A DNA stretch of 64,000 nt from a virus. Below are positions 1 through 64,000 of this stretch, one piece after another. Positions within the stretch are counted from its first letter, which is position 1; every line of letters starts with the position of its first letter. Below the pieces are notes generated by a model. The model saw nothing but the letters and a program-made list of their open reading frames with translations. It did not search any database and was not told the origin of the DNA. The translations under genes were made by a program, and so were the position numbers. The DNA lies in the IMG/VR virus record IMGVR_UViG_3300020183_000020, positions 32,001-96,000 of that record. One strand, written 5' to 3'.

Positions 1-52
1 CCCTGGGTGTACTCGGAGGATACTTTCATCTAGAGATTACGAAGGAAAAGGG

Positions 53-1123
53 ATGGATAATACCTATGGGATAGTACAAAACAATAAGTTGGGGGGCTTT
101 TTTCATCCCATATCCACTCGTGAGTTAGACAGGTTAACCCGCATGGCAATAGAACTAACTTTGATAGAGGGTGCAATAGACCGTGGTCTCTTGCCCACCC
201 GATACGCGAGAACTAACTCGGAAGAACACTTTTGTGAGGCTTTGTCTTTTAGAGCAGTTGGTGACCTGCCTGAGATTATGTCTGAGAAGTTTGAGATGAT
301 ATTCTTTGGTTCTCGGAAACATTTGGTTGTTCCGTCTGAAACAGAGTTAACCGTTGACATTCCAACCCCCACAGCCCCAATAGCTCCCACAGCCCCCACA
401 GAAGTATCCGCTGCTGTAGGCTCAAAGAGCGAAATGGATAAGAAAGGGAATGGACTTGCCCAAGGGCTTGGGTTATCCTATGTGAGTGGGCGTAAGTACG
501 GAACCTTCGTGTACACGAACAATGAGACACTAAGCACTCATGCCTATATGTTCTTGGACTATGCTTCAGGCAACCTGTTTGTACCCAAGACAAAAGCCTT
601 CCCCAACCTTGATGTGAATATCGCTAACCTATTGGATAAGGATGTGGCAGACGCTACTTCATTTACCCGTATGAGTAAACTCCGCCCCAAGTGGAGAACA
701 CAAGCGACCATAGAAGAAGGCATCGCTCCTGCTCACGACCCTCAGACTCCTGTAGTCCCTGATCTGACACCTCAAGTCTCAGATCAGGAGATGGAGCCTG
801 ATCTACCACAACCCCCTGAGCAAGTATCCGTTGATGTGGTAACGGCTTCAACTAATGCGGCTAAGTTGTTGGGGATGTCTGCCGAAGTGTTGCGTAAATA
901 TGTACGCATCAGATATCTGAACGAACAACTAGGTGACCCTCATGCTTATTTGTTTGTAGCCAAATCCGATGGTGCCATCTATACGCCCAAAGCGGGACAC
1001 CAAGCCTCTACTGAGATGATTGGGAATATCTTTGAACCCAACATCATCAGCAAGATATTGCCCACTTCTTTGTACAAAAACGATAAGTGGAAAACCAAGT
1101 TCACCATAGTGGAGACCGTCTAA
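53..1123 (+). CDS. Hypothetical protein with two internal copies of a small domain separated by Pro-rich linkers
   Basis: 356-aa ORF; repeated unit HAY[ML]F..[YK]..G.[LI][FY].PK......I[AG]N[LI] followed by KW[RK]T..TI.E. Confidence 0.75.
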   Translation: MDNTYGIVQNNKLGGFFHPISTRELDRLTRMAIELTLIEGAIDRGLLPTRYARTNSEEHFCEALSFRAVGDLPEIMSEKFEMIFFGSRKHLVVPSETELTVDIPTPTAPIAPTAPTEVSAAVGSKSEMDKKGNGLAQGLGLSYVSGRKYGTFVYTNNETLSTHAYMFLDYASGNLFVPKTKAFPNLDVNIANLLDKDVADATSFTRMSKLRPKWRTQATIEEGIAPAHDPQTPVVPDLTPQVSDQEMEPDLPQPPEQVSVDVVTASTNAAKLLGMSAEVLRKYVRIRYLNEQLGDPHAYLFVAKSDGAIYTPKAGHQASTEMIGNIFEPNIISKILPTSLYKNDKWKTKFTIVETV

Positions 1124-1593
1124 TGGATACCGATTTAGTCACTAAAATATCTAGTCTAGTAGCGGAAGTGAACGACCCCGAGTCTCTGCTTGAGTGGTGG
1201 GACTCTGTTCCCAACACGCCTGCTATTCCAACTTATTGGAAACGCAAAGGTGAAAGGGCTGTTCTTCTGTCCTTTGGCTCAAGGGGTTCTATTATTGACC
1301 TTCGGCAATACACCACAATATTGGGCAGGGAGAAAACGCTCATCATAAATGGATGGATCAGTACCCCCACCTTTATCGCTCTCACCATAGACCCAAATGG
1401 GCTCCCTTCACAGGCTCTCTATCCGTTTCTCATCGTAGCCACATCAAGTGATTTCTTTGACCCTGAACGGATGGACTATGATGTTAAGACTCTCAAGCGT
1501 AATCCTATAAATCACTCCGTCCAAGCCACTATTGGATATGCTGATAGGATGCGTAAGAAAGTCCGCTTTGATGTGCCTCAAGACTTGTTCTAA
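1123..1593 (+). CDS. Hypothetical protein
   Basis: ATG overlaps upstream TAA (TAATG) with GGAG RBS; ORF track starts at 1087. Confidence 0.7.
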   Translation: MDTDLVTKISSLVAEVNDPESLLEWWDSVPNTPAIPTYWKRKGERAVLLSFGSRGSIIDLRQYTTILGREKTLIINGWISTPTFIALTIDPNGLPSQALYPFLIVATSSDFFDPERMDYDVKTLKRNPINHSVQATIGYADRMRKKVRFDVPQDLF

Positions 1594-1603
1594 GGACAAG
1601 CGA

Positions 1604-1633
1604 GTATCCCAAACATCACTATCCAATATTAGT
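1604..1633 (+). promoter_or_regulatory. Early-type promoter GTATCCCA-N15-TATTAGT
   Basis: Intergenic; one of 7 copies with conserved spacing and orientation. Confidence 0.7.
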
Positions 1634-1667
1634 GAGGTGAACGACCCATCTTAACAAGGATTTTCCC

Positions 1668-2108
1668 ATGTTGGTCAATTGCCCCCATTGTCAGTTGCCT
1701 TATGTCAAAGAGCAGTCTTATCAGCGTTCCTGCATCTATTGTTGGAGAGAAGAACAAGGACACAAGCTCGGAACCGTGGATGCGGCTTTCCGCCGCCTTC
1801 AAGAAGAAGCTAAGAAGAAGATCAATACTCCCCCTCTCCAACAGGTTGATATAAGGTCTCCTGACGCTTCGTTACAAATGAAGCTCCAAGCCACACAATT
1901 GCTGGTCAATTCTCTCGAAAAGGAGGTCAGCGAGTTAAAGCGGAAACTCGCTGAACGACCCGTTCCTCCGCCTCCTCCACCCTCTGCTGGTTCTCTCACA
2001 CAAGATTCTATCCGTGAGTTAATCACACTTTGTCACCCCGATAAACACTCGAACTCTCCTCTAGCCACCAAGATAACGCAATGGTTAGTTTCTCTTAGGA
2101 GAAGATAG
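1668..2108 (+). CDS. Zn-finger/coiled-coil protein with C-terminal truncated J-domain (HPD)
   Basis: CPHC...CIYC at the N-terminus; IRELITLCHPDKH near the C-terminus. Confidence 0.65.
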   Translation: MLVNCPHCQLPYVKEQSYQRSCIYCWREEQGHKLGTVDAAFRRLQEEAKKKINTPPLQQVDIRSPDASLQMKLQATQLLVNSLEKEVSELKRKLAERPVPPPPPPSAGSLTQDSIRELITLCHPDKHSNSPLATKITQWLVSLRRR

Positions 2109-2116
2109 GATAAGAA

Positions 2117-2338
2117 ATGATAACCTGTGATCTCTGCCAAAAGACCTGTAACGAGTACTATGTACACGAGCTAGCTCCTGATATTATGCTTTGTCCCGTC
2201 TGTAGACGGATGAGTGCGGCAGAAGTCGTGAGACACTATCTTAGTGCCTCATGGTCGAAGTGTCATAAGACAGGATTAGCCTGTAGGACGGGAACCTGTG
2301 AAACCTGTAAGGACATTGAGGTTAGCCAAGAGAAATGA
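2117..2338 (+). CDS. Small Cys-rich (Zn-binding) protein
   Basis: CDLC, CPVC, CETC; AGGA RBS. Confidence 0.6.
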   Translation: MITCDLCQKTCNEYYVHELAPDIMLCPVCRRMSAAEVVRHYLSASWSKCHKTGLACRTGTCETCKDIEVSQEK

Positions 2339-2793
2339 GTTCTCTCAAAGCGTCGGATACTTCACGCCACTCTGCCGTAGCGGCAGAGAAGGCAATAGAA
2401 TTCGTGGAGGCTCGCCTTCCTGAGATACATGACCTGTTCTCCATAGAGAAGGCTAATAATGCCATCAAGGAAGCCCGCGATGCTATCTTATCCGTAGATA
2501 GAGCAATCGCGAATGTGGTAAGGGCATCTCAAGCCTTGGACGAAGCCCGAGCCTCTTTACAAGATGCCGTTCGATCTTGTAGGATCGCGAGCGAAAGAGC
2601 TTTCAGTTCCACCCCTGTTATCCTATCTGACACAACACCTTCAGAAGACCTTGTTGTCGGGCAGAAGGTGATTGTTCAAAATAGGTACAGAACCACCATA
2701 TCTGAAGGTTTTGTAACTGATGTAAATGACGACTTTGTTTGGGTAAGGGGCGAGATTTTTAGCACGGAAGATCATATCTTCGTAGCCGTGTAA
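2335..2793 (+). CDS. Hypothetical protein (helical N-terminus, SH3-like beta C-terminus)
   Basis: ATGA overlap with the upstream gene; 152 aa. Confidence 0.65.
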   Translation: MSSLKASDTSRHSAVAAEKAIEFVEARLPEIHDLFSIEKANNAIKEARDAILSVDRAIANVVRASQALDEARASLQDAVRSCRIASERAFSSTPVILSDTTPSEDLVVGQKVIVQNRYRTTISEGFVTDVNDDFVWVRGEIFSTEDHIFVAV

Positions 2794-2798
2794 ATAGA

Positions 2799-2828
2799 GT
2801 ATCCCAAGGGGGGTTATCCATTATTAGT
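2799..2828 (+). promoter_or_regulatory. Early-type promoter GTATCCCA-N15-TATTAGT
   Basis: Nearly identical to the copy at 16936-16965. Confidence 0.75.
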
Positions 2829-2884
2829 TAGGTGTGAGAGATAGATACCTAACCCCCCCCCAACAAAGAGAGAGATAAGACATC

Positions 2885-3127
2885 ATGCAGAACATCAGCT
2901 TCAACATCCGTCGCCCCTTCGGCCCCGTCAGCCTGACCCTCAACACCACCACGGGCGAGGTGACCCGCCAGGGTGATGGGTGGGTTCCCACCACCACCCG
3001 CACCCTGCCCCTTGAGGGGCTGGCGGAGGGGCTGAAGATGTGGGAGGGCGGCAACCTGATCCAGACCTCCCTGCCCCGCCTCCCTGCGGAGGATCGGGAG
3101 TGGCTGATGACGGGTCTGACGGACTGA
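2885..3127 (+). CDS. Small phage protein, GC-rich gene
   Basis: 80 aa; C-terminal LIQTSLPRLPAEDREWLMTG resembles a common small phage-protein motif; very high GC3. Confidence 0.7.
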   Translation: MQNISFNIRRPFGPVSLTLNTTTGEVTRQGDGWVPTTTRTLPLEGLAEGLKMWEGGNLIQTSLPRLPAEDREWLMTGLTD

Positions 3128-3178
3128 GAAAGGGGGGGGGCAACCCCCCCACCAACCAACCCTAAGAAAGGAATACAG

Positions 3179-3397
3179 ATGAAGGTTTATCCCCCCAAGG
3201 TGATTAAGGCGGCTGTAGCCGCCCATGAGGAGACTCTTCTCGGCAAGATTGTCACGCTGATGGGGCGTGAGTTAACCGAAGAGGAGTTGGACACGATCAA
3301 GGACTCGATCTACATGATCAAGATGGATTCACGCGAGTGGGGAGAGGCTCGCGTGTATAAGCGTCATAATCTTGTGACCGAGTATCACGAGGACTGA
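3179..3397 (+). CDS. Hypothetical protein
   Basis: AAGGA RBS, 72 aa. Confidence 0.65.
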   Translation: MKVYPPKVIKAAVAAHEETLLGKIVTLMGRELTEEELDTIKDSIYMIKMDSREWGEARVYKRHNLVTEYHED

Positions 3398-4450
3398 TCA
3401 GCCCTCAAGGTTGGCGAGATCGGCAAGTCTAGCTCTCAAGTCCTCGCCCCAAGTAGAGGGAAGCTCGGATAAGGGAGCTATGAAGTAAACCTTGCCCTTA
3501 GAAGGCGAGAAGAAAGTGTCCGTTCCTGCGGATAGTTTTGTATCCATTGCGAAGTAGAGACTTCCGTCTTTACCCGTCATGCCATATTTGATTGGACCGA
3601 TGTAGTAACGGCTAGAGAATGCCTCTACATGGTCAATAATGTCGGCAAACTCGCCCAACATCTGAGTTTTCCTTGTTCTAGCCCCAACGGAAGTACTAAC
3701 AAAGTCTTTACGGATAGCGGGAGTAGGTGCAGAGCCTCCTCTCTCATATACGACCACAAATTGGGTCTGTCCCTCAAACATGGCGAGATACTTCTGATAG
3801 GAGGCAAGGTTTTTGAACCCTGATCTATAAATGCCGAGTCCGTCATGGGGAGTAAGGCTCTTTTCACGCAGTTCTCTTTTTACCTCCAAGACCTTATCCA
3901 AATCGCCCTTCTTTGTAGCCCTCTCTAAATCCTTAAGAAGTCCTGCGATGCGGGTAGGCAACGCGGCTTCAAAGTTAAAAGTCCTAGAACCAACCTTACC
4001 ATCAAGTAGCGGGGAAATGACGACTGTGCATTTCTCATCCATATCCTCAGGGCAGATCACATCTTTTACAATGAAGTAAACGGGATTAGCTGGATTGAAT
4101 CCAAGTGCTTCGCAGTTCTTCTTATTGGTGGGGTTCACGCACTTAGAAGCATCAACAAGCACAATCTCTCCCACACTTAAAGGACCTCTGACCGCAGAAG
4201 GAATATCTGCGGCAGGTTCCTTAATGGATACTCCGTTACTCACAAGAGCACTCTTCACATTGTTTTCTGTCATGCCGATTGGATTGGATAAAATCGCCCA
4301 ACAAGCAAAAGCACCCGTGTCGGCAGGTGAAGCCGACTTATCTACAGATGCTGTGTGTCCCTCTCCCTTCAGGATGGGGATTAGAAAGGGACGGATATCA
4401 GGGTTCTCGTTCGCGAGACGGATAACGGCTTTTCTTAGGTCGTTCATCAT
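3398..4450 (-). CDS. Putative virion-internal protein with N-terminal LRKAVIRLANENPDIRPFLIPIL tag
   Basis: 350 aa, GGAG RBS, TA-N5-TTTAT upstream; tag followed by HTA..DKSA. Confidence 0.7.
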   Translation of the reverse strand: MMNDLRKAVIRLANENPDIRPFLIPILKGEGHTASVDKSASPADTGAFACWAILSNPIGMTENNVKSALVSNGVSIKEPAADIPSAVRGPLSVGEIVLVDASKCVNPTNKKNCEALGFNPANPVYFIVKDVICPEDMDEKCTVVISPLLDGKVGSRTFNFEAALPTRIAGLLKDLERATKKGDLDKVLEVKRELREKSLTPHDGLGIYRSGFKNLASYQKYLAMFEGQTQFVVVYERGGSAPTPAIRKDFVSTSVGARTRKTQMLGEFADIIDHVEAFSSRYYIGPIKYGMTGKDGSLYFAMDTKLSAGTDTFFSPSKGKVYFIAPLSELPSTWGEDLRARLADLANLEG

Positions 4451-4498
4451 CTACTCCAAAGTTGGGTTCAGACATATTCTGTCCCCATAAAAAAAGTA

Positions 4499-4870
4499 TT
4501 AAACCGAGGTTATCCGTTCTAGCTCTGCCTGTAGGTGATATTCGGTATTGGATAGTTGGTTGAGTAGAAGTGCCACGAGTGCATTGTTTAGGTGTGTGGA
4601 TAGGGGGAAGGCTTTTTGTACTTCCACTAGAGAGAGGGAGGGGGTTGTTGTGATTGATGTATGGGCTTGCATTTGAATTTGGCGTTGCGTGTACCAAAGG
4701 GCTTTCCTCAGGTCTTCTAGTGTGTTCTCGCCAGGTTTCTTACCTGCACGGAGGATGTATTTGACGGCTGAACCCAAAGAGAAGTTCAGCCCATACGCCT
4801 CAATCACATCAATCGCTTTTAATCCATTCCCATCGTAGTGATTAGGATTGTTTATCTTTTCATAACTCAT
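4499..4870 (-). CDS. DUF3310-family protein
   Basis: INNPNHY...AIDVIE...FSLGSAVKYILRAGKK...EDLRKALWY; start taken at MSYEK. Confidence 0.85.
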   Translation of the reverse strand: MSYEKINNPNHYDGNGLKAIDVIEAYGLNFSLGSAVKYILRAGKKPGENTLEDLRKALWYTQRQIQMQAHTSITTTPSLSLVEVQKAFPLSTHLNNALVALLLNQLSNTEYHLQAELERITSV

Positions 4871-4873
4871 TAG

Positions 4874-4885
4874 TAGGCTCTTTAT
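4874..4885 (+). promoter_or_regulatory. Late-type motif TA-N5-TTTAT
   Basis: TAGGCTCTTTAT, about 40 nt upstream of the fibre gene. Confidence 0.55.
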
Positions 4886-4925
4886 CATTTGTAGTGGTGT
4901 GGACATTTCTATTACCGAGGTCAAC

Positions 4926-7070
4926 ATGGCAAATCTATCCTCATTTTATCAGCTTTTCGGTGAACTGCCCACTAGAACTCTAAAGGGACTAGACCCCACA
5001 TCTTCGTCTTCGCTTTTCGCTAATGCCCGAGGACAAGATATCTCTCTCCTTGCCTCTAGCGGGATTGAACAAAGAGGTGGTGTCGTCCTCATCAGCGGAG
5101 GTCGCGGTGGTTCCACTTCAGGTAGTAATGGAGGCGGTGTTTCCCTCTATGGCGGAGACTCGATTGCTGCTTCTTCTCAAGGAGGGGGTATCCAAATTTA
5201 TGGCGGTGATTCAGATGTCCAAACAGGATATGTGACAATAAGTGCTTATTATGCACAGGGAGCACCTGATGTCGCTCCCACTATCACACTCGGCAGTTTT
5301 AGTGGCACCACAGGGGGGGTGGTATCCATTACAAGCGGGAAACCTGCAAGCGGTTCTACTTCGGGCGACATATCCATAACATCTGCAAATGGTGTTGGTT
5401 CTAATAGCGGTAGTGGAGACATCTCATTCAGTACAGGGAACGCCCAAACTAATGCCTCTAGTGGAGAGATTTCTGTCTCAACAGGCACCTCAACAGGAAA
5501 CCAACCCACAGGTCGGATAGTTACCAAAACGGGTAGCTCATCAGGTTCTGCCGACTCAGGCTATGTCGAGTTCTCTACAGGTCTTACCTATGGAACGGGA
5601 AACTCAGGTTTTGTTCTCCTCTCTTCGGGTGATAGCAACCAATCTTCGGGCTATATTTCACTTAACTCAGGTTATGGCAGTACTGAAAGCGGATATATAC
5701 TTATCCAATCAGGCTTTTCGGACACCATAAGCGGAGAAGTATCCATTATTAGTGGAGATGGTGGCTCGAATAGTGGTGATGTGTCTATTTCTACAGGGTC
5801 GGCAGAGAGCACAGGGGATTGGATAGCTACAACAGGTCAAGCTACTAGTGGTTCTTCGGGAAGCATATATCTAAATACAGGCACGGCAACGACCCAATCG
5901 GGATCGCTTGATGTATTTACGGAAGACGCTCCTATTACGGGAGACTTGACTATCCAAACAGGTACTGCTTCCTCAGGTAATGCGGGCGATATTTATCTCA
6001 TAGCTGGCTCAGGTACTACCCATGCAAAAAGCGGTAGTTTGGACCTAACGGCTAAGAGTGTTATTTGGGGAACAAACAGTCCGACTAACTCTGATGTTCT
6101 ACTACAGGTATCCGATGGTGGACTAAATATCTCTTCTTCCGCTACCATTAACATGACTTCTCTCAATGGACAGCTCAAGATTGAATCCTCAGATTCTATC
6201 CTATTTCAGGCTCCATACTACACTTTTGACACTCCCGAATCGACACATGACCCTGTAGAGATTGGCATAGGTGGAAATAACCAACTACTTCTCCCCGATC
6301 TCACCTCTCTCACTACTGAGAACTTATCCAATATCAACCTCACATTCACCAATGTGGACATAGACCTAGAGACAGGATTCTACCTCGGTGTCTCTGCTGA
6401 TCAAACTATCCTAAATACGGATAACGCTACTATCCGTAGTAGAACACCCGACCAAGCCGTTCAACTCACAATAGGTGATGGTGTTTATACAGGGCTCGCT
6501 TTGAACGCCATTTCAAAAGGGTCACTCTCGGGGGTGGCGGAGGGGGATGTCTCGATTACATCTACTACGGGTGAAGTATCTCTTATCGCACCACAAGGTG
6601 TTAACCTTATTTCCACCTTGGGCGAAATAGATATTGCTGGGGCAAATATCAACCTGACCGGTTTCCACCCCACCAATCCCACATACATTAATGTCTCTAG
6701 CACCAATATACCCACCACAGGTCCTACCGCTGTGGATAATAGACTTCTCCAAGTAGGTGCTAGCGGCATCTTGTCCGCTCTCGGATTTAAGTTTCAAATT
6801 TTGGAAGTCGGGGTTTCAGCTACAGTAGCCTTAGGCAATATCACGGACCTCTATTTCAACATAGGTGCCGCGTACACAACACCCAAAGACAGGCTAATCT
6901 ATAGTCTTGAGATAAACGGAGATGTCGCTTTAGATCATCAGTTCTACTTTAGGGGATACACCACAAATCCCGTTGGATCATCCCCTTGTATCCAGCTTCA
7001 TTCAGGTACTAACAACTTTGGCAGCCTCGGCAAAGTTGTTAGGATTTATTATCTCATCTTCAACTCATAA
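4926..7070 (+). CDS. Gly/Ser-rich beta-helical fibre or spike protein
   Basis: Many SG-x-[IV]-x-[IL]-x-[ST]-G repeats with 13-15 aa period; GAGG RBS before ATG 4926. Confidence 0.7.
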   Translation: MANLSSFYQLFGELPTRTLKGLDPTSSSSLFANARGQDISLLASSGIEQRGGVVLISGGRGGSTSGSNGGGVSLYGGDSIAASSQGGGIQIYGGDSDVQTGYVTISAYYAQGAPDVAPTITLGSFSGTTGGVVSITSGKPASGSTSGDISITSANGVGSNSGSGDISFSTGNAQTNASSGEISVSTGTSTGNQPTGRIVTKTGSSSGSADSGYVEFSTGLTYGTGNSGFVLLSSGDSNQSSGYISLNSGYGSTESGYILIQSGFSDTISGEVSIISGDGGSNSGDVSISTGSAESTGDWIATTGQATSGSSGSIYLNTGTATTQSGSLDVFTEDAPITGDLTIQTGTASSGNAGDIYLIAGSGTTHAKSGSLDLTAKSVIWGTNSPTNSDVLLQVSDGGLNISSSATINMTSLNGQLKIESSDSILFQAPYYTFDTPESTHDPVEIGIGGNNQLLLPDLTSLTTENLSNINLTFTNVDIDLETGFYLGVSADQTILNTDNATIRSRTPDQAVQLTIGDGVYTGLALNAISKGSLSGVAEGDVSITSTTGEVSLIAPQGVNLISTLGEIDIAGANINLTGFHPTNPTYINVSSTNIPTTGPTAVDNRLLQVGASGILSALGFKFQILEVGVSATVALGNITDLYFNIGAAYTTPKDRLIYSLEINGDVALDHQFYFRGYTTNPVGSSPCIQLHSGTNNFGSLGKVVRIYYLIFNS

Positions 7071-7123
7071 CTTTTATTCATTTATAATGCTCAATGAATG
7101 GATACAACACAAAGGATAGTGCA

Positions 7124-7435
7124 ATGAGAAATGAGATAATCCGCCTCCACAGAAGAATAGCCCGTCTAGAGCGTATTGCAGGTACAACCAAGTCCGCAGG
7201 GGGAGTGAAAGAACTCCTTATGGATTCGGTGGCAAAGAACAAGAATAAGCTGATTAAGGCGTGGGGGGGCAATCCCAACGATATAGACCTTGAGTTATGG
7301 TTTCAAAGTCTAGACGGTGGTGATGTCTATGGAGCCCTTAGGGATGCTCCCAACAGGGAGGTTGCCAAGATCATCAAGAACGACATCATCAAACCCATCG
7401 AGGATGACTCGATGGATGAGGATGTTCCCTTTTAA
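7124..7435 (+). CDS. Small putative virion-internal protein with IIRLHRRIARLE...TKSA tag
   Basis: AAGGA RBS before ATG 7124; late-like motif at 7074-7085. Confidence 0.65.
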   Translation: MRNEIIRLHRRIARLERIAGTTKSAGGVKELLMDSVAKNKNKLIKAWGGNPNDIDLELWFQSLDGGDVYGALRDAPNREVAKIIKNDIIKPIEDDSMDEDVPF

Positions 7436-8205
7436 GCCCCTGCGATAATCACATCGAACAACTTACCATTCCCCACCTTCCCGACACTCAAGAGTACGCC
7501 ACCTGAGGCGGAGAGGTCGTTACACTCAATCTCTCCGATACAGATTTTAGCCCTTGGGTCGGAGACCTTGAAGGTCAAGCCCCCAATCGAGACGGAGCTA
7601 TCCAATTTCGGGGTTTCGGTAGTAACCTGCGGGGGAGGGCTGATGGACTCCACTCGATAGGGGGTAAGAATAACAGGTTCATCGTTGACGATAGGTTCGA
7701 CAGGTTCATCGTTGACCACAGGGGTAACCTTTGGGGAGATCACCCTACGACTCTTACCATCGATTTTGGTCAAATTAGAAGTTAAATTGCGAAAGTGGTC
7801 GGGAACCCGAGTGCCGAACACGCAGACAAAATGGCGATTAAAATCCGCCGCGTTTAGGAACTTGTGTGCGTTGGCTTCGATGTAGGATAAGTACAACGAA
7901 TCAAAAGATTCTTTATCCTTAGTCTTAAGGGATGCCTTTAACCGCAGTTCTTTCCAAGCCTCAACATAATCCTTTAAAGGGATAGACTTATCCGTGTACT
8001 GATACATGAGGGAAGGGGGGATCGGCAACTCGGTGATCTGAGGTTTCAGATTGGGGTTTGCAGACGATAAATTTCCACGATAATCCACCCGAAAGTCAAT
8101 AAAAGGGACTTGAGTGTTGGGGTTGTCGAGGAAGTGTTGGATAAACTTCGACCTAATACGCATCGGGGGGACTAACCTTATTGAAGAGAGTAAGGGAGGG
8201 TTCAT
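7432..8205 (-). CDS. Hypothetical protein; C-terminal beta domain paralogous to 8235-9491
   Basis: GGAG RBS, 257 aa. Confidence 0.75.
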   Translation of the reverse strand: MNPPLLSSIRLVPPMRIRSKFIQHFLDNPNTQVPFIDFRVDYRGNLSSANPNLKPQITELPIPPSLMYQYTDKSIPLKDYVEAWKELRLKASLKTKDKESFDSLYLSYIEANAHKFLNAADFNRHFVCVFGTRVPDHFRNLTSNLTKIDGKSRRVISPKVTPVVNDEPVEPIVNDEPVILTPYRVESISPPPQVTTETPKLDSSVSIGGLTFKVSDPRAKICIGEIECNDLSASGGVLLSVGKVGNGKLFDVIIAGA

Positions 8206-8234
8206 TTTATCTCCAAGGTGGGAATTGTGGGTGG

Positions 8235-9491
8235 TTACTTACGGATAGTCACATTGTGCAAGCCGAGAGAGTCTACCTTGCCAATAGACAACTCGACTGA
8301 CCCGTGAACGGATACCTCTGAAAAGTCCACCTGAACGAGTGTGAGGTGTATGGGAGCTGTAGCTGGCGTGATCTTGAATGAGCCGAGGAGTACATAATCC
8401 TTGGGGGTTGTGGTCTCCACCTTCGGGATCAAGGGCATATCTTCCACTAGGGTTTCCTTCTCAATCACAGCAGGGGTGGCAGGGAGATCATGCTCAATCT
8501 CAGCAGGGGTATCTTCCTCAGTCTTAGGGGCATCTTCCTCAGTCTTAGGGGCATCTTCCTCAACCGCAGGGGCATCCACATCAATCTCAGCAGGGGCATC
8601 CTGCTCAGTCTTAGGGAGATCATGCTCAGTCTCAGGGGTGTCCCCTTGGGTGTTTGAAACTCTACGAGATTCGAGAGCCGCGATAGAAGGGAGGTCGGAG
8701 GATTTAAGCCCAAAGATGGTATCGAGGGCAAAGTCCAAAGCCTTCTTCTTTAAGTGAACGCCGCTCGTGAATGTCCAAGACTCTGCGAGAGAGACAAGAT
8801 TCTCATAGGCAAGAGAAGTGGGGTCTTTGGATACTTTCTGAAAGAGAGCGAGCATGGTGTAGTATCCGCTTCTGCCCGCATTAGAAGCCCACTCCCTTTC
8901 GAGAAAGCTAGATACAGACACAGATGGGAGCGATCCATGGTCACGATTAGGATCGTGCTTTAGGATGACCTTCTTGACGAGAGAGAAGTAAATCTTATCC
9001 CATTTAGCGACAAGTGACCTCTTTGAGCCGAGAACATATGGCAGGGACTCGGAGAGTTTGATCCCGATGCCCCACTTATGGGGGAGAGGTAAATGCCACC
9101 CGTGCTGTTGGGTGATTTCGTCCCACATCTCTTCGAGGGACTTATCATCTTCTTCGTGATTTACTTGAGAGATGGGAAGAGAGAGCATCTTACGGATGTC
9201 TTTTTCCGCCACAGCCACCTTGTGTACACACTCAATCCACAGGGTGTCTGATGTGGTGGCGTAATGGATAGCGGCATCGCGTAGGCGGTGGCTGATGTTA
9301 GACTTGAGAATAAGGATAAGATCGGTCTTGACCGATGGCAGTCCCCCCTTGTTGGGGTTAGTGTCCCAACAATGGTGTCCGACGAGGTTCATTTGAACCT
9401 CATCGCCTGCGAGTCGGGCATTCAGTTTGTTGATGAACGCTTCAGCGAACTTCAACTCTGAGCCGAATATGAATGTATTGAGTTCAAGCAC
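8235..9491 (-). CDS. Hypothetical protein with DUF2325-like N-terminal domain and acidic repeat linker
   Basis: TDLILILKSNISHRL motif; GTG start after AAGGAG (the ORF-track ATG at 9530 lies inside the promoter box). Confidence 0.7.
   Translation of the reverse strand: MLELNTFIFGSELKFAEAFINKLNARLAGDEVQMNLVGHHCWDTNPNKGGLPSVKTDLILILKSNISHRLRDAAIHYATTSDTLWIECVHKVAVAEKDIRKMLSLPISQVNHEEDDKSLEEMWDEITQQHGWHLPLPHKWGIGIKLSESLPYVLGSKRSLVAKWDKIYFSLVKKVILKHDPNRDHGSLPSVSVSSFLEREWASNAGRSGYYTMLALFQKVSKDPTSLAYENLVSLAESWTFTSGVHLKKKALDFALDTIFGLKSSDLPSIAALESRRVSNTQGDTPETEHDLPKTEQDAPAEIDVDAPAVEEDAPKTEEDAPKTEEDTPAEIEHDLPATPAVIEKETLVEDMPLIPKVETTTPKDYVLLGSFKITPATAPIHLTLVQVDFSEVSVHGSVELSIGKVDSLGLHNVTIRK
8481..8642. 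repeat. Degenerate 21/24-bp tandem repeat (PKTEEDA-type units)
   Basis: About 7 units such as GCATCTTCCTCAGTCTTAGGG. Confidence 0.85.
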
Positions 9492-9528
9492 GGATGATAA
9501 CTCCTTGTTTAAGTGTGTCCGTCTCACC

Positions 9529-9558
9529 ATTTATATGGAGTGGCGGCGGTTGGGATAC
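9529..9558 (-). promoter_or_regulatory. Early-type promoter GTATCCCA-N15-TATAAAT
   Basis: Same motif and spacing as the other copies. Confidence 0.7.
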
Positions 9559-9610
9559 TCTTTTTAAACCTTAAATAAGTGGGGGGGTTTTACGATAGGA
9601 GGGACGCTCT

Positions 9611-9814
9611 ATGTATGTCCTAGAGAACACACTTACAGGCAGACTTCTTTACCCTGCGTTAATCGGAAGGGTAAAGAAGGCATATCTGTTCAAATCCGAA
9701 GCGGAGCAGGTCGCTAAGAGCCTAGCCCCCATCGTCCATCCAAAACGGATAGATGTGGTCGAGTTATCCAAGTCTGCCCAACTATGGATGGAGAACCAAA
9801 AGAGAAATGGATAA
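9611..9814 (+). CDS. Hypothetical protein
   Basis: AGGAGG RBS. Confidence 0.65.
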   Translation: MYVLENTLTGRLLYPALIGRVKKAYLFKSEAEQVAKSLAPIVHPKRIDVVELSKSAQLWMENQKRNG

Positions 9815-10118
9815 CATGACGAAGGCGGATCGGATAGTATCCGAAATCCAAGCTGGAAGAAAGATGGGTTTGGATTTATTCTTGCCGATAGATACTTATC
9901 AAGGTAGGGGGGATGAAACTTCTGTGTATGAGTTATGGGTAGCCAATCCCTGTAAAGAAGTAATCATCATAACAGCAGGGTTCGTTGAACCATATTATGG
10001 GATAAGGCTATCCGAAGAATTGATGTGGAACAAAACAGAAAAGTGTTATGGGACGAATGACTTTTTTAAGGTTCTTGAAGGTGTGTCAGAGCTATTAGAT
10101 TTATTTAGGTCTAGGTAA
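9807..10118 (+). CDS. Hypothetical protein
   Basis: Start at MDNMTK overlapping the upstream stop. Confidence 0.6.
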   Translation: MDNMTKADRIVSEIQAGRKMGLDLFLPIDTYQGRGDETSVYELWVANPCKEVIIITAGFVEPYYGIRLSEELMWNKTEKCYGTNDFFKVLEGVSELLDLFRSR

Positions 10119-10122
10119 GGTT

Positions 10123-12855
10123 CTATTTCTTAGCTAGGGAAGCAACCCTGAGAGCGGAGGCTTTAAGAGAAGCGATTCTAGCGGGGTTCCAATTGAAAGG
10201 AGCCTGTTCAAACTTGCCCTTTTCATCGAACTCAGAATATTGGATAACCTCTAGTTTACAGATGGGTTCTTCATCGGATTCAAAGCGTTTCTCATAACCC
10301 AAGAAGTCCACATCATTAGGGATAAGGTAAACCACCATTTTCTTTTGCTGTGGGTCGAACATGATTTGAGATGTGGAGTATAGACCATTAGGGACTTTCC
10401 TAACAGGGATAAAGGGGTCGTCCATTTTATCCCAGCGGTATCCGTAAAGTGCAGGGGCTGCATCTTTAATATCGGTCACATTGGATAGTATTTCTGTGGC
10501 GAGTTCTCTTCTTCTTAGGGAGGATTGGCGATCATCTCCGCTTTGATAACCTGCATCAGGATGGTTGATGCCGTGATTTGTGCGTACATGGAGTTTGTGT
10601 CTTTGTAGAGTTTTAACAACAGGTTGGTGGATGGAAGTTTGTTCTATGATTTTTGCCCGCGTCCCATCTGATATGATGGTATGTCCATGTACGGGTACAT
10701 GGAACGAGTTACCTGCGATGCACTTTAGGGCTTCTTCAATCGTTTTGCACTTGAGTGCATTTAGCAGGTAGAAGCCATCTTGAGAAATCATGGGTTCTTT
10801 CTTTTGATTACGGCTTGAACCTTCTTCTTCATCTTCGCGTACATTGAGAGCGGAGTTGACAATGGATATTCCATAGCTGTTTACGCCTTCTAGCCAACCT
10901 GTCACATTGTCGATGTAATAAAGAACCTCAACTCCGTCATACAGGTCGTGATAGATTTTGATTTCGGGGTTGTAGTTTCTATCCCTTATTTTCAGTAGGT
11001 AACGCTTGTCGTCTAGATCGAGGCAGGATATGACACAGGCGGATTTATTCATGGACGATTTCCTTTTGGATAGTTTCATTACTCTAGCTCCTGTTGAGTC
11101 GGATAGCCCTAAAGTTCTGCCCATTCTCCACCTCGCAGTTTGAGACAGCTTGCTTGGGTCTAAGACAAACTGCACAAATGTTTCGGCAAAATCTTCTTTC
11201 TCATTTGTCTTCCCGTAATCCGTGGGTATCCCCAAAGCCTGTTTCATTTCTTCGATAGTTCTCAGGTGTAGTTCTCTATCGGCTAGGGCGAACTCTTTTG
11301 TTTTATCCGATTCGAGTTGTAGTCCAACATCTTCCCACAATCCACTAAGCATAAAGATTCTGTTAATGTTTTCTGTAGCTCTTTCTAGAGCATCTTGTTC
11401 ATTCCAATCTTCACGGGAGTGTCCTCTAACTTCGTAGAAGTAGTGGAGAGGGTCTTTAAAGAACTCCATGACCACCTTGCCCTCGGCGGTGAGTCTAAAG
11501 TTAGAGGGTGTCATGAGTGGTTTACGCCCTGACAACTGAGTAAACAGTCCGTGTATTTTCAGAATATCTAAGGGCGAAGCATTGCTCTTGACGATTTTGG
11601 GGTCGCCCTTGGCTTCTTGAAACATAGTGAAGTATCGAGACCTGTCCTCAGGAGTGATTGTGAACTTTTTGAGGTTCTTTTCAAAGAAGTCTTCTTTCTC
11701 TCTGTTGATATATTCCCAACCGCTATCCCAAAACTCTCTTGCCTCTCTTGTGATGTAGTTTAGATGCACCCAATGTCCTATTTCATGGAGCAGTACTTCA
11801 TGGACAAAGTTAGCTAAGACTCGACCTTTTACGCCGAAGCTGTTTGTAAACATCTTTAAGGTTCGAGTAGTAGATATCCATTCACCTGCCGTACTTGAGC
11901 CCTGCTCTTGGCGGAGCAATTGGATAGAAGTAATCGAATCACGCATGATGGGGGTCATGTCGCGTTCTTTGAAGATTGCTTCTATGAAGTCGATCCCATC
12001 AAGGAAACTACGGACTTCATTATCCGAAAGGTCAAAGCTCTCAACATTGAAGCCTTTGTATTTGAATTTCTGATAGTCGATTTTCACGCTGTGTCTCTCT
12101 ATGTCTAGAGAAGCCAGCTTCATTTTGTCAATGGCGGTGTTGAGGCGTGCGATGTTAGGTAAACTTACTGCATCGGGCAGTTCAAGGATTTGTGAAATAA
12201 GTTGGCGATACTTCCCAACGGCTCTATTTAGCCCAAGATACTCTATTCTAGCTTCCGTACCTACGATGTTTTGTAGTACAGAGTCTCTTAGCCGACTAGT
12301 GAATTCCATGTATAGCTCTTGGAGAGCTTGTGCATTCCTAGTTGTCCGCAGGATTTTCCAAACATCGGTTTTAAAGTTTTCGATGATGATGTGAGGGAGT
12401 TCTATGGTTGCAGAAGACTTCTTAGATGGGGTGTGTTTAATCTTCCATGCTTTCCATTTAGCGTGTTGGGGGCTAGACTTCAAAGACGGATCGTGACCCC
12501 AATTTCTGAGACTTATTTCCCACTTGGACATTCCGCTTTCGCCCACAGGATCACCAGGCTTGCCACCGAGCATCCTAGAGTTAAATCCATTTTCTTGGGC
12601 TGCATTATCGAAGTCATCATTTGTCCAATCCTTAAAGGGTTTCTCTTTCCGTCTTTTGATTCGATGAAAAGAGTCATAACCTGATTGGATATCTCCTGAT
12701 TCTTTGGCCTCTTCTCTATTTATGGAAGCCAATAATCTATTGTCGTTTTCAGCCCAATCATCGAGGGCTTTTTGACTCATGTTAATAAGATCGTGCCACT
12801 TGTTGTATACTTCTTTTTTCTCTTCTTCAGACCTAGTTTTTGCGTATTTCATCAT
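10123..12855 (-). CDS. Polyprotein: DUF3140-like + zincin metallopeptidase + Ntn (Cys) hydrolase + C-terminal RIA/RVA tag
   Basis: INMS...WEISLRNWGHDP; HEIGH and PTDYGKTNEKEDFAETF; KSA-CVIS...KIRDRNY, WLEGVN, RTNHG; PARIASLKASALRVASLAKK. Confidence 0.75.
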   Translation of the reverse strand: MMKYAKTRSEEEKKEVYNKWHDLINMSQKALDDWAENDNRLLASINREEAKESGDIQSGYDSFHRIKRRKEKPFKDWTNDDFDNAAQENGFNSRMLGGKPGDPVGESGMSKWEISLRNWGHDPSLKSSPQHAKWKAWKIKHTPSKKSSATIELPHIIIENFKTDVWKILRTTRNAQALQELYMEFTSRLRDSVLQNIVGTEARIEYLGLNRAVGKYRQLISQILELPDAVSLPNIARLNTAIDKMKLASLDIERHSVKIDYQKFKYKGFNVESFDLSDNEVRSFLDGIDFIEAIFKERDMTPIMRDSITSIQLLRQEQGSSTAGEWISTTRTLKMFTNSFGVKGRVLANFVHEVLLHEIGHWVHLNYITREAREFWDSGWEYINREKEDFFEKNLKKFTITPEDRSRYFTMFQEAKGDPKIVKSNASPLDILKIHGLFTQLSGRKPLMTPSNFRLTAEGKVVMEFFKDPLHYFYEVRGHSREDWNEQDALERATENINRIFMLSGLWEDVGLQLESDKTKEFALADRELHLRTIEEMKQALGIPTDYGKTNEKEDFAETFVQFVLDPSKLSQTARWRMGRTLGLSDSTGARVMKLSKRKSSMNKSACVISCLDLDDKRYLLKIRDRNYNPEIKIYHDLYDGVEVLYYIDNVTGWLEGVNSYGISIVNSALNVREDEEEGSSRNQKKEPMISQDGFYLLNALKCKTIEEALKCIAGNSFHVPVHGHTIISDGTRAKIIEQTSIHQPVVKTLQRHKLHVRTNHGINHPDAGYQSGDDRQSSLRRRELATEILSNVTDIKDAAPALYGYRWDKMDDPFIPVRKVPNGLYSTSQIMFDPQQKKMVVYLIPNDVDFLGYEKRFESDEEPICKLEVIQYSEFDEKGKFEQAPFNWNPARIASLKASALRVASLAKK

Positions 12856-12906
12856 CAACCTACCTAGCGTATATTAGATACTAGGTAGGTTGATATAAAT
12901 AGATTA
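12854..12906 (-). promoter_or_regulatory. Late-type motif TAATCTATTTAT followed by a 14-bp hairpin covering the RBS
   Basis: ATCAACCTACCTAG-N13-CTAGGTAGGTTGAT. Confidence 0.65.
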
Positions 12907-12908
12907 CT

Positions 12909-13280
12909 TCATCTCCAAGATGTATTGGTGCTGAACCTTGTAAAGCGTGGGATAACTAAGTCAACACCTGTGGTGATGGGGGCATCAGGATCGACCCCCA
13001 CACCAATTTTGAGTGGATTATTTCCGTCACCAATCACTTTGGATATTTTCGCACCAAAAGATAATGTCGGGGGAGTGATCGTGTCATCGGCGGATTTCAC
13101 CCCCTTGTTCAAAATGGATAACACCACAAATCCAGCGGGGACAGAACCTCCACCCATATCAACGGATTTTCCGAGAGTCGCGGGTAGGAAGAGTTGGTCG
13201 CCTGTAGAGCCTTCAAAACGCACTCTAGCTTCAATAGCCGTGGTGTAGACCTTGATGAAAGGCGGGATGATATCCGACAT
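12909..13280 (-). CDS. Hypothetical protein of the fibre module
   Basis: AAGGAG RBS; co-oriented with 13293-16633. Confidence 0.65.
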   Translation of the reverse strand: MSDIIPPFIKVYTTAIEARVRFEGSTGDQLFLPATLGKSVDMGGGSVPAGFVVLSILNKGVKSADDTITPPTLSFGAKISKVIGDGNNPLKIGVGVDPDAPITTGVDLVIPRFTRFSTNTSWR

Positions 13281-13292
13281 CGTGGTCTCCTT

Positions 13293-15353
13293 TTAGATTT
13301 GGAACGAGGCGGAAATGTTAATGAAGCCCGCACCTGAGATAGTAACGGGGATGAGGGTATCACCTGCGGCAGAAGTTGTGGTGGTGAGTGTAGTTGTTCC
13401 GTTGGATGTGAACACAGCATGGGTAGCTGTAATCTCTAGACGGACGCTCTTGGCAACTCTATCCCCATCTGAGTCATAAGTATTGACCACAAGGTTTTTC
13501 GACAAGTTAGCCCCTGTGAACACAAAGTCTCCTGAGTCTTGCCACACGCAGGAAACTAGATTGGGTAAAGAGGAAGAAATGACATGGGTATTCACTTCAA
13601 AGGTTTTGAAAGACCCTGAGGCGAAGTTACCATCCGCAGACTGAGCAGGGATATCGGTACTGCTAACGGATACTGCCCAATATCTACCTTGATCATCAAA
13701 AGTCATACCTGTGAAGTATCCCGCTTCGTATGCAGTCTTTGTCCATCCACCTGCTGTCCAATCATAAATGGATGCTTCGTTCTCAAAGAGACACATAAGA
13801 CGGGTGTTGTTTATGTTCTGAGGAGCCCAACCCAAAACAGGGAAGGTATCTGAACTATGATAGGTCAAGGAGCTAAAGTCGGAGGAGTCGATGGCAAAAG
13901 TGGTGATCTTCTTCCATGTGGCGGTTGTGTTAAGTGCCAACATGGCAGGGGAAGTGTGTGAATAAAAGACACTTAGATAATAATCCGCTCCGCTTTTGGT
14001 CAAAACGCAGTTTAAACGCATCTGTTGATTTGTGGTGTCGTTGTATTGCTTATAGGTCACATAGTCAGAAATCGTATCAATCCCTGCCATTGTCACAGAG
14101 CAAATTTCCATTGTCAGCGTATCGTTGGCTTTGTTCCAAACCAAGAGCAAGAAACTAAGGGTTGGAGTATCTGCCTTTGGTCCAAAGCAAGGCACATAGG
14201 CATAATAGATATCCGTTTCACCACCTATGGGAGAAGCCTCGAAATGAGTAGGTGTGTATGTATTTAATTGGGCATCAGCGATGTTTGTAGTTAACGCCAC
14301 ATTTCCAACGAAACCTTGATTGCCCCTGCGGTCAGCTAAAAGAGTTAAGATATTTGTGCCAGCGTTATACTTGTAGAACAAGTATTGTCCCAAGTTGGTC
14401 TTGGTGTAGTTGGATGCGTTATATACGGTGGTGTGACCAAATCCATTTCCATCTAAGTTGATTTGTCCATTATTCTCGATGGACATTAAGAAACAATATT
14501 CCCCTGCATTGTTTGTCCCTGCATAGAAAATCGGATTGGAGTCCATGTACCAAGCCGATCCTCCGTAAGAAAGAGAGAGTTTTGTAGGTGTACCTATGGT
14601 GATAGACCCATTGTCTCCGCTAGTGGTGTAGGTAGCCTTCCACAGACTAGTCTTTCTGAAGTTTTGGAGCGTTCTTTGAGAAGAGCCGTATGTGGCGTAA
14701 TCCCTGTTGGCAAAATAGGTCTGTCTACCCGCACCTCTTAATAAAAGAGTCTTGTTTGTCGTATCCACGGCAAGGACTGCAAACTGAGAAATCCAACTTG
14801 GACTTGAGGCGTTGTATGCAGCTAGCGTAGCTCCTGATTCGGATTGAAAGTTGTACGCTCCCACATCTTCAAAGTCTGTATCGGATACTTCATGTATTGT
14901 TCCGTCATACATGAACAGCCCATTGACGGTTTCTCCTGCATTGAAGTTCATTACATTGATGTTGGCTCCCGTATTATCCGTAAATGAAATGAGTGACCCA
15001 ATATCTATCCTATCCGACTTATCCATTACATGAAGTTGGCTAGCATTTATCCATTCCGACAAATTCTCGCCGTATGTAACTTCAGAGTCGGTGCCATTGG
15101 TGAAGGGGGAAAACACACTAGACTTGTTAGAGACTAGTGTTGCCCTTACAGGGTAAACCGTGCGTGTCCCCCCTATTGGATAAAAGGCTTCATTAGGTTT
15201 ATCAAAGACGGGAGATAGCGTGGTGTAGTCATATGCCTGATCTCCTATCCAAATGTAGTCTTGATCAGGGGAGATAACCAAACCACAAGTGGTTTTGGAG
15301 ATGTGGAAGTTAGTTCCATCATATAGACCGAATAGACTTTTGATCTTGGGCAT
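13293..15353 (-). CDS. Beta-rich structural or receptor-binding protein with C-terminal Ig-like domain
   Basis: T/S/N/Y-rich; GGAGGAG RBS before MPKIK. Confidence 0.65.
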   Translation of the reverse strand: MPKIKSLFGLYDGTNFHISKTTCGLVISPDQDYIWIGDQAYDYTTLSPVFDKPNEAFYPIGGTRTVYPVRATLVSNKSSVFSPFTNGTDSEVTYGENLSEWINASQLHVMDKSDRIDIGSLISFTDNTGANINVMNFNAGETVNGLFMYDGTIHEVSDTDFEDVGAYNFQSESGATLAAYNASSPSWISQFAVLAVDTTNKTLLLRGAGRQTYFANRDYATYGSSQRTLQNFRKTSLWKATYTTSGDNGSITIGTPTKLSLSYGGSAWYMDSNPIFYAGTNNAGEYCFLMSIENNGQINLDGNGFGHTTVYNASNYTKTNLGQYLFYKYNAGTNILTLLADRRGNQGFVGNVALTTNIADAQLNTYTPTHFEASPIGGETDIYYAYVPCFGPKADTPTLSFLLLVWNKANDTLTMEICSVTMAGIDTISDYVTYKQYNDTTNQQMRLNCVLTKSGADYYLSVFYSHTSPAMLALNTTATWKKITTFAIDSSDFSSLTYHSSDTFPVLGWAPQNINNTRLMCLFENEASIYDWTAGGWTKTAYEAGYFTGMTFDDQGRYWAVSVSSTDIPAQSADGNFASGSFKTFEVNTHVISSSLPNLVSCVWQDSGDFVFTGANLSKNLVVNTYDSDGDRVAKSVRLEITATHAVFTSNGTTTLTTTTSAAGDTLIPVTISGAGFINISASFQI

Positions 15354-15357
15354 TTCT

Positions 15358-15567
15358 TTACTCCTCCCCACCTATGGGTTGGGCTTCTGTGGTTGTTTGG
15401 AAATAGGATAACGCCTCTTCTTCGGAAAGAAAGGGAGCGTTATTGGGACTCGTAGGATTCCCTTTGGTCTGATACAACACCTGTCCGTCTTTGGATACCT
15501 TCAAGTCCCCCTCTTCCAAAGCCAAGGTGAAGTTGCCCTTGCCAATTACACTTACGATCATGCTCAT
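15358..15567 (-). CDS. Small protein of the fibre module (possible chaperone)
   Basis: AGGAG RBS; NPT...APFLSEEEALSYF. Confidence 0.6.
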   Translation of the reverse strand: MSMIVSVIGKGNFTLALEEGDLKVSKDGQVLYQTKGNPTSPNNAPFLSEEEALSYFQTTTEAQPIGGEE

Positions 15568-15581
15568 CTCTAACTCCTAGT

Positions 15582-15932
15582 TCAGTTGTGGTAGTTCATA
15601 GAGAAGATCAAATCTGCACCCCCATAGTTGGCACAGACTGCACTCACTATCAGACTCATTGTATCTCCAGCTTCCAACAAGGCTTCCGTACTCGCCGTGA
15701 CCACATACTCTCCCGCCTCAAAAGACACCTGATAAATCACATCAGTAGGGTCAAAATTACGGATAAGTTTTATGGTCGTAAACCCTGCCCCCTCAGGGGC
15801 TTGATCCAACGATACTCTGTATCCCTTGAGGTACATATCTCTCAAGGGCTTGTATGGCGTAGATGAAGCTAAGGGGATTATTTCCCCCACTATGTAGGCA
15901 TGGACTTCTAGCTTAGTTGTCAGCCGACTCAT
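15582..15932 (-). CDS. Small beta-sandwich structural protein
   Basis: TAATG coupling; LEAGDTMSLIVSAV...GGADL is typical of fibre C-terminal domains. Confidence 0.6.
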   Translation of the reverse strand: MSRLTTKLEVHAYIVGEIIPLASSTPYKPLRDMYLKGYRVSLDQAPEGAGFTTIKLIRNFDPTDVIYQVSFEAGEYVVTASTEALLEAGDTMSLIVSAVCANYGGADLIFSMNYHN

Positions 15933-16633
15933 TACACAACCTCCCATGTGTTATCCGTAGTGTTCGCCACTAGTGTGATGGAGTCATATTGCACATCTAA
16001 GGTGAAACTCGTGGCTCCATTGATCAAATCCCCACCCGATCTTTGAACCACTAAGTTATTCCCTGCCGCTCGACCCCTTAGATAAAATCGGATAGTATCG
16101 CCATCATCGACACCTGACAATAAAGGCAAGGTAGCCGTGATTGTCCCTGCCGCACTATTGACAGAGTAGTGATATCCCACAGCCGCATTAAAACTCACAG
16201 CTTGTCTTGAGAACTCTAACCCACCTGCTGTCGATAATACGCTGTCGATTGCGGATAAATGTGTACTGATACTATCCGTATTTAGTGCCACATAGTTGGT
16301 CGGACTCACATTAGCCGTTATGTCGTCCGATGTGATGACCGAGTTTATCCAATTTGTCCCATCGAATGAGAGCAAGTCCCCTTCATTTATTCCGCCCCCA
16401 ATCACCACATCGGAAAGTGTGTTTATGCTCCCCAAGCTCGTGAGATTGACTCCACTTAGTGCGGGTAAAGTCTCCGCTACGGATAGTTGCAGTACTTCTC
16501 CCGCTCCCACCCCCGCATCAAGGGAGGCACTTGTTCCTGCATCCGTAATGTCGGCAAGACTAAGGGAAACACCCTCTAAGTATCCATTTGAAAACTTGAG
16601 GTGGTTCCCCCCATTTAGTTTTAGAACCCACAT
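15932..16633 (-). CDS. Tail fibre-related protein
   Basis: LSDV...GDLLSFDGTNWIN repeat; FNAAVGYHYSV...ITATLP...GDTIRF...DLING domain as seen in T4-like fibre/baseplate proteins. Confidence 0.7.
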   Translation of the reverse strand: MWVLKLNGGNHLKFSNGYLEGVSLSLADITDAGTSASLDAGVGAGEVLQLSVAETLPALSGVNLTSLGSINTLSDVVIGGGINEGDLLSFDGTNWINSVITSDDITANVSPTNYVALNTDSISTHLSAIDSVLSTAGGLEFSRQAVSFNAAVGYHYSVNSAAGTITATLPLLSGVDDGDTIRFYLRGRAAGNNLVVQRSGGDLINGATSFTLDVQYDSITLVANTTDNTWEVV

Positions 16634-16642
16634 TGTGCTTCC

Positions 16643-16688
16643 CCCTTAGTGTTTGTAAGCAAACACTAAGGGAAACATAAAAGGTTTA
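16643..16688 (-). promoter_or_regulatory. Late-type motif TAAACCTTTTAT followed by a 13-bp hairpin overlapping the RBS
   Basis: CCCTTAGTGTTTG-CTTA-CAAACACTAAGGG. Confidence 0.6.
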
Positions 16689-16691
16689 GGG

Positions 16692-16898
16692 CTAGTCTTC
16701 CGTGGGCAAGTCGCCCACAAAGAAGTACCCCGTCCCACCACCCTTATTCAGCCACTCGTCAAGGAGGGCGTGGAGCATACCCCGCGTCTTGTCATCAGGG
16801 TTGACCGCCACGAACCCAAAATCCGAATGGACACCCTCGCCGTCCTCGCGGGTGTACTGAATCTCGCCGTGAACAATGGGGACTTCGATGTTCTTCAT
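16692..16898 (-). CDS. Small protein, GC-rich gene
   Basis: 68 aa; first gene after an early-type promoter; high GC3. Confidence 0.65.
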   Translation of the reverse strand: MKNIEVPIVHGEIQYTREDGEGVHSDFGFVAVNPDDKTRGMLHALLDEWLNKGGGTGYFFVGDLPTED

Positions 16899-16935
16899 AA
16901 TGTAATCTCTCTTTCTGTTTCAGGGGTCTCGCCTA

Positions 16936-16965
16936 ACTAATAATGGAGAACCCCCTTTGGGATAC
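16936..16965 (-). promoter_or_regulatory. Early-type promoter GTATCCCA-N15-TATTAGT
   Basis: Near-identical to 2799-2828. Confidence 0.75.
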
Positions 16966-16966
16966 T

Positions 16967-17551
16967 CTAAAGATTCTTTACGATTCTAAATCCAACCATC
17001 GTAGATGGAACATGAGCATAGTGTGTCCGTCTATTGCAGGGTAAACGACACATCATGCTCGGATCGCTCCAACCCCCTCCCAAGATATACTTCTTTCCAT
17101 ATTCATCTCCATCCCACATCCACTCAGATACATTTCCGCACATATCATATAAACCCAAGGCGTTCGGCTTTTTGAAGCCGACTTCATGTGTTGTACCCCC
17201 CGAGTTATCCCAATACCATGCCAAGTTGCCCAAATCATTCCCGCCTGAAAAAGCGTACCTCTTGTTATTAAACCTAGCGGCATGAAGCCACTCCGCCCTT
17301 GTGGGGAGGCGATACCCTTTAGATTTGGAACAGCGTGTAATCCGACCCGTCTTATGAAAATTGTAATAAGGCGTTAGCCCTTCTTTAACGCTTTTGGCAT
17401 TACAGAACTCAAGAGCCTCTTTCCAAGTGACACTCTCTACAGGGAGATCATCTCCCCTGAACACGCTGTTATTGGACATGAACTCGCTGTACTCCTTCTG
17501 TGTCACCAAACAAGGCGACATGGAGATACGCTTCTTTGGCAGGTCAATCAT
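16967..17551 (-). CDS. FGE-sulfatase (SUMF1/formylglycine-generating enzyme-like) domain protein
   Basis: PVESVTWKEALEFCN, YRLPTRAEW, PNALGLYDMCGNVSEW, GFRIV. Confidence 0.9.
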   Translation of the reverse strand: MIDLPKKRISMSPCLVTQKEYSEFMSNNSVFRGDDLPVESVTWKEALEFCNAKSVKEGLTPYYNFHKTGRITRCSKSKGYRLPTRAEWLHAARFNNKRYAFSGGNDLGNLAWYWDNSGGTTHEVGFKKPNALGLYDMCGNVSEWMWDGDEYGKKYILGGGWSDPSMMCRLPCNRRTHYAHVPSTMVGFRIVKNL

Positions 17552-17596
17552 TGAAAAACCTCGTTTCTCTAGATGGTGGGGGGGGGTTGCCCACTT

Positions 17597-18115
17597 CTAT
17601 CCTTTATAGAAGTGATGGGCTACATACTGCATGAGAATCCCGCTAGCGGTACCCACATTGACCGACCTAACGCTTCCATATTGTTGAATGTACACACAAG
17701 CGTCACAAATGGATAAAACATCTTGAGAGATGCCCATCATTTCCTCTCCAAAGATAAATATATCATTTGGCTCAGGCTTGAAGTCCATGAGATTTATGGC
17801 TGTAGAAATCCCGTTCTCTACTGCCACTAGCCTGTGTTTATCCTTAAGGGCTTTGATCTCTTCGATCCCATCCAAATGGATAAGCTGTGTGTAGTTGTGA
17901 GTACCCACAGCTCCTCTTCTGTCCCATTTACGCTTTCCGTAGTAGTAAACGCACTCCACTCCAAACGCATTACCATTACGGATAAAGGTGGAGATATTAA
18001 AATCTCCCTGTATGTGTTGCATCATCACCCGATAAGGGAACGCCTTTCGCTCCAAGTCCTCCCTGATTTTAATCAGTTCCCAATCTTTGTATGCGTCTAT
18101 AACATTTTTATCCAT
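17597..18115 (-). CDS. SpoU/TrmH-family (SPOUT) RNA 2'-O-methyltransferase
   Basis: NISTFIRNGNAFG, FIFGEEMMGIS, IQQYGSVRSVNVGTASGI. Confidence 0.9.
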   Translation of the reverse strand: MDKNVIDAYKDWELIKIREDLERKAFPYRVMMQHIQGDFNISTFIRNGNAFGVECVYYYGKRKWDRRGAVGTHNYTQLIHLDGIEEIKALKDKHRLVAVENGISTAINLMDFKPEPNDIFIFGEEMMGISQDVLSICDACVYIQQYGSVRSVNVGTASGILMQYVAHHFYKG

Positions 18116-18131
18116 TTGCGGTGCCTTTTTT

Positions 18132-18143
18132 TACTCTATTTAT
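18132..18143 (+). promoter_or_regulatory. Late-type motif TACTCTATTTAT
   Basis: Matches TA-N5-TTTAT, 42 nt before the ATG. Confidence 0.55.
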
Positions 18144-18185
18144 GGGGCGTACCTACTTGAACCTACTATAGAAAGGTAGAGAACG

Positions 18186-19286
18186 ATGTTTAAGACTTCT
18201 ATGATCCGCAGAGCCTTTTTGATGCGTCAGGCTGCCCACAAGCATCTCATGAAGAATGCAGGGCCTTTGACGGATGTGAGTCATCTCCGCCATCAGGCTG
18301 TGTTTTTGATGGGTGCTCCCGGTTCAGGTAAGGGATTCGTCAGCAAGAGGCTGTATCTCAAGTATATGCCCGGTGGCGGTGCTGGTGGCTCTTTAGACCC
18401 CCAAATGTTTCAGCGTGAGCTTTCGGAGCAAGAGAGAGGACTCACCAACCTAAACTTTGAGAGCGTCAGAGACCGTATTGAGACTTATGGTTTTAGGTTA
18501 GAGGTGAATGAGGGGGGGAATTCCGCGACTATCCCTTTCCGCATTTATGACAACAACGAAGTCCTTATTCCGAGAGACCAATGGGAGGAGAAGGCTCCTG
18601 ATATTGTCGATATGATTGAGGGACTAGAAGAAGTGGTTTTCGCAGCCCCCAAGCATGAGCTTCCCTCATATTGGAGAGTTGTAGACCCTGATATGTACAA
18701 GGAAGAGCTTGAAGGCTACTTAGAGACCAAGCCTGGTTATGTTCACGAAATGTCTTCTGAGATGTCCAAGGCGTACTTCGAGGCGGCTATTGCCACAGGT
18801 GACCCCGTTATCGTTGACGGCACGGGTGCAAAAGCTGCCAAGTATGTCGAACAAATTAAAGTCGCAAGAGATGCTGGCTACAGCATCACACTTGTTTGGA
18901 TTTATGTGCCTCTTGTCGCCAACATCATCCGTAACTGCACAAGAGCTAGAGTTGTGCATATCAGCCATGTGACTCGCCTCTTTAAGCAGATGGCGATTAC
19001 TTGGAAAGCCTTAAGCCCCTATCTCGATAAATCAAAGGTGATTAATACCTTTGACCCTAGCTCTTCGGGTGGTGATGCTAAGTCCTACCTCTCAAAGAAG
19101 AGCCTTGTGGACGGATATGTCCAAGAGCATATGGGATATCCTGATCTCTACACCTATATGACCCAATCGCCCGATGTCCCTCAGGATCAGAAAGACCTAG
19201 CGATGGGACTGAGATGGCTAAGTGGTGGAGCGATGAGCGATAAAGAAAGACGGATGCAGGAACTCCGCAATAAGTTTAACCGTTAA
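18186..19286 (+). CDS. Zeta-toxin-like P-loop kinase with basic N-terminal leader
   Basis: GAPGSGKG, VDPD..KEEL, VHEMSS, VIVDGTG; leader ends in MKNA. Confidence 0.8.
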   Translation: MFKTSMIRRAFLMRQAAHKHLMKNAGPLTDVSHLRHQAVFLMGAPGSGKGFVSKRLYLKYMPGGGAGGSLDPQMFQRELSEQERGLTNLNFESVRDRIETYGFRLEVNEGGNSATIPFRIYDNNEVLIPRDQWEEKAPDIVDMIEGLEEVVFAAPKHELPSYWRVVDPDMYKEELEGYLETKPGYVHEMSSEMSKAYFEAAIATGDPVIVDGTGAKAAKYVEQIKVARDAGYSITLVWIYVPLVANIIRNCTRARVVHISHVTRLFKQMAITWKALSPYLDKSKVINTFDPSSSGGDAKSYLSKKSLVDGYVQEHMGYPDLYTYMTQSPDVPQDQKDLAMGLRWLSGGAMSDKERRMQELRNKFNR

Positions 19287-19308
19287 TAAATCAGCCCCCT
19301 CCTCCCCG

Positions 19309-19686
19309 CTAATAAATCAGTCCCCCTCCGTCCGTTGGACTGCCCTCATTAAAAAAGAACACAAGTTCCTTCGCAAGATAGCCGAGTAAGAACAAATCAA
19401 ACGAATCGGCAAAATGACGGTGTTCTATCTTTGAGTATGTCCTCTCATATATCCGATATATCCTAGGCATATCACCTCGATAGATACGCCTAAATTCCTC
19501 GTTGAATACTTTATAAAAGTAGTTCCCCCAAGTAGGACGGACAAGCATCTTAGATGCAAACTCCTCCTCCAACATCTCAAGAACTAGGTTCTCTGTCTCC
19601 CTATAGTACTGAAAACTCTCCATCTTCGCATAAACATCCTCCCTAGTAAGAAGCGGGGTCTGCTTTTTATTCGATCTCCTGTACAT
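19309..19686 (-). CDS. Hypothetical protein
   Basis: GAGGAG RBS. Confidence 0.7.
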   Translation of the reverse strand: MYRRSNKKQTPLLTREDVYAKMESFQYYRETENLVLEMLEEEFASKMLVRPTWGNYFYKVFNEEFRRIYRGDMPRIYRIYERTYSKIEHRHFADSFDLFLLGYLAKELVFFFNEGSPTDGGGLIY

Positions 19687-19724
19687 TCTAGGCTCCTCTT
19701 AGTCTCACTTATAGTGAATGATCA

Positions 19725-20141
19725 TTAAGAACCTAGCGACTTTTTATCCATTAAGAACTGCCCTAAAGATGCACGAACGGATAACCACACACTCACATCA
19801 CAAGGGTCACCTAGGTTTTCTTTACCCATCTGATCTATTTCGGAACAAATACGCTGAACAGTACTCACGGCAAATTGCTCTTTGTTTTTCATGATGTATC
19901 TAGCTACATCAGAAACTACATAAGTTCGCCTTCCTAATGCGTACCTAAAAGATAGGAACAACAACTGATCTAGTTCTTGTACAGATATCAGAGCCATTTG
20001 CTCTACACTTCTATTGTCCAAGACCGCAGCCTCCCCATCGGAGTTGACGGCATTAATCTTATTACTTAAAGGCACCTGATCTTCAGTAATAAGATATGTG
20101 TGTGAACCCGACATAACCACGGTTGCTTTTCTAAGCGTCAT
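19725..20141 (-). CDS. Hypothetical phage protein
   Basis: FRYALGRRTYVV motif; N-terminus similar to the C-terminus of 20548-21006. Confidence 0.7.
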   Translation of the reverse strand: MTLRKATVVMSGSHTYLITEDQVPLSNKINAVNSDGEAAVLDNRSVEQMALISVQELDQLLFLSFRYALGRRTYVVSDVARYIMKNKEQFAVSTVQRICSEIDQMGKENLGDPCDVSVWLSVRASLGQFLMDKKSLGS

Positions 20142-20267
20142 TACTCACTCTTTCTCTTTCAGGGTATTGGATAGTGCTTTACCGATCCTAGTGCAGAGAC
20201 ACAATCAAATCGTAGTCGCTGATTTCCTTTATAAGGATGATTCCCTCAAAAGGGGGTCAATGCCCGA

Positions 20268-20606
20268 TTATATAGAATCTGTTTTCGCCCATCCAACACT
20301 TAGTGCGAAAGCCTGTTCTTTCAGCTTGAAGGCTTCCCGCTCCATCTCCATTATTTCTCGCGTGTGGAAGCCATGCGGACCCGACTCAAACACGAGCAGA
20401 AATAGAGCTATGCTGTAGTTAGTTACTCTGTTTACCGCCCGAGTAGCCTTCTTGTTATCCCCACAAGCCACAGCTAGCTCGACATCTTTGAAAGCCCTTT
20501 TGGTCAGGGCGAGATAATGCTTTGCTTTTAGGTGTTCCTCGTTTGGGCTACTTAGGGAGGGCGTGGAGTTTGAGGTATCGAATGTCGAGGACACAGGATT
20601 CTCCAT
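20268..20606 (-). CDS. Hypothetical protein (start uncertain)
   Basis: 112-aa ORF; its 3' end is duplicated at 21721-21821. Confidence 0.5.
   Translation of the reverse strand: MENPVSSTFDTSNSTPSLSSPNEEHLKAKHYLALTKRAFKDVELAVACGDNKKATRAVNRVTNYSIALFLLVFESGPHGFHTREIMEMEREAFKLKEQAFALSVGWAKTDSI
20275..20375. repeat. 101-bp direct repeat, copy 1
   Basis: 6 mismatches versus 21721-21821. Confidence 0.9.
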
Positions 20607-21006
20607 TTGCGTTCCTAGCGTGGATTTTATGCGACTGAGGTACTTGGTCTTCGCTTAGTGTGTAGAGATGTACATCCTCGGAGACAACCATGTCTTTCTT
20701 AAAGACAAAGTTTTTGCTGACGATGGGTAAGAGGCTCAGGAAATGATTTATGGGGAGATAAGGATATATCTCCCCATCCCATATGGGGAACCCAAAAGGC
20801 AGGTACGGAGGGCAGGTGTACTGCATATCCTTCAAACAAAAAAATAACTCAACTGAGAGATATCTCCCATCTTGGTCTTCTTCTGAGTATGATCCTTCTC
20901 CCGCATAAATAAAAAGATCATGGTCTTGATCTACTTCAATCTTATAGAGCTTGCTTATGGGTCTGATACATTCAAATCCATAATCGAGTAAAACTCGTAA
21001 TTCCAT
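20548..21006 (-). CDS. Hypothetical protein
   Basis: 152-aa ORF with AAGG RBS. Confidence 0.65.
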   Translation of the reverse strand: MELRVLLDYGFECIRPISKLYKIEVDQDHDLFIYAGEGSYSEEDQDGRYLSVELFFCLKDMQYTCPPYLPFGFPIWDGEIYPYLPINHFLSLLPIVSKNFVFKKDMVVSEDVHLYTLSEDQVPQSHKIHARNANGESCVLDIRYLKLHALPK

Positions 21007-21045
21007 TTGGAGTGCCTTTCAAGTTTATTCCCTGTTCTCAGGGAT

Positions 21046-21489
21046 TTAACAGGTTGCGTTATCTTCCAACAGCACCACATCCCCCCCCTTCACCACATGG
21101 AGCAACATCGCCATCACACCGATGTCGGGGATGTCGCAATCCTTAACGAACACGCGATACATCCCTATACGAGAGTATAGAGAAAAGACCTTCCCTTCAG
21201 TTGTCACAAAAGTCCACCCATGTGAGTCTCCCTCAACACGATGAGGGGTGCCAAACGCCTTGAGAAAGTTCCCCTCCTCGTCTGTGAGCAAGCCACCATA
21301 ACCCTGAGTCGTGGTCATAGTAGCCTTCCTCAGAAAAGGGGTCGAGGAAAAGTTTCCCATAGAGACTTCAGATAAAGCGAGCTTGAAGGCGGCGGAAGTC
21401 GCCTCGTTACGAACTGCAAGGTCAGCGTCGGAGACGACATGACCGGGCGGGATGGGGGAAACGCTTAATACAACAAACGGCTTACTCAT
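21046..21489 (-). CDS. Hypothetical protein
   Basis: 147-aa ORF with AAGGT RBS. Confidence 0.7.
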   Translation of the reverse strand: MSKPFVVLSVSPIPPGHVVSDADLAVRNEATSAAFKLALSEVSMGNFSSTPFLRKATMTTTQGYGGLLTDEEGNFLKAFGTPHRVEGDSHGWTFVTTEGKVFSLYSRIGMYRVFVKDCDIPDIGVMAMLLHVVKGGDVVLLEDNATC

Positions 21490-21720
21490 ATCTGAACTAC
21501 CTTTTGACCCTTGAGGGGTCTAATGTGGTCTATTAGACGGAAGCCTTTTGAGTACAAAGGCTCGCATCATCGGGACACACGGACTAATGGAATATCTTCG
21601 CTCGTCATACACTTCATCAAAAGGGGAAAGTTCTGCAATCAGCACTTTCAGCACATTTTGGATAAGTTCACACGAACTCACAGATTGGACAATCTTCACG
21701 GATTGATCCTTATGCTGTGG

Positions 21721-21821
21721 GAATCTGTTTTTGCCCATCCAACACTTAGTTCGAAAGCCTGTTCTTTCAGCTTGAAGGCTCCCCGCTCCATCTCCATTAT
21801 TTCTCGGATATGGAAGCCATG
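21721..21821. repeat. 101-bp direct repeat, copy 2 (remnant of a paralogue of 20268-20606)
   Basis: Overlaps the last codons of the C5 MTase. Confidence 0.9.
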
Positions 21822-22998
21822 TGTTCTTTCAAGGAGTGTTTGATATTCTTGGCAATTTCTTGAAAGATAACAGTAGGAACCGATTCACCAAGCGATTGCC
21901 TAATCTTAAGCTCTTCTTTTTTTAAGAATTTTGTTTTATCAGCCAATGAGAGATTGTTTAGATATTCTAAATCATGAACTGCCCATTTGAAAGATGATGG
22001 AACCGTCATCATGCACATCAACTCTCGGATACTAAATACGCGGTCATCCGCAGGATGTATCGTATTTTGACTAGCGAGTTGGTCATTTCGAGTGTGAATG
22101 CAAGGGCCAATTTTATCCCAATATTGACGCTTATATTTGTCACCATTTTTTTGTTGATTAATAACAATGCTTCCGTCTTTCACTTGGTGTGGTTTTTTAT
22201 GATTGTCCTTGTTTTCAAATGCAGATTGCCCCTCTTTTAAATCACAAATCCACTCCCTCATGTGTTTTGGATAGACTCTAAAAGCATGATAAATATCATT
22301 TGAGTCAATTTCTCCGAGGATTTTAAGTGGTCTTAGGTGACCGATTACCTCTCTTAAAGTATTCTCTTTTTTTAACGATGGATATAAGTCATATGGTGAT
22401 ATATCATCTGCTAACTCATTCAAAACGCCAATAACTAATGTTCTTTGCCTACTTGAGCACGCTCCATGATTTTTGAAATTTATTGTTTTGGATATGTAAG
22501 AGTATTGTCCACCCAAGGCGTTTTTAATTGCACTCTCAATCGTTTTGTCCACATAATCAATATCCGTACAAATGGTTTTCATAAAAGCTGGGACATTTTC
22601 AAATATAAAAATTCTCGGCTTAATTTTACTGATTAGTTTAATAGACTCTACCACCAAAGAATTTCTAATAATTTCATCACCTTTCTTATTATGATTGGCG
22701 ACCGACATCCCTTGGCAAGGTGGAGTTGCGATAACAACATCAATCTGATTAACTTTCTCTTTTTTTTCCCACAGATCAATTTCTGCGATCACTTGAGATT
22801 TGATTTCATCAGTAGATATGTCCCCATAGATATATCCACTTCCATACTTACACTTAGTATTAAATCTTTGAATATCCAATCGTCTTTGAATTAATTCATT
22901 AGTAGCTACGCATTCAAAACCCTCTGATTTAAAACCATAACATCCGATGCCCGCACCGCTGAAAAGACTAATATATGTTAGTTTGTTTTTTTTTTCAT
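21797..22998 (-). CDS. DNA (cytosine-5)-methyltransferase, frameshifted at an A10 tract after the start codon
   Basis: Motif I LFSGAG, IV TPPCQG, VI FENV, VIII SRQR, X GESVP; ATG 22998 with GGAG RBS is out of frame with the body. Confidence 0.85.
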
Positions 22999-23098
22999 TT
23001 GTCTGTTTCTCCGTCGTTCGGTTGTGGGGGCTTTAACAACTAGTCAGTATAGTCTGAACACTCATAGGTCTTTCGTTCGGGTTCTCATTTCTTATGAA

Positions 23099-23172
23099 TG
23101 GGCAATCTGGGGCTTGAACCCAGGACCGACCGTTTATGAGACGGGTGCTCTAACCAACTGAGCTAAATGCCC
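23099..23172 (-). tRNA. tRNA with CAT anticodon, probably Ile2 (lysidine), alternatively Met
   Basis: GGGCATTTAGCTCAGTTGGTTAGAGCA CCCGT CTCATAA ACGGT...GGTTCAAGCC; CCA not encoded. Confidence 0.9.
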
Positions 23173-23178
23173 TTAGAT

Positions 23179-23267
23179 TCAATGTCCCATCTGACTGTGC
23201 CGCTTCTATACGGCTGCCACCAGATTGTACGATTTAAGCTGAGGTTCACGACCGTAGAGAACATTGA
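23179..23267 (-). ncRNA. Unassigned structured RNA (three-way junction) between tRNAs
   Basis: 9-bp closing stem plus two hairpins; G-U pairs form only on the minus strand. Confidence 0.5.
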
Positions 23268-23268
23268 G

Positions 23269-23342
<74 letters not shown>

Positions 23343-23390
23343 TTATATGAACACTATACCACGCCGACGGGGGCGTTATAACATTTCAAA

Positions 23391-23472
23391 TGCCCAAGGT
23401 CGGACTTGAACCGACACTCCCGAAGGAAACGGATTTTGAATCCGCCGCGTCTACCAATTCCACCACTCGGGC
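23391..23472 (-). tRNA. tRNA-Leu(CAA)
   Basis: GCCCGAGTGGTGGAATTGGTAGAC..GCGGA TTCAAAA TCCGT; long variable arm; GGTTCAAGTC. Confidence 0.95.
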
Positions 23473-23569
23473 TAATGTCCCCATCCGTTGATGGGGAGGG
23501 GAGGTTTGAACCGCTGTTCTCCTACACTAGTATAGAAACCTGACTAGGACTTCAAGGAAAAAAGAAGCA

Positions 23570-23959
23570 TCAGCCCCATTTTAACAGAAAAGGTTTTTTA
23601 TCCTTGGGGTGTAGAGGATATCTCAGAACATCTGAGATAGGAACCCACTTCCAATCCATGTGTTCGTCATTGATGGTGGGCGTAAACTTTACATCTACTT
23701 CGGCTAGATAGAGCGTGTACCCACTACAGTAGATTTCGTCATAGATTTGATACGGCACCCCGCTGCCAATAAGTTGCCGTTCTTCATCTCCTCCTAGCTC
23801 TTCATATGTTTCTCTGAGAGCTGTGGTGTAGTGATCTTCGCCTTCTTCAGTCTTCCCCCCTGGGAAGTTCCATGTACCGCCCCACTTGTCGTGTGGAGAT
23901 AAGACCCTCTTTAGGATAAGCGTATCACTTCCACATATGAACATAACTCCTGCACCCAT
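23570..23959 (-). CDS. Nudix hydrolase
   Basis: Nudix box GGKTEEGEDHYTTALRETYEELG. Confidence 0.92.
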   Translation of the reverse strand: MGAGVMFICGSDTLILKRVLSPHDKWGGTWNFPGGKTEEGEDHYTTALRETYEELGGDEERQLIGSGVPYQIYDEIYCSGYTLYLAEVDVKFTPTINDEHMDWKWVPISDVLRYPLHPKDKKPFLLKWG

Positions 23960-24081
23960 ACTAGTTCTCCTTCTTATGGTGTCGATTAGGTCTAGGTTTT
24001 ACCAAGTGGGCTGAGTTTTCTTATTTCTTTTATACTAGTTGCATATGTCGGTCAAAAAACCGACCCTATGGAGTCACAATC

Positions 24082-24474
24082 ATGATAAGAAGAACCGCTA
24101 GTGAAGTTTTAAGAAGCCTTGAGATGAGAGTCTCCCGCCTTGAGGGTAAGACAGCGACTCGCAGAACCGCTGCCAAGAAAATCCGTTTGGATAGAAATGT
24201 GGAGCAGAGGGTGATGAGAGAGATCGCTGATCGGTTTGACATAGAAATGGATGAAGACTCATATTATTGGCACAACCCTGTTTTTGAGGTTTTAGCTGAA
24301 GAAAAGGGTAGCCGCAATGTGTCCGAAGGTTCAATATTTCAGCTTCTAAAGCTAGCGAATGACGACTACTATGTGGTGCTACAGGTCATCCCTTTCGCAA
24401 ATGACTCGGACATCATAGGTGTTTACGACAGCATCTCTGATGCCCTGCGTGATTTCAAGCTAGCCAACCGCTAA
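24082..24474 (+). CDS. Putative virion-internal protein with RRTASEVLRSLEMRVSRLE-GKTA tag
   Basis: GGAG RBS; TATTTCTTTTAT at 24022-24033. Confidence 0.7.
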   Translation: MIRRTASEVLRSLEMRVSRLEGKTATRRTAAKKIRLDRNVEQRVMREIADRFDIEMDEDSYYWHNPVFEVLAEEKGSRNVSEGSIFQLLKLANDDYYVVLQVIPFANDSDIIGVYDSISDALRDFKLANR

Positions 24475-24492
24475 TAAGCCTTCTATTATCTA

Positions 24493-24523
24493 ATGTAGCT
24501 CCATACCGACAATGGAGCTACAT
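24493..24523 (+). promoter_or_regulatory. 12-bp hairpin sequestering the GGAG RBS of the thermonuclease
   Basis: ATGTAGCTCCAT-N7-ATGGAGCTACAT. Confidence 0.65.
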
Positions 24524-24525
24524 AG

Positions 24526-24897
24526 ATGAAGTACCTGTATCACTACGAAGCTGAGGTTTTATCCGTATATGACGGAGATACCTGCACTCTTCAAATAGCC
24601 TGTGGGTTTGATATGTTCACGCGGGTGACATTTAGGCTGACGGGGATAGACACGCCTGAGATGAAGTCCAAAGACGCGACCAAGAAAGAGGCGGCAGTAT
24701 CTGCGAGAGACCACTTAAGAAGTCGTATCATGGGGAAGAAAGTAATAGTGAACACGAAGGAGAGAGAGAAGTACGGAAGGTGGCTCGGTTATTTGTGGGT
24801 GGATGAAAATGGGGATGAACTTGGGGAGTCTCTTAATGAGGAGATGATCCGTCTAGGTCACGCTTCTCCCTATGATGGTGGAAAGAAGACCCTATGA
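24526..24897 (+). CDS. Thermonuclease (SNase-like)
   Basis: VYDGDT, RLTGIDTPE, EKYGRWLG, LNEEMIRLGHA. Confidence 0.92.
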   Translation: MKYLYHYEAEVLSVYDGDTCTLQIACGFDMFTRVTFRLTGIDTPEMKSKDATKKEAAVSARDHLRSRIMGKKVIVNTKEREKYGRWLGYLWVDENGDELGESLNEEMIRLGHASPYDGGKKTL

Positions 24898-24914
24898 TGG
24901 GGGAAAGAAGAGCG

Positions 24915-25295
24915 TTATTCCTTTTCAGGTGCGGTTTGGATAACCAAACCATCTAAGTCCATGAGGTCAACAGGTTCATCAAAAGACGGCTCATCGGGTA
25001 CCTCAGGGATAAAGTCGAAAAGCCCCTGAGTTTCGTTCATCCAATCCTCGTACTTCTCTGCCTTGTCGGACTCGTGCCAAGAGTCGGACAACCCATCAAA
25101 GTAGTCTTGCTGTGCGTCTACCACATCTTGGATGGCGTTGATGAGGTCGTCACTCTTGGACGAGACCTGCAAGAGAAGGTTCTCCAACTTGTCCCGAGCC
25201 TCAGCGAGGGCTGTGTTGTATGCCTCGATAGAGGCGTTGAGGTCAGCGAATCCATTTTGGATATCCTTTTGCTGTGCCATATTGAACTTGATCAT
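24915..25295 (-). CDS. Acidic coiled-coil hypothetical protein
   Basis: GGGGAG RBS; YFDGLSDSWHESDKAEKYEDW; GC-richer codons. Confidence 0.75.
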   Translation of the reverse strand: MIKFNMAQQKDIQNGFADLNASIEAYNTALAEARDKLENLLLQVSSKSDDLINAIQDVVDAQQDYFDGLSDSWHESDKAEKYEDWMNETQGLFDFIPEVPDEPSFDEPVDLMDLDGLVIQTAPEKE

Positions 25296-25333
25296 GCTGA
25301 TCTCCCCGTTTGGTTGGGTGGTGGTTGCCCCTC

Positions 25334-25363
25334 TCTAATGCACCACTAGAGGGTTTGGGATAC
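25334..25363 (-). promoter_or_regulatory. Early-type promoter GTATCCCA-N15-CATTAGA
   Basis: Same motif and spacing. Confidence 0.65.
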
Positions 25364-25391
25364 AAAATTTGTAGTCTTTAATTAGGAAGAG

Positions 25392-26276
25392 CTAGTTCTT
25401 TACTATAAGGATTTCGTGAGAAGCCTTCGGCGTATTTCCTATTTCCTGCTTATTTTTGCCGACGCGGGTTTCACCTTGTCCATATGAATATGCCCATTCA
25501 GGAAAGTAAAACTCGAACCCCTCATAGTAATTACGGATTTCTTCGCAGTCGTTGTATGAGAGAACGAACCGACCTTTATGGGAGTGGAGCAAGTCTCTCA
25601 GCTTCTCATGGTCGAAGGAGTTATGGTGAACCGCGAAGTTTCCATTGGGGTATAGCCCCTTGAACATCTTGTTGTCCTCAGACTCCTCTAAGAAATAAGG
25701 AGGGTCTAGGTAGAGGACATCATTTGGGTGAGCCTCGATGACTTTCTCGAAGCTGCTTTCTTCTACTATGAGGGAAGGGTTGCGGTAGTTTCTGAGCTTA
25801 TAACACATATCCTCCCATTTCTTGGGGGTATATATCGAGGAGAGCCAACCGAGATATTGAGGTCCGTAGGACAGGTTATGGTTGAAGAAATAATAGGCTG
25901 CTCCGATGATAGGGTCGAGTTCGATAGGGTTTCGAGCATAGTGGTTGGTATGCCAACCCACGAAGAGAGCTTGGCTTTTGTTCCAAGAGAGGAGCTGTTC
26001 TTTGATGGTGTCGTAGTCTGACAGGCTGAGTTTAGAGGCTTCCTCGTAGAGTTTCTGAGGTTCTGTGAGAAGAACTCGCCAAAAGTTTACGAGGATTGAG
26101 AATATGTCGAAGCCTAAAACTTGAACCATTTTCTCACTTGCCCACCGAGACTCAAGGCTCCCTCCACCGAGAAAGGGAGAAACGATAGTTTTGGGATAGC
26201 TCTTGGAGAATAAGTGTGGGGTGATTAGCTCATACGCTTTTGACTTACCACCAGGGTATCTTAAGGGAGTCTTCAC
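25392..26276 (-). CDS. Dam-like (D12 class) DNA adenine methyltransferase
   Basis: PLRYPGGKS, SPFLGGGS, YLDPPY, FVLSYND. Confidence 0.92.
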   Translation of the reverse strand: MKTPLRYPGGKSKAYELITPHLFSKSYPKTIVSPFLGGGSLESRWASEKMVQVLGFDIFSILVNFWRVLLTEPQKLYEEASKLSLSDYDTIKEQLLSWNKSQALFVGWHTNHYARNPIELDPIIGAAYYFFNHNLSYGPQYLGWLSSIYTPKKWEDMCYKLRNYRNPSLIVEESSFEKVIEAHPNDVLYLDPPYFLEESEDNKMFKGLYPNGNFAVHHNSFDHEKLRDLLHSHKGRFVLSYNDCEEIRNYYEGFEFYFPEWAYSYGQGETRVGKNKQEIGNTPKASHEILIVKN

Positions 26277-26369
26277 GGAGGTTCCTTAACGCTTTAGACT
26301 TTTTATAGTGGTTTATACCACACCCATCCATTAGGGGTATGTCCCTAGTCCATCAGTTCTGAGTGTTTT

Positions 26370-27023
26370 TCAGAAGACTATCCGATACGGATAAATGGAT
26401 TGGATAGTTAGGGGCTGAAGTTTATCTATTGCGATAAATGCGGATTTTCCTTTGTCCCTTGCCGCGTGAGCTCGGACAAACTCACGCCTAAAGTTGTTGG
26501 GGTCTGTTAAGTCGTTTGGGCTAGAGAGACCTGCTATGTAGAACATCTCCCGATCATTAGAGGTTTCCCTGAAGACAATCACCTCAGGTGAAGAGCCTTG
26601 TCGGTTGGGGTACATTATGGGATAGTTCCCCCAGCAGACGCTCTTTACTCCGACCGCATATCCCGCTTGGCTAAGATCGGAAGAGAATTCTTGCGAGCAC
26701 CTAACGGATAAGTCCAACACTTCGGTGAAGTCCAAACCCAAGAACTTGCAGACCGCAGCTTCGCCGTACAGCCCCGTCCTCCATCTTTTTTCTTCCTCGT
26801 TGGGGTCTTTCTGATGGTCTGCTTCGGTCTTCTTCTTTTTTATGATTTTAAAAATACGCTCATCGAGGTAGTCCACCTCCCCTTTATCCAATTCGACTTT
26901 TGGATATGTGTTCTTGAGTGGTGCGACACAGATTTGAAAGTGCTGTTCGGCATCACCCCACTTCACAAGTTTTTCGGGTGTAACTGCGACATCTGCATCG
27001 TCAAAGTCTTTTATCCAATTCAT
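26370..27023 (-). CDS. Putative PD-(D/E)xK-like endonuclease
   Basis: GLYGEAAV...SD...VGVKS; directly upstream of the MTase; the acidic residue before K is replaced by G. Confidence 0.45.
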   Translation of the reverse strand: MNWIKDFDDADVAVTPEKLVKWGDAEQHFQICVAPLKNTYPKVELDKGEVDYLDERIFKIIKKKKTEADHQKDPNEEEKRWRTGLYGEAAVCKFLGLDFTEVLDLSVRCSQEFSSDLSQAGYAVGVKSVCWGNYPIMYPNRQGSSPEVIVFRETSNDREMFYIAGLSSPNDLTDPNNFRREFVRAHAARDKGKSAFIAIDKLQPLTIQSIYPYRIVF

Positions 27024-27111
27024 GTTATTCCTCCGTTGTGTGTTCTCTTACATATAGGAATTGTAATGGTTCTATGAATCCTAAAAGGTATCTCGATATT
27101 AGGTGAGAAAT

Positions 27112-29028
27112 ATGAAATACGCATACAGAACACCCAAGTTATTTAGCCTACAGCCTCTTCTTAGGCTGTTTAGATCGAAAGGTATTGGATACTCCGTCGA
27201 CAGGTTCAAGGGTGAAAGGGAAGACCGTTTCTTTTCGGTTATTTCAGTTGCCTTAAACGCTGAGGATTGGATAGTTCGCCCGCAGGCTATAGGATTAAAG
27301 AGCGAAGAAGGCTTAGAGTTTATGGATATTAGATTTACTAAGGTGAACTACAAGAAGTTCCACGAGTACATGATGGAGACCAAGGCTGAGTTAGCTCTCC
27401 CCCGTTTGGAAGATAGCTACATGGAACAGCGAGTAGAACTATCCAAAGAAGTCTTGATTGTTGTAGTGCGTGAGGACAGATCAGGATATAGGGGTATTTC
27501 AAATCTAATGGAGGATTGGGGCATCCGCACGGATCGACTTCTAAAAACCAAAGCTCTTTTACTTAAAAAGGCTGAGGGTGAGTCTATTGAACAAGACTTA
27601 AGGGGAGTACCTGCCACGGATATTTCGGGTAATACTTCAGCTAAGGAAGATAAAGCCATCGACCAAAGGTTCATTCAACCGATGCTTGAAAAGCATCGGC
27701 TCTCTGCTGAGATAATGGAAAAGAAGGCAGGTATTTTCAAAACGCACAAATCGAGTTTTGGTCGTCGGATTATTGCCGCCACCCACTCTTATTCCAAAAC
27801 AACGGGGCGACCCCTGTATGTAGAGTTGGACAACATACTTGGAGATACCTCCATAAACTACGCGGGCTCTTTACTAGAGAGATATGCCTGTCAGCACCTA
27901 TCGGAAACTACGCTGCCCGATTTCCTTTTAAAGGCAGAGCTAGAACTGAAAGACGCTATCTATTTACCATCAGGGCGGAAAAGAAATGAGAGTGTCTATG
28001 ACGAGATGGCTAAGAAGATAAAGAAAGATACCGAGGAAAGTCTAAAGGCTTGGCTCGATCTCAATGGTGTACAACTTGGTCTCTCAATGGATACTTTTAT
28101 CGACAGGGGCTTCCGTTCAACTGCAACGGAATATCTCTCAAGATTGAGAGATAAGATATCCGTAGCAATCAAGCCCAAAAGGAAACTCGTAGATGGCATC
28201 CCTGATATGTACGAAACTAAGACTAAATCTGAGTACATATCAGGACTAATGGAGCTAAATGGATTACTTGGTGGACACACAGACATAGAAACAGAAATAG
28301 CAAGGGCGGAGGGACACCCACATTTAGTTTACGCCAGCCATGTACCCAAATCCATATTGGAACTGAACAAGACGGAAATGGTTAAGAGACAGGAAAAAGA
28401 TGAAACCATACTTCTCGACACACTTACTTCCCTTACACCTCAAACAATAGCCCCTCAAACAATAACAAGGGATGGACATAACCTTATCGTGTGTTCGGAG
28501 TATCCGGGTTTTGGAGTTATTTATGATGAGTTAGGTGTTACGCCTGAGAAGGTTCATTTGGAGGGGATTTTTTATGCTCTGAAAATCATGAGCCACTATA
28601 CGGATAAAAGGGTGATACAGCTCAAATATGAGAAGGGAGTTAGGGCAAACTATCTTGTGGCGGGATTGGGGGGGTTAGGTAGAATTGAAATGGATAGAAA
28701 AGATGACCTAAGAGTTGCTATCCATGAGGCGATGCACGCACTTGAATGGCACTCTCCGTCTATATGTTCCCTTGTGACAGCGTTTTGTGCTAGTCGCTTC
28801 AATCCTTTCGAGGAAAAGAACATAGGGAGAGGCGAAAAAGCCTTCTCAGGTCTTTGGGATATTTACGCAGGTAAAATGTATGATGGCGATACAATGAGTG
28901 AGTTTATTACAATGGGGGTTCAGGAGTTCAGAAGTGCAAAAACAATCGTAGGACTCGCTAAGAAAGACTACCCACACTTCCTCTTTACCCACGCTCTAGT
29001 CACAGGGAAGCTGAAGGAATATCTATGA
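27112..29028 (+). CDS. Multidomain protein with C-terminal zincin metallopeptidase
   Basis: HEAMHALE...YAGKMY...SEFITMG; internal KKA linkers. Confidence 0.7.
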   Translation: MKYAYRTPKLFSLQPLLRLFRSKGIGYSVDRFKGEREDRFFSVISVALNAEDWIVRPQAIGLKSEEGLEFMDIRFTKVNYKKFHEYMMETKAELALPRLEDSYMEQRVELSKEVLIVVVREDRSGYRGISNLMEDWGIRTDRLLKTKALLLKKAEGESIEQDLRGVPATDISGNTSAKEDKAIDQRFIQPMLEKHRLSAEIMEKKAGIFKTHKSSFGRRIIAATHSYSKTTGRPLYVELDNILGDTSINYAGSLLERYACQHLSETTLPDFLLKAELELKDAIYLPSGRKRNESVYDEMAKKIKKDTEESLKAWLDLNGVQLGLSMDTFIDRGFRSTATEYLSRLRDKISVAIKPKRKLVDGIPDMYETKTKSEYISGLMELNGLLGGHTDIETEIARAEGHPHLVYASHVPKSILELNKTEMVKRQEKDETILLDTLTSLTPQTIAPQTITRDGHNLIVCSEYPGFGVIYDELGVTPEKVHLEGIFYALKIMSHYTDKRVIQLKYEKGVRANYLVAGLGGLGRIEMDRKDDLRVAIHEAMHALEWHSPSICSLVTAFCASRFNPFEEKNIGRGEKAFSGLWDIYAGKMYDGDTMSEFITMGVQEFRSAKTIVGLAKKDYPHFLFTHALVTGKLKEYL

Positions 29029-29333
29029 CCACCACCACTATCCATTTTCGGTACGGAAGTGTGAAAGCCCAAGTCTTAATCTTTTACAGCGATCCGTTTA
29101 TGATTGAGGGTTATGAGTTCTCAGGGGATGGGACAATCATAAACATCTACAAAAGCAAACTAGGGGGAGAACCTTCAGGTTACTTCATCGGTTCTGCCTC
29201 TGTAGATAACATAGAATACTTCATCAATGCGGCATATGATGCCAAAAGAGATTTCGAGCGGCTAGAGTATGCCATAGTCAACCCTCCCAACCTTAGCAGG
29301 AACAACTCAGACAACCCTGATGCCGTCTACTAA
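29025..29333 (+). CDS. Small protein coupled to the peptidase gene (possible inhibitor or immunity protein)
   Basis: ATGA overlap, AAGGA RBS. Confidence 0.55.
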   Translation: MTTTTIHFRYGSVKAQVLIFYSDPFMIEGYEFSGDGTIINIYKSKLGGEPSGYFIGSASVDNIEYFINAAYDAKRDFERLEYAIVNPPNLSRNNSDNPDAVY

Positions 29334-29412
29334 GGATAGCTGATTAATAGTTTGTTTATGGGGGTACTCAAACGGATACTAACCCTCCCGACCCTTTTGA
29401 GGTACACAGAGT

Positions 29413-29799
29413 ATGCCCCTAGTTCATCAGCACATTGTGATTCGTTCCCATGTCATGAAGCCTCCCATGAGCGAGGAACAGACGAAGAATTGGCTCAAAG
29501 AGCTTATTTCCAAGATTGACATGAAGATTCTTAATGGACCTCATGCGACATATTTGGATAAAGAGGGAAATAGGGGCGTAACAGGGGTCTGCATTATTGA
29601 GACTTCTCATATCGCCATCCATGTGTGGGACGAGGAGTCACCGGGGCTGATTCAGCTTGATGTGTACTCATGTAAGGACTTCGATAAGGAAGTGGTATTT
29701 GACCACTTCAAGTGTTTCGAGCCTGTGTCCACCGAGTGGTTCATGCTCGACCGCACGGACAAGCTGTCCATCACGGATGATATTCAGGCAAAGAAATAA
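29413..29799 (+). CDS. speD: S-adenosylmethionine decarboxylase proenzyme
   Basis: GVTGVCIIETSHIAIHVW, LDVYSCKDFD; late-type motif at 29348-29359. Confidence 0.92.
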   Translation: MPLVHQHIVIRSHVMKPPMSEEQTKNWLKELISKIDMKILNGPHATYLDKEGNRGVTGVCIIETSHIAIHVWDEESPGLIQLDVYSCKDFDKEVVFDHFKCFEPVSTEWFMLDRTDKLSITDDIQAKK

Positions 29800-29802
29800 G
29801 AA

Positions 29803-30402
29803 ATGGCAGACGGAGAGTGCATAATAGGGGGTGATGTATCTCTCGTCTTTTGGAAAGATGGCGGATGGTATGCTGATGGGGAGTATCTAACGGACGATAT
29901 AGGGAAGTGCAAAATCCTCCCATCGAGTGAAGACAGGAAGATTGTCTTATCGGTGGGAGAACCTCCCCGCATATTTGTCCCCAAGAAGTTACCTGAGCCT
30001 GAGCCTGTGAGGGCAATTGAGAAATCGTCCGTTCAAGAGGTTCAGCCCATAGCGGAAGTACTTCAGGTGGTAGAGGACACTATTTTAGAGAAAGTTTTGG
30101 ATAAACTAGGCGACAATCCATTAGCTGTTGTTGTCGCGATTGGATTTGTGGTCTTTAAGAAGATGATCGAGGGTAAACAGACCAAATCTGAAAGTGAAAT
30201 GGATAAAAGGTGTAGCGGTCGTCATCAGGGTTCAGATGTTCAGACCAAAGAGCTAGAGAAGCAGGTTGAAGATTTGAAACAGAGATTGGAAGAAGTGAGT
30301 TCTAACTACGAGCTAAGTAAATCTAGCTCTGTGTCCCGCAGGGATTACAACAAGCTACTTGATCGGATGGAAGCACTTGAAAATTTATTGGATAATAAAT
30401 AG
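29803..30402 (+). CDS. Membrane-anchored coiled-coil protein
   Basis: One hydrophobic segment (PLAVVVAIGFVVF) followed by a coiled coil. Confidence 0.65.
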   Translation: MADGECIIGGDVSLVFWKDGGWYADGEYLTDDIGKCKILPSSEDRKIVLSVGEPPRIFVPKKLPEPEPVRAIEKSSVQEVQPIAEVLQVVEDTILEKVLDKLGDNPLAVVVAIGFVVFKKMIEGKQTKSESEMDKRCSGRHQGSDVQTKELEKQVEDLKQRLEEVSSNYELSKSSSVSRRDYNKLLDRMEALENLLDNK

Positions 30403-30407
30403 TCAGC

Positions 30408-31187
30408 TTATAGCGTATCTGTACTAAGGCTTAGGACTACAAAATCTTCGCTTTTGACCCCTATTTGACACTCGATGAGCCAATCAATAAACATCTTTCC
30501 ATCAACTAGGGCGATGGGTTTATTATCTTTACGGCTGGCTTCTTCAATTGCCTCTTTGGTGAAGCCCGAGGTGCAGATGATCATCCCGCTTTCATGCTTG
30601 AGGCTTCCTCTTAGCTCCCTAACTTCCTTTGATCCGACTTTGTTTTTCCCTGCGTATCTCTTAACCTGTATAGCAACCTCAGTATTGATTAAGCCTATAT
30701 AAATGGCTCTTATGTCTATACCCTTATCTTTAGTGGGTGGTGTGACTCGAACATCACGACAGCCCTTTCGAGACAAGACACCTGCCACAAAATGTTCAAA
30801 CTGAGTCCCATTATACTTACCCAATACATTATCCAAAAGTTGCTTTCTTACCTTGTCGTTGTGGGCTTTGATCTCAGATAAGAAGTTGTCTTGGTGAGGG
30901 TGAGCGGGGGACGGCTTTGGATTGGTCTTGGGAGTCTTGGTGGTGGGGGGGTGGGTAGCCTGAGCGGTTTTTATCCAATAAAGACCTGCCTTATCTAAGG
31001 TGAAGTCGCCATGCCTCTTCATGTGCTTATACAAAGCGGCTTGGATTGTAGCTTTGGGTCTCTTTCCGCCCAAGGGGGGAGACCCCTTCTTTTCTAGAAT
31101 CTTATCCGTGAGGTCATCGAGAGTCAGACCTTGAGATTGTTCTTGGAGAACCTTGATGGCGAGGGAAACATAGGAGTCTTGTTGCAT
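30408..31187 (-). CDS. mrr: Mrr-family restriction endonuclease with N-terminal winged HTH
   Basis: FEHFVAGVL, DKGID, IQVKRY, VRELRGSL, TSGFTKEA, IALVDG. Confidence 0.9.
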   Translation of the reverse strand: MQQDSYVSLAIKVLQEQSQGLTLDDLTDKILEKKGSPPLGGKRPKATIQAALYKHMKRHGDFTLDKAGLYWIKTAQATHPPTTKTPKTNPKPSPAHPHQDNFLSEIKAHNDKVRKQLLDNVLGKYNGTQFEHFVAGVLSRKGCRDVRVTPPTKDKGIDIRAIYIGLINTEVAIQVKRYAGKNKVGSKEVRELRGSLKHESGMIICTSGFTKEAIEEASRKDNKPIALVDGKMFIDWLIECQIGVKSEDFVVLSLSTDTL

Positions 31188-31237
31188 AATGGAGGTAACT
31201 TCTCTTTTGGATTTTGGGTTCTATCTCTCACTCGCCA

Positions 31238-31267
31238 TACAATAATTGTATAACCCGAATGGGATAC
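31238..31267 (-). promoter_or_regulatory. Early-type promoter GTATCCCA-N15-TATTGTA
   Basis: Same motif, upstream of mrr. Confidence 0.6.
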
Positions 31268-31318
31268 TAAATATAAGTGTTTTACTAGGGAAGTGTTCCC
31301 CCGTTGGGGATCGCTCTT

Positions 31319-32185
31319 TCAGTATCCGAAATCGGTGGGGTTTTGGGCGATGACCTTTTCGATCACTTCGATGTGTTTCTTTAGGTGTATGGTGGTGATG
31401 CCTTTAGCCTCAGCCCACTCTTGGTGGGTTTGATAGGTGCCTTCGACCTTATCACGATATATTCCATATCGGATAAGACCTGTCTCCTGACCGAACTTGG
31501 AGGTGAGGAGGTGTTTGACATGATTTGAGATGGAATCAGCTTCAGCTAGCTTTTCAGCTTCGGAGGTGTAGTCGTAAAAGTAGTCTACTTCGGTGTTTTC
31601 GGGGTTATCCTCGTCCACCTTTGTCACCACTTTAGCGGAGTCTTCGGACTGATAGTGATACCGAGAACCACGCTTACACTCTTGTTGAGTCTTACGCCCG
31701 CGTTGGCGTTGCAGGGCATCTTGTCCCTCGACCATACTTGCCCGCCACACGAACTGCTTAAAATGGTAGAAGATTGAGTTTTGTGTGGGTTCTTTGCCTT
31801 TATCCACCATAGCGGAAAGATTGTTCTTGTCGCAGATGAAGACGATAAAATCTTGAAAATAATCTTCCAAGTCGCCTAGAGCAAAGTTTATAGCTGTGTC
31901 CCTGCCCCCATGACGGAGGCAAAACTCTCTCAGCTTTTCGTAGTTGGCGGACTTTCCGTCATACAGCCACTTCTCTGTGGAGTTGTAAGTCCTCCTTGAG
32001 GGGCGGTTTTTAGGCGGTTGGATCGTGACAACCTGATACGACTCAATCTCGTTGAACATGGTGTCGAAAATCGAGTCTTTATTTTCAAGGGCTTTGATCT
32101 GAGCCTCTAGAGCTTTGATCTGAGCCTCCACCTTCGCCGCTTCCTCCCGCTTCCCAAAAAGGTCTTGCCGCAGTTTCTCTAACAC
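31319..32185 (-). CDS. Divergent sigma-70-like or HTH protein
   Basis: Region-2-like DLEDYFQDFIVFI and C-terminal THQEWAEAKGITTIHLKKHI; GAGGAG RBS, GTG start. Confidence 0.5.
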   Translation of the reverse strand: MLEKLRQDLFGKREEAAKVEAQIKALEAQIKALENKDSIFDTMFNEIESYQVVTIQPPKNRPSRRTYNSTEKWLYDGKSANYEKLREFCLRHGGRDTAINFALGDLEDYFQDFIVFICDKNNLSAMVDKGKEPTQNSIFYHFKQFVWRASMVEGQDALQRQRGRKTQQECKRGSRYHYQSEDSAKVVTKVDEDNPENTEVDYFYDYTSEAEKLAEADSISNHVKHLLTSKFGQETGLIRYGIYRDKVEGTYQTHQEWAEAKGITTIHLKKHIEVIEKVIAQNPTDFGY

Positions 32186-32287
32186 GATGGTCTCCTCATA
32201 GAGAGGGTTAGTTGTGCCTCATATGGTTGGTCACCGAGACACGGGGGGTAGCACCTAGTCTACACAGGGTAGGTGGTGTCAGTCAAC

Positions 32288-32318
32288 ACTAATCATGTTA
32301 GTTGGGGGTGTGGGATAC
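32288..32318 (-). promoter_or_regulatory. Early-type promoter GTATCCCA-N16-GATTAGT
   Basis: Motif copy with 1-nt longer spacer. Confidence 0.55.
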
Positions 32319-32370
32319 TTTTTTTCTGTTTATTGACAACCGGCTAAGAATCTTCTGAAAGGATAAGATA

Positions 32371-33963
32371 ATGGACAAGAAACTACTGACCTTAGGTGTT
32401 CTGATCGAGCGGAGTGGGTTTGCCTCCCACAACAAGGAAGCGGCTGAATTTTTGTCCGCTTTAAAGAAACAGGCAGGAATGGATAAACTCGCCATGTTGC
32501 CGACCAAATGGGATAGTCCAGCTAAGAAACAAGAATATGGGGAAATGCCCCTAGATACCCTTCAGCACTTTTTTGTTCAGATGTGGTGGGGTGCGATGGT
32601 GAAGCTAGGTACGACCACCGTACAGCCTCCCGCTGAACTCAAGATGACCAACATGAAGTTTATAGATCGTTTCTTGGGTGCTCCACTTAAGGCATCTTCC
32701 AATCCTAAGCCGAATACGGAGATTAATCAGCTTTGGGCTTCTCTTAAGGAGGCATGGAACAGACACCGCACCGACTACGAGTCGGCTTGGAACCGCATTT
32801 GGTTTAGGGCATATAACGCTACAAGCTATGTCCGTGGTACTAGGAGTTACCCAACCACAGAGGCACGCAATCAAGCTGAATCTGAGCAGTCCGTTGCGGT
32901 CTTTGATAAGTATTTTAAGGGTAACTCGTTATTTAACTTTGTTTTGAAATTAAATCTCGGCTCACTAGAGTCGGTCTTTGAGCAGACCTCGGCTCTGATT
33001 GTATCTAACATCGCCAATGGGAATGTATCCTCAAAGTCGGTCAAAAGCATCTCCACAGACTTTTCCGCTCCCGAAGATGAAGATGGTGGTGGTGCGGGTG
33101 ATGCTTACAACTTCACCTATGAAGATGCCGTCATTAACTATCCGAGTAAACCGAGAGCAGTCACAGAAAAGCTGTTAGGAGATGATGGTACATGGCAAGC
33201 CTTCATCAATGAAGCCGTGAAGAATGATGCTTCTTTTATGGCGGATTTAAATGGGGTAATTAAGGATGCGTTAGAGATACCTGCTATGTCTGAGGATGTG
33301 TTGTTATCCACAAGGATAACAAGTTTGCCTCAGATGGAAATACTCGCAACCCTTATTGATGATTGCATCTCTCCTTTAGCGACAAGGCGTATTCAAAATA
33401 CGGATAGGAACGCGATATCCAGCGGAGGTTATGCTGTCCTTTACGCATATCTAGCCTTGTCGGGGGTGACTTTTGAAGTGGCCGGAGGGGGTACAACGAC
33501 TGTGAAGCTGTCGGTTAACCCTTTCTTACTTAACTTCAGAGAGTTGCAGAGAGTCGCTCCTGAATTTAGAAAGGCGGCAGACTTTGGGGGATTGGTGGCT
33601 AGTCTTTGGGCTTCCGTAGAGAGGTATATGCCCACAAAGTTACTCGTCATGAATCAAGCTGTGTTCACGACTCAGATGATCAAGTTTGTTTGGGGTGGGA
33701 GTGGTATAGCTCCTTATCAGTCCGAGAAGTTCCCTGAGGGTCCCATGAAGGCAGGTAGAAGATATTTTGCAGCCTGCCTCAAAGAGTTTATCCGTCTTCG
33801 CCTTATCCTTGAAGTTTCAAACCGCCAAGTTTTGGCAGATGCCGAACCGGGTTTAAAGGGTTCTACCTGTGTGGATGCTCTTAGAGCAATCACTATGGCA
33901 CCTAAGTCGGTTATTGATGTTGCTCGTACACTTCTGATTCAGGACTTAGTGGGAATGAAGTAA
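32371..33963 (+). CDS. Hypothetical protein, putative virion-internal
   Basis: 530 aa; N-terminal KEA/KQA/KLA cluster; late-like motif at 32322-32333. Confidence 0.7.
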   Translation: MDKKLLTLGVLIERSGFASHNKEAAEFLSALKKQAGMDKLAMLPTKWDSPAKKQEYGEMPLDTLQHFFVQMWWGAMVKLGTTTVQPPAELKMTNMKFIDRFLGAPLKASSNPKPNTEINQLWASLKEAWNRHRTDYESAWNRIWFRAYNATSYVRGTRSYPTTEARNQAESEQSVAVFDKYFKGNSLFNFVLKLNLGSLESVFEQTSALIVSNIANGNVSSKSVKSISTDFSAPEDEDGGGAGDAYNFTYEDAVINYPSKPRAVTEKLLGDDGTWQAFINEAVKNDASFMADLNGVIKDALEIPAMSEDVLLSTRITSLPQMEILATLIDDCISPLATRRIQNTDRNAISSGGYAVLYAYLALSGVTFEVAGGGTTTVKLSVNPFLLNFRELQRVAPEFRKAADFGGLVASLWASVERYMPTKLLVMNQAVFTTQMIKFVWGGSGIAPYQSEKFPEGPMKAGRRYFAACLKEFIRLRLILEVSNRQVLADAEPGLKGSTCVDALRAITMAPKSVIDVARTLLIQDLVGMK

Positions 33964-33972
33964 ATCTTTTAT
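33961..33972 (+). promoter_or_regulatory. Late-type motif TAAATCTTTTAT heading the baseplate operon
   Basis: Matches TA-N5-TTTAT. Confidence 0.55.
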
Positions 33973-34036
33973 TGATGCCCCCATGTAACTATCCGTTTTG
34001 TGTGGATAGTTAACCACTTCTTCATGGGGTGACAAT

Positions 34037-35077
34037 ATGAGTAAAGACTTGCAGATAGCTCACGCTTGCCCTCATCTTATCCGTTATGAGCGGGTGTTTT
34101 TAGATGGGGGCAAGTTTATTTCACCTGCGAGTCCAATCGAAGGTGAAAATCTTTTGGTCTTGAGGAGAGACGGAATAGAACTGCCCTCGGTGGGCTTGTT
34201 CAGAGAGGCTTCAGTAATATCTCCTCTTAAAGGTCCATATCGGATAAAGGCGGGGGCGAATGAGTTGGTGGTGGAGTTAGAGGGTGGAGTTTCTTATGAT
34301 TTGATCATTCCACCTAAAATTTACAGCACAGCTACGCTTGTTTCTTTTTTAGAGAACAAGTTGGGCGAGATTTCTGTGATGGAACATCAGTTAGCATTAA
34401 AGTTTACGGATAACCGCAGGGGAGTAGGGTTTAGCGTAAGGGGTTCAGTAATGGATAGTTTGGGTTTTTCGGTTTCAAAGGTGAGAGCGAAGCCACAAAG
34501 GATAACGCCGAGTTGGAAGTTGAGGAAAAGCGGAGTGGGGGGGTATATGTTGGCGTTTGATAAACCTCTAGACCCTGAGGGGTTATTGGATATCACCTAC
34601 ACAACCATCAAGTCTCAATGTCGTAGGTGCAATGCAACAGGGGTAGAGAATGACCTTAGATTTTCTACCACGGGTGATTTATCCATAGTGGAGGGATATG
34701 ACCTATTGTATCAGAACATAGCGAAGACGCTATTGACAATACAGGGTAGCAATCCATATCACGATTGGTATGGGTCTAATGCGGTTGGTCTAGTGGGTAA
34801 GAAGTCTAGTACTGCCCTTCCGTCTTTGATAAGGCAAAGTGTCAAAGAAGCATTGGATAGATTTCAAGGGTTACAGAGAGAGCAATCCAAGCTACAGGTG
34901 GTGACGAATGAAGAACGCTTGTTGAGTTTGGATAGCGTCTCTGTGGAACGGATAGGGAACGATGAGACGAGTGTATTGTGTACTGTGGTGGTGAGAGCGG
35001 CTAGTGGCTCTCCCGTGAACATAAACATTGTATTTGCCGTTCCTGGCAGTATCCCGCTAGATGGAGACCTATCATGA
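34037..35077 (+). CDS. Baseplate wedge protein with C-terminal gp25-like domain
   Basis: LYQNIAKTLLTIQGSNPYHDWYGS; directly upstream of baseplate J. Confidence 0.7.
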   Translation: MSKDLQIAHACPHLIRYERVFLDGGKFISPASPIEGENLLVLRRDGIELPSVGLFREASVISPLKGPYRIKAGANELVVELEGGVSYDLIIPPKIYSTATLVSFLENKLGEISVMEHQLALKFTDNRRGVGFSVRGSVMDSLGFSVSKVRAKPQRITPSWKLRKSGVGGYMLAFDKPLDPEGLLDITYTTIKSQCRRCNATGVENDLRFSTTGDLSIVEGYDLLYQNIAKTLLTIQGSNPYHDWYGSNAVGLVGKKSSTALPSLIRQSVKEALDRFQGLQREQSKLQVVTNEERLLSLDSVSVERIGNDETSVLCTVVVRAASGSPVNINIVFAVPGSIPLDGDLS

Positions 35078-38000
35078 GTTTATTTGAGATCATTCGCCCT
35101 GATGGGGTTAAGACTTCAGCGGCTAGTGTGGTGTATTCAACCTTAAGGGAAGAGGTTGTCCTAAGAGGGAACATTTCGGATTACACCGAGATAACAATTC
35201 TATTTAATGGGACAAGTTATACATCGGTGGGAGTAGATGCGGACATAGAGATAATAGGAACCACATGGATATTTCCATCTATGGGTGGGATAGACATTTC
35301 GCAGGGATCGAACTCATTTGAAATAACGGCTAGTGGTGCGGGTTTGACGGATAAAACTATCCGTCTTGATGTGGTTTCCCCTGAGAATGAACAGGTGACA
35401 CCACCATCGGCTCCCACAAATATCCGTATCGGTCGGTCACAAAATGCTGTGGATATTTCTTTTGATCACACGGACAATGATGTGACCTACTACAACATCT
35501 ATGGTTCTACATCAAGTGGTGGTGGGCTAAATGGATACTATCTAATAAATGCGATACCGCTAGACCCTGTGTCTTATGGTGTGCGGACGGAGCGGATAAC
35601 TGAGTTGGGGGGTTTGACGGCGGATTTGAGTCCGAGTGTAGCTGATCCTTTGTTTGTGGAAGTTCAGGCGTTACAGAATTCTTCTTCAGCCGTACTATCT
35701 ACGGCTTCTCTTGGGGATGTGGAGATACCTGAAACAACAACAAGGATAAGAGTTTCGGCAGTAGTGTCGGCAATGAGTCTGAGTGTGGAGATGAAGTTTA
35801 GGCACTCAAGGACAGCCACGCCGAACTCACAGCCACCGACTTATCAAGTGGGAGAGTTTTCAACCCTTCCTGCGACTAGCCCTATTTATTATGTTGTGAC
35901 TGCGGTTAAAGTGGTTGATGATCTTGAGATAGAATCCGTTTATAGCATTGAGGTTTCAGGACAACCGATAGACATTCAAACCACAACGCTTAGTCTTCCA
36001 AATGTTTCGGATAGCGACCTGACCACAAGTCTGATTCAGACGATTTACGCCGCTGATGAGGATGCGGCAGTACAAGCAGGATCAGCTATCCGAGATTTGA
36101 TGATAGACCCGATGGTGTCTGAGTTATCCCGTAATAGATTTGTGTTGGATTTCTCTTATCGAGCCACGAGTTTTCTGAGTCTATTAAACATAGATGACCC
36201 TTTGAACACGGGTGCATCTATATCGGTCTCCAACAGTTCATATAAGCTGGCTCTAAAAGATGCGTTATTTCTTCAGACGGATGTTCAGACACAAAACATC
36301 ATAGATGGTGCCTTTGAGAGACTAGCGTCTAATTTTGGATTATCGCGTAGATTGGGGGTTCGGGCGAGGGGAGAAGTGATCTTTTATTTATCTAATAAGC
36401 CTACATTTACCTTATCCGTGCCTTTAGGAACGGTGTTAACGGGAGGGGGGGTTTCATTTAAGACGATTCAATCAGGGGGTTTTAGTGCTGAAAATGCGGC
36501 TTCGCTTTATAACCCTGTGCGTAAACGCTATGAATTGACCTTACAGATAGAAGCAATAGAGGAAGGGTTAAGGGGGAATTTAACAAGTGGTCAAATCACT
36601 CAGGGAGCCCCTGCGGGATTAAGGGTGATCAACACAGCTGCTACTTTTGGTGGTCAGGATATTGAGAGCAACAGCGATTTGACGGCAAGGTCTTTAGGGT
36701 ATTTGTCCTCTGTGGATGTGGGGACAAGAAATGGATACCTTAGGGTGGCGAGAGAGACCTCAGGGGTAGTTTCCGTCTTGGTCATAGATGCGGACAGCCC
36801 ATATATGGTGAGAGACGATGGACTAGGCGGAAAGGTAGATGTTTGGATAAGGGGCGAGAGCGTAGCTAGTGTAACGGATACTTATGCACCTACATACAAG
36901 ACCAAACGCGGGGCAAGGTTTCTTCCTCTTGTGAGCGAAGGTTCTTATTTATTTAAACTCGCTGATGCCTCCTCCCCATCTTTATTCGCCATGATAGATC
37001 GAGAAGACTTAGGTTTAGGTCTAAAGAATGCCACGAGTGGAGAGTTCTTTGACTTGACCGATGCTGTAATTACAAATGGGACTACCATTCAGCTTGAGGT
37101 CTCAATCACACAACCGACATATGCTTTTGGCGATATCATATTGGGTGATTATCGCTCAGAGATCAGTTCAGATATCCATTTGGACAGGCAACCCGTTAGA
37201 GAAGTGGTTTCCGTAACCAAGCCTGATGGGTCGAACTTGGAGTTCGACTTCTTTAAGTCTGAAGACCCGCTGATGTTGGGTCAATCCACGAGAGCTTCGG
37301 ATTATATCCGTGTTCAAAATGATGGACTTGAGAAAATCATAGATGTCACTCAAGAAGCCCACACGCTGATTGGATTTTATCCTGATAGGTTGGCAAACTT
37401 AGGTGTCGATGTAAACAGTATTGTGGTGACAAACACTTCAGGTGTGGTGTTTGATAGCCCTCTTGATCCAAGTGTAACTTCGCCTGATTATGAAATCATC
37501 TCAGAAGGTGATGTGGTTTCTATTCGTAGGACTAGTGCCGCAGGGGGGATAACAGATGGAGAGGTGGTGTTGGTCACATACCAACACCTTGAAAACATCA
37601 CAGTCACCTACAAAACAAATATCGTATTATCCAATTTGCAGGTTGAGTTAGAGGCTAATAAACACCTAGGGGCTGATGTATTGGCGAAGGAGGTGTCCCC
37701 CGTGTATGTGGACATAAAGGCTGTAGTTGTTTTGGAGCGGGGTTCCAACATCAATACGGTTGACTCCCTTATCCGTAATAACCTTTCCAATCTCATCTTG
37801 GGTCAAGTGTTAGGTGGATCACTTCGGGTTTCGGATATTATCCGTGAGATAGATGGAACAACAGGTGTGGCATATGTGATCATGCCATTGACGCAGCTAG
37901 CACTTCAGGCAGGGGGGTCTATTCTAAGAGAACCCGTGGTGGTAGGTTCGTTAAGAAACATAACCCAACTCAACAACTCCACACATCAGGTTTGGATACT

Positions 38001-38376
38001 TGACACGGGACTATCCAATAACGCGAGTGTAGAGGGCGGGGTAAATGCACGGGTTTTCCTTGATGGGCAGGAGATACCTTTGTTGGGCATCTCACAAAGA
38101 TCATTTAAGGCAAATTGGATAAAAACCTCAGCCACAATCATGGGGGTAGAGGGACTGAGCGTTTATGACACAGGTCTAGGTGTTTATGTAGATGTCCCAA
38201 ATACACAACACAAGGTGGGATTATGTTTACCCATAGGGGATCATCCGAGTAACCACACGATAAGTGTCAACTACACAACAGGCGATTCCACAGGTGTAGT
38301 CAGAGATGTGGTGATAAATGAGTTCTCATATCTACAGGTGGGGGATGTGAGCTTTACTTACGAGGAGGCGAGATGA
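35074..38376 (+). CDS. Baseplate J-like wedge protein with N-terminal Ig/Fn3-like extension
   Basis: GSAIRDLMIDP, LASNFGLSRR...ARGEVIF, GNL..GQI, GGQDIESNSDL, GT..GY, GKVDVWI. Confidence 0.88.
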   Translation: MSLFEIIRPDGVKTSAASVVYSTLREEVVLRGNISDYTEITILFNGTSYTSVGVDADIEIIGTTWIFPSMGGIDISQGSNSFEITASGAGLTDKTIRLDVVSPENEQVTPPSAPTNIRIGRSQNAVDISFDHTDNDVTYYNIYGSTSSGGGLNGYYLINAIPLDPVSYGVRTERITELGGLTADLSPSVADPLFVEVQALQNSSSAVLSTASLGDVEIPETTTRIRVSAVVSAMSLSVEMKFRHSRTATPNSQPPTYQVGEFSTLPATSPIYYVVTAVKVVDDLEIESVYSIEVSGQPIDIQTTTLSLPNVSDSDLTTSLIQTIYAADEDAAVQAGSAIRDLMIDPMVSELSRNRFVLDFSYRATSFLSLLNIDDPLNTGASISVSNSSYKLALKDALFLQTDVQTQNIIDGAFERLASNFGLSRRLGVRARGEVIFYLSNKPTFTLSVPLGTVLTGGGVSFKTIQSGGFSAENAASLYNPVRKRYELTLQIEAIEEGLRGNLTSGQITQGAPAGLRVINTAATFGGQDIESNSDLTARSLGYLSSVDVGTRNGYLRVARETSGVVSVLVIDADSPYMVRDDGLGGKVDVWIRGESVASVTDTYAPTYKTKRGARFLPLVSEGSYLFKLADASSPSLFAMIDREDLGLGLKNATSGEFFDLTDAVITNGTTIQLEVSITQPTYAFGDIILGDYRSEISSDIHLDRQPVREVVSVTKPDGSNLEFDFFKSEDPLMLGQSTRASDYIRVQNDGLEKIIDVTQEAHTLIGFYPDRLANLGVDVNSIVVTNTSGVVFDSPLDPSVTSPDYEIISEGDVVSIRRTSAAGGITDGEVVLVTYQHLENITVTYKTNIVLSNLQVELEANKHLGADVLAKEVSPVYVDIKAVVVLERGSNINTVDSLIRNNLSNLILGQVLGGSLRVSDIIREIDGTTGVAYVIMPLTQLALQAGGSILREPVVVGSLRNITQLNNSTHQVWILDTGLSNNASVEGGVNARVFLDGQEIPLLGISQRSFKANWIKTSATIMGVEGLSVYDTGLGVYVDVPNTQHKVGLCLPIGDHPSNHTISVNYTTGDSTGVVRDVVINEFSYLQVGDVSFTYEEAR

Positions 38377-41300
38377 GTATTTATCCATATGATCCTAGAG
38401 TTCAAAAAGACCCTTTGGGTAGAAAGTCTAGTTCACGCCGACTCCTTGAGGATATCTTGGCGGAACGCATCGTTTCTTCTCTAGCTAGGAGCACCGCTTC
38501 TAACTATATCACGGAAGCATATGGAGCAAATCACAGGATATTTTATGAGGGCATAGCGGCTATCTTAGCAGAGTTCTTGGTGGACTCGGTGGATAACATA
38601 GACGATGCCGATCTCACACAAATGAGAGCTGAGTTTATCTCGACAAGGCTTTTGTACTCTGTCTTTCCACCCAACGAATCTGCCATACCCTCCACGGATA
38701 CCATTGAAGAACTGCACTCCATTCTTCAGGACACGCTGAAGTCGCTCTTCAAGGGAAGCGGTAACTCCTCAATTCTAGAGGCTTTAAACTCTCTTGGTTC
38801 AGAAGTCTCCTTAGAGATTGAAAACTTTGTTGTTAATCTCACATCTAGCATCCTCAGCATCACTTCTATAGCTGAGGATCACCGACACTTTGTGTTCTCT
38901 CGACCCACGGGATTGGGAAGCACAAGTTATCCTATTGGTATGAAGTGGGGAGATGCACTTCATACCCATCTAGTTATTGATGGTGTGGTTCAGCCTTATA
39001 CGGATACGCAGGGGACTACACACACTCACGAGGCATCTCTTGGTCTAAGTCTCAATGTTCTTAAGATTCAGGAAAATCTAAGAAAGGTATTTTCGGTTCT
39101 TAAGCCAGCCCACATAAAGACGGGTGTGGTCGCTTCTCTCTTAGAAGAAGATGAGACTCTTGGCGTGACTGAGGATGGAATGTCTTTATCCTTGGGTGAG
39201 TTCCACCAAGAGGATATGAGAAAAGTCCGTCTAGGGACATGGGGAGATGTCTTGTTTGGATATGCCTCTAATAAGACCCTGAGGCTCTATCGAACAAACA
39301 TCACCAAACCCAACTCTCTTCTGATTAAAGCCTCTGAAAATGCTCCCTCTGGTCAACGCCGAAGAGTCATCTCCGTCTCTAACAGCACACCACCCTCAGG
39401 TGACTATCCAATTTGGAGTTTTCCATTAGACGCAGTAGCCGAGGAAGTGTTACGCGACATAGGAGTGGATGTCTTATCCGTAGATGCTGATGGTTTTGTT
39501 GTTGGCAAGAACACATCTACTTCTACAACCCAAATGTTATCCTATTTGGGTGATGGTAGTTTGGTGTTGTTAAACGGTGTGGCGTATTACTTGGATATGT
39601 TTCTAAAAACACCCGTCAAACACAAGTTATCTGCCAAGGTCATTCAACTAGATTCTGTGAGTGCATCTCAGGGCGTTGTGGAAATCACAAACCTCTCTAG
39701 TCCTTGGAAGGTTCGGCAAGACATACGCTATGAGAGCTACACCTTTACTTATTATCCGCCTGATATTTCAAATCTGTGGTTTAGTTTCCCTGATCTCAAT
39801 ATCCGTTTCTTTTACAAGGGAATCGCCTTAGGTCTCACACAATCATGTTCTATATTCGTGAATGGCATCGAATTACCAGCCGATAAAATCAAGTTTTACA
39901 GCTATTTTGACAATCGGTTTTATGTTTTAAATCCCGATGGATCATCATATCTAAATGACCTTGATAGGATAACCATCGTTTATCCATATGACGAAGATGA
40001 AGTCTATCGGTTTACAGCACTAAACGATACTCGTTTGGTCTTAAATGCTACCCGCAAGCTCGGACAAGTCACCACCACACAAGGTCGTAAGTCTGCCTAC
40101 TCCGCCCCCTCCGCTCCACCTTATTATATAAGACGGAAAAACTTTGTACTGAACAAAGTAGAACCCATAAGCCCTTTGTTTTTTGAACAAAGAGAGGCTA
40201 GCTATGGTCTTAATTCTACATCCACGACAAACACCACCACACAATATCTAAATAGCTCTTTTATACTGAATAGAGTATCCTCGTCATCTAAGGTATCAAA
40301 CATATCAGCCCCCGCTACGGCAAACCTAAGCACGAGCGATGGGAAAATATCTTTTGTTCAACTCGGCTTCAAACCTGATTACATACTATCAATAACGGAT
40401 ACTGATGGGAATGAATATCTAGGCACATTGGATAGTGGGTATTTATTGGTGCAGGGTGTGGATGTCTTAACGACCCTTGAGATATCGGCTGTAAGTTCAA
40501 ACCCGCTCACAAGTGAAGGCACTTGGTTCTCGGGAGAGAAACTCCTTGAAGGTCAAGCCCCACTTAAGAAACCAACACATTCATTCAGCGGTTTATCCGA
40601 AAGCACCTCAGATGAGATTATGTCTAATCCTTTGGGATTAGCTGAACCTCAAATAGGTGGCGGATATAAAGATGCAACACGAAGCGTTATTGCTCGATCT
40701 TCCACGACTCAAGTCGGAGTGGCAGGGGAACCCGTCTTTTATGAAGATCGCCCCACCGCGTTTTATGTGGGTGGTTATTTATCCGAATTACACACCGAGA
40801 CTTCTTATGTAGACGATGTGTTGTATGGGGATTACTCTCTGTACACGCTTGGACCTATCTCGACAACAGAGCTAACCACATTCACAACAATCCCCACCTA
40901 CTTGTTCTTTCAGTACAACTCCCTCAGTTTATTCGGAGGGGACGGATACTACTTCTCGATTTATCGGATAAGTAGTGATGGGATCAAATACTATCAAACC
41001 CTTTATCCGATTGCAGACGGAGGCGGCTTTGAGTGTTTTGAACAACACCCGTCTCCTCCGAATGGGGCTCCTCTTGCATATAGATGGATAGACCAAGGAA
41101 CAGGAAGCGGCTTTAGCCTCAACTACGATAATGGAAACTTCGACTTTCCGTTATATGAAGCTGACCCAAATGGATACTTTAATCATATTCCAAATCAGAC
41201 CTATTACATAGAAGTATATATGGAGCAAAACGCAGGTGCTGATGGACTTAGGTTTTTCTCTAGTGGCACGAATGCCCCCTACGCATTAAATACCCCTTGG

Positions 41301-44300
41301 GCTTCTTCTTCCGAAGTTTATGACTTAGATGACCCTATGGACATGGGGTTCAACAAGACCTACACTTTTCAGGTCACTTTTGCGACAAATCCAGGAGAGG
41401 TCACTTCTTGGCTGATGGTCTCAGACCCTGATGTTCTTGCCCCCAAATCCTCCGAAGATGTCGGGGCAAGTATTGAGATTGTGGCAGATGTGTTTTATCC
41501 AAGCGAGCCACTACATGGAGATCGCTTATCTTTTATCCCTAGCAGCATTTACAACACAATCACACCTGAGATACCACTCATCTCCATATCAGATGTTGTA
41601 GACGCTCCCACAGATGCTTTAACTTTCGCTCAGTCCAAGTTTATCCAAGAAAACATACCTGCACCTACGGATGTACTCAGCACAAGTTATCTCATCCTCC
41701 CTAGCTCCGTCACCGAAACCACTCAATCTATTACGGATAGTTTCAGTTACCTTTATCGCTTGTCCATAATGGATAGCTTGTCATCCATCAATGACTCCAC
41801 ATCTACCCAAATCATTACTCTGATATTGGATAGTTTATCCGTAATAGATAATGCGGATGCGGTTTTGGGTCTTTACTTTTCAGATGGAGTCTCTCTTATT
41901 TCGGACTCCGTGTCTGTTTTGGAGAGTTTGTCTTTAAATTTGGGAGATTCTTTAGGTCTTAGTGATGCGGCATCAGTCACTTATGGTTTTGTACCTGCAT
42001 TATCGGCGGATAATATCCCTAATCTCTTGGACAATGTTTCTACTTCTGAAACCAAGTTCATACAAGACACACTCGCTTCAATCACGGATAGCGTAATAAC
42101 AGGTCTATCGGGATTTAACTTTTCTGATGTGTTGGGTGCCTCATCTGATGAAGTAGAGACCCTTTACGCCTACCTGCCGAGGACTGCATCAGATGTCATC
42201 AACAACATTCTTGATGCTGTTCTCTTAAGATACTCCACTTCAGTATCCGATAACCTAAGCCCTATCTTGGATAGCGTTCTCTCACAATTGTCTGCATATC
42301 TGTTATTGGATAGTGTGACCTTTAGTGATGTAGTGACCACATCATATGCGTACACGCCCATGCAGGTCCAAGATGCAGTATCGGGTATCTCAGATCAGAT
42401 TTCTTTTGGCATCTCCACAAATGTCTCTGAAGTGTTATCCGTGACTGATGATTTATCCTATCTCTTTGGGGATTCCCTGAGTGTGCAGGATAGTCTGAGC
42501 GTTACGGATAGTGTGATCACATCTTACCTGTATGGCAACATTGGGATAACAGAGAGTGTTGCGGGGATTTTGGATAGTGTGATCACATCTTATTTGTATG
42601 CGGCTGTGGGTGTGTCTGATGAAGTAGTTGAGTTGGTAGATAGCGTCTTTGCCCGAATTAAGAGCTTGAGTGTTCAGGACAGCCTGAGCGTTACGGATAG
42701 CGGATTGGTATTTATCGCATCCACCAACCTCACCGATAACATCTCCATTACGGATAGTGCGGGGTTCCGTGTACCTGTCGTATCGTTATTGGATAGTGTG
42801 GATATAACGGATGAAGGAGGTGCGTTTATAGCGTCTCAGTCGGTGTCTGATCTTGTGCCTGTGTTGGGGGATGAAATATCATCATTACTAGAGTTGGGGG
42901 CTGTTTCGGTATCGGATTTAATAATTGTGTCTGATAGCGTAGTGGCGAGCTATGAGTACACGGCGGCGGTGGTTTTGGAAGAGGGTGTACAGATAGACGA
43001 TTCAACGGAAACGAGTTTAAGGCTTGTGCTGTCGGATAGCGTATCAGCATCCACGGATACCATCTCTACTTCAGCCGTTTTTGTTCCGATGAATCAAACG
43101 GATAGTGTAGGTGTTGTTTCGGATGCACTAACGACTAGTTATTTACTCTTGCCTAGTTCTGTGGTGGAGAGTGTGCCTAGTGTTGCGGATACGACATCGT
43201 TGTCTTTGAGTTTGACTTCTGTTGTAACGGAGGCTCTCGTATCCGTTTCGGACGATTGGACTGCCTATATATCGTCCAAATCTGTATTGGATAGTGTGGG
43301 TGTAATCACGGATGAAGTTTTGACGACTTATGACGAGTTTTTGAGTTTGGTTGATGGGAGCATTTTATTTTCAGGGGAGGACACATCTTACTTGGTGGGA
43401 GCGGATATATCTGCTTTTGACACTTCGACAACCGCCTTCAGGGTGGAGTGGTGGATGTATTTGGATAGTTCAGGGGGAGGGACGAATCCTGTAGTGTTTT
43501 CTAGGAACTTGCGTGGGACTTCGGATAGGTTCAGAGTTAGGTTATTGAGCCGAACGGGATTAGAGTTTTCGGTTTCAACAGGTTCGGCATCTGTATCCAA
43601 CAACTTCGGTTCAGTTCCGAATGACGAGTGGGTTCACATCGCCCTTGTTGGTCGTAGTTCTCAAATACGAGCTTATGCCAATGGAGTTCAGCTTGGTAGC
43701 ACTTGGTCAACCACCTACAACATAAACAACTCAAGTGCGGCTAATCTTTACATAGGTAACGAAACAACTCCCGTAGCCGATAATGCCTTTAAGGGATACC
43801 TTACAAACTTAAGGTATCTCTATCAGATTTCAGGTACGGCGGATTTGACCACAAGGACGGGAACTTTCAGTATTCCACTTGCCCCACTTCCAAGTGTGAG
43901 CATAAATGTCTTTAGACTTGTGGCTACTGATGCTGCGACCGCGTTCACAGGTACGGGTACTACACTATCCAACACATCTTCGGTGTCATGGTCGAGTGAA
44001 GTACCCACCTTGGCGAATCCTATGTCCTCTTTGTCGTTGAGTGGGGTTCTTTCTTATCCGTATTACAACGGATATCTCAGCCGAACGGGAGAGTCGGACT
44101 TCAACTTAGGTGCGGGAGATTTTACGATAGAGTGGTTTCAGTACCTGACTAACGAACAACTCAGTACTAGTTACAGCCATCGGGCATACATCTTTGATCT
44201 AGATTATCCGGGTGCGTCTAAACAACTATCCATTTACTATGATGCGGCATTAGAGACGATATATTTGGCATATCGGATAAATGCTTCGACAAACTACACC

Positions 44301-45734
44301 ATAGGGTTTGCGGTAAATAATATACGCGACCGCTGGAGTCACTTTGCACTAACACGCTACAGCGGAACTCTTTATCTTGCCCAAAATGGATATTCATTGG
44401 CGGCGACCAAGATAGATGACAGCTTGAGTTTGGTGACTTCTTTGGACTTCACGGGGGCAAGCAATGGAAGCCTCTACATAGGCGGAGATAAAGCCCAAAC
44501 CGCCAATTATTACTTTAATGGATACTTATCGAACTTCCGTATGAGCGTTGGAGTAGCAAGATACACCTCTCAAGATGCACCCTTTACGCCTCCATCGACA
44601 CAACTCTCTACAGATGCCAACACCAAACTTCTACTCTTAGCTGTTTCTGATGCCACTACAGACAGTAGTGGTTTATCCAATACCATGACGGCAACAAATG
44701 TGGAGCGAGAAGATTTTAGTGGGGCTTATGGGAACGACAAGCTGAGTGTGGCAGTACAGACTTCTAGTACGCTTTACAGTAGTGCTGCTCAGTTCTTTGT
44801 GTACTCGGAAAACGATTATTATGCCCGACAAGCCCAAGGGGACAACACATATCCTACCCTTGTGTCGAGCCTTCCGAGATTTATGGAATTCCCTACCAAT
44901 GCCTTGGCTTATGAGGGTTTATATAAGGGCTCATTCTCTGCCGCTGTAAGTGCGGGTTATTCCAATACATCCCCGACACAAGCGGATTTGATCTATAGAG
45001 CCTTATCTACGAGTACGATTAATCATCGTATCGAGGAATATAACTCTCCGACACAACCTACCGAGTATAAAATCTTCGCTAGGTTAAATAACGATGCGAG
45101 CCCTACGCCTGAGTTCAACATCGCTTTTAAATATACGGATAATACATGGGGTAGTTATTACAACTTATTCCCTTCTACAGGGGCATTGAATGTAAAACGC
45201 AACTATCTTCACACACTTAGAGTTAATACAGACGGAACAACAACATTCACACAAGATACAACGGGTCAGACGGCTATTTATCCATACGCCACACAAGTGC
45301 GATTGTATGCCTATTTCAAGAACCTTGATAATGGATTAGGGGCTGCCGCAGACCCACAATCCAAGATATTGCTCCGCACCGATCCTTCATTAGGTGTTGT
45401 GACGGGGAGAGTAGTGAGTGTGCCTAGTGAGTACTCAGGCACGGGTGGATTAATCCCCAAGTCCGAAATAACGAACACAAATAATGTGTCTCAGGTTTCT
45501 TGGTCTGTGACTACAGGGACAAAATACAGACTTTATTTGGATAAGGACGCGGGCGTTGATTTAATCCTAGCCTTTAGAGCTTACACCTACTCGGCAGGTG
45601 CAACGGACTACAACACTCTGTATGACTCAAACAATCCGCCTGATTACAGATCATTTTCTAACCTGATCTGTCAGCAAAACTTGTTTCTTCAGGTTCTTGA
45701 AGACGGAAGCATCCTCATAACCCAAGCCTCATAA
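38373..45734 (+). CDS. Large baseplate-anchored fibre protein (KPAH wedge-like N-terminus, Asp/Ser repeat shaft, two LamG-like domains)
   Basis: LKPAH; HxH triplets; DS repeats; FTIEW..Y, W.H.AL, F.GYL.N.R. Confidence 0.8.
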   Translation: MSIYPYDPRVQKDPLGRKSSSRRLLEDILAERIVSSLARSTASNYITEAYGANHRIFYEGIAAILAEFLVDSVDNIDDADLTQMRAEFISTRLLYSVFPPNESAIPSTDTIEELHSILQDTLKSLFKGSGNSSILEALNSLGSEVSLEIENFVVNLTSSILSITSIAEDHRHFVFSRPTGLGSTSYPIGMKWGDALHTHLVIDGVVQPYTDTQGTTHTHEASLGLSLNVLKIQENLRKVFSVLKPAHIKTGVVASLLEEDETLGVTEDGMSLSLGEFHQEDMRKVRLGTWGDVLFGYASNKTLRLYRTNITKPNSLLIKASENAPSGQRRRVISVSNSTPPSGDYPIWSFPLDAVAEEVLRDIGVDVLSVDADGFVVGKNTSTSTTQMLSYLGDGSLVLLNGVAYYLDMFLKTPVKHKLSAKVIQLDSVSASQGVVEITNLSSPWKVRQDIRYESYTFTYYPPDISNLWFSFPDLNIRFFYKGIALGLTQSCSIFVNGIELPADKIKFYSYFDNRFYVLNPDGSSYLNDLDRITIVYPYDEDEVYRFTALNDTRLVLNATRKLGQVTTTQGRKSAYSAPSAPPYYIRRKNFVLNKVEPISPLFFEQREASYGLNSTSTTNTTTQYLNSSFILNRVSSSSKVSNISAPATANLSTSDGKISFVQLGFKPDYILSITDTDGNEYLGTLDSGYLLVQGVDVLTTLEISAVSSNPLTSEGTWFSGEKLLEGQAPLKKPTHSFSGLSESTSDEIMSNPLGLAEPQIGGGYKDATRSVIARSSTTQVGVAGEPVFYEDRPTAFYVGGYLSELHTETSYVDDVLYGDYSLYTLGPISTTELTTFTTIPTYLFFQYNSLSLFGGDGYYFSIYRISSDGIKYYQTLYPIADGGGFECFEQHPSPPNGAPLAYRWIDQGTGSGFSLNYDNGNFDFPLYEADPNGYFNHIPNQTYYIEVYMEQNAGADGLRFFSSGTNAPYALNTPWASSSEVYDLDDPMDMGFNKTYTFQVTFATNPGEVTSWLMVSDPDVLAPKSSEDVGASIEIVADVFYPSEPLHGDRLSFIPSSIYNTITPEIPLISISDVVDAPTDALTFAQSKFIQENIPAPTDVLSTSYLILPSSVTETTQSITDSFSYLYRLSIMDSLSSINDSTSTQIITLILDSLSVIDNADAVLGLYFSDGVSLISDSVSVLESLSLNLGDSLGLSDAASVTYGFVPALSADNIPNLLDNVSTSETKFIQDTLASITDSVITGLSGFNFSDVLGASSDEVETLYAYLPRTASDVINNILDAVLLRYSTSVSDNLSPILDSVLSQLSAYLLLDSVTFSDVVTTSYAYTPMQVQDAVSGISDQISFGISTNVSEVLSVTDDLSYLFGDSLSVQDSLSVTDSVITSYLYGNIGITESVAGILDSVITSYLYAAVGVSDEVVELVDSVFARIKSLSVQDSLSVTDSGLVFIASTNLTDNISITDSAGFRVPVVSLLDSVDITDEGGAFIASQSVSDLVPVLGDEISSLLELGAVSVSDLIIVSDSVVASYEYTAAVVLEEGVQIDDSTETSLRLVLSDSVSASTDTISTSAVFVPMNQTDSVGVVSDALTTSYLLLPSSVVESVPSVADTTSLSLSLTSVVTEALVSVSDDWTAYISSKSVLDSVGVITDEVLTTYDEFLSLVDGSILFSGEDTSYLVGADISAFDTSTTAFRVEWWMYLDSSGGGTNPVVFSRNLRGTSDRFRVRLLSRTGLEFSVSTGSASVSNNFGSVPNDEWVHIALVGRSSQIRAYANGVQLGSTWSTTYNINNSSAANLYIGNETTPVADNAFKGYLTNLRYLYQISGTADLTTRTGTFSIPLAPLPSVSINVFRLVATDAATAFTGTGTTLSNTSSVSWSSEVPTLANPMSSLSLSGVLSYPYYNGYLSRTGESDFNLGAGDFTIEWFQYLTNEQLSTSYSHRAYIFDLDYPGASKQLSIYYDAALETIYLAYRINASTNYTIGFAVNNIRDRWSHFALTRYSGTLYLAQNGYSLAATKIDDSLSLVTSLDFTGASNGSLYIGGDKAQTANYYFNGYLSNFRMSVGVARYTSQDAPFTPPSTQLSTDANTKLLLLAVSDATTDSSGLSNTMTATNVEREDFSGAYGNDKLSVAVQTSSTLYSSAAQFFVYSENDYYARQAQGDNTYPTLVSSLPRFMEFPTNALAYEGLYKGSFSAAVSAGYSNTSPTQADLIYRALSTSTINHRIEEYNSPTQPTEYKIFARLNNDASPTPEFNIAFKYTDNTWGSYYNLFPSTGALNVKRNYLHTLRVNTDGTTTFTQDTTGQTAIYPYATQVRLYAYFKNLDNGLGAAADPQSKILLRTDPSLGVVTGRVVSVPSEYSGTGGLIPKSEITNTNNVSQVSWSVTTGTKYRLYLDKDAGVDLILAFRAYTYSAGATDYNTLYDSNNPPDYRSFSNLICQQNLFLQVLEDGSILITQAS
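41570..43335 (+). repeat. Protein-level repeat region ([DE]-[SN]-h-x-x-h-x-D, about 20-25 aa period)
   Basis: SVQDSLSVTDS twice; GGATAGTGTGATCACATCTTA twice at DNA level. Confidence 0.75.
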
Positions 45735-45745
45735 ACCACCCATCA

Positions 45746-45757
45746 TAAATCATTTAT
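45746..45757 (+). promoter_or_regulatory. Late-type motif TAAATCATTTAT
   Basis: Matches TA-N5-TTTAT. Confidence 0.55.
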
Positions 45758-45795
45758 AGACGCAGGTCTATGAACTAACAACAGGAGTATCCGAA

Positions 45796-46467
45796 ATGAT
45801 GATCATCACAGGAAAAGTACACGCACTTGTTCGTAACTGCAAGGGCGAGATTGTTCAGGAAGTCTTTGGGCCGAACGCCGTGGTGGAGATGTCCAACAAT
45901 ATCCTGATGGATGCGGTCTTCCCTAAACTTGGAACAAATGCAGCCCCCACAGCGATTCCCAATCGCCCTGAGGGAACAAACATGACTGATAATACAACCT
46001 TCCCCTCAGGAGGAAACTTCATAGGGGCAGGGGGAGCGGATCAAACTATCCAAGAAGCGGCGAGGAACCACATAGCTTATATAGCAATTGGCGACAATGA
46101 AGGTTCTAACGACACAGGTGTGGCGAACCAAAACCAAAAGGTCACTATGGTGGATACAGATTTCGATCCCACCAATGCTGTGACCGTCTATGCTCGGAGA
46201 GTCGATTCCGTGACCTTCCCTGCATACAACCAAGTACGCTTCACCACAACTTATTCCACAGCACAAGGAAACCTAGCGGGCGGGATTGCCGAAATTGGAT
46301 TGTGGACGGCAGGGAACAATGCCGATGCGGATGGATTCCTGACCAATGAAGTGCCTACGGCATCGACCAATATGAGACTTTTTGCCCGTAAGATTTTAGC
46401 GAATACCATCACCAAGACAGATGACGGTACATTAGAGATCAACTACACGCTTACTTTTGGTGCTTAA
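45796..46467 (+). CDS. Tail/baseplate structural protein
   Basis: FTTTY...IAEIGL...LFARK...ITKT...LEINYTLTF. Confidence 0.7.
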   Translation: MMIITGKVHALVRNCKGEIVQEVFGPNAVVEMSNNILMDAVFPKLGTNAAPTAIPNRPEGTNMTDNTTFPSGGNFIGAGGADQTIQEAARNHIAYIAIGDNEGSNDTGVANQNQKVTMVDTDFDPTNAVTVYARRVDSVTFPAYNQVRFTTTYSTAQGNLAGGIAEIGLWTAGNNADADGFLTNEVPTASTNMRLFARKILANTITKTDDGTLEINYTLTFGA

Positions 46468-46559
46468 GTTTAGGGTATTGTAATGCGACGCTAGGTCTTG
46501 GGAGGCTTGCTAGTTATTAAATACTCCATCACCTAGCCCCATAGGTAATGGAGGACAAT

Positions 46560-47216
46560 ATGATCAAGTCTCAAATCCCTGCCCCTAAGACATCAGCTAT
46601 CCAATTTGGACTTGGGTTTTCTGAGCTAGGTGTTAAAGTCAAAGGCGATGTGTTTGGAGTTCTAATCCACGCAGATGGATCAGAAGAAGTGGTATTGGAT
46701 AAGTCTAATATCTACACATTAGATGGGGGCGTATTAGCTGCGTTGTTGTTCTCGGGTGACGCAAGAGCGAGGGCAATAGATATGCTCGGTGTGGGTACGG
46801 GAGCGAGCGGAAATGCACAATCCCCTGATGTTGCGGATAATCGCCAAAGAAGACTCCAAACACCACTCTATCGTAAGGAGTTTTCTACTCCCATTTTCCG
46901 TACCTCTTCGGGAGCCATTTCGGAAGATGGTGATGGTAACTCAATTCCCACCAATATTGTAGACTTCACAACCACCTTTGAGGCGAGTGAAGCTGTTGGT
47001 GCCTTGACTGAAATGGGTCTTTTATCCACATCGAGCGGGGTAGAGGGTTCCGTCTTTGACCCTGTACAAGAGTCGGGATCAGATGTGGTTTTCCCAAGTA
47101 GAGACACCACAATTGATATCACCGAGTACGATGTGTTGGTCAATTATCTCACTTTTCCCGTGATAAACAAACCCAATGGATCAGTCTTAGCCATAACATG
47201 GCGACTCACCTTTTAA
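46560..47216 (+). CDS. Tail/baseplate structural protein, related to 45796-46467
   Basis: DFTTTF..EAVGALTEMGL...INKP...LAITWRLTF; GGAGG RBS before ATG 46560. Confidence 0.7.
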   Translation: MIKSQIPAPKTSAIQFGLGFSELGVKVKGDVFGVLIHADGSEEVVLDKSNIYTLDGGVLAALLFSGDARARAIDMLGVGTGASGNAQSPDVADNRQRRLQTPLYRKEFSTPIFRTSSGAISEDGDGNSIPTNIVDFTTTFEASEAVGALTEMGLLSTSSGVEGSVFDPVQESGSDVVFPSRDTTIDITEYDVLVNYLTFPVINKPNGSVLAITWRLTF

Positions 47217-47231
47217 GAGCGAGTATCCATA

Positions 47232-50200
47232 ATGACTAAGTTTCTATCTACCGTAAGCAGAAATCTATCCCCCTCCAACTACTCTTGGGACTCCGTTGTT
47301 CATCAACAATCCCGCCCTCTATTGGATAGTGAACTCAATCTATCCCAAGACATCCTCTCCGAAAAGTCTCGGATTGACCTGCCTTCAGGCATCCTTTCCC
47401 GTTATCCAATAAACGAGTCGGTTGGCAGTCTTATTTTCTCTCCCACTACTCCAAATGAGTTTGGGGTAAATCCCTTTAAGGCGTTGGTGGCGGGGAAAAT
47501 CCTTGAAGTAAAAGGAACCAACTCCACAACAGATGTGAATAAAATCTACTTGCCAGCCCCTGAGACGACCTCAGGTCCGGGTACGGACTTAAAGAGAACG
47601 GATTTCGTATTCCTTGAAATGTGGCTTCAAGAAGTAACCCCTTCTATGAACGCTCGCTCTCGACTAAGGGTTGTAGGGGTTCTTACAGGCGATACTCTCA
47701 CTATTGGTGATGGGATTAATCCTGATATCATCCTAACTGAGGGTACCGACTTCTTTGTTGGTGTTTCAAACCCCCACACGGCAAGAAACATAGCGGAAGC
47801 CATCAATGATTATGATGGACTCAACCTAGGTTTGACAATTGGCGGGGTCACCATCACGGCTGAAACAAGAGGCACGGACTTTTTATTTCTTCTGATGACG
47901 GGAGGTGCGAACGGAAACAATATCACCTTTACCCCTAGTTCTCTCACATCTATTGAGGTCATCAACTCACCCTCAGGGGGGACAACGGGTACGGGTAAAC
48001 CTGATGCGGATCATATTTATTATGCGGGGAATGTTCTTTCGGATAGTTCATTGTGGTTAGACGATAATATCCAAGACCCAAATATTTCCACATCGTCTAG
48101 TAGAAGAGTGCAAATCCAATATCGGATTAGAGTTCACTCTAGCACCTTCTTTAGTCCTGTGAGCACACCCTTTGGGTTAGACGATGGGAGCATTTATGCT
48201 CAAGGGGGTGCAGGTACAGAAGTGGTGGGTCGCATCTTCTCCCGTCATGATACGGATCATGGATTATGGATAGCAGGAGATGGAGACTTAACATCTTCTA
48301 CCGAGTTTTCTAGCGTAGACGGATTTGTCTATGCCATCCCATTGTTCTTTGTCTTTAGACGAAACCAAGCCGATACTGCAAGCGGGTATGGGTTTAATCC
48401 AAATGACGATGCCAACACAGGTTTGTTATCCACCCATGATGGGACATTCACAAATGCTGTCATTTGTGTTGATCCGATTCCACTTGGGGAATCGGATAGA
48501 CCTGATGGTCTATTTGCGGATGAAATATCCACATCTGATGTTTTAGACTTACGAAGAAGAGTTTTCCCACAAGGTGTAGACTTCTCAGCCGCTCTTGAAT
48601 ATCAGTTCCACGCCTTATTGGATAACACAAACAGAACATGGTTCTTAGACGAGTCGGTGTTTAACACTTATGCGGACGGCACAGGTGGCATATCCACAAC
48701 ACCCATGGTGTGTGATGTGTTTGGCTTATCCGATTTAAGTGCGGGTAATTATAAGAGAGACTTTGATCGTGTTTCGAGGAGATTCAGTACTGCCCCTTTG
48801 ATTGAGCGGACGACTATAGTTGCCTATCCACAAGGTACAACATCCCCAACGGGTGTGAGCGTTGCCTCAGCAGGTGGTGATCCTCTGAAGTGGTATGAAG
48901 GCGATGTTATCGAGATTGACTTCTCAGGTTTAAACTCAAGATCAGACGCTTTGTGGACGACCTTTGAGCCTTTAGACCCTGAAACCGATAACCCTGTTGA
49001 CTTTTGGGTGAATGGAACCCGTATCCTTGATATTGGATACTGCTGGCATGACGATACCGATGGTACGGGCAACACGGATAACACAGCCAAGTTTTCTAAG
49101 ATAGAAGTGTTATCCGAAACCTTGGTGCGATTAACCCTAGATAGGAATGATCAACTCGCCAATAGAGGCGATGGGGTTACTGCCCCTGCCCCTACGGATT
49201 GTCTTGTTGGTGATGCAACAGGGAATACGGGTAGTGAATATGGGATATACATAGAAGTGATCCTTGAATACCCTGCCTCGGATAAGGGCTTAACAGAAAC
49301 ACCAATCAGTACACTTCAACCTGATGTAACGGCTTATCCAAGAGGTGCAGTTTTAAACTTTCCTGTGGGTACGGAGCCACACTCAGATGCGGACAATGAG
49401 AAGCCATTAGTTCACTTAGAAGATCAAAGGCGAGAGTTATCCATTGAGTACATAGGTGAACAACGCACAGACGAGTTTGTTGCATATAGTGGCACGGCGG
49501 TAAGACTCCCCTATCGGATTTTTTATGATCCCACGGATGTCCTTACATTACCTGAGGTTTATGACCGTTCAGGTGGTGCAAATGATGGGGACTTATTGGC
49601 TTTAAACTTGAGCGAGTGTCAATTTGGACAAGCAGAGACAATACTTGTTTGGACAGCCGACAGCACCACTTTCCCTAGACTTGTGGAAGTGACTTGTTAT
49701 CCATTATTGGCGTGTGTTCCAAATAATGTGAAGTTCTTCGTCTATTATCGAGGCGTGTGTCCCCAAACTTGCGGGACAAAAGCGGGGAGTGTCAACTCAG
49801 GTGTCGGAGGTCTTTGTCCTGATGAGTTGGAGCTAAAACCTTTAGCTGTATCTAGGAACATCACCACCTTGCTACAGGGTGCAGGTGCAGGTAGCTCAGG
49901 TTATCCATTTTATGCCCCTTATGAACAACTTGGCACAAGTTCTAGGGCAGAGGATACTTATGGATACACGGAATGGGGTGTATTGAATGGAACAGAGGTT
50001 TATTTGGATGACTTAAGGATAAATACAGGGATGGTGGACTTGCCGAGTTTCGTTCCGTTCGTCAGTTCTGTAGGAGTGACCTTGGGGGAGATTTCGGGTG
50101 GTGGTGTGCCTGTCAAAGATGATGAAGGTCGGGTGATTTATCCGACTTTAGAAAACGCGAGCTACTTCCCCTCGGCATTTGCTAAGAACTTAAGTGCTTA

Positions 50201-50411
50201 CTACAGAGACTACAAGACTTGCCTGCCAATACTGATGCGTGTGGACTCAGATGCACACACACTTTATCGCAAAAATGAAGTGGTGTTGGTGGTGTTCATT
50301 AAGACAACACCTTGGGGCGAAGGTGTTGCGGTGGATATGAGAGAAGACAATACGAACCTCGTGGTGGCTTGTGTGTATCGCACAACACATCTCATGTTGT
50401 TGGGAGAATAA
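47232..50411 (+). CDS. Large tail/baseplate protein
   Basis: VVHQQSRPLLDSELNLSQD N-terminus; paralogue of 56821-62004. Confidence 0.75.
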   Translation: MTKFLSTVSRNLSPSNYSWDSVVHQQSRPLLDSELNLSQDILSEKSRIDLPSGILSRYPINESVGSLIFSPTTPNEFGVNPFKALVAGKILEVKGTNSTTDVNKIYLPAPETTSGPGTDLKRTDFVFLEMWLQEVTPSMNARSRLRVVGVLTGDTLTIGDGINPDIILTEGTDFFVGVSNPHTARNIAEAINDYDGLNLGLTIGGVTITAETRGTDFLFLLMTGGANGNNITFTPSSLTSIEVINSPSGGTTGTGKPDADHIYYAGNVLSDSSLWLDDNIQDPNISTSSSRRVQIQYRIRVHSSTFFSPVSTPFGLDDGSIYAQGGAGTEVVGRIFSRHDTDHGLWIAGDGDLTSSTEFSSVDGFVYAIPLFFVFRRNQADTASGYGFNPNDDANTGLLSTHDGTFTNAVICVDPIPLGESDRPDGLFADEISTSDVLDLRRRVFPQGVDFSAALEYQFHALLDNTNRTWFLDESVFNTYADGTGGISTTPMVCDVFGLSDLSAGNYKRDFDRVSRRFSTAPLIERTTIVAYPQGTTSPTGVSVASAGGDPLKWYEGDVIEIDFSGLNSRSDALWTTFEPLDPETDNPVDFWVNGTRILDIGYCWHDDTDGTGNTDNTAKFSKIEVLSETLVRLTLDRNDQLANRGDGVTAPAPTDCLVGDATGNTGSEYGIYIEVILEYPASDKGLTETPISTLQPDVTAYPRGAVLNFPVGTEPHSDADNEKPLVHLEDQRRELSIEYIGEQRTDEFVAYSGTAVRLPYRIFYDPTDVLTLPEVYDRSGGANDGDLLALNLSECQFGQAETILVWTADSTTFPRLVEVTCYPLLACVPNNVKFFVYYRGVCPQTCGTKAGSVNSGVGGLCPDELELKPLAVSRNITTLLQGAGAGSSGYPFYAPYEQLGTSSRAEDTYGYTEWGVLNGTEVYLDDLRINTGMVDLPSFVPFVSSVGVTLGEISGGGVPVKDDEGRVIYPTLENASYFPSAFAKNLSAYYRDYKTCLPILMRVDSDAHTLYRKNEVVLVVFIKTTPWGEGVAVDMREDNTNLVVACVYRTTHLMLLGE

Positions 50412-50415
50412 GATC

Positions 50416-53400
50416 ATGCCTAAGAAGTCTATCAATCAAAACGATGTGGTCATCACCTCAAACAGAGGAACTGATGAAGCCTCTTGGTTAATTGGTCTTT
50501 CCACTAACAATACACTATCCGTTAGTGCTAGTGATGTGTCTAGTTCGGGGGCTTTGGGGGGCTATCTCGGTGGGAATGTCCAAGTTAACTTGGACGATCT
50601 TACATCTGCCGCTCTACAGGATCAACCCCCTCGAATAGGATATCCCCCCATCACATACTCCAACAGGAATGGAGTCATCGCTTCACATGACGGAAGACCC
50701 GATTGGGGCGGAGCTAAGATTAACGATAACCCACCTTGGAAAACTATCCATAAAAAGTGGGCTGAAGAAAGAGAGTTACCCCACAAGGGTGTGGGAGTTA
50801 AGCAAAATGATTCAGTTTATGGGGATTTAGCACGAGAGCAATACAAGTACATAAACGAAGATGGCGTTTATGATGTGGTGGCTTTATCCTATAGAGATGA
50901 TGGAACGAATAGCTACTATGGAATAACGACACCCACTACTCCCGCACTCCCGCAGTTTTCCTCTGGCTTGAACATCGACATTCGACAAGCTGTACCCCGC
51001 CGCGTCTATAATCTCGGACTCAATGATAACACCATTTATCCATTTTTGCATGGTGGAACAGGTATAGCGGAAACTCAATCAGATATTTTCAACTCGGCTA
51101 CAGGGTTAAGTATTGGTTTTACAGGAGACTTGGCAACAGCGAGCTTGGGCGTAAAGAACTCTTTGGAGCCATCACTTGTTGTAGTCCCCTCCGCTCAAGT
51201 TTATGACCCCTTAAAATCTTACGACCTTCTCGATGCTACTTCTACGGATAATGGATTGGATAATGTGGGGTTGGTTGTTTCGGGCATCTTATTCCCTGCG
51301 GATAGGGGGACATTAGCTTTAATCCGTTTCCCCTCAGACGAGGACGGAGTAAGTGGTTCTATCCTCACACCCGCTGCCTCCACTCAAGATGTACTAGACC
51401 GCGTGGTGGCAGCAATCAACCTTGGTCAAGGTGTTGGTTTAAACGATGGACAACCCGGTGGAGCGTTGTTCAATAATCTAAACAATACGGACTTCCCTAG
51501 TCGTTTAACAGGGCAGTACGACCTATATGAACTTCATACAGGTAACTACATTCCCCACTCAACCCGATCAGGGGCTATAGGTGGATTGACAGGGGATAAG
51601 ACCAAAGGTCAGGTCAGACTTCTTTCTGACCCTATGGCGTTCAACATCAGTTCTTCGACTATCACAGGGGGCTTACCTGTTTTGTTCTCGCCTTATGTGT
51701 GGGACACCACATCAGGCACACAGACCTTAAAACAAGACAGAAACTTCCTCAGCTATAGACTACCTTTGTTATCCGATTACTCCCCCACAGGGTTAAAAAC
51801 TCCCCCTGAGGAAAGAGATAGGTTCTATGTTAAGAACAGACCCAACAAGGAAGAATATGATGTGGATTATTATCCGACCTTCGACACGGCTGGCGGATAT
51901 TTGACTTTTGGTGAGGTTGATAACTATAGTTATCAGGTTGCTCGTTATCGTCATGTGGTGACTTTGATAGAAGATTACATCGACCACCTGACAAACACCA
52001 CAGGCGTGGAGGGAGAAAGCAACTTTGGTAGCTTTGCTCTTATCCATTTCAAGACGGAGGCTGCGTTTGAGAGGCTTGTGAGAGATGGTATCGCCCCTTC
52101 TGATGAAGAAGTATATAGCAAGAACCTCATCTCTTACTCCGACATTAAAAGCAATATCGGTTACTCTCTCGGCACTTCAGGTAATGATGGCTTATTGGAT
52201 AGTTCAGAGTCGTATGAGAGAAATGCAGGGTTGTCTATATTTAGACCAAATGTGAGCTTTGAAAGAAGAGCCTTACCCCCTGTAAAAGTATCCATCTCCC
52301 ATGAGACAAAGACAAGATCATATCATCCAAGTGTAGCTGCCGAGACTACGATAGATAAGCTGAATAGCTACTTCATGTTCGTCTCAGGGGTTATTTATAC
52401 ACACCCGACTACCCATAAAGGCTATACAGGACACGCAGAAACACGAGGCGTGGATGCGGAATTTGTCCTGCCTGAAAGTATCCGTTATAGCAGGATGTCC
52501 ACAAAGATTGGGGTTTGGCAACAAACCGCAGCTTTCTTTGGTGGGACTTCTTACTCTTACACCTATTGGGATGGGGCTGAAGAAAACTCAAGTAGTCCTT
52601 TTGCTACTATCCGTCCTCTTTCACAAGTGCTGTTATCCGAGTACACAGCACAAGATAACTTGTACGCTAATAGCTACGAGTATCTAAACTCAGACCCTTT
52701 GGCATCTCAGTTTGAGTTCTATCCAAAACATCAGCAAATGTGGATAACCTTACAGGGGTTTAATGGTGAACTAGACCCAGCGGGTTATGTGTTCACGGAA
52801 GTTTTGCCCACGGGAGATGCCCCACATCCCATAACAGATTTGTCTCTTTGGGATAAGAAAGACGGCTTGTGTGTCTTTAGTTCTGTGGGAGGCAGAGCAA
52901 GTGTACTTGTCAACAATCCATATCTTCAGCACTCCAACTTGGGGGTAGATCGCGTTGCTGACAGCGTTGAGTACTCAAATATAGCCAAAGTGCTTTACCA
53001 TAGTTCCCGCAAGGTATCGCTTCTTGAGCTGTATGGACATCGACTATCCCCACAAGGCACCACAAGTTATTATGAGCCCCCCTCGACAACAGGGATCGAC
53101 ACCATCACAAGTGTCACCTACAGGGAAAACCCCGACTTTCCTTCTGGGGCATATATTTGGGGAAGCGATGGTGTGGGCATCGTTTATAACGAGTACAATC
53201 AAAACTTCAAATATGTCTATTTGTGGATAGATTGGGCAACTAATCCCACCTACCCATCACCCAAAGCTATGGGTCAATCGTTTGCCATATACCGCTATGA
53301 CGAAGAAGGATACAAGGTCTACCAAGACTTGGAGTTATTGCCTGTAGGTGGTGATGTAGATAATGGATATGCACTAGAGGCGTGTGCAGGATGGGATTGG

Positions 53401-56007
53401 GTAGATTCAATGGATGCCGACTTGTCTGTCCCGACAAGTTCAGCTTTCCGTTACCCTGTTGATCGACCCATTTATAGACCACTAGAGAACTCTAGCTCGG
53501 GAAGAACAACGGATAAAACTCACGCAGATGGGCGTTTCTTAGCTATTAAAGGTGTGACCTATTACATAGAGGTTTTGCCCTCTATCGACACTAGTGCACA
53601 TACAAACCCTCTCCTTTGGAATGAAGTAACACAAGTGCTACAGGCGAGAGATGAAACAACCGTCTCAGCAGCGGATGATTTGTGTTTAGGGTTCAGCAAT
53701 GCTGTATCTACCCCCGCATCTACTTACTACAATCTTTACTACAACTACTCGACTGTGCCGTTGACACAAGTGGAGACACTAATATCTGACCCCGCTCCAT
53801 CAGATCATCCGAGTGCGATACAGGGGGCGATATTGGCACTTAGGAAGCTGTTTCTAAATGCAGCTACGGGGTCATTTACATATACTGCCACACCTGTAGC
53901 CAACCCGCATCCCTACACCACATCCGTAAATGCAGATGGGACGATGAACTACGGATATAGGATAGTGGAGATTGTCCCTTCGGGGAGCAGGCAACTGCCT
54001 GAGTATGGAAATCTTACTATGGATACAAGGGGATTCATTTCGGTGTGTGGAGTGGGCAATCCACCTACGAATGCAGGAGATGATATCCTCGCGGTGTCTG
54101 ATCCTTCATACGCGAGAAGGGTGCCTTTGAGGTCTTTATTCACCTTGCGTAAAGACACACAAGAGAGGTTCTTAGACGAGTCTTATCGAGTGGAGTCGTT
54201 GTTCACCGATATGGAGACTGACTCTTTCAGATATAACTCAAACATGGTTGAGAACCTTAGAGGTCCAGGGCTTGCGTTTCCTACAGAGGGAGAGAATATA
54301 GCGGGTTATATCGCTTTCCCCGTGAGAGATGATTACTTTATTACTCCAAGTAATCCGCAGAGTGGAATACAGGTTTCCGAATATCAGGTAGCACCCCACG
54401 GAAAAGCGGGTTACCTGCGTAACAGTCTTCACCTTAGAAGAATAGACTCCAACTTTAGGGAGGCTCAGGTAATGGGCTTCCCTAACAGCACAAGAAATCT
54501 CCTGAGCGGGTCAAAATATGGATGCCCCCCTCGTGGGGTCTTGGTCTATCCATTTAATGACTTTGAAATGGATACTTCTATATTTTTGGGGGAGGATTTG
54601 GCGAGCAACACGATGCTCTCTGCAAATAGGGGTTTTCATACGCCCAACTCAGAAGGAGCCAATCCGAACGCGGGGGATGGTTGGATAGACGACTTGGTAG
54701 CTGAATACCCTATCTTAAGACACGCACAACCGCAGTACAACAATGTATCTGCGGGAGACATAACAAGTGTAGATGTGAATTATGTTAGGGCATTTGACGC
54801 GAACTTTGGAAAAGACCCTCGTTTAACGCCTCAGCATCCCTATTGGAACAAGGATTGGACAGAAGCGACCACAGGTGGTGCCAATATCTATCGTTCATCG
54901 ACATCTGCACAGAACTATGGGTTGATTGAGCAAAACAAATGGAACCGCGTGAGCCTTGATGATCAGGGAGTTATCCAATTTGCTCCCTTGAAGTTAAGGT
55001 TGGTGGGTGTGGATTGGGATATGATCTCTTATGTTGATCCGAACTTCCCTTTACAGCGTAGAGACGGATATGTGCATGAGATAGGTGGAGAGCTATATCT
55101 TATGCGTAAGAGAGTAATGAGAGTATTCGTTAAGGTGCCGGGTCTAACCACTTGGCTAGATGCGGGCGTAGTGGATGGGACAGAAGGGGAGAGTTATCTT
55201 CATTATGATGCGAATGCGTCTTTGATAGGAGGTCGCGACCCTAATGGATCAACAAATGAGAAGTCTCACCCAACCACAGACGGAGCAGGTTGTTGTGTTA
55301 GATATGAGGAAAAATATCTTCCTGAAGAAGGTGTGGTGTGTCTAGATTTAGATTTGAATGTTGGGTTCATACCTGCCTTTAACAATAGGTCTATCACCAC
55401 ACAAGACACCTATTTAGGCATCAGCACATCTATTGATCTAAGATACGACAACACTCTTTCGGATAGTTTGTTTGAGTTAGAACCTGCACAAGATGGATAC
55501 CTAGTGGAATCTAAGAGAGGGAGCAACAATGAAGCTCCAATCCTAGTAAAGGTTATCCTTTCTGACCCTGAGTATCCAAAATACGAGGTGAATGGAGGTG
55601 GAGACTTATTAGGTTTAGGTGGGTTTACGACTTATCCCGTGGGGGATTTGGGTGTTACAATCAAGGATATCAAGCCAGCCCCGAATAAGAGTTATATTGG
55701 TCATTCGTACCCTGCGGACGACAGAAGTCCGACATGGACGAGAAGGGGTCTTATGGGGATAGAAGTTTTACGACCTGATGGTTCTAACTATGATTACGAT
55801 CAAGCCATAGCTAGACCTGACTTTTGTGGTTTGAACCTTCATGAAGATGTGGGTTTGCACTATTGGAAACAATCGGGTGCAGATGTTTATGAATGGTATC
55901 AGCCCACACTATCCAATATGACGAATAAGATAATCTATTCTCATGAGGTGGATGCGGCAACGCGGGTGGGGAACTTGAGTTCATTGACCAATAAGGGAGA
56001 GGGTTAA
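50416..56007 (+). CDS. Large virion structural protein
   Basis: About 1860 aa within the tail operon; GGGAG RBS before MPKKS. Confidence 0.75.
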   Translation: MPKKSINQNDVVITSNRGTDEASWLIGLSTNNTLSVSASDVSSSGALGGYLGGNVQVNLDDLTSAALQDQPPRIGYPPITYSNRNGVIASHDGRPDWGGAKINDNPPWKTIHKKWAEERELPHKGVGVKQNDSVYGDLAREQYKYINEDGVYDVVALSYRDDGTNSYYGITTPTTPALPQFSSGLNIDIRQAVPRRVYNLGLNDNTIYPFLHGGTGIAETQSDIFNSATGLSIGFTGDLATASLGVKNSLEPSLVVVPSAQVYDPLKSYDLLDATSTDNGLDNVGLVVSGILFPADRGTLALIRFPSDEDGVSGSILTPAASTQDVLDRVVAAINLGQGVGLNDGQPGGALFNNLNNTDFPSRLTGQYDLYELHTGNYIPHSTRSGAIGGLTGDKTKGQVRLLSDPMAFNISSSTITGGLPVLFSPYVWDTTSGTQTLKQDRNFLSYRLPLLSDYSPTGLKTPPEERDRFYVKNRPNKEEYDVDYYPTFDTAGGYLTFGEVDNYSYQVARYRHVVTLIEDYIDHLTNTTGVEGESNFGSFALIHFKTEAAFERLVRDGIAPSDEEVYSKNLISYSDIKSNIGYSLGTSGNDGLLDSSESYERNAGLSIFRPNVSFERRALPPVKVSISHETKTRSYHPSVAAETTIDKLNSYFMFVSGVIYTHPTTHKGYTGHAETRGVDAEFVLPESIRYSRMSTKIGVWQQTAAFFGGTSYSYTYWDGAEENSSSPFATIRPLSQVLLSEYTAQDNLYANSYEYLNSDPLASQFEFYPKHQQMWITLQGFNGELDPAGYVFTEVLPTGDAPHPITDLSLWDKKDGLCVFSSVGGRASVLVNNPYLQHSNLGVDRVADSVEYSNIAKVLYHSSRKVSLLELYGHRLSPQGTTSYYEPPSTTGIDTITSVTYRENPDFPSGAYIWGSDGVGIVYNEYNQNFKYVYLWIDWATNPTYPSPKAMGQSFAIYRYDEEGYKVYQDLELLPVGGDVDNGYALEACAGWDWVDSMDADLSVPTSSAFRYPVDRPIYRPLENSSSGRTTDKTHADGRFLAIKGVTYYIEVLPSIDTSAHTNPLLWNEVTQVLQARDETTVSAADDLCLGFSNAVSTPASTYYNLYYNYSTVPLTQVETLISDPAPSDHPSAIQGAILALRKLFLNAATGSFTYTATPVANPHPYTTSVNADGTMNYGYRIVEIVPSGSRQLPEYGNLTMDTRGFISVCGVGNPPTNAGDDILAVSDPSYARRVPLRSLFTLRKDTQERFLDESYRVESLFTDMETDSFRYNSNMVENLRGPGLAFPTEGENIAGYIAFPVRDDYFITPSNPQSGIQVSEYQVAPHGKAGYLRNSLHLRRIDSNFREAQVMGFPNSTRNLLSGSKYGCPPRGVLVYPFNDFEMDTSIFLGEDLASNTMLSANRGFHTPNSEGANPNAGDGWIDDLVAEYPILRHAQPQYNNVSAGDITSVDVNYVRAFDANFGKDPRLTPQHPYWNKDWTEATTGGANIYRSSTSAQNYGLIEQNKWNRVSLDDQGVIQFAPLKLRLVGVDWDMISYVDPNFPLQRRDGYVHEIGGELYLMRKRVMRVFVKVPGLTTWLDAGVVDGTEGESYLHYDANASLIGGRDPNGSTNEKSHPTTDGAGCCVRYEEKYLPEEGVVCLDLDLNVGFIPAFNNRSITTQDTYLGISTSIDLRYDNTLSDSLFELEPAQDGYLVESKRGSNNEAPILVKVILSDPEYPKYEVNGGGDLLGLGGFTTYPVGDLGVTIKDIKPAPNKSYIGHSYPADDRSPTWTRRGLMGIEVLRPDGSNYDYDQAIARPDFCGLNLHEDVGLHYWKQSGADVYEWYQPTLSNMTNKIIYSHEVDAATRVGNLSSLTNKGEG

Positions 56008-56009
56008 CC

Positions 56010-56807
56010 ATGCCAGCCATTTTTGAACGCTCTACGGATAAACTTATCCAAGTGATCCCTAATTACCCTGCCTCATTAGAGATGGCGGGTAAGTATGTGG
56101 TTGATTATCCCGATTATTTCAGTTTGGACATAGACGAACTGAGCGTCACGCCAGGTGACGAAGCGACAATCAAGGCGGCAATACTATCTGCCAAGGATAG
56201 TCTTTATGAGACATCTTTTGCGACCTATGACAACATCCTTACGAACAATCTCATGGGTTTATCCGATATTGCTCCTTCTGCCCCCTTGAGTTTTGATTCA
56301 GCAGCGTTATTCCCTTGGGCGGCAACGGGAGAATTTTTAAGCCAAGGCATAAAGACATCCGACACAGCTAATGGATTTGCTGTAATGGGGAGATACCCAA
56401 GCGTAAACCACATAGGTGGTGGTGTGGTTACTAATGACGATACGCTAACAGGGGCGAAGTGCGTAATCACTAAAGAAATAGACATCACGGCATACACATC
56501 TGATGGATTGGGACGATCAGAGTTTATGGTTTATTTCAGAAGTGCGTTGAAGTCTTATGTGAAAGATATTTCTTACTTAGAGGGGGTAAATAGTTCTCAG
56601 CGAGGGGGTTTGTTTTACACACAATCGGACAAGAGTTCACCAAATAGGCTTAGACTATTTATTTCAGCCGACAATGGACTCAGCTATCAGGAAATGGATA
56701 GTTTAAGTTCTTTTGTCTTTCCCGTGAGGAAGGACGCGATCAGATTAGCGTTTGTGAACTTCACGAACGCAGATATCCACCTACTCTCTTTCACCTTGAT
56801 GTTCTGA
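56010..56807 (+). CDS. Virion structural protein
   Basis: Within the operon, GAGGG RBS. Confidence 0.7.
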   Translation: MPAIFERSTDKLIQVIPNYPASLEMAGKYVVDYPDYFSLDIDELSVTPGDEATIKAAILSAKDSLYETSFATYDNILTNNLMGLSDIAPSAPLSFDSAALFPWAATGEFLSQGIKTSDTANGFAVMGRYPSVNHIGGGVVTNDDTLTGAKCVITKEIDITAYTSDGLGRSEFMVYFRSALKSYVKDISYLEGVNSSQRGGLFYTQSDKSSPNRLRLFISADNGLSYQEMDSLSSFVFPVRKDAIRLAFVNFTNADIHLLSFTLMF

Positions 56808-56820
56808 AAGGGCAGATAAC

Positions 56821-59800
56821 ATGGCGAATGACAATTATGGGACAAGTGTAAGTAGAACTCTCAGCACGGACAATACTCGGTTTGCAAATGTTGTTTGGCA
56901 AGCGGGTAAGCCCCCTTTGGACAGCGAGTTGAATCTCGTGGGTCAGCTTGCATGGGAGAATCAATCGGATTTGGTTAGGTCTTTAACACACAGCGGGTTC
57001 TTACTTGATCCCCGAGATAATCTACAGGATTTCGTCTTTAATCCATTGTGGTCAAACTACTTTGAATTTGGATCAGAAGATCGCATTCCTCCATCAGCAC
57101 TTGTGAATGGTTGGGTCTTACCCCTCGCAGGTAGTGATACGGATACTGATGTCTTACCACTATCCATTAAGTTACCACCCCCACCTACAACGGGTACACG
57201 GACAGACTTTGTGTTCCTAGAGGTTTGGAAAGTGGTTCTCCCCACAGGAGCGGCTAGCATCATTAAGCCCGCTAATGGATACATTTATGATCGTGGAAAT
57301 GTGGTGAATGGGAAGTCATTAGAAGATGAACTTGTTGACCCTGAAGTTGGCTTTGAAACGACCAAAAGGGTTCAGGTGCAGTATCGACTTCGGGTGGAAG
57401 CTGGCGTTGATCTCACTTCTTATGTGGAGGGATTTTATCCAAGCATCCTTGCACAGGGACCAACATCCGCAGCGGCAGGAGGAGCCTTCACTAATGACAC
57501 TTCGGATAAGGGTTTGTGGAGAGCCACACATGGGGATACGGCAGATGGGTATGTTTATGCCCTGCCCATAGGAGCGGTCTTCAGAAGAAACTCATCCGCA
57601 TACATCATGAAAGACCCTACAGGGGGAAATCAAAACGGAGCTATCAATAGAAAGCCCTCCGCTTCAAGCGTCAATGATGCAGGGATACTCACACAAGCTA
57701 CGCTCACCAACAACATCACAGCTTCATTTACAGGAAGCATCAGCATATCCAATCTGACCAACTCAGGGATAGACGATGCCGATTTTATGGATATCTCTCC
57801 AAGATTGTTGATCCTTGGCGAGGGTTTAGAGACTGAGGTGGTCTCTATAACTTCGGTAGGTGCAGGTGTCGTAAACCTTTCCGAAAGAGGACGAGCGGGA
57901 ACACAGCCTAAAAGACACATCGCAGGTACAAAAGTATCCATTTACAATGGGCGACCTGATGGGAAATATGCGGACGAAGTTCATGCACAAGACTTCTTGG
58001 ATATGAGACACGCTGTGCGTGTGGGGGAATGGGACTATCAGTCTTTGTTGGTAGGTGCAGTATCCGATCTAATCGGGAATAAACTGCGGACAACTCAAAA
58101 GCAAAACTCCTTGGGTTCAGACAGCAGGGGTGTGGTTGTAGAAGAAGTAAGCCTTCTTCATCACACAGCCGTCAATAACACACACAAACTCGATGCCCCT
58201 AATGGTATCCGTAATGTATGGTCAGATACCGCTGTTCCCCAATATGGAATCACACTTTATTTAGACCCCTCTGTATCTACAGATGCTCGGGGCTTAACTA
58301 CTGCAACTCTCGACTCAACAGAGGCGGGCTTTTGGGAAATAGGTGCGGATTTACAGCCTAACGCATTTTTGTACCCTGCGGGATTAAATAAGGGTTCCGC
58401 TATTTTCCTTTCTCTCGATGCTTCGGTAGGCAATCTTGGATATGGTGTAAAAGGCAGTACTCCTAATAAGAGAGGTGTAAGGCTTTTATCTCCTAAGGAA
58501 AATGCCTACGAAAACCGCTTTTACAATACTGCTCCCCCCGTGAAAATCGAACTTCAAGGGGATGAAACCGAATACTATCCTAAGTCAACAGGGCAGTATG
58601 AGACACCTTTCATGGTGTTAGGTGATTTACTAAGCTCTATAGACTTCTCTGCGGATACCACGAATAACATAAAAACCCTTTACCTATCCGAGGTGTCTTA
58701 CTCCTCTGCGAGCGTGACAGCATTGGGAACCTTTGAGAATGAGGTAAAGGTTTACGCCTTTAAGACAGGAACCACATACAACTCGGCATGGGCTAACACA
58801 TCCATTTACGCTGGGGAAACCACCTATGAGACACTTATCCTTAATGGTGGGGAAGACCTATCAGGAAGGTCTTCTGAACTTTATGCCCTGATTTATGGAG
58901 ACCCAGCTAATCCCGATAACAATGGATTGTTTAGGGTTATCTCAGCGGGTGTTGTAAATAAGAGCGTCTTTTACGAAAACACCACAGGTACAGAATGGAC
59001 ACCTGCGAACAGGGAACAATGGATTGTTTGTTTGCCTGTCGGGGATAACACTAACCCCACACCCGTAAATAACCCGAGCGTTTCCTTATCTTTTGAGTTA
59101 AGAACGGAATACCTTCGGGATACGGATAGTTCTGCTGTGGTGGCGATTACATCGAGTGATCTAGCCACGGCGGATTCGTTCTATTTAAGCCTCTCTGTGC
59201 AATACCCCGCAGGATTAGGCGGGACAGCAAATGTGGCTGATGATATTCACTATATTGGGGTACAGCCTTCAGATACGACCACATTCTTGAGAAATGCGGT
59301 TTCCGCCCTCGACCCCTCTCCCGGTCAAGTCCCCTCTCTGAACCTAGACGAGATAACCCTTCCGAGTAAAAACCACCTTAGCCTTTGGAATAGACTTGGG
59401 AGCAAGGGTTGGGGCAGTAGATCGGATAGTTCTAGTTTAGGATTAAGTTATGGTGGCGTGGTGGTGAACAATGAGACGGATAGAGAGGCGGAGGCGTTTT
59501 ATGATAGCGGGAGCAAGACAATCTTGCTCCAAGCCTATCAGAAGAAGAATGTCATCCTGCACACGAAACAAGCCGCATCAGCCGTTATCCCCCTTGTTTA
59601 TTTAGACAGCACACCCACCGATGATGCGGGCATTTTTGAAACCACACATCGTGGTGTATTCGTTTTGCCCCAAACGATCATGCCTAGATTTGGCAGACAA
59701 GATATCCCACTACACACCTATTTGGGTTCAGGGGATTCGTTCTTAAATGGATTAAACCACTTATTCACAGATGTGAGCGGAAACTCTGATGCCGTCTTTA

Positions 59801-62004
59801 ATCTAATTGGCGGCAGGGATAACCATGGGACAGCTAATGTTTATCCTATGCTGTTTGATACCGCAGGGACATCTTATGGGACATATGACTCGTCTCTCTC
59901 ATCGGGTGCGTTTACCTTAACAGCTCGCAAGGTGAGTTTATCCGTACCCACTAGCGATTTCGGTGCGGTCTTGAACGGGATTGAACTCCCTCCGTTTTTG
60001 GGCATAGCTCGCGTCTATGGTGTTTACGAAAGAAGTAACTACGATGCCTATCTCGCACAAGCAGGTGGACACGACTCAACAAGGATAAACCCCGTTGTAG
60101 CCATTACTAATGGATCGGTCGTGAACCTTCTGAGAACGGATACTTCAGACTTCACAATGTATATCAGACAAGGCGGGGCTGATGTTGATATAGGTCAAAC
60201 AGGCTGCCATACTTATGTCTTAACTGAACACGCTCTCGACATCACACGCATCCCCACTTGGACAACAGGGAATGGGTTTGACAACTTTGAGTACATCGTA
60301 GAGGCAGTTGTTTTCGGATTCGCTCAGAACTTCATCAATCAAAATCGCTTTGTGATGATGAGAAACCACAACGGACTAGGAACTACCTTAAGCGGAACGG
60401 ATAACATAACAGCAAGGGTTGGGGCTTGCATCCCCTTTGCTTTACCCGTTGGTGCCGAGGTGGGGATAGCTTACAGCCGTACTCCGTATCAGGGAAATGT
60501 TTACCACACCCAAACAGGTATTGGATTAAACGATGACGATCAGGTTGTTCCTTATGGGAGACTTGATCGAGATGATGCCTATACCTTCAGCGGGTCTAGA
60601 CTTCAGGACACCAACACCGTTGAAAATATCAATCTAGCCAATCCAAAAAATCTTCAGGTATTGGCTTCTATGGACTTCTACACAACCCTAGGTACAGGCG
60701 GAATCGGAGGCAACTTCTATCCGTCAACCTTACAAGACTCAGGATACTCCTCAGGAAGCAGGATGCCAACAGCGGCAGGTGAACTGCACCCTCAAACGAC
60801 AAATGGTGTGTTTAACGAAGCCACACAAGGCACCAAAGGTTTCGTTTCCCTGTTCTTATTTACTAACGCCCACCCCCGCTATAATAATGCCACAGCTGGT
60901 CTTGTCATAACCCTAACGGATACAAAGCTAGGCGTTACAAATACAGTCGAGTACAACACGCTAGGTGTTACTAATTTATCCGATGCCGTGGGACTTATTC
61001 AGAAGCAGTTGGTTTTATTTGAACCCTCTTACAAGACTTATGTAATCACGGGTTTCCCTGAGGCGACTGATACTAAATCTTACATCTGTCTTTTAATCGA
61101 GGCTCCCACTACGGATAAAACGCATGAGATAAGCGTGAACTTAACGATTGATGGAAAGACATCTCCGTATGTTGGACAAGATTTCCAACTCTTTGAGGGT
61201 GCTAGAGAGAAGCCCTTAACGATGTTGTTTAACTCATATGTGGAAGGACGCTTACCAAGCGTATTGAGAACAAAGACGAAGGCGAGTTTTGTAGAATCCG
61301 TAGCAAGGGTGAATAATGCAGGTGAAGGGAACACACCGCTTTCACTTGTCGGCTTAACGAGTCGATTGCCCTTAGGTGTCTTGGTGAGAGACTTTGACTT
61401 TCTGTGTGAGGATATCCTAAATGATGGTTCTAGCTATTTGGGATCAAACATAGGTCAAGTAAGTACAAGAGCCTTATCCATTCCTGTAGACGCTTTTGGT
61501 CAGCCTTATACGCAGGTGGCGGGGGTGGTAGGTGATACCCTTCAGCTTTGTGATGGGGATAGACTGCAATACACGAAATGGAATGGACTGAGCGGCAGTA
61601 AAAACTATCTGATAGCGAGGGGTGGGGGAAGTGTATTTGGTGTGAGTGGGGAATCCGCAGGTGGTCCACTCACCTTCCTCGCATCATCTTTTGGAGAATC
61701 TGAAATGCCCGTCTTAAAGGGTTCTGTTTTGGCAGGACGGGCTATGTTGGTTAAGAACTCTGAAGAGGTCAGTCCTGTCTCAGGTGGTCTCGTGTCTAGG
61801 GGTGACGAGATACAACTTTTGATAGTCACCTATTGTGTAGACCCCACAGGCGGAGCCCTTAGTCTTGGTGGTGAAGTGTCTCCCTCGGGCTATGGAGAAG
61901 GCTACGCGGCGGCTGATAGATTTAGAATAAGAGGATTGCCCTTAATCAAGTCTTATAATGACAGCATCCAAAGTGGAGTTAGACCTGCACCTTATAACCC
62001 CTAA
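56821..62004 (+). CDS. Large tail/baseplate protein
   Basis: VVWQAGKPPLDSELNL; paralogue of 47232-50411. Confidence 0.78.
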   Translation: MANDNYGTSVSRTLSTDNTRFANVVWQAGKPPLDSELNLVGQLAWENQSDLVRSLTHSGFLLDPRDNLQDFVFNPLWSNYFEFGSEDRIPPSALVNGWVLPLAGSDTDTDVLPLSIKLPPPPTTGTRTDFVFLEVWKVVLPTGAASIIKPANGYIYDRGNVVNGKSLEDELVDPEVGFETTKRVQVQYRLRVEAGVDLTSYVEGFYPSILAQGPTSAAAGGAFTNDTSDKGLWRATHGDTADGYVYALPIGAVFRRNSSAYIMKDPTGGNQNGAINRKPSASSVNDAGILTQATLTNNITASFTGSISISNLTNSGIDDADFMDISPRLLILGEGLETEVVSITSVGAGVVNLSERGRAGTQPKRHIAGTKVSIYNGRPDGKYADEVHAQDFLDMRHAVRVGEWDYQSLLVGAVSDLIGNKLRTTQKQNSLGSDSRGVVVEEVSLLHHTAVNNTHKLDAPNGIRNVWSDTAVPQYGITLYLDPSVSTDARGLTTATLDSTEAGFWEIGADLQPNAFLYPAGLNKGSAIFLSLDASVGNLGYGVKGSTPNKRGVRLLSPKENAYENRFYNTAPPVKIELQGDETEYYPKSTGQYETPFMVLGDLLSSIDFSADTTNNIKTLYLSEVSYSSASVTALGTFENEVKVYAFKTGTTYNSAWANTSIYAGETTYETLILNGGEDLSGRSSELYALIYGDPANPDNNGLFRVISAGVVNKSVFYENTTGTEWTPANREQWIVCLPVGDNTNPTPVNNPSVSLSFELRTEYLRDTDSSAVVAITSSDLATADSFYLSLSVQYPAGLGGTANVADDIHYIGVQPSDTTTFLRNAVSALDPSPGQVPSLNLDEITLPSKNHLSLWNRLGSKGWGSRSDSSSLGLSYGGVVVNNETDREAEAFYDSGSKTILLQAYQKKNVILHTKQAASAVIPLVYLDSTPTDDAGIFETTHRGVFVLPQTIMPRFGRQDIPLHTYLGSGDSFLNGLNHLFTDVSGNSDAVFNLIGGRDNHGTANVYPMLFDTAGTSYGTYDSSLSSGAFTLTARKVSLSVPTSDFGAVLNGIELPPFLGIARVYGVYERSNYDAYLAQAGGHDSTRINPVVAITNGSVVNLLRTDTSDFTMYIRQGGADVDIGQTGCHTYVLTEHALDITRIPTWTTGNGFDNFEYIVEAVVFGFAQNFINQNRFVMMRNHNGLGTTLSGTDNITARVGACIPFALPVGAEVGIAYSRTPYQGNVYHTQTGIGLNDDDQVVPYGRLDRDDAYTFSGSRLQDTNTVENINLANPKNLQVLASMDFYTTLGTGGIGGNFYPSTLQDSGYSSGSRMPTAAGELHPQTTNGVFNEATQGTKGFVSLFLFTNAHPRYNNATAGLVITLTDTKLGVTNTVEYNTLGVTNLSDAVGLIQKQLVLFEPSYKTYVITGFPEATDTKSYICLLIEAPTTDKTHEISVNLTIDGKTSPYVGQDFQLFEGAREKPLTMLFNSYVEGRLPSVLRTKTKASFVESVARVNNAGEGNTPLSLVGLTSRLPLGVLVRDFDFLCEDILNDGSSYLGSNIGQVSTRALSIPVDAFGQPYTQVAGVVGDTLQLCDGDRLQYTKWNGLSGSKNYLIARGGGSVFGVSGESAGGPLTFLASSFGESEMPVLKGSVLAGRAMLVKNSEEVSPVSGGLVSRGDEIQLLIVTYCVDPTGGALSLGGEVSPSGYGEGYAAADRFRIRGLPLIKSYNDSIQSGVRPAPYNP

Positions 62005-62025
62005 AGATTCTCCACCAAAGGCATT

Positions 62026-62322
62026 ATGGACATAACACCTAAAAACAAGGGCTGTAGAATCCCCAATAAGTGTACAGGTTGTGGCAAGACCTTGCCCGAT
62101 TCTAAGCTAGGATGGGGATTGGTTTGGGGTGACGGCTCAGGCTTTTGTGCTAAGTGTCTGTACCATATTCGTAAGGCTATTGGATACTTTGAGAGAACCA
62201 ATAGAACTCTTGCACCGAAGAAACGCCTCTCGCTAAAAGAACAACGAGAACAGGCGACACAACGAGAACAGGCGGCACAAAAGGAAACTAACCATGTCGA
62301 TACAAATGATCAAAATGAATAA
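62026..62322 (+). CDS. Small Zn-finger protein
   Basis: CTGC...CAKC; 18-bp repeat encoding QREQA twice. Confidence 0.55.
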   Translation: MDITPKNKGCRIPNKCTGCGKTLPDSKLGWGLVWGDGSGFCAKCLYHIRKAIGYFERTNRTLAPKKRLSLKEQREQATQREQAAQKETNHVDTNDQNE

Positions 62323-62590
62323 TCCCATATATGCCGTAGTATCCAATATGTTCAAATCCCCTTTGGGAACCTTCCCAAGTGACAGACTATCCGTTTTGGG
62401 GTTTACCCTTGGATATTTCCCAAGGGGAGTTTCATTGAGCAGGGAGGGATTGACCACTCGTCTTGAAGTATCCGAAAAGGATAACACCTTGTATGTGGGC
62501 TCTGATGGGAGGACATACAAGGTGTTAGAAGAAGCGATTGTGGGGCTATTTGAACCCCATCTGAAACATGAGATTAATAAGAGGCTTTAA
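62294..62590 (+). CDS. Hypothetical protein
   Basis: AAGGA RBS. Confidence 0.55.
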   Translation: MSIQMIKMNNPIYAVVSNMFKSPLGTFPSDRLSVLGFTLGYFPRGVSLSREGLTTRLEVSEKDNTLYVGSDGRTYKVLEEAIVGLFEPHLKHEINKRL

Positions 62591-62949
62591 TCTTCCTCCG
62601 CCAAATCATCAACGCCGATATCCTTCTTCTTTTCCTCGATGGGGGTCTTAGAGGGTGCAGGTAAGAGCTTTATATCAAGCGTAGCACCAAACAACTGCCT
62701 CTTCGACAATGAACGAATCGTCTCGGAGTCCCACTCCTCCACATTGTAATACTCCGTATCCTCAAAGTCGAACATATCCGTTTTGGTGAGCGGGAGCTTC
62801 AGAGCCTCAACCTTTGAGGGGGCAAACTCCGTGCGGAGGATTTTGTACTCGCCTTCATCATCAGACTTGGCTGACAAGACAATCCCAAATGAAAACTGAT
62901 CCTTGTTGGCAGTATTTAAGAAAAATGACAATCCGCGTCTCGGCTTCAT
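62587..62949 (-). CDS. Hypothetical protein
   Basis: GAGG RBS, 120 aa. Confidence 0.7.
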   Translation of the reverse strand: MKPRRGLSFFLNTANKDQFSFGIVLSAKSDDEGEYKILRTEFAPSKVEALKLPLTKTDMFDFEDTEYYNVEEWDSETIRSLSKRQLFGATLDIKLLPAPSKTPIEEKKKDIGVDDLAEED

Positions 62950-63039
62950 AAAACCTCTTTAAGGGGTGAGGGTCACACTTTTATTTATAGATTTCGCGGC
63001 GATGAACCGCCTCGTTCTACGAAAAAACCTGCCATATCC

Positions 63040-63339
63040 TTAACGGATATCAGCACAAAGACGAGCTAACAAGATACCTAAAGACTCCCCAACAAGCGGC
63101 TCGCCTCCATCCACAGACACCGACCACTCACCTTCTATCCGTTTTAGTTCCACTCGGGAGCCTCCCAACAGATAAAGTAGACAACCAATGGTGGCAGGGT
63201 CTTCTAAGCAATAACCTTCGGGTCTCCACTTTTGTGCGTCTATCTTTTCATTAGAAGCCCTCCAAGTTCCATCAAAGTTAAGCTGATGTAGCCTCCATCC
63301 ATTTCTGTCTTTCATCCCTGCCAAGTGTTTCATCACCAC
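63040..63339 (-). CDS. Hypothetical phage protein
   Basis: LEDPATIGCLL motif; GAGG RBS. Confidence 0.7.
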   Translation of the reverse strand: MVMKHLAGMKDRNGWRLHQLNFDGTWRASNEKIDAQKWRPEGYCLEDPATIGCLLYLLGGSRVELKRIEGEWSVSVDGGEPLVGESLGILLARLCADIR

Positions 63340-63406
63340 CTCTTAATGTGTGGGGTTGGGTCGATGCCGATTATACGAAGTTTAATAGACTATATATCGA
63401 AGTACG

Positions 63407-63438
63407 CAAGAACCATAAGAATCAAGAACCATAAGAAT
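63407..63438. repeat. 16-bp tandem repeat (CAAGAACCATAAGAAT x2)
   Basis: Seen directly in the leader of the last ORF. Confidence 0.85.
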
Positions 63439-63454
63439 TATGGAGTCATAGTCT

Positions 63455-64000
63455 ATGCTAGACGACAAGAAGATACTAGACATGAAGCGTGAGTGGCTCA
63501 CTTACAGCAAGAATGTCCCTGATCGCTTAACGCCTCAAAATAGGTTAGAACTATCCAAATATCTGCACAGATACGCAAAAAACTTGGATATGGGATTACG
63601 AGCTTTCCGATACGATTTAGAGGTGGAATCGTATCGGACAGAAAACAAACCCATCAAGCATGAGATAGAGTATGTGATAGAGAAGACTGCGACTGCGTGG
63701 TGGGGCTTCTTTTTAGCCATAAACGAGATGGCGGAAACTCTCAGAAAGAGTTCGGATACAGCGGACTCTCCCGAAAAGATTGAGCAGGACAAGGCTGAAC
63801 TTAAAAGCAAGTATCCAAATACGGATTGGGATGATTACTTTGAAAGAAATCCTCGTAAAACCCAAGCCGAGCTAGACCGCATCAAGTTCGAGCAGATACT
63901 CCCCACACTCAAAACGGATAAAGCCCGTGCTGAGAGGAAGTGGCGTGACTTTTGGAATGTGCTTAAGGACTTATCCGATTTCTTGTCGAGGCACGATTTT
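63455..64000 (+). CDS. Hypothetical protein, truncated by the window end (absent from the ORF track)
   Basis: GGAG RBS; MLDDKKILDMKREW... stays open for 182 codons to the end. Confidence 0.75.
   Translation, partial: MLDDKKILDMKREWLTYSKNVPDRLTPQNRLELSKYLHRYAKNLDMGLRAFRYDLEVESYRTENKPIKHEIEYVIEKTATAWWGFFLAINEMAETLRKSSDTADSPEKIEQDKAELKSKYPNTDWDDYFERNPRKTQAELDRIKFEQILPTLKTDKARAERKWRDFWNVLKDLSDFLSRHDF

What the first reader, a model, noticed from the sequence alone, without database searches (positions are those of the whole stretch)
3398..33963. Candidate virion-cargo system: dispersed late genes with basic helical tags and K/R-x-A processing sites
Seen: at least seven unlinked genes share (i) an upstream TA-N5-TTTAT motif or close variant, the same motif that heads the structural operons, and (ii) short basic segments ending in K/R-x-A. 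Examples: LRKAVIRLANENPDIRPFLIPILK..HTA..DKSA (3398-4450); IIRLHRRIARLERIAGTTKSA (7124); MKYA, MNKSA and C-terminal PARIASLKASALRVASLAKK (10123-12855); IRRAFLMRQAAHKHLMKNA (18186); RRTASEVLRSLEMRVSRLEGKTA (24082); MKYA, LKKA, EKKA (27112); KEA/KQA/KLA (32371). The domains after the tags are unrelated and effector-like: zeta-like kinase, two zincins, DUF3140, Ntn hydrolase. Established: T4 internal proteins and phiKZ head proteins are loaded via propeptides removed by the prohead protease, which cuts after Glu. Inference: this phage uses a modular R-[IVL]-A tag plus cleavage after K-x-A to load, mature and inject diverse enzymes.
Basis: partly seen in the sequence, partly recalled or inferred. 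Interest (0 to 1): 0.88.

Follow-up and report, generated by a model that had tools for sequence, protein, structure and literature searches.

The report
Leader-tagged head cargo, jumbo phage

Summary
All quoted peptides are in the sequence, but the seven-gene set mixes signal with noise.

**What is real**
- A 24-26 aa N-terminal leader, M(I)RR[TS]ASE[VI][LI]xxLExR[VI]ARLE-x(0,1)-[KR]-x-A-[SGA].
- A profile hits 13 frames in this 110-kb fragment (CheckV 35% complete). Six are full N-terminal copies.
- A complete 375-kb relative has 31 copies. There are 149 matching stretches in IMG/VR and 902 protein clusters in 1.84 billion representatives, nearly all starting at residue 1.
- Payloads are unrelated: 5 of 130 have any Pfam hit.

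**The seven named genes**
- Only 24082 (E 4.5e-15) and 7094 (E 0.01) carry this leader.
- 3398-4450 carries a second leader, LIRLAxENPxxRPxLxPxLK, which also ends in K-x-A-[SG].
- The other four match no leader.

**The motif and the promoter**
- [KR]-x-A-[SGA] is directional. It is enriched in the head proteases (18 vs 4.0) and scaffolds (33 vs 9.0) of four relatives, while permuted motifs sit at expectation.
- The capsid protein has one invariant KLAA|S at residues 26-30.
- TA-N5-TTTAT heads 24 of 27 leader genes in the relative, against 51 of 424 others. It also heads the head and baseplate operons.

**Reading:** a T4-CTS-like capsid-loading leader removed by the prohead protease. Cleavage and packaging are not shown. 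Earlier scan reports on other megaphages probably describe the same family.

The parts
24082..24474 (+). Leader-tagged late protein, 130 aa. The leader plus boundary site is MIRRTASEVLRSLEMRVSRLEGKTA, at 24082-24156.
   Evidence: Leader profile E 4.5e-15. Orthologues at 68-95% identity keep the leader. In the AF2 model, residues 1-30 form an unpacked helix plus linker (pLDDT below 50) and residues 31-130 are globular.
24022..24033 (+). TA-N5-TTTAT promoter-like motif, 48 nt before the start of 24082. It is followed by a hairpin and a conserved 5'UTR ending in GGAG.
7094..7435 (+). Small protein with a degenerate leader, MRNEIIRLHRRIARLERIAGTTKSA (7124-7198). The start is probably the ATG at 7124.
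   Evidence: Leader profile E 0.01. The variant motif CATAACTTTTAT lies 46 nt before 7124, the usual spacing, but only 16 nt before 7094.
4331..4450 (-). Second leader type on the 350-aa protein 3398-4450: MMNDLRKAVIRLANENPDIRPFLIPILK, then GEGHTAS and VDKSA|S.
   Evidence: The same N-terminal motif starts diverse proteins at 23 IMG/VR loci, with several copies per 372-497 kb genome. One copy lies between the scaffold and capsid genes of LR745208. Most are followed by K-x-A-[GS]. The G001 orthologue keeps the helix, followed by RIAT.
4487..4498 (-). TA-N5-TTTAT motif, 36-37 nt before the start of 3398-4450.
   Evidence: The orthologue in G001 has it too.
10123..12858 (-). 911-aa fusion of a DUF3140-like domain, an HExxH region and an AAT/C45 Ntn hydrolase. 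It has no leader. The C-terminal tail PARIAS LKASALRVAS LAKK (10126-10185) holds two R[IV]AS motifs.
   Evidence: Pfam on the three segments. In G001 it is two separate genes, and the second starts MKKQS|C. There is no leader-profile hit.
12895..12906 (-). TA-N5-TTTAT motif, 36-39 nt before the start of 10123-12858.
18186..19286 (+). Zeta-toxin/AAA_33-like kinase behind two promoter motifs (18100 and 18132). It has no leader. The N-terminus holds RQAA and KNAG, which is compatible with chance.
   Evidence: Pfam 1.6e-9. No leader hit. [KR].A[SGA] is 3 against 0.76 expected, p 0.04 uncorrected.
27103..29028 (+). 641-aa protein with an HEAMH motif. It has no leader, no family match, and only a variant promoter motif.
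32371..33963 (+). 530-aa protein directly upstream of the baseplate operon. It has no leader and no promoter motif, and its K-x-A count is within expectation.
33961..33972 (+). TA-N5-TTTAT motif heading the baseplate operon (34037 onward, including Baseplate_J at 35074-38376). It is the reference for calling the motif 'late/structural'.
   Evidence: The G001 orthologue 249403-250443 also has it.
4874..4885 (+). TA-N5-TTTAT motif before the VgrG-like spike gene 4899-7070.

Best explanation
The window is part of an uncultured jumbo myovirus. CheckV rates the contig 35% complete, and a complete relative is 375 kb. The phage marks a variable set of small late proteins with a portable N-terminal leader.

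**Anatomy of the leader.** It has four parts: a basic start (MRR[TS]AS), a two-to-three-heptad amphipathic helix like the GCN4 zipper (E[VI][LI]xxLExR[VI]ARLE), a short linker, and a boundary motif [KR]-x-A-[SGA].

**Proposed mechanism** (inferred, by analogy with the capsid targeting sequence of phage T4):
1. The helix docks the protein onto the scaffolding core while the prohead assembles.
2. The prohead protease then cuts after [KR]-x-A. The same motif is multiplied in the protease's own C-terminal part and in the scaffold, and stands at residues 26-30 of the capsid protein.
3. The payload is left free in the head, possibly to be ejected with the DNA.

**A second leader.** LIRLAxENPxLRPxLLPLLK is used once in this window and many times in related 370-500 kb phages. 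It ends in the same motif and would work the same way.

**Shown here:** the leader family, its selection, spread and position; the boundary motif; the directional enrichment of the motif in head-module proteins; and the shared promoter class.

**Inferred:** binding to the scaffold, cleavage, packaging and ejection.

The four with no leader (10123, 18186, 27103, 32371) are ordinary, partly late genes. Their K-x-A tripeptides are compatible with chance.
For: **The leader is real**
- The profile census finds 13 frames in the contig. Six are full N-terminal copies, and there is one internal and one C-terminal copy.
- Across 27 copies, pS is 0.665 and pN is 0.206. Ser switches between TCG and AGT and Arg between CGT and AGA.
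- G001 has 31 hits and G004 has 22. IMG/VR holds 149 matching stretches.
- There are 902 clusters at E <= 1e-3, nearly all with the leader at residue 1.
- Payloads are unrelated: only 5 of 130 have a Pfam hit. Median length is 134 aa.

**The leader looks detachable**
- AF2 gives residues 1-30 pLDDT below 50 with a lone helix at 6-20, then a globular domain.
- The helix core matches GCN4 zipper variants, HLENRVARLEK.

**The boundary motif**
- After RLE the preferences are +1 G/R/K, +2 R/Q/K, +3 A/T/S and +4 A/S/G. [KR]-x-A is in register in 122 of 151 representatives and within 14 aa in 139 of 151.
- Inserts of variable length still precede [KR]TAS.
- The unrelated second leader also ends in K-x-A-[GS] in most copies.

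**Link to the head protease**
- The G001 head operon runs protease (phrog_18299, 5e-14), acidic scaffold, capsid protein (phrog_2522, 2e-51).
- In the genome-wide test the top outliers are the leader proteins, the protease (5 vs 0.84), the scaffold (6 vs 1.9), the first gene of that operon (G001 57108-58142, 3 vs 0.66) and an 870-aa protein with nine [KR]xAS sites.
- Over four relatives, proteases have 18 vs 4.0 and scaffolds 33 vs 9.0. Five permuted or reversed control motifs sit at expectation.
- Site columns are conserved inside otherwise variable linkers, including just after the protease domain.
- The capsid protein has an invariant GR(A/N)KLAA|SMTQPL.

**Late expression**
- TA-N5-TTTAT precedes 24 of 27 leader genes in G001, against 51 of 424 others. 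It also heads the head-protease operon, the baseplate and the spike gene.

**Precedent**
- The T4 CTS is the only conserved part of otherwise diverse internal proteins and loads them into the scaffolding core (PMC3012670).
- Giant-phage proteases remove N-terminal propeptides of 20-254 residues and their own C-terminal propeptide (PMC10052503).
Against: - There are no virion proteomics, no N-terminal sequencing and no cultured member. tblastn against 50,697 phage records found nothing. Packaging and cleavage are therefore unobserved.
- The head module is not on this contig, so the protease, scaffold and capsid evidence comes from relatives (G001 shares 66 proteins; polymerase 63%, baseplate 50%).
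- The four relatives are homologous, so their counts are not independent.
- The capsid protein's single site is not significant on its own (5 vs 3.1 over four sequences).
- LR745208 has the motif-rich protease and scaffold but no RRTASE leader. The motif and this leader can therefore be uncoupled.
- About 30 leader proteins per genome is many for head cargo.
- The late promoter also drives tail genes, so a tail or other late destination is not excluded.
- The helix also occurs internally or C-terminally in three larger proteins, which a simple N-terminal propeptide model does not explain.
Confidence: 0.55

Rival explanations
1. The leader is a generic coiled-coil docking or oligomerisation handle. 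It joins variable small proteins to each other or to some non-capsid late structure or partner, such as the tail, the baseplate or a cytoplasmic hub. The [KR]-x-A-[SG] tail is part of the recognition surface rather than a cleavage site.
For: - The core resembles the GCN4 zipper, with an a/d heptad pattern and e/g Glu/Arg.
- The helix occurs internally in the 398-aa protein and at the C-terminus of a 397-aa HEMGH protein.
- The same promoter class drives tail and baseplate genes.
Against: - Surface residues (R3, R4, S7, E8, E14, R16, R19, E21) are invariant or nearly so across more than 100 unrelated proteins. That points to one conserved partner, and a plain zipper would drift.
- The boundary motif keeps its identity at variable distance from the helix.
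- The motif is concentrated in the protease and scaffold, not in tail proteins.
Confidence: 0.2
2. The conserved unit works mainly as nucleic acid. It is a mobile cassette of late promoter, 5'UTR, ribosome-binding site and first codons that gives new genes late expression. It spreads by recombination, and the peptide is a passenger.
For: - About 35 nt of 5'UTR are conserved with the leader, both between paralogues and between phages.
- Three copies share an identical stretch of about 45 nt.
- One copy is frameshifted and one has lost its ATG.
Against: - Synonymous sites are near saturation while the peptide is kept: pS 0.665 against pN 0.206, with Ser and Arg codon-family switches.
- Internal and C-terminal copies lack the promoter and UTR.
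- The peptide is conserved in 902 clusters.
- This reading adds to the first explanation more than it replaces it.
Confidence: 0.1
3. [KR]-x-A-S, including RRAS and RRTAS, is a phosphorylation motif for a basophilic Ser/Thr kinase. The phage encodes kinase-like proteins. The leader proteins, the scaffold and the protease would be kinase substrates.
For: - RRAS, as in GRRASQ and GRRASY, equals the classic R-R-x-S consensus. That consensus is recalled from my own knowledge and was not tested here.
- The contig encodes a zeta-like kinase and a protein that matches a PHROG annotated as kinase.
Against: - The position after Ala is Ser or Thr in only about 60 of the 139 representatives that have a [KR]-x-A within 14 aa of the helix end (151 scanned). 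Gly, Ala, Lys, Asn and Arg are common there.
- The second leader mostly has K-x-A-G.
- The capsid protein has KLAA.
- The invariant residue is Ala, which fits a protease P1 pocket better than a kinase motif.
Confidence: 0.05
4. For the four named genes that match neither leader (10123, 18186, 27103, 32371), the 'tags' are chance K/R-x-A tripeptides in ordinary genes.
For: - Counts per protein are within shuffle expectation, P 0.12-0.39.
- None matches the leader profile.
- Once the leader family is removed, the number of N-termini with two or more [KR]xA equals the null.
- KSA|C is KQS|C in the orthologue.
Against: - Two of the four (10123, 18186) carry the exact late promoter motif.
- [KR]-Y-A-K at residues 3-6 of 10123 is conserved in its orthologue.
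- The 10123 tail holds two R[IV]AS motifs.
- This is a statement about those four genes only. It holds alongside the main explanation, so its confidence does not compete with the other figures.
Confidence: 0.7

Closest known systems
Capsid targeting sequence (CTS) of the phage T4 internal proteins IPI, IPII, IPIII and Alt, removed by the prohead protease gp21
   Same: - A short conserved N-terminal leader is the only shared part of otherwise diverse small proteins.
- The genes are late and dispersed or hypervariable.
- The leader ends at the head protease's motif, and that motif is also multiplied in core and scaffold proteins.
- The T4 facts come from PMC3012670.
   Different: - There is no sequence similarity: T4 has about 10 residues (MKTYQEFIAE), this phage a 24-26 residue zipper-like helix.
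- The putative cleavage motif is [KR]-x-A|[SGA], not the Glu-ending motif (my recollection for T4: L/I-x-E).
- The T4 protease and capsid Pfam families (PF03420, PF07068) are not detected in the relatives.
- There are about 30 tagged genes per genome, and two interchangeable leader types.
- Nothing has been shown experimentally.
Propeptide processing of head and ejection proteins in phiKZ-like giant phages (SPN3US gp245, phiKZ, 201phi2-1)
   Same: - These are giant myoviruses with many head proteins.
- The protease removes N-terminal propeptides of 20-254 residues and its own C-terminal propeptide.
- Several motif copies occur inside propeptides (PMC10052503).
   Different: - The SPN3US motif is A-x-E|, again ending in Glu. 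Here the motif ends in Ala and has a basic P3.
- Those propeptides belong to paralogous families. They are not one portable leader on unrelated payloads.
Herpesvirus assemblin maturation and release sites (cleavage between Ala and Ser)
   Same: The putative P1 Ala and P1' Ser/Gly/Ala, placed in scaffold, protease and cargo boundaries, mirror the A|S rule of herpesvirus scaffold processing. This rests on my own knowledge and was not checked in a paper here.
   Different: - Herpes sites have a hydrophobic P3, whereas here P3 is Lys or Arg.
- The fold of this phage's protease was not determined here. There was no PDB match by sequence.
Cargo-loading peptides of encapsulins and encapsulation peptides of bacterial microcompartments
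   Same: A short amphipathic helix, at the N-terminus, the C-terminus or internally, addresses unrelated proteins to the inside of a protein shell. For encapsulins that shell has the HK97 fold.
   Different: - Those peptides are not cleaved.
- They are usually C-terminal and bind the shell directly.
- They have no relation to a maturation protease.

Membership tests
T4-type CTS / internal-protein system | A conserved N-terminal leader shared by otherwise unrelated small proteins | tested here: met
   - The contig has six full N-terminal copies, G001 has 31 hits, and there are 902 clusters.
- Payloads are unrelated.
T4-type CTS / internal-protein system | Sequence homology to the T4 CTS, and a gp21-type (S77) protease with gp23-type capsid protein | tested here: not met
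   - The leader is unrelated in sequence.
- PF03420 and PF07068 are absent from four related genomes, although the PF03420 control genomes did not ring either.
- The capsid protein matches phrog_2522 and weakly the HK97 family.
T4-type CTS / internal-protein system | The leader ends at the recognition motif of the phage's own prohead protease | tested here: inconclusive
   The boundary motif [KR]-x-A-[SGA] is the motif enriched in the protease and scaffold. The protease's specificity has not been measured.
T4-type CTS / internal-protein system | Proteins are packaged in the head, cleaved and ejected | not testable with these tools
   This needs virion mass spectrometry. No cultured member was found.
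Prohead-protease substrates (general) | Motif over-represented in the scaffold and the protease, and present near the N-terminus of the capsid protein | tested here: met
   - Proteases have 18 vs 4.0 and scaffolds 33 vs 9.0, with control motifs at expectation.
- KLAA|S at residues 26-30 of the capsid protein is invariant in four genomes.
Zeta toxin / AAA_33 kinase (gene 18186) | Pfam match above the gathering score | tested here: met
   PF06414 at 1.6e-9 and 37.9 bits, against a cut-off of 22.3.
Ntn hydrolase, AAT / peptidase C45 (C-terminal part of 10123-12858) | Family match, with the nucleophile Cys at the start of the domain | tested here: met
   - PF03417 scores 0.0023 here, below the cut-off, but 6.2e-10 and 39.6 bits in the G001 orthologue.
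- The Cys follows MNKSA here and MKKQS in the orthologue.
DUF3140 (N-terminal part of 10123-12858) | Pfam match above the gathering score | tested here: not met
   PF11338 at 5.3e-4 and 20.8 bits, against a cut-off of 25, although it covers 2-91 of 92 profile positions.
Zincin metallopeptidase (10123 middle part; 27103) | A family match beyond the HExxH motif | tested here: not met
   Zincin_1 scores 0.024 over 19 residues for 10123, and 27103 has no family.

The most novel reading that the evidence does not exclude
A large clade of uncultured aquatic jumbo and mega-phages uses a sequence-readable capsid-loading code. The code has two interchangeable leader helices (RRTASE...RLE and LIRLAHENPxLRPxLLPLLK) and one protease rule, [KR]-x-A|[S/G/A]. 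This is an Ala-ending specificity like that of herpesvirus assemblins and unlike the Glu-ending rule of T4 and phiKZ. The code would address about 30 proteins per genome, and more than 900 unrelated protein families overall, to the head for delivery into the host.
Probability: 0.4. Interest if true: 0.8.

Novelty: new variant of a known kind. Interest (0 to 1): 0.6.

Why it matters
If the reading holds, the packaged proteins of a whole clade of uncultured giant phages can be listed from sequence alone. That would be about 30 proteins per genome and more than 900 families, almost all of unknown fold. In T4, the equivalent proteins include inhibitors of host restriction systems, so this class is a likely place to find them.

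It would add a prohead-protease specificity (basic-x-Ala|small) that differs from the Glu-ending rule of the studied giant phages and recalls the herpesvirus Ala|Ser rule. That bears on how the shared protease lineage evolved.

It would also offer two short portable tags for loading foreign proteins into large capsids.

For the first-stage finding itself, the lesson is narrower. Its principle was right, but its motif definition was too loose to pick the members.

Tried and rejected
**Searches that found nothing**
- Near-DNA search of phage records matched only a tRNA.
- tblastn of the leader against 50,697 phage records found no match.
- A literature search for the leader strings found nothing relevant. 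The accession LR745208 appears in no held paper.
- PHROGs and Pfam on about 60 proteins of the contig found no terminase, portal, capsid protein or protease. CheckV rates the contig 35% complete, so the head module had to be read in the relative G001.
- PF03420, PF07068, PF03237 and PF05065 were all negative in the relatives. The capsid protein and protease were found only with PHROGs.
- PDB sequence searches with the protease and the 463-aa conserved late protein found nothing usable.
- Foldseek of the 24082 model against the PDB gave no match better than E 0.1, only weak monellin/cystatin-like rows.

**Ideas rejected**
- The phiKZ-type S/A/G-x-E or T4-type L/I-x-E rule inside the leader. P3 of the invariant RLE is Arg, and P3 of the xLE site is not conserved.
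- A Tat or Sec signal. There is no hydrophobic core.
- A weak ARVARL resemblance between the scaffold and the leader (profile E 6) is not used as evidence.

**Not resolved**
- Looking up the earlier scan reports by sequence returned no window outside this genome. Identity with those leaders is therefore presumed, not shown.

Full report
**1. What the window is**

The contig is 110,137 bp, and the window is positions 32001-96000 of it.
- No phage record is close at the DNA level; only a tRNA matched.
- It encodes a family-A DNA polymerase, a ligase, methyltransferases, three tRNAs and a contractile-tail baseplate. The baseplate includes Baseplate_J at 35074-38376, a sheath-initiator-like gene at 34037-35077 and a VgrG-like spike at 4899-7070.
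- No terminase, portal, capsid protein or protease is on the contig.
- CheckV rates the contig 35% complete.
- A complete relative is G001, an IMG/VR contig of 375,691 bp. It shares 66 proteins with this contig; the polymerase is 63% identical and the baseplate 50%.
- This is therefore a fragment of a jumbo myovirus, and its head module had to be read in relatives.

**2. Checking the observation**

All quoted peptides are present. The promoter-like motif TA-N5-TTTAT is real.
- There are 24 copies in the window against 10.5 +/- 3.1 in shuffles.
- About 20 of the contig's 53 copies lie 31-70 nt upstream of a start codon in the right orientation. These include the copies before the baseplate operon, the spike gene and a tail gene.
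- Four of the seven genes have an exact copy, two have a variant and one has none.

The tripeptide K/R-x-A is too loose to define anything.
- There are 278 copies in the proteome against about 230 expected from composition.
- Five of the seven proteins fall within their own shuffle distribution.
- The N-terminal excess in the seven is circular, because they were picked for it.

An unbiased count still shows an excess of N-termini with two or more copies.
- The count is 15 of 123 proteins against 5.45 +/- 2.1.
- Eight of the 15 belong to one family that is obvious when all N-termini are listed: M(I)RRTASEVLxSLExR[VI]ARLEG[RK]TA.
- Once that family is removed, the remainder matches the null.

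**3. The real object: a portable leader**

A profile built from five copies, and later from 151, finds 13 frames in the contig.
- Six are full N-terminal copies, at window coordinates -25569, -23571, -4415, 24082, 70467 and 73929.
- One copy is frameshifted (73407). The copy at -23571 has its ATG changed to ATA.
- Three are degenerate: -31961, -31363 and 7094.
- One is internal, in a 398-aa protein.
- One is C-terminal, on a 397-aa HEMGH protein.
- One is a partial copy between the HAD and peptidase-C39 domains of a 384-aa protein.

For 7094 the likely start is the ATG at 7124, which restores the usual distance from the promoter.

About 35 nt of 5'UTR are conserved together with the leader. 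The peptide is nevertheless under selection.
- Serine is encoded by TCG or AGT, and arginine by CGT or AGA.
- Over 27 copies, pS is 0.665 against pN 0.206. The copies were picked by peptide pattern, which lowers pN somewhat.

The family is very large.
- IMG/VR holds 149 matching stretches at 75 loci. Contigs of 143-375 kb carry five or more copies each.
- G001 has 31 profile hits and G004, a 312-kb genome with terminal repeats, has 22.
- Among 1.84 billion representatives, 902 clusters match at E <= 1e-3. Almost all have the leader at residue 1.
- Median length is 134 aa, and the payloads are mostly acidic.
- Beyond the leader the proteins are unrelated, with mean column identity of 5%.
- Only 5 of 130 have any Pfam hit.
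- No phage record and no paper text carries the leader.

Structure points to a detachable element.
- In an AF2 model of the 24082 protein, residues 1-30 have pLDDT below 50, with an unpacked helix at 6-20. Residues 31-130 form a confident alpha/beta domain. The domain has no PDB fold match.
- The helix core aligns with GCN4 zipper variants, HLENRVARLEK.

**4. The K/R-x-A boundary is real for this family**

In 151 representatives, the residues after RLE are +1 G/R/K, +2 R/Q/K, +3 A/T/S and +4 A/S/G.
- There are two registers, RLE-G-[RK]-T-A-S and RLE-[KR]-Q-A-S.
- Both place Lys or Arg two residues before an Ala that is followed by a small residue.
- [KR]-x-A is in register in 122 of 151 and lies within 14 residues in 139 of 151.
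- Where extra residues are inserted, [KR]TAS is still there, as in RLEETNGKTAS, RLESATRKTAS and RLEDSSSSRTAS. It is therefore a motif of its own, not the end of the helix.

**5. Link to head maturation**

In G001 the head operon starts behind a TA-N5-TTTAT motif. It reads 344-aa protein, 1171-aa protein, head maturation protease (phrog_18299, 5e-14), 513-aa acidic scaffold-like protein, and major capsid protein (phrog_2522, 2e-51). A portal gene lies nearby.

A genome-wide test of [KR].A[SGA] against per-protein shuffles ranks the leader proteins highest, as expected. Next to them come:
- an 870-aa protein with nine sites, all of them [KR]xAS;
- the protease, at 5 vs 0.84;
- the scaffold, at 6 vs 1.9;
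- the operon's first gene.

In this contig the top protein is a 524-aa scaffold-like paralogue, at 7 vs 1.2.

The same head module was read in G002, G004 and LR745208.
- Summed over the four genomes, proteases have 18 sites against 4.0 expected and scaffolds 33 against 9.0.
- Five reversed or permuted control motifs sit at expectation.
- Across the G001 proteome, [KR].AS occurs 145 times against 59 for SA.[KR].
- In alignments the sites form conserved columns inside variable linkers. One lies just after the protease domain and several lie in the scaffold's C-terminal part.
- The capsid protein carries one invariant site, GR(A/N)KLAA|SMTQPL, at residues 26-30.

This is the pattern known for prohead-protease substrates. 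In SPN3US the protease removes N-terminal propeptides and its own C-terminal propeptide, and the motif occurs in several copies inside propeptides (PMC10052503).

**6. A second leader with the same boundary**

Gene 3398-4450 starts MMNDLRKAVIRLANENPDIRPFLIPILK, followed by GEGHTAS and VDKSAS.
- The same motif starts a 134-aa gene between the scaffold and capsid genes of LR745208.
- It also starts diverse proteins at 23 IMG/VR loci, with three to five copies in genomes of 372-497 kb.
- In most copies it is followed at once by K-x-A-G/S, as in LLPLLKEAG, LLPLLKQAG, LLPLLKTAG and KVAS.

**7. Expression class**

In G001, 24 of 27 N-terminal leader genes have the exact promoter motif 36-67 nt upstream, against 51 of 424 other genes. 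Those others include the head-protease operon, the baseplate, the spike and the tail genes. That the motif marks late genes is an inference from this company; it was not measured.

**8. The other named genes**

- 18186 is a zeta-toxin-like kinase.
- 10123-12858 combines a sub-threshold DUF3140 match, an HExxH region and an AAT/C45 Ntn hydrolase.
- In G001 that ORF is two genes, and the hydrolase gene starts MKKQS|C where this phage has MNKSA|C. The K-x-A before the nucleophile is therefore not conserved, and self-processing is the simpler reading.
- 27103 and 32371 have no family match and no leader.
- These genes may be late, but nothing ties them to the leader system except weak hints: a conserved [KR]-Y-A-K at residues 3-6 of 10123 and two R[IV]AS motifs in its tail.

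**9. Mechanism and rivals**

The most likely reading (0.55) is a CTS-like system. The helix docks payloads on the scaffolding core, the prohead protease cuts after [KR]-x-A, and the payload stays in the head. The T4 precedent is that diverse internal proteins share only a CTS that loads them into the scaffolding core (PMC3012670).

The rivals are:
- a generic docking zipper with another destination (0.2);
- a mainly nucleic-acid expression cassette (0.1);
- a kinase motif (0.05), disfavoured because the residue after Ala is often Gly or Ala.

For the four genes that match neither leader, chance is the best reading (0.7). That is a separate claim about those genes and holds alongside the main explanation.

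**10. Novelty**

The kind of system is known from the T4 CTS and from giant-phage propeptides. The leader sequences, the Ala-ending motif with a basic P3, the two interchangeable leaders and the size of the family were not found in Pfam, in phage records or in the searched literature.

Earlier reports of this scan describe a 23-24 residue leader on about 30 late proteins per genome in marine megaphages (e1-5368238, e1-5373611, e1-5373636). That is probably the same family, although I could not confirm it by sequence.

Noticed in passing
L001:5017-6015 (+), outside the window: A 332-aa actin-fold protein matches Pfam Volactin at 4e-72. It is 88% identical in the 375-kb relative, which makes it the best-conserved protein shared by the two phages.
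   Followed up: no
L003:13038-13488 (-), window coordinates 73038-73488: This leader gene has a one-base frameshift after MIRRTASEVLRSLEMR. The rest of the leader (ARLERRAGS...) and a 111-aa payload continue in another frame. It may be a pseudogene, a sequencing error or a programmed shift.
   Followed up: partly
L001:8420-8521 (+), window coordinates -23580 onward: This leader copy has its ATG changed to ATA. Its DNA is otherwise identical over about 45 nt to the copies at 24085 and 73407. The only ATG in frame would start inside the helix, at MRIARLEKAAG.
   Followed up: partly
L080:8726-11338 (-), relative G001: An 870-aa protein has nine [KR]-x-A-S sites, against about 0.9 expected. The sites separate repeated modules of about 40 aa, so it looks like a protease-diced polyprotein.
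   Followed up: partly
L001:16020-17594 (+), window coordinates -15980 to -14406: This 524-aa acidic protein has ADDLEADD repeats. Its N-terminus, KYASLTQPLMTRRDY, copies the capsid protein's N-arm, LAASMTQPLRLRRDY. The same ADDLEADD repeats follow the leader in the protein at window coordinate 70467.
   Followed up: partly
L082:10555-12096 (-), relative G001: The scaffold-like protein next to the protease contains an EF-hand calcium-binding motif (Pfam 1e-7).
   Followed up: no
window 10123-12858 (-): The 911-aa ORF is a fusion of what are two genes in G001. The G001 hydrolase gene additionally carries a GGACT/ChaC-like domain that is absent here.
   Followed up: partly
L001:8897-10051 (-), window coordinates -23103 to -21949: A 384-aa protein joins a HAD_SAK_1 RNA-repair-type domain (5e-17) to a peptidase C39 domain (1e-11). 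A partial leader, NRSASEVLRRL, sits between the two domains.
   Followed up: no
window 23099-23472 (-): There is a cluster of three tRNA genes: Met-CAT, Arg-TCT and Leu-CAA. The tRNA-Arg is 95-98% identical to tRNA-Arg genes of enterobacterial T4-like phages.
   Followed up: no
5'UTRs of leader genes: window 24034-24081, and G001: The stretch between the promoter motif and the ATG is itself conserved. In G001 it reads GGTGATCTCTTTAACCCTTAACC..ATGGAGAA, and here TTAATCCYTTGGAG follows a hairpin. This suggests a shared translational or RNA element.
   Followed up: no

Follow-up and report, generated by a model that had tools for sequence, protein, structure and literature searches.

In phage T4, Alt and the internal proteins IPI-III carry capsid-targeting propeptides that are cut by gp21, and the ejection proteins of phiKZ and SPN3US are cut by gp175/gp245 (PMC9026906, PMC10052503). 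This cargo is packaged in the prohead, has short N-terminal propeptides (Alt also a C-terminal one) and is trimmed at a three-residue motif, and the scaffold proteins of these phages bear many such protease sites. The specificity of gp21 is L/I-x-E and that of the phiKZ and SPN3US proteases S/A-x-E; propeptides of 7 to 24 residues are removed from packaged enzymes, e.g. Alt, by these proteases (PMC9026906, PMC10052503). Polyvalent proteins (Iyer et al. 2017, PMC5512222) join several unrelated effector domains, zincin-like peptidases included, in one polypeptide. They are found among late and virion genes, their domains shuffle fast, and autoproteolytic MPTase domains have been predicted in them. 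Ntn hydrolases and DUF3140 have no occurrence in the text of that paper (PMC5512222).

We analysed an open reading frame on the minus strand of the window (the whole stretch of viral DNA under study, 64,000 nucleotides) that resembles both kinds of protein. Its features are:

10123..12858, minus strand: whole ORF, a modular 'polyvalent' putative cargo protein; stop codon at 10123-10125
12858..12906, minus strand: upstream control region, read directly from the sequence
12415..12855, minus strand: N-terminal DUF3140-like domain, residues about 2-148
12412..12423, minus strand: junction 1, K146-K147-S148↓S149, predicted cut site
12088..12411, minus strand: opening part of the zincin module, a four-helix bundle, residues 150-257
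11083..12087, minus strand: M34-like gluzincin catalytic domain, residues 258-592
11038..11079, minus strand: junction 2 and leader, M594-KLSKRKSS-M603-NKSA607, from the sequence and stand-alone relatives
11035..11037, minus strand: TGT codon of Cys608, predicted N-terminal nucleophile after a K-S-A↓C cut
10189..11037, minus strand: Cys-Ntn hydrolase domain, C45/C59/C89-like, residues 608 to about 890
10126..10179, minus strand: C-terminal tail, in which R-[I/V]-A↓S occurs twice, as R894-I-A-S and as R904-V-A-S

The frame is open for 911 codons from a TTG at 12858 and for 910 from an ATG at 12855, the shorter version being database protein P0002. All strings quoted in the first-pass annotation are present in its translation: KKSSA (residues 146-150), HEIGH (358-362, 11773-11787), PTDYGKTNEKEDFAETF (545-561, 11176-11226), KRKSSMNKSA (598-607, directly before Cys608) and, from Cys608 onwards, CVISCL...KIRDRNY...WLEGVN...RTNHG followed by the tail NPARIASLKASALRVASLAKK. 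At least 16 contigs (JGI, Logan, ENA) carry the fused 910-residue protein, in five sequence variants, so it is not an assembly artefact. Upstream of the ORF, a late-type TA-N5-TTTAT motif (12895-12906) is followed by a 10-bp perfect hairpin (ACCTACCTAG/CTAGGTAGGT, at 12881-12890 and 12858-12867), the 3' arm of which contains an SD-like AGGTAGG and adjoins the start codons. A late gene of a jumbo phage of ~300 kb is the best explanation of the ORF. Searches with the whole ORF gave no match in PHROGs and, by megablast, none in phages. The gene's neighbourhood consists of structural genes.

The N-terminal domain has 56 invariant columns over 30 relatives of otherwise unrelated architecture and is present as one copy per genome. 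The window protein matched DUF3140 (PF11338) with E 0.015 and 16.1 bits against a gathering score of 25 (profile positions 2-91 of 92), 18 of the 30 relatives matched it at E <= 0.01 (best E 1.2e-4), and the closest ESM Atlas clusters were viral DUF3140 clusters (0.89). Scanning viral contigs with P0003 gave N-domain matches only, and nothing was found in the literature on DUF3140. The protein had at first been described as a fusion of three enzymes; the zincin and Ntn modules hold, but the DUF3140-like domain has no known catalytic activity. Relatives of the protein carry GNAT, NIF, ChaC/GGACT, HAD, LigT, Ham1 and ART-PolyVal. As in polyvalent proteins, unrelated domains (here a zincin and an Ntn hydrolase) share one polypeptide and architectures are shuffled among relatives, one of which matches ART-PolyVal. 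The locus differs from them in that a single-copy, highly conserved N-domain heads variable cargo, and in that processing is apparently linked to the head protease, not to an MPTase.

The zincin module gave an AF2 model with pLDDT 85 and helical-bundle matches to model residues 1-108. It contains HEIGHWVH at 11764-11787 and an invariant EDFAE at 11182-11196; H209, E210, H213, H216, E406, D407, F408, A409 and E410 were invariant in an alignment of 18 homologues (A3). An HExxH motif with a downstream Glu (E406/E410, in EDFAE) fits a gluzincin, and metal binding is predicted. Foldseek alone gave weak gluzincin matches; an independent aligner superposed model residues 109-443 on the catalytic domain of anthrax LF (1yqy_A; Z 12.7, rmsd 3.4, 172 aligned) and placed PPEP-3 and PPEP-2 at Z 9.1 and 8.5. 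Among sequence profiles, Pfam gave only Zincin_1 at E 0.15 and NCBIfam no match. The M34 zincins (anthrax LF, PPEP-1/2/3) have the same HExxH and a downstream Glu in an E-x-F-A-E helix. In contrast to them, the phage zincin (identity 14-16%, no Pfam match to ATLF) has a four-helix bundle at its N-terminus and a further invariant His (HExxHxxH), and its HExxH is separated from EDFAE by a helical insertion of ~190 residues; the phage protein shows no sign of toxin function.

The C-terminal module had been read as an Ntn hydrolase with Cys608 as its nucleophile, and AF2, Foldseek and VIA superposition bore out the fold and the position of the Cys. The AF2 model (pLDDT 90.8, pTM 0.89) matched IAT in Foldseek with E 1.6e-8 and gave 93 matches at E <= 0.001, all to Cys-Ntn enzymes among the matches listed. 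VIA superposed it on IAT, NAAA, acid ceramidase, BSH and PVA with Z 15-19.7. Cys608, which is residue 1 of the model and invariant in alignments A1 and A5, aligned with IAT C103, NAAA C126, aCDase C143, BSH C2 and PVA C1, so that the modelled module has both the fold of an Ntn hydrolase, a four-layer alpha-beta-beta-alpha sandwich, and the position of its nucleophile. The families C45 (isopenicillin-N acyltransferase), C59 (BSH, PVA) and C89 (NAAA, acid ceramidase) share this fold and likewise have the Cys as the opening residue of the central strand; the invariant C1, R18, D19, N61/N53, N154 and R176 recall the Cys/Arg/Asp/Asn/Asn/Arg of BSH and PVA, a mapping that is inferred. The phage module differs from these families by its low identity (10-16%), by scores below the Pfam and NCBIfam cut-offs, by the lack of an alpha-subunit and by its lineage-specific leader motifs. 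NF040521 (C45_proenzyme) matched with E 6.4e-9 and 35.6 bits against a cut-off of 85, and PF03417 (AAT) with 14.3 bits against 23.2, relatives P0008 and P0027 having precomputed PF03417 matches; judged by these profiles, the module is a distant C45 relative and not a formal family member. No match was obtained in PDB sequence and profile searches with the module, and nothing was found in the literature on virion Ntn hydrolases. The family is essentially virus-restricted: 490 IMG/VR contigs have it, and 185,579 species genomes yielded 5 MAG contigs.

As translated, the Ntn module would be an inactive precursor, the nucleophile Cys608 still being locked in a peptide bond. On balance we think it probable that a head-maturation protease, and not self-cleavage, frees Cys608 of a modular fusion cargo protein. 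The main rival is classical Ntn autoproteolysis, in which the precursor would cut its own A607-C608 bond via an N-to-S acyl shift by Cys608; the K-x-A and L-x-E leaders would then reflect subfamily needs or descent, and a head protease would at most trim linkers elsewhere. The nearest structural relatives do self-process (IAT, with precursor and mature structures 2x1c/2x1d, NAAA, acid ceramidase, PVA), and the NCBIfam match is named 'C45 family autoproteolytic acyltransferase/hydrolase'. Small P1 residues (A/S/G), as here, are usual in self-processing Ntn enzymes, and the leader classes described below mostly follow clades. In the model, moreover, the first β-strand of the central sheet follows directly on the scissile bond, which may be hard for an outside protease to reach on a folded precursor. 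However, the known self-processing relatives accept very different P1 residues (G, F, I). Given this and the points raised below, we consider autoproteolysis unlikely.

We compared the region before Cys608 with that of related proteins. Junction 2 comprises a truncated zincin tail joined to an ancestral Ntn leader, M-x-K-x-A. A fusion of once-separate genes had been suspected from the window alone, and relatives support it: there is no zincin in a syntenic orthologue, and P0041, the closest Ntn relative, is a stand-alone protein starting M-K-K-Q-A↓C, whose Met corresponds to the internal Met of the window protein. This makes the gene a recent fusion. A start of the form M-x-[K/R]-x-[A/S]↓C is general among stand-alone relatives. 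MNKSA begins with an in-frame ATG (11050-11052) that has AAGGA 8 nt upstream, at 11061-11065. In this genome such a strict SD-like motif stands before 25% of called gene starts and only 3% of internal ATGs, yet it is found before both M594 and M603; the G001 orthologue retains GAGGAAAGCC-ATG, and stand-alone relatives begin at the same position. These observations would suit separate translation of a pro-Ntn MNKSA-C protein from this start, with a host or other peptidase removing the leader and the fusion a by-product. We find this improbable, as the SD-like bases are dictated by the Lys/Arg codons of the basic linker, no more than 25-40% of the genes in this genome use such a motif, the fused frame is retained in five variants, and removal of the leader is still required, so that the processing step is not replaced.

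A cut by the zincin of the same chain, or by a packaged paralogue, might also free the modules at their basic linkers. M34 enzymes such as lethal factor favour substrates with basic residues on the upstream side of the cut. In the ORF the zincin immediately precedes the junction, and self-cutting MPTase domains have been proposed for polyvalent proteins (PMC5512222). However, the Ntn proteins of G001 (93% complete) and G004 (100%) have K-x-A leaders, and no homologue of the zincin was detected in either genome. This rules the zincin out as a general K-x-A protease, though distant zincins of other families may be present in these genomes. Together with the syntenic orthologue without a zincin and the many stand-alone M-x-K-x-A↓C proteins, it makes cleavage by the zincin highly improbable.

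The residues before the Cys were then classified in 147 representative relatives (50% identity). The tripeptide was [K/R]-x-[A/S/G] (KxA class) in 95 and x-x-E (xxE class) in 42, 41 of these with L/I/V/M at P3; the Cys directly followed the start Met (M↓C) in 8, and 2 were of other types. A separate set of 79 IMG/VR loci comprised 23 KxA, 55 xxE, 1 M↓C and no other leaders. Conservation before the Cys is strong, all 95 members of the KxA class having K/R at P3 and A/S/G at P1. The M↓C form arose at least three times on the tree, so folding does not depend on the leader. A lipoprotein lipobox before the Cys was ruled out, as the leaders are basic, 4-7 residues long and without a hydrophobic signal, and have K/R, not Leu, at position -3. 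Autoproteolysis leaves unexplained both the invariably basic P3 of one lineage and the P1 Glu with hydrophobic P3 of the other, which is exactly the motif of T4-type proteases.

We found that the leader class tracks the type of head protease encoded in the genome. None of the 10 KxA contigs had a T4-type S77 protease, while 6 of the 10, including every one at least 59% complete, encoded a G001-type (phage-G-like) head protease. Conversely, of the 13 contigs of xxE or M↓C type, 6 had S77 and none the G001-type protease. S77 genomes are spread over three distinct clades of the xxE class, one of which is nested next to KxA clades. This match, which autoproteolysis does not explain, favours a trans-acting head protease over pure autocatalysis; because leader class mostly goes with clade and the tree needs as few as 9 changes, the correlation amounts to few independent contrasts. 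The phage-G-like serine protease gene adjoins portal and scaffold genes in complete relatives; in G001 it is at 154859-156244 and encodes 461 residues, with a catalytic part at roughly residues 50-265 and a conserved Ser182, and G001 additionally encodes a ClpP-type candidate, which makes the identity of the protease ambiguous. PDB sequence and profile searches with the G001-type protease gave no match, and no published cleavage motif for phage G or Tunturi_5 was found in the literature. The window's contig is ~35% complete and its head module does not lie within it, so the window phage's own head protease is not seen.

K-x-A had been proposed as a real cut site. It is strongly conserved before the Cys, but in its bare form ([K/R]-x-A) it was only weakly enriched genome-wide (z 3-5) and had to be dropped as the motif, whereas R-[V/I/T]-A-S was supported. 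R-x-A-S is over-represented in G001 (z 6-10): we counted 70 sites against 22.9 expected, and 106 [KR].A[SC] against 53 (z 7.6). The window's own contig (G000) had 27 R-x-A-S against 8.8. Permuted-motif controls were flat. The excess is not due merely to paralogous copies of tags: with these masked, G001 retained an excess of z 6-7.7, with 48 R-x-A-S sites against 22 (z 6), though only a modest z of 2.6 was left in G000. In the divergent KxA genome G003 the excess was weak (z 1.9), and its 62% GC may swell the number of spurious ORFs from a simple caller. The xxE genomes were without R-x-A-S excess; MA9V-1 (a Chryseobacterium phage) instead over-represents [LIV]-x-E-[AS] (z 6.1), and for its gp182 the predicted mature N-terminus is Cys13, after F-L-N-E. 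The G001 sites are located in a scaffold-like protein (5), the protease N-terminus, a portal-sized protein, cargo tags and module borders, and they keep their positions in orthologues, which makes [R/K]-x-A-[S/C] a motif common to scaffold and head proteins of the lineage. The occurrence of [R/K]-x-A-S on the scaffold, the protease, tags and other module borders is again left unexplained by autoproteolysis. In 33 of 85 KxA proteins and none of 10 xxE proteins, the Ntn core is followed by motifs of the R-[VI]-A-S type, and those in the tail of the window protein are predicted to be trimming sites or a docking tag. Relatives have K-x-A-S (KKAS, KTAS, KNAS) at junction 1. We therefore take [R/K]-x-A↓[S/C], and not K-x-A by itself, as the likely site. 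As to the tags, their R-x-x-S could be taken for a basophilic kinase site; the invariant Ala at -1 argues against this.

We propose the following course of events for activation by a head protease. An N-domain and zincin gene was fused to a stand-alone pro-Ntn gene, the old start and SD-like motif of which remain as the internal MNKSA. Short basic linkers, [R/K]-x-[A/S]↓[S/C], connect the DUF3140-like domain, the M34-like zinc metallopeptidase and the C45-like Cys-Ntn module, a presumed amidohydrolase. The protein would be packaged and, during capsid maturation, the head protease (probably the phage-G-like serine protease) would cut at K-S-A↓C and probably also at K-K-S↓S and R-I/V-A↓S; in the scaffold, cuts are predicted at R-V/M/L/Q-A↓S. 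Cleavage before Cys608 would free its alpha-amino group, and the enzyme would not be active until it is in the virion or has been ejected into the next host.

In T4 and phiKZ cargo the cut is not known to create a catalytic residue, whereas here the proposed cut would expose the Ntn nucleophile and so activate a zymogen. The predicted motif also differs, [R/K]-x-A↓[S/C] in place of the x-x-E↓ of T4 and phiKZ. Herpesvirus assemblin maturation sites are (V/L/I)-x-A↓S. They likewise have Ala at P1 and Ser at P1', with an aliphatic P3 there and a basic one here; we take this likeness as a lead and not as a test. The gp21/HK97-type phage prohead proteases are homologous to assemblin (PMC9026906).

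The wider claim, on which we are evenly divided, is that this is a virus-restricted family of Cys-Ntn zymogens armed by the head protease. Since cleavage has to take place immediately N-terminal to the Cys, the preceding tripeptide would report the P3-P1 specificity of the protease, and hence an undescribed phage-G-like class, [R/K]-x-A↓[S/C], which appears to organise a whole cargo-tagging system in these jumbo phages. If the reading is true, this would be the first case known to us of a packaged enzyme that owes its catalytic residue to capsid maturation. It would act as a safety catch, so that a potentially harmful amidase spares the cell in which it is made and works only in the next host. 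The residues before an Ntn Cys would become a computational readout of head-protease specificity in uncultured phages, predicting a new [R/K]-x-A↓S specificity for a large group related to phage G and mycobacteriophage C, and the polyvalent-protein concept would be widened to Ntn hydrolases and a conserved DUF3140-like head domain.

The first-pass annotation had described an open reading frame coding for three fused enzymes. The frame itself proved genuine, and every string quoted from it was found there. Its main features are as follows (↓, predicted cut):

12858-12906, minus strand: TA-N5-TTTAT motif, then a perfect 10-bp hairpin ACCTACCTAG/CTAGGTAGGT (sequence read)
10123..12858, minus strand: whole ORF, 911 codons from TTG or 910 from ATG at 12855
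residues 150-592, minus strand: zincin module (18 homologues, AF2 model, structural alignment)
11050-11052, minus strand: in-frame ATG of MNKSA (sequence read)
11035-11037, minus strand: Cys608 codon TGT (sequence read)
residues 608 to about 890, minus strand: Ntn module (AF2 model, Foldseek, structural alignment)

The window covers bases 32001-96000 of a 110,137-bp IMG/VR viral contig (G000), and CheckV's completeness estimate of ~35% makes it a fragment of a jumbo phage of about 300 kb. Assemblies from JGI, Logan and ENA carry the identical 910-aa protein in five sequence variants, on 16 contigs or more, so the fusion is not an assembly error. The adjoining genes are structural-looking and are kept in a relative. 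The 3' arm of the upstream hairpin holds an SD-like AGGTAGG and abuts the TTG/ATG start cluster, and translational control of the cargo gene is possible.

The C-terminal module was modelled with high confidence (pLDDT 90.8, pTM 0.89), and its best Foldseek matches were all Cys-Ntn enzymes (IAT, BSH, PVA, NAAA). Residue 1 of the model (Cys608) superposed on the nucleophiles IAT Cys103, NAAA Cys126, acid ceramidase Cys143, BSH Cys2 and PVA Cys1 with Z of 15-19.7, in agreement with the earlier assignment as an Ntn hydrolase. The NCBIfam C45 proenzyme model matched at E 6.4e-9, under the family cut-off. The family is essentially virus-restricted: 185,579 species genomes yielded only five MAG contigs, against 490 contigs in IMG/VR. 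Three of these five (L153-L155, from a Thermoplasmata archaeon, an unclassified bacterium and a Flavobacteriaceae) form a distant subgroup, C-[IV]-[VIM]-A-x-K-Y-F-K-x-x-G-[WF]-V-G-V-K-N-R-D-R, with the Cys right behind the start codon. In many K-x-A-class polyproteins the Ntn module is followed immediately by a conserved module, LLPI(M/L)DPxFN(L/V)RExxKQLxLLEDHLxHxxKRCxDCI (P0032, P0033, P0062, P0066, P0067, P0074, P0075, P0086, P0091, P0095, P0102 and P0109, all outside the window).

The zincin homologues (n=18) share an invariant H-E-x-x-H-x-x-H, followed ~190 residues on by E-D-F-A-E. Foldseek matches of the model (pLDDT 85; four-helix bundle at residues 150-257) were weak and all gluzincins. 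An aligner independent of Foldseek ranked the catalytic domain of anthrax lethal factor highest (Z 12.7 over 172 aligned residues), then PPEP-3 (Z 9.1) and PPEP-2 (Z 8.5), which makes the module M34-like; the likeness is at fold level (~16% identity) and implies no toxin function. In some zincin relatives (P0191, P0193) the R-V-A tail is followed by another HExxH module (VLAHEIGHWV...), giving a tandem zincin architecture.

'Three-enzyme' was nonetheless an overstatement, because the N-domain (residues about 1-148) is without known catalytic function. It matched nearly the whole Pfam DUF3140 profile, yet weakly (E 0.015); 18 of 30 relatives matched as well (best E 1.2e-4), and the nearest ESM Atlas clusters, as a lead only, were viral DUF3140 clusters. 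Fifty-six columns are invariant among proteins otherwise 12% identical. The domain occurs once per genome, is followed in most relatives by a K-x-A-S linker, and leads varied cargo (GNAT, NIF phosphatase, ChaC/GGACT, HAD, LigT, Ham1, ART-PolyVal).

The suggestion that separate genes had been fused is well supported by sequence comparison. The syntenic orthologue in G001, a near-complete relative (290 kb, 93% complete), is a 469-aa N-domain+Ntn protein without zincin (junction ...A-M-R-K-K-T-A↓C); N-domain+zincin-only relatives of 607-660 aa stop just past the point where the window protein enters the Ntn leader; and P0041, the nearest Ntn relative at 72% identity, is a stand-alone protein beginning M-K-K-Q-A↓C, its Met exactly at the position of Met603. 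Strict SD-like motifs, found upstream of 25% of gene starts versus 3% of internal ATGs, precede both M594 and M603, and one is retained in the G001 orthologue. A working second start at the internal ATG is possible but unproven, since the SD-like bases are also plain Lys/Arg codons. An internal start combined with an unknown peptidase would still need a processing step, and we regard it as very unlikely to account for a free Cys608. That the zincin does the cutting is the least probable explanation: it is absent from complete K-x-A genomes, and no homologue of it was detectable in G001 or in the complete genome G004.

We used an exhaustive HMMER search (427 Ntn relatives) to ask what precedes the Cys, classifying 147 sites in the best representatives and, separately, 79 IMG/VR DNA loci. 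K-x-A had been expected there, and the basic class was recovered in both sets.

Leader classes before the Ntn Cys (representatives; IMG/VR loci)
[K/R]-x-[A/S/G]: 95/147; 23/79
x-x-E (L/I/V/M at P3 in 41/42): 42/147; 55/79
M↓C (Cys next to start Met): 8/147; 1/79
other: 2/147; 0/79

In the K-x-A class (n=95), P3 was K (64) or R (31) and P1 was A (74), S (12) or G (9); roughly one member in four is a stand-alone protein with a five-residue leader, M-x-K-x-A. The classes cluster on the domain tree, with several switches between them; M↓C has at least three origins, and one x-x-E clade is nested next to K-x-A clades. The T4 prohead protease gp21 has an established specificity for L/I-x-E↓, the phiKZ and SPN3US proteases cut S/A-x-E↓, and these enzymes strip 7-24-residue propeptides off Alt and other packaged proteins (PMC9026906, PMC10052503).

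Chryseobacterium phage MA9V-1, with a stand-alone Ntn homologue (leader ...F-L-N-E↓C), encodes a T4-type S77 domain; this is embedded in an open frame of 1349 aa, a protease fusion of unusual size (OR050627.1, 126606-126944, locus L004). Neither S77 nor S78 was found in G001. Its head module instead runs from a portal-sized 1062-aa protein through a 461-aa 'head maturation protease' (phrog_18299) and an acidic scaffold-like protein to the major head protein (phrog_2522), with a ClpP-type candidate ~4 kb beyond.

G001 head module, locus L008 (G001 154000-173999)
860-2245: 461-aa phage-G-like protease, zinc-ribbon-like CxxC...CxH insert
2205-3758: scaffold-like protein, 517 aa, EF-hand-like match E 1.5e-5
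4532-5410: major head protein, 292 aa
9433-10101: ClpP-type candidate

Kin of this protease and capsid protein occur in Bacillus phage G (gp19, gp27), Tunturiibacter phage Tunturi_5, Rhodococcus phage E3 and cluster-C mycobacteriophages; the literature yielded no cleavage motif for this lineage. Across 23 long contigs, protease type and leader class split completely.

Head protease by leader class (S77; G001-type)
K-x-A contigs: 0/10; 6/10 (including every contig at least 59% complete)
x-x-E or M↓C contigs: 6/13; 0/13

The S77 genomes are spread over three different x-x-E clades and the G001-type genomes over at least six K-x-A subclades.

K-x-A had also been proposed as a real cut site. Bare [KR].A was only weakly enriched, but R.AS and R[VIT]AS clearly exceeded shuffled expectation in G000 and G001. 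Many hits fell within paralogous N-terminal tags, (M)RTASEVLRSLExR[IV]ARLEG-RTAS, so counts were repeated with tags masked. Permuted controls (R.SA, SA.R, R.GS, R.AT, others) were flat.

Motif counts (observed; expected; z)
G000, R.AS: 27; 8.8; 6.5
G001, R.AS: 70; 22.9; 9.8
G000, R[VIT]AS: 14; 1.7; 9.9
G001, R[VIT]AS: 34; 4.3; 14.6
G001, tags masked, R.AS: 48; 22.2; 6.0
G001, tags masked, [KR].A[SC]: 106; 53.4; 7.6
G000, tags masked, R.AS: 16; 8.5; 2.6
MA9V-1 (x-x-E), R.AS: 9; 9.4; -0.1
G013 (x-x-E), R.AS: 12; 9.0; 1.0
MA9V-1, [LIV].E[AS]: 170; 112.5; 6.1
G003 (K-x-A, 62% GC), R.AS: 59; 45.8; 1.9

The caveat is G003 (IMGVR_UViG_3300028177_000001, 288 kb), whose protease is only 42% identical to the G001 type; K-x-A-S reached z 3.3 there, and its weak R.AS excess reflects either a different motif in that branch or dilution by a simple ORF caller at high GC. 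In G000 at least eight ORFs begin with the ~25-aa helical tag, (M)RRTASEVLxSLExR[IV]ARLEG[RK]TA(S), and continue with unrelated sequence (e.g. window 24082-24474(+), 7094-7435(+); genome coordinates 6431, 27585(-), 102467, 105489(-)); at least 12 do so in G001. Two R-T-A-S motifs flank the tag. Within the G001 head module we found five R.AS sites in the scaffold-like protein, V-R-V-A-S at residue 25 of the protease and K-R-V-A-S close to the C-terminus of the portal-sized protein, at positions kept in orthologues. R-[VI]-A-S-type motifs C-terminal of the Ntn core were present in 33/85 K-x-A proteins versus 0/10 x-x-E proteins. Cys being isosteric with Ser, K-S-A↓C can be seen as a variant [R/K]-x-A↓S site. 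Sites predicted by motif match in the window protein are:

K146-K-S↓S
K605-S-A↓C
R894-I-A↓S
R904-V-A↓S

Ordinary Ntn autoproteolysis, the main rival, is usual in the closest characterised families and is also favoured by the scissile bond, which runs straight into the central sheet. It would not explain why the leaders form two protease-like classes, why these classes match the protease type of the genome or why head proteins share the motif, and we consider it rather unlikely. We moderately favour activation by the lineage's head-maturation protease. The window protein would ride as virion cargo; either the 461-aa protease or the ClpP-like candidate would cut [R/K]-x-A↓[S/C] junctions; and the K-S-A↓C cut would free the alpha-amine of Cys608, confining Ntn hydrolase activity to matured capsids or the next host.

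Nothing on virion Ntn hydrolases or on DUF3140 came up in literature searches, and neither the polyvalent-protein paper nor the jumbo-phage survey mentions them. The finding is a variation on known themes, namely the processing of packaged proteins by head proteases, polyvalent proteins, and Ntn zymogens. It offers a testable new idea, that the tripeptide before the Cys reports head-protease specificity; on this idea, phage-G-like proteases should form an [R/K]-x-A↓S class.
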